Of a stretch of 64,000 nt of DNA, positions 1 to 64,000 are shown one piece after another. The notes below the pieces were generated by a model. That model made no database searches. It saw nothing but the letters and a program-made list of their open reading frames with translations, and was not told where the DNA came from. Position 1 is the stretch's first letter; each line of letters starts with the position of its first letter. Made by a program: the position numbers and the translations under genes. The DNA comes from Leucoraja ocellata (lineage: Eukaryota): assembly GCA_036785375.1 (NCBI GenBank), contig JAWMAR010000311.1, forward strand, positions 1-64,000. The letters are read 5' to 3'.

Positions 1-566
1 CCTGGAGTATTGCGTACAGTTTTGGTCTCCAAATCTGAGGAAGGACATTATTGCCATAGAGGGAGTGCAGAGATGGTTCACCAGACTGATTCCTGGGATG
101 TCAGGACTGTCTTATGAAGAAAGACTGGATAGACTTGGTTTATACTCTCTAGAATTTAGAAGATTGAGAGGGGATCTTATAGAAACTTACAAAATTCTTA
201 AGGGGTTGGACAGGCTAGATGCAGGAAGATTGTTCCCGATGTTAGGGAAGTCCAGGACAAGGGGTCACAGCTTAAGGATAAAGGGGAAATCCTTTAAAAC
301 CGAGATGAGAAGAACTTTTTTCATGCAGAGAGTGGTGAATCTCTGGAACTCTCTGCCACAGAGGGTAGTTGAGGCCAGTTCATTGGCTATATTTAAGAGG
401 GAGTTAGATGTGGCCCTTGTGGCTAAGGGGATCAGGGGTATGGAGAGAAGGCAGGTACAGGATACTGAGTTGGATGATCAGCCATGATCATATTGAATGG
501 CGGTGCAGGCTCGAAGGGCCGAATGGCCTACTCCTGCACCTAATTTCTATGTTTCTATGTTTCTAT
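1..566 (+). mobile_element. CR1-clade LINE 3' fragment (ORF2 C-terminus, 3'UTR, TTTCTATG tail), cut by the window edge
   Basis: Translates to LEYCVQFWSPNLRKDIIAIEGVQR...LYSLEFRRLRGDLIETYKILKG, the typical CR1 ORF2 C-terminus; ends in (tttctatg)n. Confidence 0.95.
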
Positions 567-1045
567 GAGAACCAACCTGATCACCCAATTGCTGGACAGT
601 TTAATTAACTTTCCCATTCCTACACAGACCTTTCTGTCCTCGGTCTCCTCCATTGTCAGAGTGAGGCTAAACGCAAATTGGAGGAACAGCATTTCATATT
701 TCGCTTGGGCAGCTTACACCCCAGTGGTATGAATATTGATTTCTCTCACTTCAGGTAGCCCCGGCATTCCCTCTCTCTCTATCCCTCCCCCACCCAAGTC
801 GCACTAGTTTCTCATTTTCACCCTACAAACAGCTTACAATGGCCCATTTCCCTTATCATTGTTACTTTTTTTCATATCTTTCATTCATTGTTCTTTATCT
901 CTCCAGTCTGAAAAAGTGTCTCGACCCAAAACATCACCCATTCCTTAGCTCCAGAGATGCTGCATGTCCTGCTGAGTTACTCTAGCTTTTTGTGTCCATC
1001 TTCGGTTTAAACCAGCATCCTTTTTAAACCAGTCCCTTCTTACAC
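567..1045 (+). mobile_element. Penelope-like element 3' fragment with degenerate hammerhead-bearing terminal repeat
   Basis: Encodes ...RKLEEQHFIFRLGSLHPSGMNIDFS, followed by gtctgaaaaagtgtctcgacccaaaacatc and the shared ccagagatgctgc...gagttactc tail. Confidence 0.8.
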
Positions 1046-1519
1046 CTTTCTATTTATTGGTTGTTTTGATGGATATGTAAGCTGACGATTTATGCTGCGA
1101 CTCGTTTTCCTCGCAGACTGTCAGTCGTGCTTCACACAAACCCACTCCCACCCCAGACATCTACCCCATCAACATATGGATGGCACAGTGGCGCAAACTG
1201 GTAGAGCTGCTGCCTCACTGGTAATGGGGAATAGATTTACTCACATTAAATGCTTAAAATCATCAATACAGCACAGGAACAGGCCCTTTGGCCCATCATG
1301 TCAGTGCTGAACATGATGCTAAAATAAACTTAATCTGCCTGCATATTATCCATTATCCCTCCATTTCCTGCAAATCTATGTGCCTATCCGAAAGTCTCTT
1401 AAATGCCACGAATATAGCTACCTCCTGTACACAGACTGCACCTGAGGTCAGGATCATGCCTGGGTCTCTGGTGCTGAGAGGCAGCAGCTACTTCAGCTGT
1501 ACCACTGTGCATATTCTCC

Positions 1520-2138
1520 ATGTTTTGCTCAACTTGGTTTGGGAAAAGCTTTACCCAACATCATAAGAAATTGCAAAGAATTGTAAATGTCATCAAGTCC
1601 CTCACACAGACCAGACTCCCCATCTACTCTTCACAGAAAACCAGCCAACATAAGAATGGTCTCGACCCGAAACGTCACCTATTCTTTCTCTCCAGAGATG
1701 CTGCCTGTCCCGCTGAATTACTCCAAGTTTTTGTGTCTATCTTCAACACAATCAAAGACTTGTCCCCCTCTGACCATTCCGTCTTCTCCCTGCACCTGTT
1801 CGGGCAAAAGATACAGAAGCTTGAAAACATGCACCACCAGACTCAGGAACAGATTTCCCCCCCTCTGTTATCAGGCTTCTGAATGCTCCTTCCATAAGAT
1901 GGGGTACTGTCCAAATCGCCCCAACCCTATTATGAACATTGAACTTTGTCTATTGAACTGATGCGCTACAATGCTGATAACTATATTCTGCACTCTGTCT
2001 CTTCCCCTTTGCTCTAACTATTGTACGAGTTTGACTTTATTGTATTTATGTATAGTAATATTTGATCTGATTGGATAGCATGCAAAACAAAGCTTTTCAC
2101 TGTAACTTTGTACACGTGACAATTATAAACCTAAACCT
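1520..2138 (+). mobile_element. Rex1/Babar-like LINE 3' fragment, interrupted by a Penelope terminal-repeat piece (~1650-1745)
   Basis: CSTWFGKSFTQHHKKLQRIVN...SGKRYRSLKTCTTRLRNRF matches the Rex1-type RT C-terminal motif (W(Y/F)G..LQR(V/I)V..SG(R/K)R(Y)RS...RLRNSF). Confidence 0.8.
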
Positions 2139-2154
2139 GATGCAACCAGTCTTT

Positions 2155-2428
2155 AGTTTACTTTAGTCTGCACCAACCAGCGATCCCCGTACACTAACAC
2201 TGTCCTACACACACGAGGGACAATTTACAATTTTACCAAGACAATTACCCGACAAACCTGTACACCTTTGGTGTGTGAATGTAAACTGGAGCACCCAGAG
2301 AAAACCCACGTGGTCACGGGGAGAACATACAAATTCTGTACCAACTGGACCCATAGTCAGGATCAAACCTGAGTCTTGGGCACTGTAAGGCAGCAATTCT
2401 ATGACTGCAACCATACCACTGTGCTGCC
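2155..2428 (-). mobile_element. HE1/V-type tRNA-derived SINE
   Basis: Reverse complement has a tRNA-like head (ggcagcacagtgg...ggtttgatcc), the ctccggtttcctcccacac-like core and a (ctaaa)n tail. Confidence 0.85.
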
Positions 2429-3139
2429 CTCAGGATACTTTCAGCACTATGGGCAAGGAGTTGGGATGAACTAAAAAACATTTATGGGCAGCATGGATGT
2501 ACTGGGCAGATTGGCTTTCTGCTGGGCTGTAATTTTCTGTGATTCTCTGATTCTAACCAAGTTTGATGAGAAGAGCTTACATGTGTGAAATTACCATTTA
2601 GCTTAATATTTATCGCTAAGAAAGGGGAGATAAGGTAATTATAATTGAAGACAAAAGTAATCATTAATTCTTCTTCAACTGAGTAAATCAAAAGAGAAAG
2701 TGTTTGAACCTTTGTTTATTTGAAAATGGTATCTATCAGAAAATATTAATGTCCCTCTTGACTTCAGACTTAAAAACGCACAAGACTAAAATGAGTAAGG
2801 AATTAAAGGCAATTATAGTACAACAAGCAGCTATAATCATGTTTTAAATATGTCTTATTACAACAACCTCAGCTACTATTTTCATGCTATGGTACAACTC
2901 CTTATGTCTTGTACCGATTCAGAAATATTTTTGCTCATTTAAGTTTTCTGCTGATGTAAAATTTACTTTGCACGAAGGGAGCAGTTCTGGATTGCTAAAT
3001 AGAGAAAATATTAGAAATGCCTATCATAAAGATTTAATGAATATTAAAGAAATTCTCAAGAAAGGATAACGTGACAGTTTTTCGGAGTATATTATTGATA
3101 AACAAGACGCTGGAATAATTTTAATCATTCAGTTTTCAG

Positions 3140-3233
3140 TGTTCCTCCATTTTGAAAGAAGAAAAGGATATGAGGATGATAAAGCAATGAAGCTAATCTT
3201 TATCACTGATGCATTCAAAGACCTACTCCATTG
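3140..3233 (+). other. Candidate internal exon (94 nt) of an unidentified gene
   Basis: Acceptor tcattcagttttcag|, strong donor TTG|GTGAGC, one open frame xFLHFERRKGYEDDKAMKLIFITDAFKDLLH; unique sequence; protein not recognised. Confidence 0.35.
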
Positions 3234-3336
3234 GTGAGCTCTCTGCAAATTAATGGCGTTAGAAGATTCACCCTTTGTTTCTTGAAAGAAATTATCAGAA
3301 AGCTCCAAAGAAGACCACAATGGATGGGATAATTGC

Positions 3337-3980
3337 AGATAGCAAAAGGATTTGAGTATAGGAGCAGGGAGGTTCTACTGCAGTTGTACAGGATCTTGGT
3401 GAGACCACACCTGGAGTATTGCGTACAGTTTTGGTCTCCAAATCTGAGGAAGGACATTATTACCATAGAGGGAGTGCAGAGAAGGTTCACCAGACTGATT
3501 CCTGGGATGTCAGGACTGTCTTATGAAGAAAGACTGGATAGACTTGGTTTATACTCTCTAGAATTTAGGAGATTGAGAGGGGATCTTATAGAAACTTGCA
3601 AAATTCTTAAGGAGTTGGACAGGCTAGATGCAGGAAGATTGTTCCCGATGTTGGGGAAGTCCAGGACAAGGGGTCACAGCTTAAGGATAAGGGGGAAATC
3701 CTTTAAAACTGAGATGAGAAGAACTTTTTTCACACAGAGTGGTGAATCTCTGGAATTCTCTGCCACAGAGGGTAGTTGAGGCCAGTTCATTGGCTATATT
3801 TAAGAGGGTTAGATGTGGCCCTTGTGGCTAAGGGGATCAGAGGGTATGGAGAGAAGGCAGGTACGGGATACTGAGTTGGATGATCAGCCATGATCATATT
3901 GAATGGTGGTGCAGGCTCGAAGGGCCGAATGGCCTACTCCTGCACCTAATTTCTATGTTTCTAAGTTTCTATGTTTCTAT
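3337..3980 (+). mobile_element. CR1 LINE 3' fragment, near-identical to 1-566
   Basis: ORF 3333-3779 AKGFEYRSREVLLQLYRILVRPHLEYCVQFWSP; same 3'UTR and tail. Confidence 0.95.
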
Positions 3981-4728
3981 AAGAATGATGCGCATGGATA
4001 AACTAATTATTTGAGATAAAGGGTATGAAACATTCTTTCTTATTTATGCCTGGGTTTCAGTTCTCCTTCATTTGATGGGCTAGTGAGCTAATTGGGCTAG
4101 ATGGGCTAATTTGACAGTTTAGGAGAAAGCGGATTGGAGCTCAAACAATGGTCAATGGTTTCTTTATTATCATGTGTACTAAGGTACAGTGATTTTTGTT
4201 GTTGTTGCATATACTGTGGCTCAGTAAGACTATCACCATGCATAAGCACAATCCCCTGGTTAGTACAGAATGTACAGTAGAGCCCACATAGTCTACATGC
4301 AAGAGGTGCCATTTTGCTACCAACAGGGCAAAGAAGGTAAAAAAATGTCTGAGAACAAGTAAATAATTCAATATTTGTGCATCACGTTATCTATTTGTTA
4401 AATGTCCTATGTTGTTAATATCGAGACTACTCGTGGAATAATTGTGCCAATGTCATGTAAATCGAGACGGTGAATTTACAAATAAAGACTCTTTGGATAT
4501 TAAGTTAAAAATGGAAATAGTGAGCATGTCAGGAGGTATCTGTGGAAAGAGACACATATTTCAAAGACCTTACATCAGAGGCTGCCTGACCTGCTGAGTC
4601 TTTCCCCACATATACACCCGGACAATGAGAAATGAAGATCTTGCTTGCAACAGCATCACAGGCACATAGACTCAGACCAACACATTAAAAAAAAATGTGT
4701 CCATAAATCATACATACGCTTATACTTA

Positions 4729-6360
4729 GAAACATAGTAAAATAAGTGCAGGAGTAGGCCATTTGGCCCCTCGAGCCAGCACCGCCATTCAATGTGATCA
4801 TGGCTGATCATCTAAAATCAGTACCCCGTTCCTGCTTTTCCTCCCATATCCATTGATCCCTTTAGCCCCAAGAGCTAAATCTAACTCTTTTGAAAACATC
4901 CAATGACAGAGAATTCCATAGATTCACAACTCTCTGGGTGAAGAAGTTTTTCCTCATCTCAGTCCCAAATGGCTTACCCCTTATTCTTAAACTGTGACCC
5001 CTGCTTCTGGACTCCACCAACATCAGAAACAATTTTCCTGCATCTAGCCTGTCCAATACTTTAAGAATTTTACATGTTTCCATAAAATATCCTCTCATCT
5101 TTCTAAATCCCAGTGAATACAAGCCCAGTTGACCCATTTTTTCGTCATATGTCAGTCCTGCCCTCCCAGGAATTAACCTGGTGAACCTACGCTGCATTCC
5201 CTCAATAGCAATAATGTCCTTCCTCAAATTAGGTGACCAAAATTGCACACAATACTCCAGGTGCGGTCTCACCAGGGCCCTGTACAACGGCTGTAGGACC
5301 TCCTTGCTCATAAACTCCAATCCTCTTACAATGAAGGCCAACATGCCATTAGCTTTCTTCACTACCTGCTGTACCTGCAAGTTTACTTTCAGTGACTGAT
5401 GTACAAGTACACCCAGGTCTCGTTGTACCTCCCTTTTCCTAATCTGACAAAATTTAGATAATAGTCTGCCTTCTTGTTCTTGCCACCAAAGTGGTGGCTC
5501 ACATAACCTCACATGTATCCACATTATACTGCATCTGCCATGCATCTGCCCACTCATCCAACCTATCCAAGTCATCCTGCAGCCTCATAGCATCCTCATC
5601 GCAGCTCACACTGCCACCCAGCTTTATCTCATCCGCAAACTTGGAGATGTCACATTTAATTCCCTTATCTAAATCGTTAATATATATTGTAAATAACAGG
5701 TCCCAGCGCTGAGCCTTGCAGCATCCCACCAGTCATTGCCTGCCATTCTGAAAAGGACCCGTTAATTCCTACTGTTTGCTTCCTGTCTGCCAACTAGTTT
5801 TCTATCCATGTCAACACTGTACCCCTATTACCAAGTGCTCTAATTTTGCACACTAATCTCTTGTGTGGGGCCTTGTCAAAGGCTTTTTGAAAGTCCAGAA
5901 ACACCACATCTGCTGGCTCTCCCTTATCCATTCTACTGCTACATCTTCAAAAAATTCCAGTAGATTAGTTAAGAATGATTTCCCCTTCATAAATCCATGC
6001 TGACTTTGACCAATCCTGGCACGGATTTCCAAATGCGCTGCTATAACATCTTTAACAATTGGCTCAAGCATCTTCCCCACAAGTGATATGGCTAATTGGT
6101 CTATAATTCACCGTTTTCTCTCTCCCTCCTTTCTTAAAAAGTTGGGTTACATTGGTTACCCTCCAGTCCATAGGAACTGATCCAGAGTCGAGAGAACATT
6201 GAAAAAGGATCACCAATGCATCCATGATTTCTAGGGCCACCTCCTTGAGTACTATGGGATGCAGACCATCAGGCCCTGGGATTTATCTGCCTTCAGTCAC
6301 AACAGTTTACCTAACACCATTTCCTGACTATTGTGGATTCTTCCCGCCCACTAGATCACT
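4729..6360 (-). mobile_element. Longer decayed CR1 LINE fragment with reverse-transcriptase domain remnants
   Basis: Frameshifted ORFs 5853-6080 (QSQHGFMKGKSFLTNLLEFFE), 5499-5729 (LFTIYINDLD..ISKFADEIKLGG, FADD-like motif) and 4862-5575. Confidence 0.95.
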
Positions 6361-6504
6361 TAAAATACCTAAAGACTCTGCAATAAAAAGACATTACATT
6401 GCATATGTAATAAACAACACAGGAATGGGGCCCTTCAGCCCACAATGTTTCTGCCAAACATGATGCATGATTTCTTTGGAGAAAATGAATAGGTGAGTGA
6501 TCCC

Positions 6505-7965
6505 ACACTAATCACATCTTCCCATCTCCATCCATTTCCACCTTCGACAGAGACTGCTCCGTCCACAACACACTGGTTAACTCATCCATTCCCACCCAAA
6601 CCACCCCCTCCCCAGGTACTTTCCCTGGCAACCGCAGGTGATGTAACACCTGTCCTTATACCTCCTCCCTCGACTCCATCCAGGGGCCTCGACAATCCTT
6701 CCAGATGAGACAGTGGTTCACATGCCCCTCCTCTAACCTCATCTACTGTATCTGGTGTTCTTGATGTGGCCTCCTGTACATAAGAGAGACTGAAGCATGG
6801 ACTCAGTGGGTGTTTTGTTGAACAGTTGACCTGCCAAGACCTGCCTACTGGATCGCCCAGTTGCTCACCACTTTAACTTCCCTTCCCATTCCCATACCAC
6901 CTATCTGTCTTGGGCCTCCTCCATTGCCAGAATGAGGCCATACATAAATTGGAGGAACAGCACCTCGTATATTAATATATATACTTGTAGCTTACAACCC
7001 AGCAGTATGAATGTTGAATTCTCCAATTTTAGGTGACGTCCGCAAACACCTTCTTCCTCCCTTCCCCCATCTTCCCCCTTCCTCCACTAAAAGTTTGTTA
7101 ACCATTTCCGCAGTTTGCAATGATGGGCTCACACCTGTCTCTAGCCAACAATCAGTGTAACATAGAAACATAGAAAATAGGTGCAGGAGTAGGCCATTCG
7201 CCCCTTCGAGCCTGCACCGCCATTCAATATGATCTTGGCTGATCATCCAACTCAGTATCCTGTACCTGCCTTCTCTCCATACCCCCTGATCCCTTTAGCC
7301 ACAAGGGCCACATCTAACTCCCTCTTAAATATAGCCAATGAACTGGCCTCAACTACTTTCTGTGGCAGAGAATTCCAGAGATTCACCACTCTCTGTGTGA
7401 AAAATGTTTTCCTCATCTCGGTCCTAAAAGATTTCCCCTTATCCTTAAACTGTGACCCCTTGTTCTGGACTTCCCCAACATCGGGAACAATCTTCCTACA
7501 TCTAGCCTGTCCAACCCCTTAAGAATTTTGTAAGTTTCTATAAGATGTAAGAATCTTCTAAATTCTAGCGAGTACAAGAGTATCAGGGAACCTTCTTGCC
7601 CGAGGTTACCTGTTTCCGGCCCCAATTTTTCTTGTGTCCAGATTCCCCTCCCCCCTCCCCCCTACAACAGTCAGTCTGAACAAACTGATTTCCCCTTCAT
7701 AAATCACGTTCAGTCTGAAGGGCTCGACCTGAACCGTTGCCAATTCTTTCCCTCCATAGATGCTGCCTCACCCGCTGAGTTTCTCCAGCATTTTGTGTCT
7801 ACCTTCGATTGTACCAGCATCTGCAGTTCTTTCTTAAACAGTCTGAAGAAGGGCCCCGACCTGAAATGTCACCTATCTACTCCAGAGATTTTGCCTGATC
7901 TGTTGAGTTACTCCAACATTTGTGTCTATCTTTAATGAAAAGGAACCAGCATCTGCAGTTCTTTT
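6505..7965 (+). mobile_element. Penelope-like element remnant (GIY-YIG endonuclease region plus tandem terminal repeats) with nested CR1
   Basis: ~6729-6790 reads SSNLIYCIWCS*CGLLYIRET (PLE GIY-YIG NxIYCIxCxxCGLLYIGET); KLEEQHL at ~6945; two tandem hammerhead-type repeats at ~7713 and 7843. Confidence 0.85.
7161..7577 (-). mobile_element. CR1 LINE 3' fragment nested in the Penelope element
   Basis: LIETYKILKGLDRLDVGRLFPMLGKSRTRGHSL on the minus strand; catagaaa tail at 7161. Confidence 0.9.
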
Positions 7966-8709
7966 TCATTACATGAGGACATGTCTGATCTCATCTGGCT
8001 GAAAATGATCTATATCCCTCTCTTCCCTGCACATTTGGAAAGAAACAAGAGGTGATCCACAGTGTCCCATTGTCAAGGTATTCCTGCTCCTATTTCCTTA
8101 TGTTCTAATGTTCTTGTTTTCTTGTCTTGGCACATAATCTTAAAACAAATTTGAGATAACATCATCTCATATATATTTCCAACAATGTCTTCCCTCCATG
8201 GGCTTGATGGGCCGAATGGCCTAATTCTGCCCCTATAACTTATGAACTTATCTTCCATTGGGCTAAAATTGTGAACCAGCAGCTTTTGCTCATAAAGTTA
8301 GGCACAGGAATTTTACTGTGTGGTAATGCCTTGCATTAAGCTATCTGATGGTTCCCAAGCACGGGAATACGAGTTATGAACATTATAATATGACCAATTT
8401 CTATATGGTTCATTTTTTCAATGCCATTACCGAATGAATGATAGCTCGCAAGCCTATCGTTAAATAGAATGAACGCTGAGAGAATTGAATTTATTGAGGC
8501 CTGAATGATTGGAACATTTTGCAGAAAGCTTTCTTTATAATCAAAGTTATGAACACAAAATGACAAGGGAACATATCGCAAAATAAAAAAGATTGCAGAG
8601 TCCCCTCTCATGAGACATTTTGTGTTGCTCTGTCCTGATCTTTCTTTCTTTTATTTTATTACATATTGCTTATTTTCAGAGTATCCTTACCCATGACATA
8701 AACTGGGCT

Positions 8710-9320
8710 AAAGATAGACACAAAGTGCTGGAGTCAATCAGCTGGTCAGGCAACATCTCTGGAGAAAAGGATGGGTGATGTTCCGGGTCAATGGGGAGCT
8801 GGGGGGGGGGGGGGGGGGGGAGAGAGGGAGGGGCAGTGAAGGGGGGGGGGGGGGGGGGGGTGGGGAGGGGCCGTGAAGAGCTGGAGGCGAGAAAAGAGAA
8901 AAAACATGGACTAATCGGGGCCAGCCAAAAATGACCTCAGTCAGGAGTCAGGGCGGTACCTGGTAGGTCCATGTTGGCTTTTGTCGTCGTCCAACATGTT
9001 GACAGAATTGGTCGCCCGGCGAGTCACAGAGTGCATCGTGTCGTCATTTCCGAGGATCGCCACGAAGAGGTTTCTGTCATGATCCCCGGTAGGTCCATTG
9101 TTGGTTGGTGAAGGTGTGATCCCAAGAGAACTGTGGAACTGGCAAAACAAATATGGTGGAGGAAGGGGGCTAGGAGCGAGGGAGCAGGGGATGATGGGGT
9201 ATAAGATGAAGTTACTTAAAATTAAATTCCACGTTCATAATGGTGGGCTGTAAGCTACCAAAGCAAAATACGAGCTGCTGTTCCTTCATTTTGCATGTGG
9301 CTTCACTCTGGCAATGGCAA
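8710..9320 (-). mobile_element. Penelope-like 3' fragment with poly-G tracts and a 110-bp foreign insert
   Basis: Terminal repeat aagatagacacaaagtgctggag at 8710; EGTAARILLW-like C-terminal remnant near 9260-9320. Confidence 0.7.
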
Positions 9321-10059
9321 GGAACGAGGTGCCGGAGGAGGTAGTTGAGGCAGGGACTATCGCAATGTTTAAGAAACATTTAGACAGGTTCATGGATAGG
9401 ATAGGTTTAGAGGGATATGGGCCAAATGCAGAGTAGATGGGGCATGTTGGTTGGCCTGGGCAAGTTGGGCCGAAGTGCCTGTTTCCACACTGTACAGCAT
9501 GACTCTGCTGGCGTCTCAGTGAAGGAGGTAGCACGTTTGACTGGCAAGGGTTAGCAAATTTAGAATGATGTAGAGTTTAATATATTTTTATGTGTACAAA
9601 CCATCCATAAACCTCAATATTTATTTTTATTGTGCGATATATCAAGCTGGAAATTGCTACATGCTATTCAGGGCTATGTGATGCGTGACTAACGATTTCT
9701 GAGAGTGCTTGTCTGCCTTAGACCTCTGATATTGTTATTTAAGAAATGTGTAAATTCTACCCGAGCCCTGTCGCACAATATGATCGCCAGTGAAGTGCCT
9801 GTACCAATTAGATAAACAAGAAGCAATTAAATTGCTTAAGCAAACATTTTAATTTTGCCACAGTGCTGTCCACAACATGTACATAGTACTCTGCACAGTC
9901 CAAGTTAGAACGAGTGGCATACTGGTTTCGCCAGTATAATTCTGGTTGAATGGTTGACTTTAACCATGTGATAATTTACCATGTAACATTTAATAATGTA
10001 ACATTTACCATGTGATAATTCCAAAGAAAATCTCCACCAGTGGTTTTGGGTATTGTGTA

Positions 10060-10630
10060 TAAAAGTTTGGAGTTCATAGTGCAGTTATATAGGACGTAGG
10101 TGAGGCCACATTCAGAGTATTGTGTTCAGTTTTGGGCGCCATGTTATAGGAAAGATGCTGTCAGGCTGGAAAGGGTTCAGAGAAGATTTACGAGGAGGTT
10201 GCCAGGACTCGAGGTCCTGCGCTATCGGGAGAGGTTGAGTAGGACAGGACTCTCTTCCTTGGAGCGCAGGATGACGAGGGGTGATCTTATAGAAGAAGTG
10301 CACAAAATCAGGAGAGGAATAGATCTGGAAAATGCAGAGCCTCTTGTCCCGAGTAGGGGAGTCGAGAACCAGAGGACATAGGTTTATAGTGATGGGAGAA
10401 AGATAGGAATCTGAGGGGCAATCTTTTCACACAAAGGTGGGTGTATGGTACAAGCTGCTGGAGGAGGTAGTTGAGGCAGGTACTATCAAAACATTTAAGA
10501 AACATTTCGACAGGTACATGGATAGGACAGGTTTAGAGGGATATGGGCCAAACACAGGCAGGGACTAGTGTAGATGGGGCATGTTGGTCAGTGTTGATAA
10601 ATTGGGCTGATGTGCCTGTTTCCACGATGT
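10060..10630 (+). mobile_element. CR1 LINE 3' fragment of a second subfamily (tail shared with the SINE)
   Basis: [31 protein letters not shown]; ends in a gggc(c/t)ga..gcctgtttcc stem-loop tail. Confidence 0.9.
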
Positions 10631-11025
10631 ATGCTGTAAGTTTCCGCATGGGTTTTCTTCAGGTGTTCCGGTTTCCTCCCACAGGTTAATTGGCTTCTGT
10701 AAATTGTCCCTAGAGTGTATGTTAGTGTACGGGGTGATTGCTGGTTGGCGTGGACTCAGTGGGCTGAAGGACCCGTTTCTGTTCTGTATCTCAAAAGTCA
10801 AAAGTCTAAGGACAGGATTTGAATTTTTATGTCTCTGAATCAGTAGACTGTATATAAGTTCTGTAACATAATCTCTATGTTAGCATCCCCCATAAGTGGG
10901 ATGAGGCTGGCTTTTCTCTTAATATTTTACAATCCTGTATTTCGCGTGCAAGGACAGGAGTGGTGAGGGAGGGTGTGGAGTGCCAGCCAACTAAGCCAGC
11001 ACCCACCTTGAAGGTGCTGGAGGCA

Positions 11026-11801
11026 ATACCCCAGTCCCTCTCCTTCTGGCCCACTCCTGGCGCCCGTCATCGCCAGTGGTCCCTCCTCCGCGGCTCTCTG
11101 ATCTTCGGGGCAGGGCTCGACGGCTTCTGAGCTTCTCCTGCAATTGCCTTCTGTTGCCAAGAGATGGCTGAATCATCCTTCGTTGCAACCTCAAGAACAG
11201 CAAACAATGACAGCATCGTTCACATTCCCCAACAGGCTTTGACCGAATCCCACTGCAAGTCAGATAGCGCTTCACCTTCTCATGAGGGAATTGCCCTGTA
11301 GGTATCACGAGTTAGCGATTAGATTCACATCACTGCAACATTACGGGAACTCAGTGAGATCATATATATTTCACTCATTCAAGACGGTAAATGAGATGAA
11401 CTGCACTTGAGTTTAGTAGGGAAACATCAGTCGTATGTTAAGTTGCTGGATAAGCATTCAGAGTGTAGAACACGATAAACTGAATCAATAAACTGGCAGA
11501 TTTAAATTCAAATAATCAAATAAATCACACATAAAATGCAATGGTGGCCATGAAACTTCCGGATTGAGTAGAAGTCTGAAAAAGTGACTCGACCCGAATC
11601 ATTTCCTATCTTTGTTCACCAAAGTTGTTGCCGTGACCCGCTGAGTTTCTCCAGCATTTTGCAGGCAACTGAAGGCAATTGCAGGAGAAGCTCAGAAGCC
11701 ACCGAGCTCGGCCCCGAAGACCAGAGAGCCGAGGAGGAGGGAGCCAGCCGCTGGTGATGACAGACACAAGGAGTGGGCCAATAGGAGCGGGACTGGGGTA
11801 T
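11026..11801. repeat. GC-rich inverted repeat; arms 11026-11158 and 11664-11801
   Basis: cttctgagcttctcctgcaattgccttc and gaaggcaattgcaggagaagctcagaag are exact reverse complements, with mismatched extension to ataccccagtccc / gggactggggtat. Confidence 0.9.
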
Positions 11802-12054
11802 AAGCGAGTTCGGTATTCCGACTGCGCATGCCCAGGACTAATCCCTAAATCTTTCTACCTCTATACATCTCTCTTCCCTTAAAACAGTATTTAAAACTAT
11901 TTTTTTGAATGTGGTTTTCAACACGCCCCCCTGAGAGAGACTCAAATTCTGATGCCATTTGAAGTTCTTGAGAGGTTTCACCTTAATAAAGGTAATGCGA
12001 GTTGATATTTGTTGTATATTATGCAGAGGCCTTTCCCGATTATTTTCAATTAGG

Positions 12055-12340
12055 TCTAGTTTTAGTTTGAGATACAGTGAGGAAACAGGCCCTTCGGCCC
12101 ACTGATCCACTCTGACCATCAATCACCCGCACACTCATCCAACACGAGAGACAATTTTTCAGCAGCCAATTAACCTACAAACCTGGACATCTTTGGAATG
12201 TGGGAGGAAACCAGAGCACCCGGAGAAAAACCACTTGGTCAGAGGGCGAATGTACAAACTCCATAAAGACAGCACCCGTAGGCAGGATCAAACCAGGGTC
12301 TCTGGCGCTGTAAGACAGCAACTCTACCACTGCGCCACCT
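12055..12340 (-). mobile_element. HE1/V-type SINE
   Basis: Full head, core and tail on the minus strand. Confidence 0.85.
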
Positions 12341-13347
12341 TAATTTTTAATAACAATTTCCTCATTAATATAAACTGGTTCACCTGGTGTTCTAGCATAC
12401 CCTTAAAAAACAGGTTATCTGACATATTACCCTATCAACATGCATGAGAGTATAATAAAATGTCTCTGTACAACATGAATGGTGGATGTGCAAAGAGAAA
12501 TATTTCCTGCTCTTCAAAGTATGTGAATACCTTTGAGGTGTTTCAGAGAATCAGAATAAAAGCAAGCCCAGAAATGTAAATGTTCCTTCTTCATACCTTC
12601 GTGTTCAAAGTAATCTGCATGTCTCAGTGAGATTCTTGTATTTGCAATGCAATCTAACCTTTCACATCTCACCAATTTTCTCTGCGTTTTAAAAATTCTG
12701 TTTTCTCTGCCCTTATGTCTGCTCTCATGCTGAGATGACTAGCTTCTGTCTGCGCCCCTCTTTTATGTAAGAGAGTATTACATTAGCTAATTTAGTGGTG
12801 TCTGTCCTTTGTGCACTTTCGGTACATTAAGTGCAAGTGAGCTTCTTTGCCTGAGCTTAATCCATTTGCAAGACCGTGTGACTTCATTGATCTTGGATAC
12901 ATAATAAATGAAGCTAGCAGGAATGCCTCATGATAATACTACTAATACTATTAAAGCATCCATTAGCCAACTCTGTAGGAATGTGAGCATAACAACTAAT
13001 GTATCAATCTAATGGCAGTACTTGAGCATTCAGAGACAGAGCAAGACGTTCGCTCCTCTGAAGAGCACCCTAAGATCGCTGTGGATGGTGAGATGTCCCA
13101 TCTCCATAGACGTTCAAGCCCCCGGTAAACTGGATCCTAGCATGTAGGAAGATGGTGAACATTATCATCCACTGGCAGCATTTGGAAGCTCGTGAGTAGC
13201 AAATATTGAACAGGAAAGTGGTGTGATTAGAAGGAAAGATGCACAAGTTCAGCTATCTTATGTGGAACCAAGGAACAAGGAACTGCGTGTGCTGGTTTAC
13301 CAAAGAAAGTCATGAAATGCAGGAGGAACTCCAGTAAGTAGTCACAG

Positions 13348-13780
13348 GGACGGCACAGTGGGCTCCATCAGTAAAGGTTGTACATTCTCCCTGTGGGTTT
13401 TCTCTGGGTGTAGGTTAATTGGCTCTGTAAATTATCCCTAGTGTGTAGGATAGGACTAGTGTATGGGTTTTCGTAGGTCGGCGTGGAGTTGGTGGGCCAA
13501 AGGACCTTTTTCCACACTAAATCTAAAACTCTTTCCACACTAAAACTCTTTCCACACTATCCTACACCTGAGGGACAATTTACAATTTTACTGAAGCCAA
13601 TTTACCAACAAATCTGTACGTCATTGGAGTGTGGGAGGAAACCGGAGCACCCGGAGAAAACCCACAATGTCACAGGGAGAATGTACAAATTCTGTACCGA
13701 CAGCACCCATAGTCAGAATCAAACCTAGGTCTCTGGCACTGTGAGACAACAATTCTACCACTGCGTCACTGTGCCACCCG
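13348..13780. mobile_element. Two HE1/V-type SINEs tail-to-tail (+ 13348-13525, - 13550-13780)
   Basis: Plus-strand head ggcacagtgg, then a minus-strand copy ending ctgtgccaccc. Confidence 0.8.
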
Positions 13781-13850
13781 TAGCCCTATACATATTTATC
13801 AAGTAATTATCCAATTCTCCATTGAATATAAATCTGCTTTGATTTTTCAG

Positions 13851-13932
13851 GAAGACCATTGGAGAATACAGCCTTCCAGTTCACTGCACAATGTTCAGCC
13901 TGGATTTAATTGGCTACTGCCTGAGGTTCTGA
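13851..13932 (+). other. Candidate terminal coding exon (speculative), phase-compatible with 3140-3233
   Basis: Acceptor tctgctttgatttttcag|G; joined reading W-KTIGEYSLPVHCTMFSLDLIGYCLRF*. Confidence 0.2.
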
Positions 13933-14216
13933 ACAGTACTGGCAATGTTTGGACATTTCAAAATCCAGAAGTTTGGGACCTCCTGTCAAGCATGAAAATC
14001 TGGACCTGCTGACAGAATTGGGGCACCAAAAGCTTGAAGATAAACTCCTAGAATTGTACCACATCAGAAGCTGAATCCAAGTTGATTTCAATGAAGATTT
14101 GAACTCAAAATGGAAGATATGTTTTTGAGTATTGGATTACTTTTATTAGGGTTAATTTTTTTTTCAGTATTCGTATGATTGTGGTTTGCTTTTCATAAGT
14201 TCTAGTAGCAGAATTA

Positions 14217-14974
14217 TGGGCCTGTCCCACTTAGGTGACTTTTTAGGCGACTGCAGGAGACGATGCAGTCGCCACATGTTCGCGGGTAGTTGCCAGGGAG
14301 TCGCCTTCATGGTCGTGAGGAGTTCCCGCATTCTGGGAACTAGTCGCAGCCTCATTATGGCTGTCGCAAATTTTTCAACATGTTAAAAAAACTAGCAGCG
14401 ACTAGAAAGAAGCCGCCATGGAGAGTAGCGAGAATTCTCGTGCTGTAGGTGGGTCGCCAGGAGGTCCTAGTGGGTTGCCAGGAGGTCGGAGGTTCTCGTA
14501 TGTTGTAGCCGGTGCTGACCGGTGAATTTTATTGGCTCATTGCGAAAAAAAAGGTAAGCAGTAGTTTTCAGAACCAAGGATAACTGACCTGTAAGGTTAA
14601 ATGTCCGATGAGCGTCAAAGCTTCAAAGTAACTCTGGCTTCTTAAAAGTTGTCTACACTCCATCTCCACTCCTTCTCCCTCTCCTAAAAGACTTACTGTA
14701 CACTGTGCTTGCCATAATTACAGCACCAACCTTCATGTTCATCGTGGTCTGTGTCTGTATCACCTTGGCTTTGCACCGTGTGAATTTTTTAGACATTGCT
14801 CCCCCTGCTTGCCCTGTCCTCCGCCTGCATAACGGGCTGGTGAAGGAAGCGATGCGTTTGTGTGTGTGTGTGTATATGTTCCACTCTGACAGTCGCCGTT
14901 CCAGTTGCCAGTTTTTCAGGTGACTGCCGGCCACTTGACAGTCCGCCGAAAATCACCTAAGTGGGACAGGCCCA
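14217..14974. mobile_element. Non-autonomous PIF/Harbinger-type DNA transposon (758 bp)
   Basis: 22-bp perfect TIR tgggcctgtcccacttaggtga; TTA duplicated at 14214-14216 and 14975-14977; removing it restores the CR1 tail agcagaattaggccatttggccc. Confidence 0.9.
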
Positions 14975-15144
14975 TTAGGCCATTTGGCCCGTCAGGTCTA
15001 CTCCACCATTCAATCATGACTTATCTACATTTTCTCCTGCCCATACTCCTGCCTGCTCCCCATAACCTCAGACATCCTTACTAATCACCCTTACTGATTA
15101 ATCTTTAAAATTAAAATATATTTTAGATGTCTGTGAATGTTTTT

Positions 15145-15370
15145 AGACTTTAGAGATACAGTTTGGAAACAGGCCTTTTGGCCCAGAGTCCATGCTGACC
15201 CTACGATCAGTCTATACACTAACACTATCCTATACACTAGGGACAATTTACCAAATTTTAGAATTTACTGAAGCCAATTAACTTACAAGCCTGTTTTGTC
15301 TTTGGAGTGTGGGAGGAAACCGGAGCACGTGGAGAAAATCCACGTGGTCACAGGGAGAACGTACAAACAC
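15145..15370 (-). mobile_element. HE1/V-type SINE (5'-truncated)
   Basis: Core tttggagtgtgggaggaaaccggagcac plus tail. Confidence 0.8.
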
Positions 15371-16169
15371 CATGCAGACAGTACACCGCACACATGAGAA
15401 GGAGACCTGCAAGTGTTGAAGGGCAATTACTTGGGTCTGGAAGGACAAAAACCCTGAAAATAAAGCAGTCAGGAAATACTTTGTACCTGACAAAAAAGTT
15501 CCTGGTGCCGTCTCTATCAATGTTACGTCATTCATATTTACAGGCAATCTTCCTCTCATGACACTCATAGACTCTATCTATAACCCACTCCCTTGCACAT
15601 GTATTCAAATGCTTCCCCCTCTTCCTCTTGCCCTGCCTGTCTTCCAGCTCTCTCAAAAATAGTTTTGTTAATAATCGGCTAATATTATTTCAAAAAATAC
15701 TGAAACATGCTAGTTCTACATCAAGAAGATTAATCGAGGTCTAGTCTACAAGCATCAAGTAACCAAGCTTGCTGTTGGTCATAAAAAATATCAAAAAGCT
15801 GCTTCAGATAAAAGTGGCAAGATTCATGGCTGTGCATTGACCTCAATTGAAATAAAATTCATGGGAGATGTAATTTATGTCCGTTTTACACTATGGTGCA
15901 AAGTTAAAATTATCCTCATTGATTAATAACTCTGGGTCAAGCTAGCAATACTAAGCCTGACTTCTGAAGGAGGTTATGGCACTCTAATGAGAAAAATAAT
16001 TGATTTACTGATCAACAAAGGGAAAATACAACAACCTAATTGTGCCGTCTGCAAATAAGATTGTTTTATTGAGCAATTAGCAAACTGCTGGAGGAACTCA
16101 GGCAGCATCTACGAAGGGAAATGGACATTTGACATTTTGGGTCAAGACATATGATCTCCACTTGGACCT

Positions 16170-16390
16170 GTAAAGAGTGGTGAACACAGCCCTGTCCATC
16201 ACAGACTCATCACTTCATACCATCCAACCCATCTTCACGGAGCTTTGCATCAAGATGGCTGGAAGTGTCACCAACCAAGCCTACCACCCTGGTCCTTCCA
16301 TTTCCCCTCTTCTACCTTCTGGGAGCATGTACAAGAGCTTGAAAGCCAGATGACCAGATGGAAGAACAGCTTCTTCCCCACTATCAGACT
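16170..16390 (+). mobile_element. Old Rex1/Babar-like fragment
   Basis: RVVNTALSITDS...HPGPS..LLPSGSMYKSLKAR..RWKNSFFP-like degenerate translation. Confidence 0.6.
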
Positions 16391-16399
16391 TGGTTTAAT

Positions 16400-17690
16400 T
16401 TAAAGTTTAGCTTAGAGATACAAGGCAGAAACAGGCCCTTCGGCCCACCGAGTCCAAGCCGAGCAGCAACCCCCATGCACTAGCACTATCCTACACACTA
16501 GGGACAATTTTACAATATTACCTACAAATATTACAATTAACCTACAAACCTGGATGTCTTTGGAGTGTGCGAGGAAACTGGAGCACGAGGAGAAAATCAC
16601 CACGGTCACTGGGAGAACGTACTCGGAGGAGGAGGAGCCATCTTGGGGAACGGCTGCTAACAGTCCGTTTAATTCGCTTTTTTTAAATAGTTTTTAGTTA
16701 ATCCTGTGTCTCGTCCGTTTGGAGAAATGGACTTTCTAATGTGGGGGGTAGGTGGCAATTTTATTTCTAGGTCCCTACCTGGACGGTGTGGCAGCTTTTT
16801 CTCCGGGCTGCCCGTCGACCCGTCCTCGCAGCCTACCAGCGGGCCTGGAGCACCGTTTCCTGGCGGGGACCGCCCAGCACCTCGGCCTCGGTGGCGGCAC
16901 AGCGCTGGAGCGCTATCGTGGAGCGGAGCGGGCGATGCCTTGTCTAGGTCACCGCGCTGGATCGACGCGCTGGAGCTCCGGTGAGCTGAGACCGCCGAGT
17001 TCAATCACCTCCGGGCTGCAGGTCTGCGGAGCGGTGCGGGCGGCGCTGATTTCAACATCGGGAGCCTGGGAGCTCCAAACCGGCGCGGCCTTGTCGGCTT
17101 CGGAAGCCGCGGTCCCAGCTAGGAAGCGGCCGTTCCGGGTGGCCCAGCCGCTGAGAGGACTCTCCCAACGCCGGGGCAAGACCACCCGGTGAGAACGACC
17201 AGGAACATCGGGCCTCCGTAGAGGCAACTGTGGTGGCCTCAATAGGCCTGACTTTGGGTGAACTTGGGGTTGGGGACTGGACATTGTGCCCTCCCCCACA
17301 GTGGTATCCATTGTGGGGGGATGATTTTTTGTCTGTACGTAATCCTGTTAGTCTTTGTCCAAGATGGCTGCCGTGAAGAGAGAGTGGACGCTGGCGCGCT
17401 TTAGCTGCCGCTGCTCTCTCTTCACATTGTGTTTTGATTTTTTTGTTTTTGGACTGAATTCTGTTTTTAATTTGTGTTTCTGTGATGTCTTTATTATTTA
17501 TTTTATTCTGATTATATGTTTTTTATTCCTGTTAATCTCTGTGAGGTGTCCTTGAGATGTCTGAAAGGCGCCCAAAAATAAAATGTATTATTATTATTAC
17601 ATACTCCATACAGACAGCACCCATACTCATGATCAAACCCGGGTCTCTGGCGTATGAGGCAGTAACTCTACCGCTGCACCACTGTGCCAT
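16400..17690 (-). mobile_element. HE1/V-type SINE split by a ~1 kb insertion
   Basis: gggagaacgtac (ends 16622) resumes as atactccatacagacagcaccc at 17601. Confidence 0.85.
16623..17600 (+). mobile_element. Unclassified GC/CpG-rich non-coding retroposon with an L2-like 3' tail
   Basis: Clean insertion in a SINE; ends ggtgtccttgagatgtctgaaaggcgccc-aaaaataaaatg-(tat)n; no RT-like ORF. Confidence 0.75.
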
Positions 17691-18065
17691 CTCTTTCACA
17701 CCCTCTTTACGGAGGTGTTGCCTGCACTCTTACTCTGAACTCTATCTCATTTGGTTATTCTATGAATGCACTTTAGTACAATTTTGCACTTCAGATGGCT
17801 CTTCAGTCTTGCACCAATCTGCTGCATTCGACTCTTTTTTATTTATTGTGTACTTATCAATACTGTAATATATATTGTTTATTCCATGAGGTTCATGTGA
17901 ACAAGGAATTGCTTTCTACCCTGGTAATATAATAATAACTTAATCTGAATCCGAGTCTGATTATCAACAGTTACTAAATCAAATCATCGTAAAAATCTTT
18001 ATATTTCAGCCAATTAAAAAAGGGATTTGAACTAAATTGTAATAAAATTAATACAAACTTACAGA

Positions 18066-18800
18066 GCGGCACAGTGGTAGCATTGCTGCCTAATAGCACC
18101 AGAGACCCGGTTCGATCCTGACTACAGATGCTGTCTGTACGGAGTTTGTATGTTCTCCCTGTGACCGCGTGGGTTTTCTCCGGGTGCTCCGGTTTACTCC
18201 CACACTCCAAAGACATCAAAGTTTGTAGGTTGATTGACCAGTAAAAATTGTAAATTTTCCCTAATGTAGGATAGTGCTAGAACATGGGGATGATAAGTTC
18301 ATGTCACAGAAGTGGAAGTAGACATTTTGGCCATCTAGTCTACTCCGCCATCCAATCATGGCTGATCAATCTTTCCCTCTCAATCCCATTCTCCTGCCTT
18401 CTCCCCATAACCTTTGACACCCTTACTAATCACTGTCAATTTCTGCTTTAAAAAAATCTTTGCTTTAAAAATACCCATTGATTTAGCCTCCACAGCCAAC
18501 TGTGCAATGAATTCTACAGAATCACCACGCTAAAGAAATTCTTCCTATTCTCATTTTCTAAAGGCACGTCCTTTTATTCTGAGGCTGTGGCCTCCGGTAC
18601 TAGACTCCCCCACAAGTTGAAACATCCTCTCCACATCCATTCTATCCAAGCCTTTCATTAGTCTGTAAGTTTAAATGAGGGATCCCCCTCATCCTTCTAA
18701 ACTCCAGCAGGTGCAGACTGATCGTATGATCACTAGTCGGCGTAGACTGTGGGCCAAAGGGCCCATTTCCACGCTGTGTCTCTAAAAGTCTAAAGTCTAA
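18066..18800 (+). mobile_element. HE1/V-type SINE interrupted by a minus-strand CR1 3' fragment (~18293-18710)
   Basis: SINE body 18066-18290 resumes at ~18720 with the gggccaaagggcccatttcc tail. Confidence 0.8.
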
Positions 18801-19124
18801 ATCTATGGGGAGGTGGGTAAGCATTTGCATCAGGTTCCCAGCACAATAGTTTTGTCAGTAACACATCTATAATGTTGTAACAACCACTCTTAGCACTAAT
18901 TCCATTAGCTTCTTATTCCTGGAAATGCATACTGCACACTATGCAAGAACTGATCCACAAACACAAAATACATATTCAAAAACAATGTATGTGCATTGAT
19001 TACCATAGAGTTATGCCTTCATAAATAACCTGCATTACAGAATGCAGCTTTGTGATCTGGAAACTGGTACCCAGGAACACTTGCATAACACATTGGTCTG
19101 GAGTAGAATAACCTGTTATCTTTT

Positions 19125-19660
19125 CATAAGTTCATAAGTTACAGGAGCAGAGTTAGGCCATTTGGCCCATTGTGTCTACTCTGCCATTCAATCATGGCTG
19201 ATCTATCTTACCCTCTCAACCCCTTTCTCCTGCCTTCTCCCCATAACCTTTGACAACCTTACTTATCAAGAACCTGTCAATCTCTGCTTTAAAAATACCC
19301 AATGACTTGGCCTCCACAGCCGTCTGTGGCAATGAGTTCCAGAGTCACTACCCTCTGCCTAAAGAAATTCCTCCTCACCTTCTTTCTAAAGGCACGTCCT
19401 TTTATTCTGAGGCAGTGCCCTCTGGGTCCTAGAGTCTCGAGTGGAAACATCTTCTCCACATCTATTCTACCTAGACCTTTCACTATTTGGTAAGTTTCAA
19501 CAAAGAGGCCCTTCATCCTTCTAAACTCCAGCTAATACAGACCCAGTGCCCTGGGATCATTCAGCTAAACCTTCTCTGGACCCTCTCTAAATGCTAGCAC
19601 ATCCCTCCTCAGATATGGGGCGCAAAACTGCTCACAATACTCCAAAAGCAGTCTAACCAC
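19125..19660 (-). mobile_element. CR1 LINE 3' fragment
   Basis: ETYQIVKGLGRIDVEKMFPL..RGHCLRIKGRAFRK on the minus strand. Confidence 0.9.
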
Positions 19661-19683
19661 AGTCCCAAGACACAATATTTTCT

Positions 19684-20530
19684 GTGTCGAAAGGAACTGC
19701 AGATACTGGTTTATACCAAAGATAGACACAAAGAGCTGGAGTAACTCACCAGGTCAGGCAGCATCTCTGGAGTAAAAGGATGGGTGATATTTCAGGTCAG
19801 AACCCTTCTTCCGACTGAAAATAGAGGGGAGGGATCTTGGATTAGGAAAAGGCCAGAACAAATCGGGGCCAGCAACAGAAGGAAGGGTGGAGCCCATATT
19901 GGCCCATTGTTGGCTGGGGAAGAGGTGATAACGAAGAGATACAAGGATGCGAACAGTGGAACTAGTGGGACAACTTGGGTGGCAGAGGGGTGGGTGGGAG
20001 TAAATGCAGAGGTTCCTAGAAATTAGAAAAATCAGTGTTCAGACCGTAGGGTTTTAAGCTGCGCAAGCTAAATATGAGGTGTTGTTGCTCCAATGGATTC
20101 TACTACATTTTAATAGGTGTGCATTAGGCAGTTAGATATCAGTGTAGGAAGGAACTGCAGATGCTGGTTTACACTGAAGATAGACACAAAATACTGGAGT
20201 AACTCAGTCGGTCAGGCAGCATCTCTGGAGAAAAGGAATAGGTGACATTTCGGGTCGAGACCCTTTTTTGGACAGAGAGTCAGGGGAGAGGCAAACTAGA
20301 GCTATGAAAAGGTACAAATAACAAATAAATGAAAGAACGAATCAAAGGCAGCAACGATGATCAAGGAAAGGTGGAGCCCACATTGTTGGCTGTGGACAAG
20401 GTGATGACTGGATACAAACTGAAACTAAGCAGGGCAGCTCGTAGGATTAGAAGGGTGGGGAGGGATGGAGGGAGAGAGATATAGATAATTGAAATGAGAT
20501 AAATCAATACTCATACCACTGGGTTGTAAC
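19684..20530 (-). mobile_element. Two consecutive Penelope-like 3' fragments (19684-20093, 20142-20530)
   Basis: Each starts with ggaactgcagat(a/g)ctggttta...gatagacacaaa, carries a degenerate hammerhead and ends in the ORF C-terminal remnant. Confidence 0.8.
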
Positions 20531-21049
20531 TAAGCAAGTCTTCCTGCAGGAAGAATGCAAACTAAAGTGATCAGCACTTCTTACCTCCGTGACGCAGCGA
20601 TTTCAGTCAGCGACTGCAAAACCACAGTCATGCTCTTGAGGGCGACAGAGACCTTGTTTTATCTCCACAATTACCCAGCTCGCCGTGAAACCTTTAACCC
20701 ACCTGCTCACCTCGACACATCGATACCTGGCCGCCCGCATTTGTTAACAATGCGGGACTAAAACAAAACTGCAACAATGGCAAAATAACGTCGAGAACAT
20801 TTGTCACCATTGCCTTGCGACAGTATTTCAGAAATTCACAGTCGGGAGCACAATTTCTACATAGTTAGTTAGGGAATCTGATAATGTTGTTATTTCTCAC
20901 CAATATAGACTAAAAAAAATCAGAAAGTACACTCGTTTTGAAAAAAAATCTGATTTAAATTATGGAGCGATATCAGAATTGATCACACTCAGTTCTACGT
21001 GCTGGTAAATGACTTCTGGGCGAAGTGATCTGCTAGTTTTATTAGGACA

Positions 21050-22450
21050 GGGATTATAGTTTCACGGGTTTACTAGAGAGTTCCCGCGGGACCGTGAGAC
21101 TGAATTACGAACCCCACCCCCGTGACATCCGTGGGAGAATTGAGGCGGGGTGTAAAGAGGGCTGGGGAAAGGCGAGTGACACACTCCAGGGCCCCGGTGA
21201 ACCAGGAAGGTGTCGCTCAATTAATTGATCCACGGTGGATAAGAAACGGAGAGGTGTGACGGCAGAGAGATTTGCCACAGTACGTTTACTGACCAACCTA
21301 CACACACATACATACAGGCGGCAGAGAAATTGGCCACGCTACTTGTCGCCACCGTATCACAGTTGACAGAAGACCTGCACTTCGCTGTGACGGGACAATT
21401 GGAAATTGATGGGCGAGAGGAAGGGGGCGACGTGATATTTCGCGCCAGCTGTCCTACCATAAAACAAACAAACAATCAAAAAAAAAAATCCAGATCTACA
21501 TGGATACAGATTTCCAGGAGGTGAATCGATCTGTTCAATCGGCTTTCCCAAGAGAGAGCGGAGGGGAACTACAGCGAGCAAGCAAACACACCAGAGATGG
21601 ACTGAGATAGGTAATAGCTCCGAGAGCGAGGTGCCTGCATTCGCACCCCTTGCTGAAATCTCAGTGAGAACTGACTGCTGGGGGTAACTGGTTGGGGGGT
21701 ATACTGACCAGGGGGTGTGAATGTGTTCTCGTTCCTCCTCGGTTTGTGTGCAGAAGCATTGGAGGAGAGGATTAGAGAGAGGAGAGAGAGAGAGTAAAAG
21801 GGAGAGAGAGTAAGAGGGAGGGAGGGAGAGAGGCAGGAGTGTAGCAAACAGGCAGCGTTTGGGGTGAGCCGCTGTTTGCAAACGCTTTGCACTTTGGTAC
21901 TAATATTGAGGCGGAAGAAATGTCCCCTATTCTTCCTTTCCAGAATGCAGCGAGAGACTGAGGCTTCTTTAACGTAAAGGTGGATTATAGGTAACTCTCA
22001 GGCGAGGAGGGACTGAAGGTAGGAATATAATGATGTTGCATTGAGAAGAGAGTGTCGAGCTATTTTTTTTTCTTAACTGCATTTCAGCCGGTCGTTAGGA
22101 AAGCACGGATAGTTTCCTGTAATCTAACAATAGTCTTCAAATTGATTAAAACAACAGTCCGAGACATTGAGATCGCACCATAGGTAAACCGCTTGGAAAG
22201 AACGAACGGTTAAAAAAAGGCAGGATTGGAGGTGGCTTTGCATAGTCTTGGGGAGGAATTCGCAGCTCGCCGCCTTTGAAGGTTCCCCTTAATAACTGGG
22301 AAATGTATCTTGCGATTCCCATTTTTTTTCAGCGGGATTTATCTCGGTTTTCTTTTACTGTCCGGGTTCATTGGGAACCATGTGGCAAACTAATTGATCG
22401 GAGCTCACAGCCAATGTCTCGTAGTGAGGTTTCATAGATGTTAGTGCTCT
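21050..22450 (+). promoter_or_regulatory. CpG-rich promoter / non-coding first-exon region of an unidentified gene
   Basis: Repeat-free and CpG-rich, with a GA tract at 21772-21835, candidate donors TAG|GTAACT (21990) and AAG|GTAGGA (22018), and only short uORF-like frames; strand inferred from splice signals. Confidence 0.6.
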
Positions 22451-22515
22451 GGCGCACGGCTAGAAGATGATGAACAAGACAAGCTTGCGAAATTGTTGGC
22501 CAGACACTGGTTTTG

Positions 22516-22712
22516 TTTAGGAAGGAACTGCAGATGCTGGTTTAAGCCGAAGATAGACACAAAATGCTGGAGTAACTCCGCGAGACAGGCAGCATGTCTG
22601 GAGAGAAGGAAGGGGCAACTTTTCGGGTCTGAAGAAGGGTCTCGATCCGAAAAGCCACCCATTCCTTCTCACCAGAGATGCCGCTGAGTTACTCCAGCAT
22701 TGTGTGTCTATC
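22516..22712. mobile_element. Fold-back (inverted) Penelope terminal-repeat unit with central hammerhead-like core
   Basis: Minus-strand repeat 22516-22627 abuts a plus-strand copy starting ctgaagaagggtctcgatccgaaa at 22629. Confidence 0.85.
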
Positions 22713-23294
22713 TCTGACTGGTTTGGTTTGGTGTCAGTGGAAAAAGTGAAGAAGTGTGCATTTTGTGACTGGTGTACGTGTGCAAGAGAGAGAGATGGGG
22801 GGGGGGGGGGGTCTCTGGTGGGGTTTATATATGTGTGTGTGTGAGAGGGAGAGAGCGCGAATGGATTTGGATGCCTGTCCTGTGACAATATGCGAGCGTT
22901 TCAGTATCAGATGTACCTCTGTGCGTGGCTGTGCATGTGTGTTACAATACGTGGATGCATTTGGTGTGTGTATCTAGAAATGTATTTATAAAATACATTT
23001 GGACAGGTACGTTGACAGGAAAGGTTTAGAGGGATATGGGCCAAACGCGGGCAGGTGTGACTAGTGTTGATGGGGCCGCTTGGTCGGCATAGGCAAGTTG
23101 GGCCGAAGGGCCTGTTTCCGTGCTTTATGATTCTATGACCATATGTAGGAGTGCCCTTGTGTGTATTACCAAGAACGCGTGGCCGGTTTGTATGGTGTTC
23201 TGATTGCAGAGTAGTTGGGGTTTGTGTCAATCGATGTGCTTGAGTGTTAGACTGTATATGTTATAAAGTGTGTACAGGGCGTGTAAAGCAATCA

Positions 23295-23395
23295 GTTGTG
23301 TGTGTGTGTGTACGTGTGTGTGTGAGAGAGAGGGTTTGCAAGAGAGAATTTGCATGTTTGACAGTGTGTGTGTGTGTGAGAGGGAGAGAGCGAGG
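23295..23395. repeat. (TG)n/(AG)n compound microsatellite
   Basis: Direct reading. Confidence 0.95.
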
Positions 23396-23954
23396 CAGAG
23401 AAAGGATGGAGGGGGTGCTGCAAGACTGCATGTTTGGCAGTGTATAAATCCGTGTGTAGATGTGCGAGCGAGTAGATGCACACGGAAGACATTAACTTAA
23501 AATGCACATTTGCACCAACGCGCCGCGGCGGTTGGAGTCAGAAGGGCGAACAGTTGTGAATCAAGGCTTCAGATTACAGCTCTCGGGCACTTTGCAGGAT
23601 TCATTCAGAAGCAGCAACAATCACCTCAAGACCACGGGCGCTTCAGCGTATGGGAGAGGTAGATAATTGGGGGAAATATGATGCAAAAGGCTAACAAGTA
23701 ATAATCCTTTGCTACAGCCCGTCGCACAGAACGGGTCCGTTTCAACACATTCCTCCTCAAAACCGTCTTATCTTCATTCACGCTGTTGCTTGCTTCATAG
23801 AGAAAAAAGTCCATTTGACCTGTAATTCGAGCAGCGACTCGTGGAAGGGGTTACTTAGTTAAACTGCTCTCCGTCTCCTGATTCATTTAGCCCCGAAGTC
23901 AACGCTTTGTTTCCAGCCTAATACCAGGCTACATGCTCGATTCAAACTGGCGCC

Positions 23955-24016
23955 TCACACGCACACAGACCCACGCACACACACTCACGCACACACACTC
24001 ACGCACACACACTCAC
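23955..24016. repeat. Imperfect (CA)n microsatellite
   Basis: Direct reading. Confidence 0.9.
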
Positions 24017-24244
24017 CCGCCTCAAACCTCTAGCAGGAGGGGTTTGAAGGTTTTTGTTTTTCTTAAGAGATCAGGACCAAGGAAGTCCAAAGACCCAATT
24101 CCTACCCACGGTGAATGTTTCAGAGATTGCCATGATGAGACCTTTCTGATTTACAGTGCTCTTCATTTGTAATTCCACGGACGGCTCTCACCCTATTCAA
24201 TGTTGTCCCCGTTTTGCCACTCATTCAGCGGGATCCAGCAGCAA

Positions 24245-24510
24245 CCCCTCTCTCTCTCTCCTCCTCTCTCCCCGTCCTCCTCTCCCTCTTCTCTATCCCT
24301 TTCTCTTCTCTATCCCTCTCTTCTCTATCCCTCTCTTCTCTATCCATCTCTTCTCTATCCCTCTCTTCTCTATCCCTCTCTTCTCTATCCCTCCCTTCCC
24401 CCCTCCCTTCCCCCCTCCCTTCCCCCCTCTCTTCTCCCCCTCTCCCTTCGTTCTCCGTCTCACCCCCTCTGCTTCTCTCTGCCCCTCTCCCCCTTCCCTT
24501 CCCTCTCCCC
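24245..24510. repeat. Polypyrimidine tract with a 15-bp (ctctcttctctatcc) and a 12-bp (ccctcccttccc) minisatellite
   Basis: About 7 tandem 15-mers at ~24283-24393; explains the SLLYP/REERD pseudo-ORFs. Confidence 0.95.
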
Positions 24511-25552
24511 ATTACCCCATTCCCTGGGTTATATTAGTCATTATACACGCAGCACTTCCGAGGGAAAGCCTGTAAAAGGGAACTATTTATCTGTGGAAGT
24601 GTAGAGAATGTTTCCATTTGTATCTCCCCCTCTCGCCAGCTGCCGTTGAATGCGATGTTCTATTGAACTGTGGTTTAGGAGTTGAGCCCCTGTGTGAATG
24701 GCATAAGGGGTCCGATTAGGGGCTGACACCTTCCTGAATTTCATCCCAAGCCCATCCGCATTGAACGATGTGGGTCATTTTGCGAGACGCAAGAGAACAT
24801 TATAAGGGTTGACCATCGAATTGAATCCCAAAAAAGATGGGGATCCACTGGAGAACAGGGCCAACATTCCTTGCCTCGTCAACAGTCAGTTCCAGACTTC
24901 ATCTCTCTTTAAGACCGTCGTCTAAAAAAATAAACTTTAATTTACAACTAACTGTAGAATAACCAACGAATATCAAGAGAGTAAATATCGTTCGTGACAA
25001 AGATATATCAGTTTTTTGATTTTTTATTTCAAGTTTAAATTAATTTGTCCACATCAACAGTGGGATTACAGCGGTTTAAAAGTGCGGGTTGCGTCCCATT
25101 AATTAGGAAAAGCTAAAGTGAGCGAGTTTAGAAAACATTTTAACGTCGCACTAAAGTTGAGTTGCGTTGAATGGAGTGTTTTTTCTGTTGTCACCGCCCT
25201 TTGCAAGAATTTGATTTTAGGACAAGGTTTTGAGAGCATGGTCACATACGCGCATGGTTTATCGCTCTATGCTGCGTCTGATGTAAGCTGCTGTTATTGT
25301 GGAGAAGTGTTCATTTTCTAGTTTGGCCACCGGTTGGAATGGGCGGTTTGGGCCGCGTTGTCTCCGCATTGAGACATTCGAAAAGCGACTGGAATTGGTC
25401 ACATTAGAGGATTGTGCGGCAGCGCTTTTGTGTTCGGCTTTTACGTTGCTGCCTGCCGCCGACATTGGAAATAATGGATCAAACACCAGCATTTTGTGTT
25501 GTTTTTGCTTTACACTGTTCGCTTTGACTATGCGCTGTAAAAGGCATCTTAA

Positions 25553-25872
25553 CACAGTGGATCAGCTGGTAGAGCCGCTGCCTCACAGCGCCAGAGAACC
25601 AGGTTCGAACCTGACCTCGGGTGCTGTCTGGCTGTGTGGAGTTTGCACCTTCTCCCTGTGACCGCGTGCGTTTCCTCCGGGCACTCCGGTTTCCTCCCAC
25701 ATCCCCAAAACGCGCGGGTTTGTAGGTTAATTGGATCTCTGCGAACAGCCGCCTAGTGTGTAGGGAGTGGGAGAGAAAGTGGGATAACATAGACATAGTG
25801 TGATCGGTGGTCGGCGTGGAGTCGGTGGGCCGAATGGCCTGTTTCCATGCTGTATCTCTTAACATAACTAAA
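25553..25872 (+). mobile_element. HE1/V-type SINE, CpG-retaining copy
   Basis: B-box-like ggttcgaacc, core and tail; many CpGs intact. Confidence 0.9.
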
Positions 25873-27446
25873 CAGCATGACTTGACACGTCCAGTCCTTC
25901 TCTGGGAATAAATCTCCACAGATATGAATTGATCAAGTCCGTTTAAGACGTCCCATCGGAACCTTCTCGTGTTCTCAGCCTCTTGGTCGACTTTACCTGT
26001 AGACTCGGCTTTCAACGGAACAAGGTCACCAGGACGGAAAGATAGATGTTAAATGGAATACACGGAACAGTCTTTAATTATTTGCAGCAAAGTTGTCGTT
26101 ATTAAATGTGCAGTAAAGGCGAACCATGTCTTTATTAAATAAAAACCCTGTTCCCTCTAAAGCCCTCTCTAATTCACCCAATCGCCAATGCAAATATCAT
26201 AAGGCAACGCAAATTCCCTGCACGAATGGATAAAATGTACATATCCCAGCAATTGTAATTCTTTATATTTAAGCGGGCACTATAGAAACGTTTAAGAAAT
26301 ATTTAGACAAGTACACGGATACGACAGGTTTAGGGGGACCGGTAGCATCTCTGGAGAGAAGGAATGGGTGACGTTTCTGGTCTCGACCCGAAACATCGCC
26401 CATTCCTGTTCTCCAGAGATGCTGCCTGCCTGTCCCGCTGAGTTACTCCAGCCATTTCTGTCCAGCTTCAGTGGAAACCAGCAGCTGCAGTCCCTTCCTA
26501 CAAATTTCGAGGGAGGCAAGTGGGACTAGTGTAGATGGGACATGTTGGTCTGTGTGGGCAGGTTGGGCCGAAGGGCCTGTTTCCACGCTGTATGACTCTG
26601 ACTCTAACGTTACTGAACGGTGCTAAATCATTATTTTCCATCATGCTGCACAATGCAATCCCTCATTTATAAACTAGCGATGATGCTTTGGTCCCCTGGT
26701 CCTGTTCCTCTGATTGATTAGCTATTGATATTTAAGGACAGTTTATCGATCAACCACATGTTCTCCTTGCGACTCAGTCAAGTCAGTGTTCTTGCGAACG
26801 CCTTCCAAGTACACAGGCACTGCCGGGGTGGATGATTGTGTTAATTTGGTCGGGCGCGGAGGTGATGTAGGTTAATCCCTCACCACCGACCGCTTGTAGT
26901 TGCGAGTTTCCACCCAAGAACCAGGCAAGATCCGTCTATATCTCTCTCGTTTCCCCTCTTCCCCGACCCTCAGTCTGAAGAAACGTCATCCATCCCTTCT
27001 CACCAGAGACGCTGCCTGCCCCGCTGAGTTACTCCAGCATTTTGTGTCTGCCTTCAGGCAAGATCCAGCCGATGTGAGCATGAAAGCGGTTTCCTGACTA
27101 TGAACGAGGACCTCGGGTATCGAACAGACCCGAGGAAATATAACGAGGATAGACACAACGTGCTGGAATAAATCAGCGGGTTGGGCAGCTTCTCTGGAGA
27201 ACAAACAGAATGGGTGACGTTTCGGGTCGGGACCCTTCTTCAAACTCATTGTATACCCGTCGCGTTATTTATTCCACCTCTTAATCTACCATTCAAAACT
27301 CGATGCGCTCTGCCTAACCTTCTGTCCACTCCTCAGAAGTCGGTGGGTGCCTGGAACGCGTTGCCAGGCGTGGTGGCGAAGGCATGTGGATATGTAGGGA
27401 ATGGTGCTGGGGGGTATATGAGGAGATTAGTTAATCTTGCACCCTG

Positions 27447-27735
27447 TTCACAGCCTCTCAGAATAAAAGGACATACCGTTTGAAAGGAGATGAGGAGGAA
27501 TTTCTTTAGTCAGAGGGTGGTGAGTCTGTGGAATTCATTCCCGCAGAAGGCTGTGGAGGCCCTCAATTAATTTTTTAAGGTGGAGCTTGACAAATTCTTG
27601 ATTAGTACGGGTGTCAGGGGTTATGGGGAGAAGGCAGGAGAATGGGGTTGAGAGGGAAAGATAGATCAGCCATGATTGAATGGTGGAGTACACTCGATGG
27701 GCTGAGTAGCCTAATTCTGCTCCTATAACTTTTGA
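27447..27735 (+). mobile_element. CR1 LINE 3' fragment
   Basis: cacagcctctcagaataaaaggac...gagaaggcaggagaatggggttgag tail. Confidence 0.85.
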
Positions 27736-28009
27736 ACTCATGACATTGTGGGCCAAAGGGCCTGTTCCCATACTGTACTGTTCTATCTTCTATGTTCACG
27801 TGAACAAGCCACTGCTGGACTTTGCAGGGGCCAGGCACTTTAAGTCTGCAGCTAATGGGAGAAAATTCAGGCCTTTTAATGCTGCCTGACTGGAGGTTCA
27901 ATTAGGCTGCTGAAGAGAATGCTCAGCTCACAACGGTAGCTCTCTGCTCTCAGCACAAACTGCTGCAGGCTTTGTCAGAGAGGCTACCACAGTTGCCTTG
28001 CCCAGACCA

Positions 28010-28592
28010 ACCCAGCGGTATGAATATTGATTTCTTTAATTTCATGTAACCCTTGCATTCCCTCCCCCCCCCCCCCCCCCAACCACCACCACCACCACCA
28101 CCCTAGTCATCGTGCTGGTTTCACTGTTCGTATCCCTTTGTTATCACCTCTTCAAGAGCCAACAATGGCCCATTGTGGGCTCCAACTTTCTTTGATCATT
28201 GATGCCAGCTATGTTTTGTTCTCTACCTTTTCATAGTTTAGTTTCCCTCTGCCCTTACTCTCAGTCTAAAGAAGGGTCCGGTCCCGAAACGTCACCGATT
28301 CCTTTTCTCCAGAGTTGCTGCTTGACCAGCTGAGTTACTCCAGCATTTTATGTCTAATTTTTAAGTGCGCTGCTGTTACTCATCTCTGCTACCTTTTGAC
28401 AGCACTTCACCAACCCACTGCCTCTTTCTTCTACCTGGCAGGCCAAGGGTGGTAGGTGGATTGGAACACTGCTCTCTATATTTCCCCATCCAAGTCACAC
28501 CACATTCTGACTTGAGACACAAAGTGCTGGAGTAACTCAGCGGGTCAGGCAGCATCACTGGTGACATTTCGGGTCAGGACCCTTCTTCAGAC
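28010..28592. mobile_element. Penelope 3' fragment (+, 28010-28360) and a minus-strand terminal repeat with intact hammerhead core (28563-28590)
   Basis: Reverse complement of 28563-28590 is ctgaagaagggtcctgacccgaaatgtc. Confidence 0.8.
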
Positions 28593-29044
28593 TGTAGGTT
28601 CGGACTGTGGGACTGATATAGGCATATAGATAGGGTGCAATGACTTGCGGTAGGAAAGGTTGGTGGGCTGAATGGTCTTTTCCTAAGCTAGATGCGGGGT
28701 GATACGATGGTACAAAAATTACACATTGGAAATGTTTATGTGTTGGAAATCTATCTATTTAAAGTATTCTTCTGATGATCATCCATTGGACATTTATGAA
28801 TGCTTTAAATCTATTAAATGGTGCAAGTGATACATATGCATATGAGTGTGCCGGACGTGCCACGGGCTGTAGAGCTGAAATCAGTTTTGTGCATGCCTAT
28901 TACAGACTTTTTTTAAGACCTTCAGATAGTTCATGCCGATGGTCGAAAATTAAAGAATTAATCATCAGTTACGTTAGCTCTGACGTTTATTTTCAGCACA
29001 CACTACAATGCTTCAAGTGAAATGATAATGATAGGTGAGCATTA

Positions 29045-32000
29045 GTTTAATTTAGTTTAGTTTGGAGATACGGTGAGGAAACAGGCCCTTCGGTTCACCG
29101 AGTGCACAAGCCAGTGATCACCCCCGTACACTAGCACTATCCTACACACTAGGGACAATTTACAATCCTTACTGACGCCAATTAACCTACAAACATCTAT
29201 GTCTTTGGTGATTCTGAGGAATCCAGCGCACCCGGAGAAAACCCACGTGGTCACAGGGAGAACGTACAAACTCCATACCGACAGCACCCATTGTCAGATT
29301 CGAAACCGGGTCTCTGGCACTGTAGAGTAACAGCACTATCACTGCGCCACTCTGCAACCCTAGAATCTTGACTCTTGATTCTTACAGGGTTTGAGGTGCA
29401 GCATTGCAGGATTTCAACTCATTGTCGCTGGGTTAATGTCCAAGTTAGAGTAACATGTGACTTGAAAAGGAAGGTAGGGCTGATTCTAAACCTGTCATTT
29501 TGTTGTTATTATTCTTCAATGCGGTTACAATCTATACTCACAAATAGTTGCAAAATATCAGCCAATGTAAAATTTGAATGTTTGTATTAAGCATGAGCTT
29601 GTTGTTCACACTGTAATCTGATCACCCCCGTACACTAGCACTATCCTACACACTAGGGACAATTTATAATTCTTACTGAAGCCAAATAACCTTCAAACCT
29701 GTACGATTTTGGAGAGTTCGGAGGAAACCGGAGCACCCGCTGAAAACTGGAGCACCTGGAGAAAACCCACCTGGTCACGGGGAAAACATACAAACTCTGT
29801 ACAGACAGCACATGTAGCCTAGATTGAACATGGATCTCTGGCACCGTTGGGCAGCAACTCTACCGCTGCACCATCCCCTCACTTCATCATAATTACAAAT
29901 CTGATTGACAGCTAATTATTAATTACCTCTTGTCATGTTGTTAAGAACCTGTGGTAAAATTCTCTGATGCAGATTTAAGATTGATTGTATATAGTTGTGT
30001 GTTTGAAGTGGATTAAAGTTGTATGGATAGGACTTCAGACATGTGTCATCAGCTTTCATTCGTCAAGCATCTTTAGCACATAAAGGCCCTTCATGGGAGA
30101 GTTGTAAGAATATTAAATATATTTTTGTTCAAATGATTGGAAATCTGGGCAGGTTCTGATATGGATAAGCTAACCTTCACTTTATGGAGTGCACCAAAGG
30201 GTTATTCATTGGCAAGCTCTTGATGATGTACATTGTGCTGATGTGAACTAGCTGGATTGCTATCTTTATTATGTGTATGTGTTTGTTTGTGGGTGTAAGA
30301 GGATTTGTGTGTGTGTCGGTCAGTGGTTGTGTTTGAGTGTGCATGCATGTGTGGGTGGGTGTGTGTACGTCCGTGTGTGTATACATGTATGTATGCATGT
30401 GTGTATACGTGTGCATGTGTCTGTGTATGTGTATACATATACGTGTGTGCATGCATGTGTGGGTGGGTGTGTGTGTGAGGGCATGTGTGTGTGTCTGCGC
30501 GTGCATGTGTTTGTGTGCGTGTTAGGGAACCAGAAGAGAGAGATCAATCACAAATAGTTACTTGGATTAAAGTCTACGTATATGGGAGAGTAAGATTTGC
30601 ATTTAATGGAACTCATTGGTGCTATCACACTCTTAAGTAGTTACCAGATATAGGAATAGAATTCTAGAAACACTGAGCTGAAAAAAGGTTATTGATCTAT
30701 CGTGTTAACTCTGATTCTTTGCCTGACCCACTGAGTGTTTTTTTTTCTGCTTTTTATTTCAGCCAATGCAGTTCTTGGCCTTTAATTTGGTTTTCGTTTA
30801 CTTTAGTTTAGAGATACAGCATGGAAACAGGCCCTTCGACCACCAAGTCTGCACCGTACAGCGATCCCGATAGACTAACACTATCCTACACACTTGCGAC
30901 AATTTACAATTGTACCAAGCCAATTACCCTACAAACCTGTACACCTTTGGTGTGTGGGAGGAAACTGTAGATCCCGGAGACAACTCACTCAGGTCACGGG
31001 GAGAACGTACAAACTCTCTACAGACAGCATCTGTAGTCAGGATCGAACCCGGGTCTCTGCCACTGTAAGGCAGCAACTCTACTGCTGCGCCAGTGTGCTG
31101 CCCTCAAGATCAAGGCTGATCTACACTGGCCTCGGTTTTTCTGATGTGTCCTCAATTCCCTCATCTCTCAAAAAAATGCTTACCTCTTTCTTAAATACCT
31201 CCAATAATCTAGCCTAAATCTCCCTCTGTGGTTGAGATTCGTCACACTTTGGGAGAAGACATTTCCAAACATCCTTTTTACCTTGTAACTACATCTTTTT
31301 GTTCAAGACTTTTCCCCACCAGTGAAACATTTCTACATCTACCCACTCAAGCCCCCTCAGGTACTTATATGACACAATAAGATTACCACTCAGTCTTCTA
31401 GCCTTGAAAGAATACAGATCAAAACTGTTAGGTCTCTCTCAGGGCTGAACTCTGTGGGGTCCCTCTTTGGGTTCAGCAGCTCCCAGGAGGGTTACCCAGT
31501 TCTGCAATGCAGGCGATGGTCCTTGTTAACACACACTGAGGGATAATTTGCAGTTGCCTGGAGCCAAGAGGTAGTAGTTTAGTTTAGAGGTGCTGCATGG
31601 AAACAGGCCATTCGACCCACCGAGTCCATGCCAACCATCGATCATCCGTTCACACTGGTTCTATGTTATCCCACTTTCTCATCCATTTCCTACTCAAGGG
31701 CCGATGTACCATGGCCAGTTAACCTACAAACCCACACGTCTTTGGGATGTGGGGGGAAAACTGGAAGACCTGGAGAAAACCCACACGGTGACAGGGAGAA
31801 CGTGCAAACTCCACTCAGACAGCACTCGAGGTCTGGATCTAACCCATGTCTCTGGCGCTGTGAGACAACAGCTCTACCCACTGTGCCACTGTGCTGGCCC
31901 ACAGGAGCAGCACTACCTGCTGTCCCACCACGCGTCTTTCATTATACGTTGTGAATTATTATAACGTTAGGAAATGCTTGCAGGAGGACATAATAGACCA

Positions 32001-35000
32001 AATCAGTATTGATGTATTTCAAATTGGGCAATTATGAGAGTCATTGTAAAAGGCTTTAATGGGCCACACTCTGACAATTATGGTTAATGCTGAGAGAAAA
32101 CTAGCAATGCACATGTCCAGTGGCATCAACATGATTTCCTATACCCTAAGTCTATGATTAAGGAAAAAGCCTCAACCTGCTCAATTTTACCAGATCGTTG
32201 CATCATTTAAAGACTTTAAATATACAGCGCGAGACTCAGGTTCGATCCTGACTACAGGCGCTATCTGTTTGTAGTTTGTGTATTCTCCCTGTGAGTATGT
32301 AGTTTGTGCATTCTCCACCTCATGGGTTTTCTCCAGATGCTCCGGTTTCCTCCCACATTCCAAAGACGTACAGGTTTGTAGGTTAATTGGCTTGGTTAAT
32401 TGTAAATTGTCCCTCGTGTGTGTAGGATAGTGTTAGTGTGTGGGGATCGCTGGTTGGCACGGACTTGGTGGGCTGTAGACCCTGTTTCTGCACTGTATCT
32501 CTAAACTAAACTAAACTAATGTTCCTTCTCTGTGTTTATATTATATTCTTATGTGTTTTGTTATGCTTTCACGTCTTCATGTCTTCTGGCCCGAACAACT
32601 AGTGTCCCCATATTCTTGGATCTTAACGTTCCTCAATCTCCATTTAGATTACTTTTCTCTCAAGAAATCAGTGGTGTCCCTATTCCTTCTGTCAATAGTA
32701 ACACATAGCGATATTGTATTTAATTTGCTGTGAATCCTGTTTGGAAAAAAAAACGAATTCTCCTAATCACTTGTGGCATTTAAATTAGCTTAAAATCGAG
32801 GACCCAAGGTATAAGCAAGATTCCCAGCTGTGCCAATTGCCTGTTATTCTTCTTCCTCCACTGTATGGTAATACAACTCTCCTTTGCAATTTCCTTGATT
32901 GTGAACATCAAATACGAGTGAGGTATGGGGCATCTGAGGTACTCTTCATCACCACAGATGACAAAAAGAAAGTTACTGCCAGTGTCTGTGGCAAGATGTG
33001 TTGCTTTCAAAGATGCATTCGTGATTTGAGCCACGCATCCAATCTGAAGTTCAATAATGAGAAACACGGAGGAGGCCTGCTCCAGTCTGTGCTCTACGTA
33101 CAAAGATCACGCGTGCTATAAGCATGAGGCCAGATGTTCCTCTACCATGGTACCATTCATCCAGGGGCACATTGGAGAACTGTGCAATGATGAATTTGAG
33201 GAAGGGTTGATGGGTGTGCTGGTGGGGTTTACTTGGGGGTGGTATTTTTTTTCCCCCCTTAGTCCCATATGAGTGCAGGCAGGTGGGACTAAGGGGGAAA
33301 AAAATTTGTTCGGCACGGACTTGTAGGGCCGAGATGGCCTGTTTCCGTGCTGTAATTGTTATACGGTTATATGGTATTGTCATAGAAAAGATCAGAGGGC
33401 GAAACGAGATCTGGCGCAGCGGTAAAGTTGCTGCCTTACAGGCCCAGGTTCGATCCTGACTGGGTGCTGTCTGTCTTGACTTTCTATGTTCTCCCCTTGG
33501 CCACGTGGGTTTTCTCTGGGTGCTTCAGCTTCCTCCCACACTCCAAAGACGTACAGGTTTGTACATCAATTGGCTTCGATAAAAATGACAAATTGTCCCA
33601 TGCAAAGTGTGTTGAACAGTGCGAGTGTACATGAATCGCTGGTCGGTATGGACTCGGTAGGCCGAAGGGCCTGTTTTCATGCTGTGCTTGTAAATGAAAC
33701 TATAGGTGCACGGGACACTGGTAATTCTGGTGGAAGGTACACAGTAGTGAAATTTTGTGTATCTTACAACAGGCAATCATCTAGTCTTTGTTTGTAAGGC
33801 CACTCTACCCGAGTCACATTGCTGAATTCTCTGGTAATATCATCAATGGTTACGGGTGAAGGGTAATCCTTCTGTTTTTAGTCAGGGGATTAAATTTTCT
33901 AGCTAGACCTTAACAGTGATTTGGCAAGCTGGATGTGACTGAATGGTTTGTAAGAAAGCGCAGTTTGCTACCAATTAAAAACAAAACTGGTCAATAAATC
34001 CTAAAATTGTTCTTTTCAATCTCCTTCACTGATAGGCTTTCATGGTCGGCAGTCTCTTTGATCTGATACTCTGAATGCAATGTTTAAATACATAGTGATC
34101 ATTTAAAAAAATAATCACATCACTGATATCTGATGCAGTGAACATCGTCGATTTGTCCCAGTCTTGCAAACTCCGTAAAACTCATCACTTCACTCTTTCT
34201 GCCGATGAAACTGATCCTAACCGTAAACTACAATTTAAAAAAATTAAACCCATTGTAACAGTTTGTTATGATCAAGGTCAATAAATTATCCACTTGGAAC
34301 ATATGCGGACTTCAAAAAGATGCTTGAGATAGATTTTGCTATTGTGTTATTGAAGCAGAACGCCCTGCTTGATCGCTGCATGTTAAAGGGAAATATCAAT
34401 AAAAACGGGGAGATGCTGAAGACAAGGATCAGATTAGTTGGGTTTAGTTTAGTTTATAGATACAGTGCAAAAACAGGCCCTTCGGCCCATCGAGTCCACA
34501 CCGACCAGCGATCCCTGTACACAAGCACTGTCCTACACACTAGAGACAATTTACAATTTTTCTTTACTGAAGCCAATTAACCAACAAACCTGCATGTCTT
34601 TGGAGTGTGGGTGGAAACCGGAGCACCCGGAGAACATCCACAAACCCGAGTCTCTGGCTGTGAGGCAGCAACTCTACTGCTGCACCACCTTGTCACCTTT
34701 TCTATGGGGAAAATACTAATGTGGATTTGATGAGGGAAAATGAATTGTTTTGCAGATGCAACAGTCCTGGATGTTTGGGGTAGAGGGTCTCTAATGGACA
34801 GCAGTGATGTCTCTCTCCTGATCATGGAGATAAATTGTGGAAACACTTCAGCCCACTGAGTCTATGCTGACCATCGGACACTAATTCAACGTCTATGGAA
34901 TATGGGAGCAAACCGGAACACCTGGATAAAACCCACATGTGAGAACATTAAAAAAATCCATATACACAGTAGTCAGGATTGAACCCGGGTCTCTGGCACT

Positions 35001-35040
35001 GTGAGGCAGAAGGAAGCTCTACCACTGTGTCACTGTGTCA
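29045..35040. mobile_element. Cluster of HE1/V-type SINEs: - 29045-29360, - 29618-29873, - 30790-31102, - 31575-31895, + 32224-32520, + 33411-33700, - 34440-34690, - 34840-35040
   Basis: Each shows the shared head/core/tail; approximate boundaries; unique DNA lies between copies. Confidence 0.85.
30270..30522. repeat. Imperfect (TG)/(TA)/(CA) alternating purine-pyrimidine microsatellite
   Basis: Direct reading; source of the HT/CV-rich pseudo-ORFs. Confidence 0.95.
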
Positions 35041-35176
35041 ACCTCGTTGAGCCCTTGCTCTCGACTCTAGGACTATAAATGCAGGTACATGGGACTAGCT
35101 TAGATGGGGCATCTTGGTGGGCATGGACCTGTTTCTGAGCTGTAAGACTCTACGACTCTTATACCCTTTCAATGAG

Positions 35177-35634
35177 TGAGATTCCTCTTAGCAGGTAAAG
35201 CAAACCAATTCCAAAAGACGTGGTCTATGTTTCTGGACCTATTACAAGCATGAGGTGCAATAGTAATTTAATAAATAAATAAATGGTATCAGGACCTGGT
35301 AACGGGAGGTAAAACAACAAAAACAGACTTGGTTGGTAGTCCCCTTTCTGCGGAGTTTAATGTTATAATAGAGCGATTGTTCCTACTTTCTTTTTCTTTC
35401 TTTTCTAGGATCTACTTTCTCACTTTACTTCCTTCTCTAACTTCTTTTCTAAGGGGCTTTCTTTTCCCAACACTCTTGCACTTCACGACTCTTGCGCACT
35501 TTCTTTACTTTCCTTACTTCTATCTTTTTCTTAAAGCTCAAAAAAAATGAAGCGGTCCAAAAAATGTATTGTGTAGTATTGTAATTTACCGTACTTCTAA
35601 TAAAAATAATTAAAAAAAAACAAAACAAAAAAAC
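35177..35634 (+). mobile_element. 5'-truncated L1 LINE (ORF2 last codons, 3'UTR, A-rich tail) with 13-bp TSD
   Basis: RFLLAGKANQFQKTWSMFLDLLQA* (stop 35251-35253) resembles fish L1 ORF2 ends; aataaa plus A-rich tail; ccctttcaatgag at 35164-35176 and 35635-35647. Confidence 0.85.
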
Positions 35635-36075
35635 CCCTTTCAATGAGCAGACCTTTCTCTTCATAACCTCTCACTCACCTCTTGAATCACATTCTCTCTT
35701 AGCTTATTACATGTCCACAAATGTACTTGTTCCACCATTTCTCTCTGCCTCTCCACCTCATCCCCCCCTTCCCCACCATTACTTACCCTTCTCAGTGCCT
35801 CGTGCATTGGCCAACCTCCTCATCTTCCCTCCAGTATTGACTGAATTTTGTTTGATAATATTCCTGTCAAGTGGCTAAGGGGCAGTTCATTAAAGTTAAG
35901 GATGATATATAAATTACCTTTGTTGTTAAGAGCTGTTGAGCATGCTCCTGTCTGACCTGCTGTTCAATGTAATCCTGGGATTCATTTATATAAAAGCCCC
36001 TTCTCACTCTCATGGTGTCACAGCCAATGACATGTTTTTGAGTAAATAAAAATGAAGGAAACCGCTGAAAATCTG

Positions 36076-36135
36076 AAATAAAAACAGAAAATGTTGGAAT
36101 CTGTAGAATTTTCCCAACATTTTCTGTTTTTATTT
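36076..36135. repeat. Perfect 22-bp inverted repeat with 16-nt loop
   Basis: aaataaaaacagaaaatgttgg / ccaacattttctgtttttattt. Confidence 0.95.
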
Positions 36136-36169
36136 AAGTGGTTCTGAGGTTGTACGGATTAGCACATTA

Positions 36170-37033
36170 AGGTGTTTTCTCTAACTCTAAGTGACCCTTG
36201 CATTCCCCCTCTCTCCACCCCTACTCGTTGTACTAGTTTCATTGCCGTCCTGTTTAGTTTCACTATTTGTATCTGCTTGTTATCACCTTCACCACAGCCA
36301 ACAATGGACCATTGTGGGCTCCACCTTTCCTTGATCATCGTTGCTGGCTTTGATTTGTCAATAGACAATAGGTGCAGGAGTAGGCCATTGGGCCCTTCGA
36401 GCCAGCACCGCCATTCACTGTGATCATGTTCGATCATCCACAATCAGTACCCCGTCCCTGCCTTCTCCCCATATCCCTTGACTCCGCTATCTTTAAGAGC
36501 TCTATCTAACTCTCTCTTGAAAGCATCCAGAGAATTGGCCTCCACTGCCGCCTTCTGCGGCAGAGAATTTCACAGATTCACAACTCTCTGGGTGAAAATG
36601 TTTTTCCTCATCTCCGTTTTAAATGGCCTACCCCTTATTCTTAAACTGTGGCCCCTGGTTCTGGACGCCCCATCATTGGGAACATGTTTCCTACCTCTAG
36701 TGTGTCCAATCCTTAATAATCTTATATGTTTCAACAAGAACACCTCTCATCCATCTAAATTCCAGTGTATACAAGCCCAGTCGCTCCATTCTCTCAACAT
36801 ATGACAGTCCCGCCATCCCGGGAATTAACTTTGTGAACCTACCCTCATATACCTTTCATTCATTTGTTCTTTGTACCTTCTCATACCTCTTGCTTCCCTC
36901 TCCCCTGACTCTTGGTCTGAAGATGTGCCTCGACCCGAAATGTCACCTATTCCCTTTCTCCAGAGATTACTGAGTTACTCCAGCTTTTTGTAAAGCTTCA
37001 GTGTAAACCAACATCTGCAGTTCCTTCCTGCAC
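36170..37033 (+). mobile_element. Penelope 3'UTR/terminal repeat with nested minus-strand CR1 (36357-36845)
   Basis: PLE UTR interrupted at ggctttgatttg|tcaatagacaata; hammerhead-like ctgaagatgtgcctcgacccgaaatgtc near 36917. Confidence 0.8.
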
Positions 37034-38439
37034 AAGGTATCTCCAGTACCTGTTTCTGCAAAAGCATATTAAGGTCTAACATACAGAGAGTGTTTTACAA
37101 TGTGGGCACAGGGACTTTGAGTTGTGGGTTCCATGTCCTGTCTTGTACATTTTCAGCTAAACGTGAGTTAAAATGTTCGAGTCAGCTTTGCACCACCATT
37201 AGCAGTGGTTGGAGGCTGTGTACTCATCTGTGAACATAAGATGTGCCAACTTTGCCAGTGGAATGAATTCTTCATGGCAGCATCTTAAAAACAAATATAA
37301 ACATTGACAGAAGCTCCCGAGGTTACCGGCTTGATACAAAAATATATACGTGATGAATATTCAGTTATGCTTCATCTAATTCAAAAAGGGGCGGCACAGT
37401 GGCACAGCCTTACAGGGCCAGAGACGTTGAGATCAACATGTTGAGATTGACAGATCCTTGGTTAGTACGTGTGTCGGAGGTTATGGGAAGAAGGCAGGAG
37501 AATGGGGTTGAGCGGGAAAGATAGATCAGCCTTGATTAAATGGAGGAGTGGACATCATGGGCTGAATGGCCTAATTTTGCTCCTATAACTTGTTAAAATA
37601 TGAGACTCGGGTTTGATCCTGACACGGAGTTTGTACATTTTCTCCAATATCATGTGATTTCCTTCGGGTGCTCCGGTTTCCTCCCAAATTTGTAGGTTAA
37701 TTGGCTTTGGTAAATTGTCTCTAGTGTGTAGGATAGAACTAGTGCATGGGTGACTGCTGGTCGGCATGGACCCGGTGGGCCGAAGGGCCCATTTCCCCGC
37801 TGTATCTCTAAATTAAGCTGCCTGTCCCGTTGAGTTACTCCAGCATTTTGTGTCTTAACAAAGCTACCCATTTTTTCCTGAAATTAAGAGAATTTATGAT
37901 CAGGATCAAAATGAAACAGAAATGCAGGAAATAGCTATAGGTTCTGTTGGCATCTAAAGAGATACAACAGGTTTGTGCTTTGTGTTATTATTTTTGAAAC
38001 GAGTACTATTGTTAACCTATTGAGTACTGTGTTTACAAACCGTGATGCTGTTGCTGCAAGTAAGAATTTCATTGCTCCGTTACAAGACACATGACAATAA
38101 AACACTCTTCTCTTGACTTGAAATATCAGGTACATTTAAAAATCATTTTAGGGGGCTGTGTCTTTCCTGCATTCTCAGCTTTTGCAGTGCTACATTTTGT
38201 TGGTAAAGCATTGCGGGATGTTTTGTCACATTACAGGTGCTACATAAATGCAAATTACCGTTGTTGCTGCTTCCACCTTCAGAGGCATTGCCTGCCTTTT
38301 CTAGATTGTAGAAACAAATTCTACAAACACTGCATATTATCCAGAAAACCCGTGGTTATTAAATAGCAGATGATAGTTACCACAAATTCTGATAAAGCTG
38401 ATAATAGAAGTAGACAGTGATACATCTAGAAAACTGTTT

Positions 38440-38928
38440 ATTTTATTTTATTGTCACATGTACTGAGGCACAGTGAAAAGCTTTTGTTGTGTGCTATCCA
38501 GTTAGTGGAAAAACAATATATGATTATAATCTAGCTGGCCACAGTGTATCAACACAGAATAATGGGAATAATGCTCAGTGCAAGATGAAGTCCGATTAAA
38601 GATAGTCCGATGGTCTCCAATGAGGTGGATGGGAGGTCAGGACCACTCGCTATTTGTTGATAGGATAGTTTAGTCGCATGATAACAGCTGGGAAGAAACT
38701 GTCCCTGAATCTGGAGGTGTGTATTTTCACACTTCATGACCTCTTTCCTGATGGGAGAGGGGAGAAGAGGGAGTGACCAGACTTGATAATGCTGGTGGCC
38801 TTGTTGAGGCAGTGTAAAGTGTAAATGGAGTCAAGGGAAGGGAGGTTGGTTCGTGCGATGGTCTGGACTGCATCCACAATTCTTTGCAATTTCTTGCGGT
38901 CTCGGATAGAGCTGCTCCCAAACCGTGC
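38440..38928 (-). mobile_element. Rex1/Babar-like LINE 3' fragment
   Basis: ARFGSSSIRDRKKLQRIVDAVQTIARTNLPSLDSIYTLHCLNKATSIIK..HSLFSPLPSGKR. Confidence 0.9.
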
Positions 38929-39867
38929 TGGAAAGGGGTCTGAAGAAGGGTTTCGACCTGAAATGTCACCCGTTCCTTCTGTCCAGAGATGCTGCATGTC
39001 CTGCTGAGTTACTCCAGATTTTTGTGTCTATCTCTATACATGGAATATCTGTAAAAAGCAGCATTGATGGTCAAATAATTAGTTTAATAGCGTGGTTAAC
39101 AAAATTACGCTTTTCTAAAAAGAACTGAAAGTCAAAGGTTTGCAGTGACAGGGAGTGGAAATGAGAGACCAATGTGAGAAGCCAGCTTTCAGTTCAGACC
39201 TCTGACAGTCGATGTACCTAGAATACAGGACATCGAACAGTACAACACTGGAACATGTCCACCAGCCCACAATGTCATGCCAAGTTAAACTAGCCTCCTC
39301 TGCCTGCACGTGATCCATATCCCTCCATTCCCTGCATATCTGTGTGCATATCGAAAAGCCTCTTCAAACCCACTGTGGTATCTGACTCCACCACCACTCA
39401 TGGCAGCACGTTCCAGTGAGTCACCGCTCTCTGTGTGTACATCTGCTTTACACTTTTGTGGAGAATTAGAAGGTCTTGAAAATATTCACCAAAACCTTTT
39501 GATGCCGATGCTAAGCTTACAGAAAGGGATTGCAAGCTGTCTTTTATTCATCTAACGTCGCCTTTTCCTGTGTGAAACATTAGTCTTTTGGTGCAATTAT
39601 GTGTCAGGACGGTTCAAAGAGACAAGTATGAGTGTGTCCCCGTACAATTATTAATAGATTATATTGACTGGAATGCAGTTTCAGGCAGTGATCCCATAGC
39701 ATCACCAGAAATAACCATTCCATTAATAATCTTTCTGCAGTGCATTAATTTCAGGTAATATTTGCCTGTTTAAGCCATTCTTCAAATAACCTATTAAACG
39801 GGCCCCTGTGTGTTCGTTTGACTGGAAGTGATAGAGTCCATGGAGTCACTTGAAGCAATTCAGCCAG

Positions 39868-40165
39868 GGGCAGCACAGTAGCACGGTGGTAGAGTTGCTG
39901 CCACACAGCGCTAGAAGACCCGCGATCAATCCTGACTATAGGTGCTGCCTGTACGGAGTTTGTACGTTCTCCCTGTGATCATGTGGGTTTTCTACGGGTG
40001 CTCCGGTTTCCTCCCACACTCCAAAGACGTAAAGGTTTGTAGGTAAATTGGCTTCTGTAAATTGTAAATTGTCCTTAGCGTGTAGGATAGTGCTAGTACA
40101 TGGGTTGATCGAAGGTCTCCGCAGACGTGGCGGGTCTGTTTCTGCGCCGTATCTCTAAAGCCTAA
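39868..40165 (+). mobile_element. HE1/V-type SINE
   Basis: Full-length head, core and tail. Confidence 0.85.
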
Positions 40166-40559
40166 ATTCTCACAGTGGCCTCTTCTGGTGCCTTAAGAAG
40201 TAGCTGTGTAAGAGAAACAGATTAAGGTGTTGATCTGTACAATATGCTCTTTAGAGTAAAGTCTTCTTTACACCCCGGCACATCGAACTCCCTGGGAGAT
40301 CTACCCCATGACTTTACACCACCACTTTGCTTCTCACTTTAAACCTATGTCCTCTGGTTCTTGATTGCCCTACTCTGGGTAAAAGATTGTGATTTCCTTC
40401 TCTCTGTTCCCAGATGGTAGTTCTCTGCCTCAAGAATGGTTTTAAGTGCATTATTTTCACTTGTCGCTCATCACACCACTGCTAGAGGAATCTTGCCACA
40501 AGCAAAACGTTGCTACCTCCACTCACACAGTAATGACGGGTAGAGTTCTTTGACAGAGT

Positions 40560-41322
40560 CATTGTGTCATAGAGCCACAGTCAGGCAACATGGAAACAGG
40601 CCGTTCGGCCCAACATGCCCATGCCGACCAAGATGTCCAATCAACATCAGTTCCAACTGCCTGTGTTTGGTTCATATACTTCTAAACCTTGTTAGACACA
40701 AAATGCTGGAGTAACTCATCAGTCTGAAGAAGGGTCTCGACCCGAAATGTCACCCATTATTTCTATCCAGAGATGCTGCCTGGCCCACTGAGTGTTACTC
40801 CAGCATTTTGTGTCTATCTTCGGTTTAAACCAGCATCTGCAGTTCCTTCCTACATATTCCTTCAAACCTTTCCTGTCCATGTACCTGTCCAAATGCCTTT
40901 TAAGTGTTGTGATAGTACCTGCCTCAACTACCTCTTGCTTGGAGTGCAGGAGGATGAGGGGTGATCTTATAGAGGTGTAAAAGACCATGAGGGGAATAGA
41001 TAGGGTAAATGCACAGTCTTTTACCCAGAGTAGGGCAATCAAGAACCAGAGGACATAGGGTTAAAGTGAGAAGCAAAAGATGTAAAAGAACCTAAGGGAC
41101 AGCTTTTTCACACAGAACGTAGTGGATATATCGAATGAGCTGCCAGAGGGAGTAGTTGAGGCTGGTACTATCATAACATTTAAAAGACATTTGGGTAGGT
41201 AGATGGAAAGATTTAAAAGAATATGGACCAAGCACAGATAGGTGGGACTAGTGTTATTGGGGGAATCTTGGTCGGCATGGGTATTTTGGGTTGAAGGGCC
41301 TGTTTCCATACTGTATGACTCT
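40560..41322. mobile_element. Composite: minus-strand CR1 tail split by a fold-back Penelope repeat (40692-40855), then plus-strand CR1 3' fragment (40936-41322)
   Basis: Hammerhead core ctgaagaagggtctcgacccgaaatgtc at 40724-40751; ECRRMRGDLIEV at ~40940. Confidence 0.8.
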
Positions 41323-41958
41323 ATCACTGGCAGCCATATTGCCAAGGCCCTAAACTCTGGAATTCCCTCCATTAACATCATAGTCTCTTCACTTTACTTT
41401 CTTCCTTTAAGACGTATTGGTATTGGTTTATTGTAGTCACGTGTACCAACACACTGTGAAAAACCTTATCTTGTGTGTTAAGTACAATCAAACCATACAC
41501 AGGTACAACTGGTCATTCAAAGAGAAAGGAAACAGAGTGCAGAATAACGTGTCGCAGGTACAGAGAAACTGCAGATGAAAAAAAGTGCAATGGCTGCAAC
41601 AGGGTAGATTGGGGGATCGAGTATTTATCCTTAGGTTATGAGATCAGTTCAATAATCCTGAATCTGGTGGTCTGTGCCTTCAAGCTTTTGTATCTTCTGT
41701 CAAACAGGATAGGGGACGTGAGAGTAATTGTGTGTGAGAAGTCTTTGCTTCTGCTGGCTGAGCAACATGGAGGCTGCTTGGGTGATTAACAGGGCTGCAT
41801 CCATAACTGTAATTTTATTTGCGATCTTGGGCAGAGCAGATGCCTTACCAATTCTTAGTTGATGCATCCCGATAGGATGCTTTCTGCAGAAATTGGTCAG
41901 TCATTGGAGACATTGCAGAATTTCCTTTATCTTCTGAGGAAATAAAGGCAATTGACCC

Positions 41959-42313
41959 AGGTCCTCCATGGCCACAGCGAGCAGCACCGGAAATTGGAGG
42001 AACAGCACCTCATATTCCGTTTGGGGAGTCTGCACCCCGGGGGCATGAACATCGAATTCTCCCAATTTTGTTAGTCCTTGCTGTCTCCTCCCCTTCCTCA
42101 GCCCCCCTGCTGTCTCCTCCCATCCCCCCCCCACTCCTCCTTTTCCCTTTCTTGTCCCCACCCACCCCCGCCCCCGACCAGTCTGAAGAAGGGTTTCGGC
42201 CCGAAACGTTGCCTATTTCCTTCGCTCCATAGATGCTGCTGCACCCGCTGAGTTTCTCCAGCTTTTTTGTGTAACCTTCGATTCTCCAGCATCTGCAGTT
42301 CCCTCTTAAACAC
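41959..42313 (+). mobile_element. Well-preserved Penelope-like 3' end (ORF C-terminus, UTR, hammerhead terminal repeat)
   Basis: LHGHSEQHRKLEEQHLIFRLGSLHPGGMNIEFSQFC* (stop 42072-42074); CpGs intact. Confidence 0.9.
42180..42213 (+). ncRNA. Minimal type I hammerhead ribozyme motif (best copy)
   Basis: CUGAAGA-A-GGGU(UUCG)GCCC-GAAA-CG-UU: conserved core, helix II with UUCG loop, palindromic ACGU helix III; helix I only ~2 bp, so activity is unproven. Confidence 0.65.
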
Positions 42314-43412
42314 AGGTTTTTTTGCCACTGGTCCTAATATTTCCTACTGTGACTTGGTGTCAAATTTCATTTGGTGATGGTCTTGCAAACCATCATGGAG
42401 TATTTTACTGTTAAAGACGGCTATTGAAATGCATGTTGTTGCTATTGTTCTTCGGGTGACTTAAGTGAATCACAGGAGGGAAAAAACTGGATCGGCTCAT
42501 TTATAAGAAGGAATAAGAGAAACATTATGAGGCATCAAGCCTGAGGCATGGTAGATTTCTGTGACAAAAACCCAAACACATTTCCATTTATCTCAAACTC
42601 TAAACTGCACATTATCTCTGCGTTCCTTGCAGGTTTTATCATGTGTTTTGTAAGAATTTTGCTGTTCCATTCATGCATATGGCAATTAAACACTCTTAAC
42701 TATTATTTGAGTTCTGTTAGAATCAATACATGAACATTCCTGTATCTTTACAGCCATGTGGTCCCAGAATCATAGAGTCATGCAGCATGGAAACAGGCCG
42801 CTTGGCCCCACTTGCCCACACTGATCAACATGCCCCATCTGCACTAGTCCCCATCCACCTACCTGCATTTGGTTAAAAACCCTCGAAACTTGGCCTATCT
42901 GTTTACCTGTCAAAATGTTTTTTAAACATTGTGATAGCACCTGCCTCAACTATCTCCTCCGGTAGCTCGTTCGGTACACCCACCAACCATCCTCTGTGTG
43001 AAATGGATGTGAAAAAATCTTCACTAGGGATTTAGGACCTTTAATGTGACGCAGTAATAGAGTTGCTGCCTTACAGCAGCAGAGACCCTGGTTCAATCGT
43101 GACATGTCTGTACGGAGTTTGTCCATTTTCTCCGGGTGCTCTGGTTTCCGTCGGAATTCCAAAGTCATACGGGTTTGTAGGGTAATTGACTTCACAAGAT
43201 ACAGTGTGGAAGCAGGCCTGTACCTCTGCACCACCGTGCTGCATCTCTGAACTCAAAACTAATTCAGCCACTAACTAATTGAACAATGGAATGAGCTTGA
43301 GAGACTGAATGGCCCACTTCTTGTAAATCTGTATTGGAACATTTGTGTAAATGAAACATATAATATAACTTGTTACATACAGCTGAGGCCATGCCAAGGC
43401 ACAGCTAATATC

Positions 43413-43593
43413 ACATTGTTTAAGAACGAACTGCAGATGCTGGAAAATCGAAGGTAGACAAAAATGCTGGAGAAACTCAGCGGGTGAGGCAGCATCTATG
43501 GAGCGAAGAAGGGTTTCGGCCTGAAACGTTTGCCTATTTCCTTCGCTCCATAGATGCTGCCTCACCCGCTGAGTTTCTCCAGCATCTTTGTCT
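43413..43593. mobile_element. Fold-back Penelope terminal-repeat insertion with 12-bp TSD
   Basis: acagctaatatc at 43401-43412 and 43594-43605; ~55-bp near-perfect arms 43454-43508 / 43541-43595. Confidence 0.9.
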
Positions 43594-44065
43594 ACAGCTA
43601 ATATCTCAGGGCTTACTTGATGGTGGCCTTTTAATCTATTTTATAAAATGTGTAAATCTTCTGTGATCCAAATTAATTATGCTTGGGCAGTTGCCACAAC
43701 TGTCCATTGAATTTTCCTCAACTTACCTCCCTCTGGCTAATATTTGATCTGGATGCTTCCTTTTCTATCAGTTCTCTGCAGGCTGGATTTTGTTCCTGCA
43801 CATTTTCAGCGAGTCTGGTGGATTAAGGTGGGATTAACTCTCACGTTAAGAACTACCACTAAGACTTCCTCTCTGTTAACGCTGTTCCCTTTTACTAAAA
43901 GAACACAATTTCATGACTGTAAAGAACAAACACTGTCTCGCTGAGTTCCTCCAGCATTTTGTGTTTGGTTCCTCGAACATAAAAGAGGTATCATGAATCG
44001 AGGAGCACGAAGGAGATGAAGTGGATGAGAAGCAAGGATGGAAGGATCGATTGCGGGAAAAGTTA

Positions 44066-44410
44066 CTGGATGTGGATTTGGAGAGGATGTTTCCAGTAAC
44101 GGGAGAGTCTAGGACCAGAGGGCACAGCCTCAGAATAAAAGTACACACTTCTAACATGGAGATGAGGAGCAATTTCTTGAACCAGAGGGTGATAAATCTG
44201 TGGAATTCATTGCCACAGATGGCTGTGGAGGCCAAGTCATTGGGCATTTTAAATGCGGCGGTTGATAGGTTCTTGATTAGTGAGGCATTAAAGGTTACGG
44301 GGAGAAGGCAGGAGAATGGGGTTGAGGGGGAAAAATAGATCAGCCATGATTGAATGGTGGAGCAGACTGGATGGGCTAAGTGGTCTAATTCTGCTCCTAT
44401 GTCCTATGAT
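44066..44410 (+). mobile_element. CR1 LINE 3' fragment
   Basis: [24 protein letters not shown]...QRVINLWNSLPQ. Confidence 0.9.
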
Positions 44411-45144
44411 CTTATGGAGAAAAGCTATGTTTAATGATATCGTGAACAGTGTCTGCCACTTCAATGTTAACAGTGAGCTCATAATATCAATGGAAAAATA
44501 GACCATCTGGAACAGGAACATCAATGTTGGTGAGAGGACAGGGATTGTGATTCACTGCAAACATCCTATTGTACAGCAATTATTTCCAATTACCTCAAGG
44601 CTATTAAAAGAGTGGAGGAAGAAGAAACTGCAGCAACTTCTCCCAATAAAGTAGGGCAGTTGATCTGAAAATGTTCAGTGGGTGGGGCCGTTGATATTGT
44701 AATAAATTCAGTATTCAAAATCTATCTCGAGTCACCTACGACAGTGCAATCGACAAGCACGATCGACAAGGAAATCGCCCAAATTCCTGCCTCTGGCTTC
44801 AAAATCCACAACTATTCAAATGTGTCTCACACCTTCCTTTCTTGTATCTGGCTTTTTTTCCAGCCATCTGCCCAATCACCACCCCCATGTTGACCTATCT
44901 ACTGGTCATCTAAGTCGACCTATTACCTGCTGTGCCTTGTCCTGTCTCTCCCCTCTTCCAGCTTTCTTCTCTCCCGTTACAATGAGTCTGGAGAAAGGTC
45001 TCAGCCCCTTTTGTCACTTGTCCATGTTGTCCAGGGATGCTGCCTGACCTGCTGAGTTACTCCAGCACTTTGTGTCCCTTTCTCCATTCTTGTTTCATGT
45101 TCATGCTGTAAAGATTGGAGAGGGGAGGGGGCAAAGCTTGCCTT

Positions 45145-45398
45145 TGGACCAGCGATCCATGCACTTTAGCACTATCCTACGCACACCAGGAACAACATTC
45201 AATTTTACCAAGCCAATTAACCTACAAACCTATACGTCTTTGGAGTGTGGGAGGAAACCAGAGCACCTGGAGAAAATCCACGCCCGGTCACAGGGAGAAC
45301 GTACAAACTCCATTCAGACAGTGCCCATAGTCAGGAACGAACCTGGGTCTCTGGGAATGTAAGGTAGCGACTTTACCGCTGCGTCAATGTGCCGCCCT
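45145..45398 (-). mobile_element. HE1/V-type SINE
   Basis: Shared head and core. Confidence 0.85.
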
Positions 45399-45973
45399 AA
45401 GTATTAGTGTTAGATATATTGGGCGAGTAATGGATATGGAGATGGTGGAGTTTGCAGACCCTGAGTAGTTTGGCCATCTATATCCAGGGAAGTGGAGGGT
45501 AAATTTCAATGCTGCTTTTAACCCTGGTAAAATGAATGAATGACCTATTTGAACGCAGTCACGTAAAGAATGTGGGAAATGTGTGTGTCGATTTTTGTCC
45601 TAGTTCCACTAATAGCAGCTTGGTAATGACCACATCATTATCTTTACTCATTTGTCTATAATTGTTCAATATTACCTCCATTTTCTCTGTTCAACGTAGT
45701 TTTATCTACCCAACCCAATCTTTAGTAACATTGATCATTACTATCTATATATATATCTTTGTGTCTGTCTACTTGTTGAAACAACATAAACTCATCACTG
45801 ATCATCTCTATTGAATTATCCAGTTTCCAATATCACAATCTATCTATATTCTAATTTGTCTGTTTACATCTATATCTAAGACTCAGTGTAACTCTTACTC
45901 TGTTTATTTCCTCACCTCATTGCCTACATTTTCAATCCATTTTTCCTTCTGCCTAATTCAATGTGTTGATGTA

Positions 45974-46218
45974 CAGTGCATTCAGAAAGTATTCAGACCC
46001 CTTCACCTTTCCACACTTTGTTACTTTACAGCCTTATCCTAAAATGGATTAAATTCATTTTTTTAATCATCAATCTACACACAATACCCCATTAATAAAA
46101 AAGCTTTCTATTGTAGATTGATGATTAAAAAAATGAATTTAATGGATTTTAAAATAAGGATGTAACGTAACAAAATGTGGGAAAAGTGAAGTGGTCTGAA
46201 TACTTTCTGAATGCACTG
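45974..46218. mobile_element. Internally deleted Tc1/mariner element (245-bp palindrome)
   Basis: TA at 45972-45973 and 46219-46220; terminal 26 bp cagtgcattcagaaagtattcagacc perfectly inverted; arms ~105 bp. Confidence 0.95.
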
Positions 46219-46703
46219 TATATGTCTATAATGGATTGCTATCTGCCTGGTATAGACTTTCACCATTCTGTGCAGAGAGAAATTCAGGTTAGTATGTGCA
46301 ATTCCCAATGTACCAAGGAAACCTCCCTAATTTCTACCCTGATGTAATATCGATAGATAAACCATCAAACCCTCTTTCAGTTTGTTACAATCCACAAATC
46401 CAGGCTGTGAAAGAATTCTGCAGGCTTTGCTTGATCTATATTTGAAATTGTATTCTGTCTGAAGTAAGTATAAAATCTAAAAAGTAACACATGCACTGGT
46501 GTAACATCACCTCATTTTCAGAACATCTCAACGCTGTCTGCAGTGGCTTTGAAACGTGGTAGTTGTGGTAATCTATGCTCCACAGCGGCCGGTGTTGGTA
46601 GCAATCTGATGATGACCAGATAATCTACTTAACGGAATATGACACAAAGTGCTGAAATAACACAGCTGGTCAAGCAGCATCTCTGGAGAATATCTCCGGA
46701 GGC

Positions 46704-46995
46704 CGGCACGATGGCACAGCAATAGAGTTGCTGCCTTACAGCTCCAGAGACCCGGGTTCGATCCTGACCGTGGGTGCTGTCTGTATGGAGTTTGTATGTT
46801 CTCCCTTTGACCGGGTGTTTTCTCCAGGTGCTCCGGTTTCCTCCCACACTCCAAAGACGCACAAGTTTGTTGGTTAATTTGCTTAGATAAAATTGTAAAT
46901 TGTCCCTAGTGTGTAGGATAGTGTTGGTGTACTGGGTGATTTCTGTTTGGCGCACCGAATGGCCTGTTTCTATGCTGTATCTCGTAGGCTAAAGT
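46704..46995 (+). mobile_element. HE1/V-type SINE
   Basis: ggcacgatggcacagc...cccgggttcgatcc head, core and tail. Confidence 0.85.
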
Positions 46996-48508
46996 AAATT
47001 CAAATTGTTTAATTTACGGGCTATCCCCCAGTGTCTTAGTGAATGAACGAGAGAAATATATCAAGACCTGATATCTAGACTGCTGGTTGATGAAACTATA
47101 AGGATTTATACTCTGCACCTAAATCAGAACATCAAATACCAGGGTTGATTGCTTTCCAATTGAGATACTGTGTGGTCATCTGCCGGGAGATGATGAACTC
47201 TGAGTGCAATTGGGATAATGCAAGTATAGATATCCAAACAAGTGTAGATATCTTAATATTAATTAGTAAGAATATCAAGCGTTATGGGAGGAAAGCAGAA
47301 AATGGGGTTGAGAGGGAAAGGTAGATGAGCCATGATTGAATACGGAGTAAACTCAATGGGCTGAATTGCCTACTTCTGCTCCTTCTACTTATGAACTTGT
47401 AGTCTTCCAAGCATGTATAACGAATGTATAGAGCGGCGTTAACACTATAGTTAAAGTTTATTATGGCAGATAAACCAGGATAGAAGAATGTAGGATTATT
47501 TTATATCTCACTGGTCACACAAGGAGGGATTTTTAACCTTACCATAAATCCCCTGAATGCGAACCTTGAGAATTAGATAATTTTAAATTCATCACATCCT
47601 ACCTCAAAAGGTACTGTTACTAGTTCTTAACACAACCAATAGAAGGGAGGATTCTTTGGTACTTTTTTAAAAAACAAAGCTAAGATTATTAGTAAGAACG
47701 ATAAATTTCCGTTAATCTGCATGCATGGAATTTAATTTAAGATATCAATAATAGCATTTACCATTGAATGGAACTTAGCAGTTATTTATTTAGCCAGAGG
47801 GTGGTGAATCTGTGGAATACATTGCCACAGATGGCAAGACATTGGGCTTTTTAACAGCTGAGATTGATAGGTTCTTAATTAGTACGGGTGTCAATGGTTA
47901 CGGGGAGAAGGCAGGAGCATGGGGTTGAGAGGGAAACATGGATTAGACATGATTGAATGGCAGAGTAAACTCAATGTGCCAAATGGCCTAATTCTGCTTT
48001 TATAGTTTATGGCAAATGCTACTATCAACATAGTAACTAAGCTTAAGAGTTGCATTGGAAACAAGACCCTGGTACGTTTAAAGGGAGCATGGGTTGGAGA
48101 TCCAGATGTGTTTCATTGATTATTTTGATTCAATTCAATCATTGATTATCTGGGCATTCAAGGCCCTGACAGGTTTAAAATGAGTGTAAGAATCATAGTC
48201 CCAATGAGTTAAACAAACCAGCACCCGATGAGCTTGTGCTGAGGTATTGGGATTTCCAATTCGTCAGATAGCAGATTGTCAGATATGTACACAAAATGTT
48301 GGAGTAACTCAGTGGGTCAGGCAGCATCTCTGTATAAATGGAGTAGGTGATGGTTTGGGTAGAGACTCTTCTTCAGACAGATTGTCGGAGTTTTATTGCA
48401 ATGAGATTGTGCCAGATTTGAAGGACTCTATGATCAGGCTATTTGGCAAAATCCATGCCAACTGGAATCTCCTCCCATCATTCTGTTCTAACTGTCCAAT
48501 TATATTTT

Positions 48509-49203
48509 GGGGCGGCACAGTGGTGCAGTGGTAGAGATTCTACCCTTAAGGGCCTGTCCCACTTTCCCGAGCTGCTCACGTATTCTCCTGAGTTTTCCCC
48601 TTGATTCAAACTCGGAGAATGTTCGTAACGGGGCTGTAGTAGGCCGTAGGAGTCCGTAGATATATCGTAGCAGCTCGTTATGTCAGCCGTAGGTACTCGG
48701 GGCATTAAATGTTGCAATTTTTCTCCTCCCGACTATCTTTTTACTCGTGGACATTTTTTGGCACGTTGGAAAAAACGTCCCGACTTACCTGATGCCCCGA
48801 GTACCTACGACTGACATAACGAGCTGCTGCAATATATCTATGGCTTCCTACGGACCCGTTACAAACATTCTCCGAGTTTGAATCAAGGGGAAAACTCTGG
48901 AGAATTCATGAGCAGCTTGGGAAAGTGGGACAGGCCCTTTACAGAGCCAGAGACTCGAGTTCAATCTTGACTATGGGTGCTGTCTGTATGGAGTTTGTAT
49001 GTTCTCCTGTTGACTGTGTGGATTTTCTCTGGATGCTCCAGTTTGCTCCCATATTCCAAAGATGTACAGGTTTGCAGGTTAATTCGCTTTGGTAAAACTT
49101 GTAAATTGTCCCTACTGTGCAGGATAGTGCTAGTGTATGGGTGATTGCTAGTCAGCGTGGACATGGTGGGCCAAGGGTCTGTTCCCACACTGTATCTCTA
49201 AAA
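48509..49203 (+). mobile_element. HE1/V-type SINE split in its tRNA head by a MITE
   Basis: gtagagattctaccc-TTA [MITE] TTA-cagagccagagac. Confidence 0.9.
48549..48938. mobile_element. PIF/Harbinger-type MITE (390 bp) with ~150-bp inverted arms
   Basis: TIR agggcctgtcccactttccc; TTA at 48546-48548 and 48939-48941. Confidence 0.92.
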
Positions 49204-49352
49204 TAAACGATATCTTCCTTGTATAGTCTATCCTGAAATACAGCAATGCTGCCTATATCAATAAATCAAATCTCTTGTATTTTCACATAATTATATGGGG
49301 AAAAGTGAAGTATTCTCGTACACTCTCTAAATTATTTTTGTTTTTCCTACAG

Positions 49353-49444
49353 ATGCATCATGCTGCTTCTTTCTTCTGTCTGGTAGAAAATTCTATGGGG
49401 AGTGGCTAATGAACATAAGAATCCTACAGAAATCTGAACAAAAG
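49353..49444 (+). other. Internal exon (92 nt), probably 5'UTR or first coding exon of the gene starting near 21-22 kb
   Basis: Branch-like ctctaa, long pyrimidine tract ttatttttgtttttcctacag|, donor AAG|GTACTG; unique sequence; ATG at 49409 gives MNIRILQKSEQK open to the donor. Confidence 0.65.
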
Positions 49445-50079
49445 GTACTGTAATTTTCTTTTTGTATTTGCAGTTGCCAAATAAATATATATGGAATTGC
49501 AGAAAGTAGAACTGTTTGTCGTGACAAGTTGTTACAACTCTGACCAGAAATTATTTGTTAAAATGGAATAGATACTTGGGGCAGAATTCACTTTCTAATG
49601 TTAATTGAATGGTGCAGCATGGAAACAGGCCCTTCGGTCCACCAAGTCCATGCCAACCATCGATCACCCGTTCACGCTAGTTCGATGTTATCCCACTTTC
49701 CCATCCATGCCTACTCACTCTGGACAATTTACAGAGGTCAATGGACCAAAAAACCCGCAAGTCTTTTGGATATAAGAGATAAACTATAGTAGACTCAACT
49801 AAATGTTTCAAGGCATTTTGGATTAAAAATGTTTATTTATTTCTGCACTTGCCATAACAATACAATAGAACTTTATTTATCCCAGGAGGGAAATTGATCT
49901 TCCAACAGATGGGAGGGGGGAGGGGGGTGGGTGGGTGGGGGTGGGGGGGGGGGGGGGGGGGGGGCCTTTCCCGTGACAGAAGGAGGAGTTGTACTGTTTG
50001 ATAACCGCAGGGAAGAAGGGTCTCATTCTCCTCCTATATTGCAGGAGTAACGATCTTACTCCTACAATATACCTGAGGT

Positions 50080-50550
50080 GGCTTACGTGAATGATCCCAG
50101 GAATGATAGGGTTAACGTATGATGAGCGTTTGGCGGCACTGGGCCTGCACTCATCAGAGTTTAGAAGGTGTAGGGGAGGCATCATTGAAACTTACTGAAT
50201 AGTGAAAGGCTTGGGTAAAGTGGATGTGGAGATGATGCTTCCTCTCGTGGGAGTGTGCAGGACCAGAGGCCACAGCCTCAGAATAAAAGAACATGCCTTT
50301 AGAAAGGAGATGAGCAGGAATTTCTTTGGTTAGTTGGTGGTAAATCTGTTGTATTCATTGTCGCCGATGGCTGTGGAGGCCAAGTCAATGGGCATTTTGA
50401 GGCCAGTGATTGACAGGTTATTGATTAGTACGGGTGTCGGGGGCTATGGGGAGAAGGCAGGAGAATAGGTTTGAGAGGGAAACATAGGTCAGTTATGATT
50501 AAATGGCAGAATAGAGTCGATGGGCTGAATAGCCTAATTCCGCTCCTATG
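50080..50550 (+). mobile_element. CR1 LINE 3' fragment
   Basis: MIPGMIGLTYDERLAALGLHSSEFRR...; standard tail. Confidence 0.85.
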
Positions 50551-50714
50551 ATGTGAATTCAAGGCAACCCTTTGGCAGAGGACAAACCAACAGTTATGAC
50601 TTTCAATAAAGAAAAATCACGGGTATTTTAGGTCCCCTGTACAAGTATTAAAATATTCAATTGGTTTGGGAGAGCAAGAGTGTGCCCAACAGATGTCTAT
50701 ACGTTTTAAAAACG

Positions 50715-51875
50715 GGGGTGTTAAATAAGACCGTATTAAAGCAGGAATATTAAAACATGTACGAATGACAATATTAAATAAGACAATATTAAATGCAGCA
50801 GTACTACATAGATCAGTATTAAATGCTTCAATGTTAAATGCAGCAACATTACTGACATTACTATTAAGCAGAGCAATATTAACTGAAGACAGCAATGTTA
50901 AACACAGCAGAACTAAAAAGTGTACTTTTAAAAAAAGCATAATGAATACAGTTTATAATATAAAAAATACATTTATTATCTTATTTAGAAAAGTCTCAAA
51001 TCGACCGCAATCTGTTAATCTAAAAATGTTCATTCTAATTTGTTATATTATGTTTAGTTTGGTGATAAAGTATGGAAACAGGCCCTTCATCCCAACGAGC
51101 CAATGCCGATCACCCATACACCCACCCCAGTTTCGCATCCTACACATAATGGACAATTTTACAGAAGCCAATTAACCTACAAACCTGTTAGTCTTTGAAA
51201 TGTGGGAGGAAACTCGAGCACCCGTAGAAAACCCATGCGAAAACCCACAGGGAGACCGTACCATCTCTGTACAGACAACACCCGTAGTTAGGGTCTCTAG
51301 TGCTGGGATGCAGCAGCTTTACTGCTGTGCCATAATTATTTAATACTGCTACATTATTATAAATATGTTGGTCTGCTATAGCATTAAACTTGACAAAATA
51401 AGTATGGTTGTGTTAAATGCAGCAGAATTAATTGTACTCAATGGATTTGAGTCATAGAGCCACGGACCATGATGTCCCATCTAAGCTCATGCCACCTGTC
51501 CATGTTTGGCCCACATCCTTCGAAACCTGTCCAAATGTATTTTAAATGTTACTAATATTGTCATATTCAAATAGTGCATTTAATGTTGAGCATTTATTCT
51601 GCCTTATTTAACACTATTTGTTCAATATTACCTCATTTAATATCTCAATCTTATGGTGTTAAATAGGGCAGAATAAACGCACAATATTAACTGCAGTAGA
51701 ATATAGTAAATAAAGCAGTATTAAATGTACTAGTATATTGCAGATACATAGTTACATAATGGAGTTAAATGCAGCAGTATTAAATACCTCTCGAATTGCA
51801 TTAACTTTAATATGACAATATTGCAAAAAAGAAAATCTTGAAAACCAACTGCAATCTGTTCATCTAAAATTGTTT
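50715..51875. repeat. Degenerate ~15-bp AT-rich array (gcagcagtattaaat-like) in both orientations, interrupted by a SINE (51052-51332) and a CR1 tail
   Basis: Recurrent (a/g)(a/g)tattaaat / tgttaaatgcagca units; inverted pair 51591-51615 / 51656-51679. Confidence 0.7.
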
Positions 51876-52655
51876 AGGCAGGGTGTTGCAAACAGGCTCT
51901 GTGGTGAATATTTAATGAGGCAACATTCCAGAAATTAATTCATATCATGGCCCAGAAATGTTGATGAAGGCTCACGTGTAATTGACTCCTGAAAAATAGG
52001 ATGGAGCCTCTCACTGAAGGGATTGAATGCGCCGTTATGGAAATTCATGGTTGATGTATTTTCCTGTACTCTCCTTAATGTGAACAGATTGTGTTCAAGG
52101 GAGTTCCCAGACCACCCCTTAATTTCCCTTGGTAGTACCTCCATAGAACTCTTGCCAACTGACTGGTGTTCTTTGAAAGACCACTTTCTAAGGAACTGAT
52201 CTTGCTTTAATCTATCTTTGATTACAGTTGGGAAAGACTTTTCTCAATCTCTGGCTGAGTGTCACAAGTGTAAGATGGCTCTCAGCCTTTATAAGTGCCA
52301 TCACTGGCACAAACTACCAGTACTTATTTAGATTACGGAGCTAGTACCTTCATGGGTGATGTTGGTAGTTTTGTTTTGTGGTATCGAGTGCACTTAAAGG
52401 CTTAACATAACATTGAGGAAAACCATGAGTACTCCATGATGACCTGCCAGATATGTATTCCTTTTTACGGGACCAGTTGATTGATTAATTAAAAGGCACA
52501 GCTTGGAAGCAGGCCCTTCAGCCCAACAGGCCGAAGGCATTCGCATTAGTTCTATGTTCTCCCGCTTTCACATCCACTCCCTACACATTAGTGACAATTT
52601 ATAGAGGCCAATTAACTTACAAACCTAGATGTCTTCAGAATCTGATGATGATATT

Positions 52656-52885
52656 GAGGCACAAAGTGCTTGATTAACATAGCGGGTCAGACAGCACCTC
52701 TGGAGAACATGGGCAGGGCATGTTTCAGAAAGGGACCCTTCTTAAGGCAGGGTCCCGATTTCTGAAGAAGGGTCCCGACCCAAAACGTCACCTGTTTACG
52801 TTCTCCAGAGAAGCTGCCTGATCCACTGAGTTACTCCAGCACTTTGCATCTTTTTTTTGTAAGCTGACATCTGCAGTTCCTTGTG
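52656..52885. mobile_element. Fold-back Penelope terminal-repeat unit
   Basis: Minus copy, then ctgaagaagggtcccgacccaaaacgtc at 52762 and the plus-strand tail. Confidence 0.8.
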
Positions 52886-53278
52886 GGTACTCCCTGATGA
52901 TATTAAGGGACTGGTTGAGCTCCCACCATTACAGCAAGGCAAAGTAAACACAATTCATTAAATAAATCTTGCTTTTAAAAAGTCAATGATGGTGACCAAG
53001 CAGTTATGGATTGTTGTTCAAACCTTTTTGATTCCCAAGGGTCCTTTAAGTGATGGAAAGCTTCCGAACTCAATTTTTATGTTATTCCAAATACATAGAA
53101 ATGATTACTGACACAAAGTGCTGGAGTAACTCAGCAGGTCTGGCAGCATCTCTGGAGAACATGGATAGGTGACGTTTTGGGTCGGGACACTTTGTCAGAT
53201 CAGTTGATTAAATACATTTGGAATAGGTTCATATGTCATAGGAGCAGAATTAGGCTATTCAGCCCATGCATTCTCATG

Positions 53279-53641
53279 AAACAAAAGATTATTAAGGGTT
53301 TGGACATGCTAGAGGCAGGAAACATGTTCCCGATGTTGGGGGAGTCCAGAACCAGGGGCCACAGTTTAAGAATAAGGGGTAAGCCATTTAGAACGGAGAC
53401 GAGGAAACACTTTTTCTCACAGAGAGTTGTGAGTCTGGAATTCCCTGCCTTGGATGGCAGTGGAGGCCGATTCTCTGGATACTTTCAAGAGAGAGCTAGA
53501 TAGGGCTCTTAAAGATAGCGGAGTCGGGGGATATGGGGAGAAGGCAGGGGTACTGATTAGGGATGATCAGCCATGATCACATTGAATGGCGGTGCTGGCT
53601 TGAAGGGCCGAATGGCCTACTCCTGCACCTATTGTCTATTG
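53279..53641 (+). mobile_element. CR1 LINE 3' fragment
   Basis: [38 protein letters not shown]; ctattgtctatt tail. Confidence 0.9.
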
Positions 53642-54817
53642 AATCTACACCGCCAAGTATTTCTGCAGTATCTCTGCTTTGTCTACACTACCTGTTGCTC
53701 CACCTAAGCCAATTGACCTACAAACCCGTACGTCTTTGGAGTATGGAAGGAAAATGGAGCACCCACACATTCACAGGGAGAACGTACGAACTCCGTACAG
53801 AAGGCACCCGTGGTCGGGATTGAATCCGGGTCTCTGGCACTGTAAGGCAGCAACTCTACTGCTGCGCCACCGTGCCACCCCCTCTGGAATTGCTTTGTAA
53901 GCAACTTGGTTCAAATGCAACAAATACTGGTCTCATCAAAGACGCCCATATCCTGTGAAGATATTAAAATAAAATAACGGGCATCTTTTCCTCGGCACTC
54001 CTATCGTCTTTTAATCTTTTAATCCTCGGTGAGGTTCTACACAGTAGAACCATAGCCGCCGACACCTGGTTTAAAAAATATATAATAGAGGAAAGTCCCC
54101 TTTAATATTCTGAATTAACAATCCTTTTGATCCCTCTATGCGCTGAGCAATTTGTCTGCATAAGAAATTAGAGGTTATGAATAATTTAAATCCCAGTTAC
54201 CGAGTGAGTCTAATAATCATGTGTCCCATTGCGCTCAAAATGCATTTTGTTACATGCATTGTCGGAGAGACTGCTTGTGCCTCTGTGGCAACTCCGTTAT
54301 TACGGTGTGAATTGTGGTTTTAATTTGCTATCGTATTTGAAAGAACATCCAATTACATCTAACAAAAAGCTTTTAAAATTATGCTCTTTACAGTAAATTC
54401 TTATTTGAAGAACATCTCAGCATTGCTGCCGCTGATTAAATATATTGCTATTCACTGCGCTTCGCTCCTTCACTCCCAACCTGGGCCCGAGTCTCCATCT
54501 TTTAAAACGTCGATAGCTGGCCAATTTCCTCCTGCCTCATTTGCTCACGAGCCTCGGCTTGGCTCCCAACACAGGATGGTCCTAATATTAAGATGGACAA
54601 CAAGAATGTGACCTTCATTGAGCCATTTATCCAACCAATTTGCCCAAATCTATCATGCTACCCTGATCAGCAGCTTGTCTTATCAGATGCACTGCTGAAC
54701 TAACCTTGGAGTGTAATATTGGTTTCAACTGGACGGATGGAATTGTGCCGTTTTTTTGGCAGCACACAATTCAGTGGGAACGTTCCATTGGGATACTTAC
54801 CACCTTTACTTTAGACT

Positions 54818-55026
54818 TAATAATAATAATAATAATAATCTTATTTATATAGCACATTTTTAGTCAACTTGCATTGACCCCAAAGTGCTTCACATAATTA
54901 CATTACATTTACACACAGGCAAAGGTGGGTGAAGTGTCTTGCCCCAAGGACACAACGACAGTATGCACTCCAAGCGGGATTCGAACCAGCTACCTTCCGG
55001 TCGCCAGCCGAACACTTAGCCCATTG
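54818..55026 (-). mobile_element. Different tRNA-derived SINE with (TTA)n L2-type tail, nested in an HE1-type SINE tail
   Basis: Minus-strand B box ggttcgaatccc (54976-54987), core gtgtccttggggcaagacacttcacc, tail gtgctatataaataagattattatta. Confidence 0.85.
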
Positions 55027-58000
55027 ACAGATACAGCGCGGAAACGTGCCTTTTGGCCCACCGAGTCCACGCTGACCAGAAATCACCACATACGCTAGCA
55101 CTATCCTACACATTAGGGCCAATTTAAAATTTTTACTGAAGCCAATTAACCTACAAACCTGTACGTCTTTGGAGTGTGGGAGTAAACTGGAACACCTGGA
55201 GAAAACCCACGCAGTCACAGGGAGAACATACAAAACTCCATACGGACAGCACCCATAGTCAGGATCAAACCAGGGTCTCTGGGGCTGCAAGGCATCAACT
55301 CTACCACTGTGCCAGTGTGCTGCCTCTATTTATAACTATCTGCACAATTGACTCTATTTTGATTAACCTTTGCATTAGCTTTTATTTTTCACACAAACAT
55401 TTTTAATATGGATACAGAGATTTGGTTGGTGGAATACTCACTGGGTATTTTTAAAGGGAAAATTGGCATGTTTTGGATTAGGAAGGGTGTCAAAGGTTAG
55501 AGGGAACAGGCAGGAGAATGGGGTTGAGAGGGAAAGATAGATTGGCCATTATTGAATGGCAGAGTAGACTCGATGGGCCTAAAGGTATAATTCTGCTCCT
55601 ATGACTTATGAACTCATTGAATAGGTAGTGGACCTGGATAGGACAGATAGAGGTACCTAAAGCTAGAGGGTGTAGGCTTCAAATAAGGAGTAAGAAATTT
55701 CGAGGGAATCAAAGCAAGAACCTTTTCACAAATCTGGAACCCAGTGCTTGAGTGGATAGTGGAGACATTTAAGAAGATTCAAACATAGCTTCTTGTTTCC
55801 TGCTATTATCAGACTCTTGAATGGACCCAAGGACACATTCCCGACTCCCCAGTCTACCTCGGTGCAGCATTGCACTTTTTAAAATCTGCACTTTCCCTGT
55901 AGTTGTAACAATATTTATGTTTGTAGGTTAATTGGCCACCATAAAATTGACACAGAAAGTATAGGGAGTGGATGTTAAAGTGGATAACGTTGAACAAGTG
56001 TGAATGGGTATTTGATGGTCGGCATGGACTAACTGGGCCGAAGGGCCTGTTCCAATGCTGTATCTCTAAACTAAACTAATATATTTTGCAGTCAGTTTCC
56101 ATTCTCTTTGCACTACGTGTTGTCCTTGTGTATGTTTTGATTGCAATTGTGTATCTGTGTATTTTTACTTGGATGGCATGCAAAACAAAGTTTTTCCAGT
56201 GTATCTCAGTTCATAAAACAATGATTCAAACAATAAACCAAAACTAAGTATCTGCATGAGCACTTGAATTGCCGATGCTGAGCAGGCTACGGACTAAGGT
56301 TCTGGGGAATGGGATCAGTATAAATAGGCACCTGATGGTTAGTGTGGACGTGTGATTGGAGAGGCAAGCTTCTGTCCTTCAGACTTTAGAGATTTAACCT
56401 TTAGAGATACAGCACAGAAACAAACCCTTTGGCCCACCGAGTCCATGCCGACCAGCGGTCGTCCCGTACACCAACACTATCCTCCTACACACTAGGGACA
56501 ATTTACAATTTTACCGAAGCCAATTAACCTACAAACCTGTACGTCATTGGAGTGTGGGAGGAAACCAGAGCACCCGGAGAAATCCCACCCGGTCGGTCGC
56601 TGTGAGAACGTGCAAACTCCGTACAGATAGCACTGTAAACTGTCCTGTATGACTCCATGGCTATTATCTGTATGCCAGCATGTGAAAAGGGAAAGGAATG
56701 GTTAAGTATTGCATTGGGACCTTGGGGGAGGAACTTTATCACAGTCGTGTCAATTTTCTGGGCCTACTGACAGGCAAACATTTTCCAATCTGTACTGAGG
56801 GTTTGCTAGATGCCAGACTCGGAGCAGGTGTTAGGTGTGTAGCTGCAAATCCAAAACCTGATGCCAGTTCTGGGACTCAATCATAATGAAACTGATGTCA
56901 TAGACCTTCCAAAGATAAACACAAAATGCTGGAGTAATTATATGGGCAGGCAGCATTTTTTAGAGAAAATGGATAGGTAACATCTCGGGTTGGAAACCCT
57001 TCCATAGATTTTCCATTTTGTTCAAGATAGACACTAAAAGCTGTCTTTTTAAAAGCTGGAGTAACTTAGCGGGCCAGGCAGCATCTCTGGAGAGAAGGAA
57101 TGGGTGACTTTTCGGGTCTAGACCCTTCTTTATTTTAGTTTAGAGATACAGCACGGAAACAGGGCCTTCAGTCCACTGAGTCCGCGCTGACCAATGATCC
57201 CTACACACTAACAATATCTTACACTATCCAAAATACTGCGGACAATTTACAATTTTGCCTAGCCAATTAGCCTACATACCTGTACGTCTTTGGACTGTGG
57301 GAGGAAACCGGAGCACCTGGTGAAGGGCCACACAGGTCACAGGGAGAACGTGCAAACTCTGTATAGACAGCACCTGTAGTCAGGATTGAACCCGGATCAC
57401 TGGTGTTGTAAGGCAGCAGCTCTACTGCTGCACCACCATGTTATCAGGTTCAATGCTAAATTGTCCAGTGCTGTGTAAAGGAGGTAATTGAGGCCCTGAT
57501 TTTATCAGGCAATTATCCAGAGATGCTTCTGTATTGGGCCGAAAACCCATCGTTTTTTTTATGTTAATGGTTTCTTAGTTGATTGCCGTTGTGTTGCTAT
57601 TTGTGTGCCTACCATCAAATCTGAGTAATCGTCTATAGGTAGGATTCTTACTGCATTTGCGCGCATCCAGCGACAGAAGATAATGTAGTGACATTGTCCT
57701 TGGACATGTTTAGCCAGGGGTAGTGGGAGGGGTGAGGGTGGCATTTGGTATGTTATTGCCTTGTTAAGGACATTGATCTTTGGTGACAGTGGGAAGAGAA
57801 GACATCAAATCATGGAGAGTATTGCATAGAAAAAGGCCACAGGCTGAATGGCTACTTTTATGGAACAATAAAATTGGTTTAATTCCCTGACTCTGTCTTA
57901 CATCCCTTACATTTTTTTAATTTAAATTATCTATCCAATTATCTTTTAAAAGGTCTCAAAGTGCTGGGGTAACTCAGCAGGCTGGGCAGCACCTCTGGAG

Positions 58001-58272
58001 AACGTGGATAGATGATTTTGGGTAGAGACCCTTCGGCAGCTCGTTCCATATGGCCACCACACTCTGAGTGAAAAGGTTGCCCCTCGGGTTCTTGTTAAAT
58101 CTTAGTGTAGAAACGGGGACCTGCAGATGCGGGTTAACAGACAAAAGGATGCAAAGTGCTGGAGTCACTTAGCAGATCAGACAGCAGCTCTGGGGAACAT
58201 GGATAAATGAATTGACGCAATGGTGACATAATTCTTCCTCCAAGATCCCAGTCGAACATTTAACCATCTCTT

Positions 58273-58307
58273 TCGCTGAAGAAAGGTCTCGACCCGAAAC
58301 GTCACCT
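58273..58307 (+). ncRNA. Minimal hammerhead ribozyme motif
   Basis: CUGAAGA-AAGGUC(UC)GACCC-GAAA-CG-UC at 58276-58303. Confidence 0.5.
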
Positions 58308-59596
58308 ATCCATGTTCTCAGTATTTCTGCAGATAATACTTTGTTGATGCCTTTCTCAATATCGTCTATGCTTGGAATTTCAATGTTCTGGTTTGGATTT
58401 TGCTTATCCATTAGATCAGTATCGGCGCCATTTTGATGCATTGAAAGGGTTCTCGGGTGAACAGTTGGAATTGTAATGGGATGTATGCTCTTTTGGCAAA
58501 GTCAACACTTATTGCCCCATCCTTGAATGCTCTTGAGATAATCATTTGTTTACTAATCCATCTCAGGGAGCAATAACAAGTCTGCTATGGGTTTGAGATT
58601 CAATAGTGGCCAGAATGGATCAGGAAATTAATGTTTATTTGGAAAGAAGGAGAATAATGAATCTATATCAGATAGTTTTTATAAACAGCAATATGTTGGA
58701 TACTGCAGATGCTCTTTTACAAAAACAAGTGCTGTGCTGGAGTAACTCAGCGAGTCAGGCAGCATCTCTTGAAAAACATGCATAGGCGTGATTTGGGTGG
58801 AGACCCTTCAGACTTCATTTGAGAAGCTTGGCAATGCATTTCATTGTCACATGTATCTTGATATAGTGAAATTATTTTACATACAATTTAATACAATCTT
58901 CATTGCATAGTGAAAATCATACCAAGTACAAGACCATATAATTAGTAGATTACACTGAGGCGCATTTCTGGCACCACTTTGTATCCTTCAATTGGCATGA
59001 TTAACGAGTTAGGTAGATTTTTGGTCAATAGAAGAATCAGAAGGTTAGGCAGAAAACTGTTTGAGGGAAAGATCAGATCAGCCTTGATCTTTCTGAATGG
59101 CGATGTAGGTCATGAGGTATGTTGGCCTATTTTTAATTTAGTTTAGAGATACAGTGTGGAAACCTGGCCCACCAAGTCCTCACTGACCAACGATCACCCG
59201 CACCCTATCCTACACACTCGGGGCAACTTACAGAAGCCAATTAATTTACAGACCTGCAAATCTTTGGAACGTGAGAGGAAACCAGAGCACCTGGAGAAAC
59301 CCCACGCGGTCATGGGGAGAGCGTACAAACGCCGTGCAGACAGCACCCATTGTCAGGATTAAACCTGGATCATTGGCGCTGTAAGATAGCAACATTACCA
59401 CTGCACCATTGTGTTGCCCTTGCCTTTATTTCTTGTGCACTCATGCTGTTATGAATGTCTCTGACCAACTGTGATATAGAAAGTGCTAGAAATGGGATTG
59501 GTCATTTTTAGCTGGTAAATTCACTATGACAATTACATTCTGTGCTGCGTACGTATAAGATGATAAATGCAAGGAATCTCCATTTGGATGGGCAGC

Positions 59597-59877
59597 CATA
59601 ACCTCAGAATAAAATGACAAACCTTTAGAAAGGAGATGATGAGGAATTTCTTTTGTCAGAGGTGTATCTGTGTAATTCATTGCCACAGCTGTGGAGGCCA
59701 AGTCGATGCATATTTTTAAGGCGGAGATTGACAGATTCTTGATTAGTTAGGCTATCAGGGGTTATGGGAGGAAGTCGGGAGAATGGGGTTAAAAGGGAAA
59801 GATAGATCAGCAACGATTGAATTGCGGAGAAGACTTGATGGGCTGAATGGCCTAATTCTGCTCTTAGAACTTATGAA
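59597..59877 (+). mobile_element. CR1 LINE 3' fragment
   Basis: cctcagaataaaa...cttatgaac tail. Confidence 0.85.
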
Positions 59878-62399
59878 CCATTAACTCTACAAAAGCTGAG
59901 TTTATTAATTTTCTTTCTGGAAATGAGGAAAATATTCCAAATGCCATCTCAAGTAGCACCTACAGCAGTCAAAGTATTATCTCCATAGAAAAAAACGATA
60001 GCATCAGACTGGGAAGATGTGCCCAAGTACATACTGAATTAAAACAAGAGAGAGCAATGTTTGAGTGTAAAGTAACTCTCATTTGCTATAATGGCCCTCT
60101 AAAAGATAAATTATGACTTAATGGATCACTTGCAGTGAAGGATATTTAAAATGTAGATGGAGTAAAAAGGCAACAGATAAATAATATTTGGGATAATTAA
60201 AATTGACTTCAAGCCTAGTGATAAATAAACATAAACATGTGTTCCCAAAACTAAATTACATTCTAATACTTATTGCTACCATTTGTCAGCGTTATAATGT
60301 ACCCTGAAGCATTAATACAATTAAAACATTGCTAATATATTTGAAAAGATCTGAGATTTTCTGGAGATTACCCAAATGCGGAGTAACTCAGTGGGCTAGG
60401 CGGCATCTGTGGAGGGAAATGGACAGATAATGTTTTGAGTTGGGATTTTTCATCAGACTGATATACCAATGGGGAGGTCTAATGTGTATATATAAAATAA
60501 AATGCATATGTATTTCCTTCTGCAGAGCAAGATATTCAAGTGATTTAAAGTCAATTAATAACATTTGGGGGAGTGAAGATAGGTGTTTAGCAAATGGTTG
60601 CTACAAACATAAATGGTCCAGGAATAATGAAGGTGATGGTGGCTCAGTTAAATATTTTTATCAACGTTGAATAACGTTTAACATTTAAACTTTAGAGATA
60701 CAGTGTGGAAACAGACCCTTCAGCCTACCGAATCTGCACCGGCCAGCGATCGCCCCGTACACTAGTACTTTTCTACACACTAGGGACAATTTACAATCTA
60801 CATGAGCCACTTAACATACAAACCCGCATGTCGTTGGAGTGAGAGAGGAAACCGGAGCACTCGGAACAAGTCCAGGTGGTCATGGGAAGAAAGTACAAAC
60901 TCCGTACAGACAGCACCCGTGGTCAGGATCTAACTGGGGTCTCTGGCGCTGTGAGCAGTACCGTTGTGGCACTGGGCCGCCCTAAGACCCTTCTTCAGAC
61001 AATTATATGATGGTCCACAACTGCTTAGCCTCAAAATGCTCATTTAACCCTCCTTTGAGCGCCTGGGCTGCCAAATCGCACGTCCCTGTGATGCCCAAAT
61101 CTGAATGAAATTGCTCCAACCTTTGTTCAGGCAAGTGCCTCCAAGGTGTGCCAGCTGCATTTTATCTGCAAGGGACAATGTAGGGAAATGAAAGATGCTT
61201 CCAGCAGCCAGAATGTGAACTGAGCAGCAATGGTCATTTTAGAAATTGCAAGGCTTCATAAAGCATTTTGGTCAACTTACAGAAAAGCGATTCCACAAGC
61301 TCTGCTGCCATATGTTTCAGAGTCGCAAGCTTGCGGCTAATTAAGTCCTAGCTGGCTGACAAAGAGGTTTTCAATTACAGCAGCTTTCTACTGAAGTGTA
61401 ATGTGTTTCTTGCTGCTGGATTGGCATCTCTGATCTGGTACAGCGCTGCAAGCCTCTGAAATATTTACGCTCCTTCAGCCCGGTTTCTTTGATCATCCCA
61501 AACTTCATTTGCCCCTCTCACTCTCCCCCGCACATTGCCCACAGCCTTACTATTAACGTCTCTTTTACATGCCAATGAGTTGCTCCAGTTTCAGTAGTGG
61601 GAGCTCTACCCAAAGCGGCTCAGTGGCGCAGCGGTGAAGTTGCTGCCTCACAGCGCCAGAGACTCGGGTTCGATCTTGACTATGGGTGCTATATGAATGG
61701 AGTTTGTACCTTCTCCTGATGACTGCGTGGATTTTCTCCAGGTGCTCCGGTTTGCTCCCAAATTCCAAAGATGTACAGGTTTGCAGGTTAATTGGCTTTG
61801 GTAAAACTAGTAACTTGTCCCTACTGTGTAGGATAGTGCTAGTGCATGGGTGTTTGCTAATCAGCGTGGACTCGGTGGGCTGAAGGGACTGATTCCGCGC
61901 TGTATCTCTAACGTAAAGTCTAAAGCTGTTCCCTTGACAGTAAAGTCAGAGGAGAGAGTTCTACTGCAGAACCAAAGCTATCACTTGGGTCAGCAGCAAC
62001 ATAGCAGAGTGACAGCAAATTTTAGCATTTAATGTCTATCTTTGGCACTCGGAATAACTTGCCAAGCCATTACAGGGGGCAACTGACAATCAGATACTTA
62101 AATAAATCTAAATAGCTGGTTTCAGAAAGCTCACGGTTGGGTATAGGTCAGACCAAGTGGCGGAGGCTGATTTTCTTCCCTATTTGACATTCTGCAAGTT
62201 TCATGATCTTCTCTGATACCAGCTATTTAATGCCAGATTTATTTAATTAGCTGAATTTAAAGTGCTCAACTGCTTTCCTGGGATTTGATCTAGGATTAGT
62301 AGTTTAATCACCGTGTTAATAAACCCTTTATTTGAATGCATGCAAGCATGCCCATGCACATGTGAAAACGCGCACACACATTCAAATAAATTCTTCAAT

Positions 62400-62920
62400 T
62401 CCTTTGCTTCACATTTTGTGTCTTTTCATCTCTGGCCTTTGTCAATTATCTGCCTATCAACCCCCTCCATCCATCCCCCCCCCCCCCCCCCCACCCCACC
62501 TGTATCAACCTATTACATCGGTAGGAAGGAACTACAGATGTTGGTTTATACTGAAGATGGACACAAAGTGCTGGAGCAGCTGTATGTCAGGCAGCATCTC
62601 TGTAGAAATGGAATAGGTGACTTTTGTGGTCGCAATCCTTCTCCAGACTAGATCCTTCTGTCTGAAGAGGGTTCCAACCCGAAATGTCACCTATTCCTTA
62701 TCTACAGAGATGCTGCTTGACCTGCTGTTACTCCAGCACATTGTGTCTATCTCCGACTTATTACATGCCAGGCGCTGTCTTGACCCTCCTATCCTCCAGC
62801 TTTCTTTCCCCTCCCCCCACAATCACTTTGAAAAAGCGTCCTGACCCAAAACGTCATCTGTCCAAGTTCTCCAGAGAAGCTGCCTGAGCTAATGAGTTAC
62901 TCAGGCATTTTGTGTCTTAT
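62400..62920. mobile_element. Penelope UTR containing a fold-back unit; hammerhead core at 62662-62688
   Basis: CUGAAGA-GGGUU(CC)AACCC-GAAA-UG-UC with canonical spacing. Confidence 0.75.
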
Positions 62921-63149
62921 TTTGGCCTAAAACAGAGACAACAAGAGGTTATCTAGCCTGCAGTGGAGCAGCCTTTACTTCCGTGTCACAGTGCGAAACA
63001 CACGTGCAGACTGGCCCATTACTTTAGAAAACACGTCAAGGCAATGGAGAAGGTGGAGAAGAAGATATGAAATTTTAGCAGTGATGTGAATTTAGAAAAC
63101 TGGAATTTTTTAGTATAATGTAATATTTTAGTATATCCAGGATATCTGG

Positions 63150-63320
63150 AGGTGTTCAAATAACATTTGCACTGGGGGAATTCAAATTGTAAAATAAATC
63201 TGGAACGAGAGAGCGAGCATTTGTAATGGTGACCATGAAACCACCAGACTGCTGTAAAAAGCCATCTGTTTCACAAATGACCTTCATTGTTGGATATCTC
63301 CCAATCTGGCCAGTCCCAAG
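63150..63320 (+). mobile_element. Old interspersed repeat (probable SINE core); related copies near 11490-11570, 52905-53065 and 62150-62290 (-)
   Basis: Shared aataaatctgg...aatggtgaccatgaaac motif. Confidence 0.55.
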
Positions 63321-63711
63321 CTCCATAGGTAGTTGTTTCAAACCAGTCAGTTCAGGCCGATTAGAGATGATATTTACACCAAGTGCTGGAGTAACACAGC
63401 GGGCGAGGCAGCATCTCTGTAGAACATGGATGGGTGACGTTTCAGGTCGGGACCCTTCTTCACAGGTCTGAGTCTGAAATGCCACCTATCCTTGTTCTGC
63501 AGAGATTCTGCTTGATCCACTGAGTGTCATTTGGTGTCTTTTTTTTGTAAACCAGAATATGCAGTTCCACACATCTAGAGATGATCTTGCTGGGACCTCC
63601 ACATCCAGTGAACAGATTAATGGAAAACACCTTTGTATTTCCCACTCAAACATTGGTGATGCTTCAGTGATGTACATTAGGATGTTTGTAAATGTGTTAC
63701 ATAAATATAAC

Positions 63712-64000
63712 TGTGTAGGAAGGAACTGCAGTTGATGGTTTGCCTGAGGATAGACACAAATTGCTGGAGTAACTCAGCGGGACAGGCAGCATCTCTGGAG
63801 AGAAGGAATGGATGAGGTTTTGGGTCAAAACCCTGCTTCAGACTAGTTAGGGGTAAGGGAAACGAGAGATGTAGATAATGATGTAGAGAGATAAAGAACA
63901 ATGAATGAAAGATATGCAAAGAAGTAACAATGACGAAGGTAACAAGACATTGTTAGCTGTTTATTGGGTGAAAAAGAGGTGGTGTGACTTGGGTGGGGGG
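63712..64000 (-). mobile_element. Penelope-like 3' end running off the window
   Basis: tgtgtaggaaggaactgcag...gatagacacaaa terminal repeat; UTR closely matches 780-905 in reverse. Confidence 0.85.

What the first reader, a model, noticed from the sequence alone, without database searches (positions are those of the whole stretch)
907..63841. Dense dispersal of minimal hammerhead-ribozyme motifs on Penelope-derived terminal repeats
Seen: a ~130-bp repeat beginning CTGAAGA-A-GGGTC(TC)GACCC-GAAA-CG-TC recurs about 20-25 times by eye. Cores with intact CTGAAGA and GAAA are at 7843, 22629, 36917, 38940, 40724, 42183, 58276 and 62662 (+) and 28563-28590 (-); the rest are decayed. Helix II varies while staying paired (GGGU-UUCG-GCCC, GGGUC/GACCC, GGGUU/AACCC). 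Several copies sit just 3' of Penelope ORF ends. Established: Penelope-like elements carry minimal hammerheads with a palindromic helix III thought to cleave as dimers. Inference: many copies here lack any ORF and may be a short, ribozyme-bearing non-autonomous family; sense copies inside the putative intron could affect pre-mRNA. Caveat: helix I is only 2-4 bp.
Basis: partly seen in the sequence, partly recalled or inferred. Interest (0 to 1): 0.7.

Follow-up and report, generated by a model that had tools for sequence, protein, structure and literature searches.

The report
Penelope stubs starting at ribozyme edge
These short repeats are the clipped ends of a known kind of jumping gene that carries a tiny self-cutting RNA motif; only one of about 45 copies here still has the whole motif, and the one oddity is that many copies begin at the motif's front edge, which likely marks where the copied RNA starts.

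Summary
The repeat is real and more common than reported: 45 hits (22 +, 23 -). It is the last 95-131 bp of a Neptune-type Penelope-like retroelement (PLE); a full partial-tandem copy with an intact 1239-aa RT/GIY-YIG ORF exists elsewhere in the genome. The motif fits the minimal hammerhead described in 2014. Of the nine cores called intact, only 42183 is complete. Helix II shows no compensatory change. The window is not unusually dense; the genome holds 120,549 exact cores.

ORF-less copies are not random truncations: 41 of 91 young copies start within 5 nt upstream of the core (0.7 expected), and most have target-site duplications. Nor are they one separate lineage or cut products: they interleave with UTR-bearing copies on a tree, and only 2 events in 100 copies start at the cut site. 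Likely mechanism: the reverse transcriptase starts at two fixed internal sites and runs off the 5' end of uncleaved element RNA (inferred). No host exon was found, so the intron effect is unsupported. This scan noted the same pattern before, in this genome and at least 13 genomes in all.

The parts
41961..42313 (+). Young 5'-truncated Neptune-type PLE end: last 36 codons of the endonuclease, 114-nt pyrimidine-rich 3' segment, hammerhead, long (tail) end
42181..42212 (+). Only complete minimal hammerhead in the window: 2-bp helix I, CUGAAGA, unpaired A, 4-bp helix II with UUCG loop, GAAA, palindromic ACGU; predicted cut between 42210 and 42211
570..1019 (+). Older PLE end: endonuclease C-terminus 570-752, intron-like segment, decayed core at 907
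19694..20093 (-). Older PLE end: endonuclease remnant 20093-20019, 205-nt segment, decayed core
6507..7030 (+). Decayed PLE linker/endonuclease fragment, about 680 bp upstream of the 7705 copy; link to it not shown
7705..7961 (+). Direct tandem of two end-pieces; the first has a deleted core, the second a 3-bp helix II and TG in helix III
8700..9316 (-). End-piece lacking the core (8790-8700) with an endonuclease remnant at 9316-9221; link uncertain
22525..22717 (.). Head-to-head inverted pair joined inside/at the hammerhead
26335..26491 (.). Head-to-head pair joined in helix II
40691..40845 (.). Head-to-head pair; the + arm starts at the core's 5' edge (core 40724, TG in helix III)
43428..43606 (.). 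Head-to-head pair of the younger type
52650..52879 (.). Head-to-head pair
62529..62765 (.). Head-to-head pair (core 62662)
63360..63567 (.). Head-to-head pair
20152..20284 (-). Copy that continues upstream into the PLE 3' segment (alignment about 257 nt), no ORF hit
28251..28364 (+). Copy that continues upstream into the PLE 3' segment
36903..37023 (+). Copy with about 67 nt of upstream PLE segment; helix II broken (core 36917)
63723..63849 (-). Copy with about 157 nt of upstream PLE segment
38928..39051 (+). Stub starting at the core's 5' edge (core 38940, TG in helix III)
28504..28604 (-). Stub (core 28590, TG in helix III, internal deletion)
58275..58319 (+). 3'-clipped stub (core 58276, G10.1 lost)
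1639..1762 (+). Decayed stub
11560..11689 (+). Decayed stub
27136..27255 (-). Decayed stub
48265..48387 (-). Decayed stub
53107..53208 (-). Decayed stub
56908..57132 (-). Direct tandem of two decayed end-pieces
57932..60469 (-). Four further decayed end-pieces (58051-57932, 58211-58119, 58813-58702, 60469-60354)
44976..45082 (+). Decayed copy of an older subfamily; a similar one lies at 62815-62937(+). Remaining fragments: 16163-16069(-), 26973-27069(+), 37815-37856(+), 43933-43981(+), 46690-46626(-)

Best explanation
The repeats are the terminal 95-131 bp of Neptune-type Penelope-like retroelements, carrying a known minimal hammerhead motif that is broken in all but one copy here, and the ORF-less copies are likely short cDNAs made when the element's own reverse transcriptase starts at an internal site and runs off the 5' end of an uncleaved element RNA. 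SHOWN: (1) the repeat is the end of a 4.0-kb RT/GIY-YIG unit and, in a tandem, lies in front of the next ORF; (2) 3' ends fall at two sites 36 nt apart; (3) 5' ends pile up at -1 to -5 from the core; (4) stubs carry target-site duplications and occur in each successive subfamily; (5) very few copies start at the cut site. FROM PAPERS: a lizard PLE enzyme starts reverse transcription at two internal sites that define the tail, uses mostly uncleaved RNA, and is predicted to be a dimer that nicks and extends both strands (PMC11167929). INFERRED: the monomeric mRNA starts at or near TCAG/GUCUG, which resembles a Pol II initiator (consensus recalled). Priming in its 5' region gives a stub, priming in the downstream repeat of a read-through RNA gives the longer ORF-bearing copies, and two cDNAs joined by microhomology give the head-to-head pairs. 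The hammerhead would cut only as a protein-assisted dimer in tandem transcripts; dispersed copies would be inert.
For: Full partial tandem L096:4297-9370 with cores 4000 bp apart, a 1239-aa ORF and a 14-bp TSD. Pfam RVT_1 E=5.5e-7 (just above cut-off) and GIY-YIG E=0.003 (below cut-off) on the L013 pieces. Young family: 14,654 exact 71-mers, control 0. 45 of 95 copies (41 of 91 after dropping four duplicates of L265) start within 5 nt upstream, mode at the G at -1; 0.7 expected from the hazard further upstream, binomial p about 1e-60. 31 of these 41 have a shared flank string of >=9 bp. 3' ends at +85-102 (59 of 91) and +128-136 (27 of 91). In inverted pairs one arm is short and the other long in 20 of 21 listed arm pairs, three pairs being listed twice. 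Anchoring 3' of the cut site, without requiring a core: 61 of 100 copies start between -5 and +11, 2 between +12 and +28, and 4 at the cut (+29), which are 2 independent events. Mixed-age set: 63 solo, 66 UTR-extended, 45 inverted, 6 tandem of 180; upstream of solos the match fades by -6 and the composition is background. Tree: 32 label changes, at least 12 forced by supported branches. The double-hammerhead fold is -6.7 kcal/mol against -25.0 for the best dimer fold, and P(helix II) is about 0 in the young monomer.
Against: No RNA 5' end was observed: four runs laid on the young element show no place where many molecules begin or end. These are fragmented poly(A) or single-cell libraries from coded organisms not shown to be this species, so the test is weak. 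The modal start is the G after the initiator-like A, not the A. The same boundary is also a 3' splice-site-like CAG after a pyrimidine tract (37 of 42 EN-linked copies have YCAG; 31 of 42 have a branch-like word), and in D. virilis the start site lies 46 nt upstream of such an intron (PMC2377424, passages), not at the ribozyme. Labels on the tree are more clustered than shuffles (32 against 43), and the oldest subfamily is stub-rich, which leaves room for stubs that spread by themselves; only 96 columns were used and many forks are open. The young sample comes from one contig and includes both arms of several pairs. The TSD call has no shuffled control.
Confidence: 0.55

Rival explanations
1. 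Same element, but the enzyme stalls at an obstacle at the 3' splice site of a retained intron (bound splicing factors or a splicing intermediate) on a longer RNA, and does not run off its end.
For: Segments of about 85-365 nt and different sequence between the ORF stop and the core are pyrimidine-rich (0.85) and end in YCAG just before the core; older subfamilies have a GT donor-like site at the stop codon. In D. virilis the intron ends at the 5' side of helix I (PMC4209133, results section read).
Against: No spliced genomic copy: the pattern for the predicted older-family junction gave 2 hits, a near-duplicate pair, both unspliced. No splice joint among the 15 best-supported of 121 joints. 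A lariat would stop the enzyme about 10-20 nt further upstream (inference).
Confidence: 0.2
2. One reading: stubs are, at least in part, a self-propagating non-autonomous (SINE-like) family, transcribed from a promoter inside the 130 bp and copied in trans.
For: Fixed 5' and 3' ends and TSDs. About 1.6 million fragments by extrapolation. Stub-rich oldest subfamily and label clustering. PLE repeats can act in trans (PMC3846280, passages), and tandem retrozymes derive from pLTRs (bioRxiv 10.64898/2026.07.22.740005, parts 1-3 of 5).
Against: Stubs are interleaved with UTR-bearing copies along the whole subfamily ladder, one pair being identical. Both young downstream variants occur in stubs (21:8) and in long copies (20:16). 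No stub-specific upstream sequence.
Confidence: 0.17
3. Retrozyme-like: hammerhead cleavage (and circularisation) defines the unit that is copied.
For: 2 independent insertions among 100 copies start exactly at the predicted cut, against 2 copies in the 17 positions before it: a weak hint that a few per cent of templates were cleaved. One of them is a palindromic junction that microhomology alone could explain.
Against: Most stubs begin about 30 nt upstream of the cut and keep the core. Copies are monomers or head-to-head pairs, not head-to-tail arrays. No read pile-up at the cut, and no strand-specific loss upstream of it in the poly(A) run (depth ratios 0.62 and 0.65 on the two strands).
Confidence: 0.04
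4. Ordinary random 5' truncation, or later recombination and deletion, of autonomous copies.
For: About half of the young copies do end at scattered positions from 10 to more than 1000 nt upstream. Papers describe PLE insertions as mostly 5'-truncated (PMC8557442) and ascribe solo pLTRs without TSDs to recombination (PMC3846280).
Against: 41 of 91 within 6 positions against 0.7 expected, and TSDs directly around the stubs.
Confidence: 0.03

Closest known systems
[quoted passage not shown]
   Same: CUGANGA and GAAA boxes, unpaired base before G10.1-C11.1, palindromic 15.2-16.2, no helix III loop, short helix I; mostly dispersed single motifs, some close opposite-strand pairs; reported there for Xena, Poseidon and Neptune elements of fishes.
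   Different: Helix II is 4 bp with a tetraloop (7-8 bp in the schistosome families) and helix I is 2 bp (like D. virilis). 120,549 exact cores here against about 9,000 in X. tropicalis, counted by a different method. The parts read do not mention cartilaginous fish or a preferred 5' boundary.
EN+ PLEs of the Neptune (or Nematis) clade (Craig et al. 2021, PMC8557442; passages)
   Same: RT then C-terminal GIY-YIG with a C-x4-C-x2-C linker, partial tandem forming a pLTR, inverted 5'-truncated arm, 30-40-bp tail on one end.
   Different: Long Pro-rich N-terminal region (ORF 1239 aa). Neptune and Nematis were not separated by a tree here. A large class of copies reduced to the ribozyme-to-tail module.
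PAc, Poseidon of Anolis carolinensis (Frangieh et al. 2024, PMC11167929; parts 1-2 of 4 read)
   Same: Two fixed 3' ends a tail-length apart, downstream of the hammerhead; uncleaved RNA as the main template; no reads at the cut site.
   Different: Other clade (no linker Zn-finger). In PAc the ORF starts in stem II; here the first ATG lies 165 nt downstream of the core in the young family.
Non-LTR retrozymes (Li et al. 2026, bioRxiv 10.64898/2026.07.22.740005; parts 1-3 of 5 read, supplements closed)
   Same: Short, non-coding, pLTR-derived, hammerhead-bearing; reported from one chondrichthyan genome.
   Different: Defined as head-to-tail arrays with a complete hammerhead in at least two consecutive units. 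The window has two direct tandems of two, neither with two complete motifs.
D. virilis Penelope 5' region (Schostak et al. 2008, PMC2377424; passages)
   Same: Internal TATA-less promoter in the pLTR; intron whose 3' end meets helix I (per PMC4209133).
   Different: There the start site is 46 nt upstream of a 75-nt intron. Here neither splicing nor the start site is shown.

Membership tests
EN+ Penelope-like element | Single ORF with RT and C-terminal GIY-YIG endonuclease | tested here: met
   1239-aa ORF in L096; Pfam RVT_1 above cut-off and GIY-YIG below cut-off at E=0.003 on L013 pieces; endonuclease remnants upstream of window copies
EN+ Penelope-like element | Partial tandem forming pseudo-LTRs; inverted 5'-truncated arm | tested here: met
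   L096, L093, L094; 130 of 344 hits in head-to-head pairs, 14 of them in the window
EN+ Penelope-like element | Optional 30-40-bp tail on one end | tested here: met
   3' ends at about +95 and +131; short/long pairing in inverted insertions
Neptune/Nematis clade | CX2-5CxxC linker before GIY-YIG (absent in Penelope/Poseidon) | tested here: met
   C-x4-C-x2-C in the ORF; definition from PMC8557442
Neptune/Nematis clade | Placement with Neptune and not Nematis in an RT tree | not tested
   No reference sequences on hand
Minimal type I hammerhead | Core boxes, extra base before helix II, G10.1-C11.1, palindromic 15.2-16.2, U-H | tested here: met
   Met by 42183 and by the family (120,549 exact cores, control 2); not met by the other 8 cores named
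Minimal type I hammerhead | Compensatory covariation in the helices | tested here: not met
   0 two-sided changes in 23 window copies; no excess over shuffles in 162 copies. Subfamily changes are pairing-neutral wobbles; within one genome the test has little power
Minimal type I hammerhead | Self-cleavage as dimer or with protein | not testable with these tools
   Indirect only: active fold disfavoured; no end pile-up in RNA reads; 2 insertions start at the cut
Non-LTR retrozyme | Head-to-tail array with complete hammerheads in two or more consecutive units | tested here: not met
   Window tandems 7705-7961 and 56908-57132 have broken cores
Non-LTR retrozyme | Circular RNA with junction at the cut site | tested here: inconclusive
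   No such joint among the 15 shown of 121; poly(A)-type libraries select against circles
Separate non-autonomous (SINE-like) family | Fixed ends and TSDs | tested here: met
Separate non-autonomous (SINE-like) family | Own lineage with private diagnostic changes | tested here: inconclusive
   Not one lineage (32 label changes, at least 12 forced), but more clustered than shuffles on a poorly resolved tree
Intron-retaining PLE (D. virilis type) | Spliceosomal intron ending at helix I | tested here: inconclusive
   Acceptor-like features in 37 of 42; no spliced DNA copy and no listed RNA joint

The most novel reading that the evidence does not exclude
Vertebrate PLE mRNA starts at the front edge of its hammerhead, and internal priming on that 5' end is a routine by-product that has strewn over a million ribozyme-headed, TSD-flanked stubs through this genome. 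If the promoter lies inside the 130 bp, the stubs are themselves a Pol II-driven, SINE-like partner of PLEs. The two-armed short/long insertions would then be a fossil record of a dimeric, two-template integration step.
Probability: 0.3. Interest if true: 0.6.

Novelty: new member of a known kind. Interest (0 to 1): 0.33.

Why it matters
The ribozyme class and its carrier are known, and the window's copies are mostly dead. The value is mechanistic. How PLEs integrate and what their hammerhead is for are open questions, and this genome offers tens of thousands of near-identical young insertions whose ends can be read directly. They support, from genome data, the two internal priming sites shown in vitro for one lizard element, argue that uncleaved RNA is the usual template, and give a precise prediction for the RNA start. 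The searches made listed no paper whose read parts describe the sharp 5' boundary; subscription papers and supplements were not seen.

Tried and rejected
Rfam scan: no hammerhead family hit; the microRNA hits are hairpins below gathering score. First label 'Poseidon' dropped after finding the linker Zn-finger. L013 first taken as full-length; it is 5'-truncated, and only retrieved matches to another repeat next to it. Spliced genomic copies: 2 pattern hits, both unspliced; the pattern covered the older donor types only. An idea that splicing would fuse an upstream ATG in frame through the repeat holds only for the old majority sequence and not for the young family (read), so it was dropped. 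Cap-derived extra G: junctions end in G but no excess of GG or GAG was evident, so not claimed. Host gene: 300 ORF pieces scanned against Pfam (297 of 359 low-repeat ORFs plus 3 others), no hit reached a curated cut-off; reads laid on 36000-46000 only (10 of 64 kb) gave near-zero depth in unique stretches and no exon; short exons can be missed. Run search: no RNA holder listed on record. A genome-wide count of UTR-linked against stub copies was not obtained, so the stub fraction rests on samples from contig C1 and on 65 hand-picked stretches. Searches were script failures, and the dimer energies were invalid (redone). That the host is a skate or ray is inferred from repeat types recalled from memory and from earlier notes; no call shows it.
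Full report
Observation. The nine coordinates are right. A profile built from eight window copies finds 47 hits; 45 score at least 20 bits, 22 on + and 23 on -. 35 span the core, 9 keep CUGANGA..GAAA, 6 keep a paired helix II (Markov control mean 0.17, maximum 2 in 100) and only 42183 has the complete motif (control 0). Six of the other eight have lost the CpG of the palindromic helix III, two of them with a broken helix II as well; 22629 lacks the U-H and 58276 lacks G10.1. Rfam reports no hammerhead, which is expected for this minimal form (inference). The window has 7.0 hits per 10 kb; 65 hand-picked 10-kb stretches average 4.6 +/- 3.2 and 16 of them have 7 or more, which extrapolates to about 1.6 million fragments in 3.44 Gb. 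An exact core pattern matches 120,549 times, control 2.

What it is. Close relatives of 42150-42313 continue upstream into an RT and GIY-YIG ORF. At least 39 other places match 258 bp of the RT at 100% as rounded, so the family is young. L096:4297-9370 is a complete partial tandem: a 1074-bp truncated copy, then a 4000-bp unit with a 1239-aa ORF, cores at 5241 and 9241, first ATG at 5406, and a 14-bp duplication at the flanks. The repeat is therefore both the 3' end of the unit and, in tandem, the leader of the next ORF. A C-x4-C-x2-C linker precedes the GIY-YIG motif, which by PMC8557442 (passages) marks Neptune or Nematis and not Penelope/Poseidon. In the window 3 of 35 core-reaching copies follow an endonuclease remnant (907, 19814, 42182), at least four more continue 67-257 nt into the upstream segment, and 14 hits form seven head-to-head pairs.

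Structure. Helix II is 4 bp with a tetraloop, helix I is 2 bp, and helix III is the self-complementary ACGU. No pair shows a two-sided change in 23 window copies (these 23 were chosen for an ungapped core), and pairing does not exceed shuffles in 162 of 180 copies. The common subfamily changes (U-A to U-G in both helices, C to U at position 17) keep the motif possible but are not covariation. For the young copy the double-hammerhead fold is -6.7 kcal/mol against -25.0 for the best dimer fold, and helix II has probability near 0 in the 135-nt monomer. This agrees with the low activity reported for minimal hammerheads (PMC4209133, parts 1-2 read) and the protein dependence of the Anolis motif (PMC11167929, parts 1-2 read).

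Are the ORF-less copies random truncations? No. I examined 95 copies of the young 71-mer (14,654 in the genome) from the first 90 or so listed loci on contig C1. 45 start within 5 nt upstream of the core, 27 of them at the G at -1; the rest are spread from 10 to over 1000 nt. After dropping four duplicates, 41 of 91 fall in that interval against 0.7 expected (p about 1e-60), and 31 of the 41 have a flank duplication of 9-18 bp. 3' ends fall at about +95 and +131, and inverted insertions pair a short arm with a long arm in 20 of 21 listed cases, three pairs being counted twice. This matches the 'tail on one end' of PMC8557442 and the two internal priming sites of PMC11167929. Because that sample required an intact core, I re-anchored 3' of the cut site on the first 100 listed matches (52,104 in the genome): 61 start between -5 and +11, 2 between +12 and +28, 4 at the cut, and 33 continue upstream. 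The 4 are two events: one palindromic pair and one duplicated locus. Older copies behave alike: 63 solo, 66 extended, 45 inverted, 6 tandem of 180, with background sequence beyond -6 in solos.

Are they a separate family? Not one lineage. On a tree of 129 copies (95 nt each) solos and UTR-bearing copies alternate through successive subfamilies: 32 label changes, at least 12 forced by supported branches. The labels are, however, more clustered than shuffles (43), and the oldest subfamily is solo-rich; the tree is poorly resolved. Both young downstream variants occur in both classes.

Mechanism. Best reading (0.55): the enzyme primes at the fixed internal sites and runs off an RNA that begins at or just before the ribozyme. 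The boundary resembles a Pol II initiator (consensus recalled, not from a call). Rival (0.2): a stall at a 3' splice site. The segment between the stop codon and the core is pyrimidine-rich and ends in YCAG in 37 of 42 ORF-linked copies, as the D. virilis intron ends at helix I (PMC4209133), and there the start site is further upstream (PMC2377424, passages). No spliced DNA copy was found and no splice joint was among the 15 listed of 121. Self-propagating stubs (0.17) remain possible. Cleavage-defined units (0.04) and random truncation (0.03) fit poorly.

RNA and host gene. No run holding the stretch is on record as RNA. Three raw-read RNA runs and one contig set from coded organisms cover the repeat on both strands, with no pile-up of ends, and the poly(A) run shows no strand-specific loss upstream of the cut. 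These libraries do not keep 5' ends well and are not shown to be this species. No exon was found by Pfam or in reads over 36000-46000, so an effect on a pre-mRNA has no support here.

Comparison and verdict. This is a member of the EN+ PLEs, Neptune-type by the linker, with a minimal hammerhead of the 2014 class. It is not a retrozyme by the tandem criterion of bioRxiv 10.64898/2026.07.22.740005 (parts 1-3 read). PMC3846280 (passages) ascribes solo pLTRs without TSDs to recombination; here stubs have TSDs. The searches listed no paper whose read parts describe the sharp 5' boundary; supplements and subscription papers were not seen. I had reached the stub reading. The scan's notes then showed it already recorded: 39 findings in at least 13 genomes hold the search words and 69 notes in this genome do. 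Those notes are unchecked and are not counted as evidence. Verdict: real, known kind, mostly dead copies, with a testable clue to PLE integration; interest 0.33.

Noticed in passing
L023:391-668 and 1366-1718; L031:8730-9038; L275-L304 (G000:C1, 18.05 and 19.8-20.6 Mb); absent from the window: Head-to-tail arrays of a 66-bp unit made from the repeat's 3' part (from GAAA to the short 3' end, no CUGAAGA, so no ribozyme). 22,456 exact junctions genome-wide, control 0. On contig C1 the first 100 listed are all on + and none lies in the first 18 Mb. Arrays of 2-9 units sit inside end-pieces of different subfamilies, which suggests local, strand-polarised spread into existing copies. Unexplained.
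   Followed up: partly
L265-L269 (G000:C1, 19.55-19.67 Mb): Five near-identical loci with the same stub and flanks, 26-31 kb apart: a larger tandem or segmental duplication.
   Followed up: no
window 1-440, 3333-3779, 4862-5584, 7150-7440, and family D5/D19 (for example 27572-27737): Decayed LINE pieces in both orientations; CR1-like by recalled sequence features, not tested.
   Followed up: no
window, families D1-D3, D8, D10-D12, D14-D16, D18, D20 (for example 12045-12348, 55077-55329): A second very abundant short repeat of about 300 bp on both strands; V-SINE/HE1-like from memory, not tested.
   Followed up: no
L096:4700-5230: Reads over the endonuclease end are strand-skewed (about 2:1 in the poly(A) run, several-fold the other way in the single-cell runs), while the ribozyme part is about 1:1 in the poly(A) run. 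If the libraries follow the usual conventions, longer copies are transcribed mostly antisense. Library direction was not established.
   Followed up: no
L096:5246-5294: Reads and contigs that go back 32-34 nt across helix II to just past the cut site: probably short tandem duplications in the other organism's DNA, not circles; not checked.
   Followed up: no
L029:3445 (-): An ORF end joined almost directly to the core, with the intron-like segment missing, but not at the predicted splice junction; probably a microhomology deletion.
   Followed up: partly
window 24139-24604 and 30177-30557: Low-complexity tracts (pyrimidine-rich; GT-rich) that give long open frames and spurious microRNA hits.
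   Followed up: no
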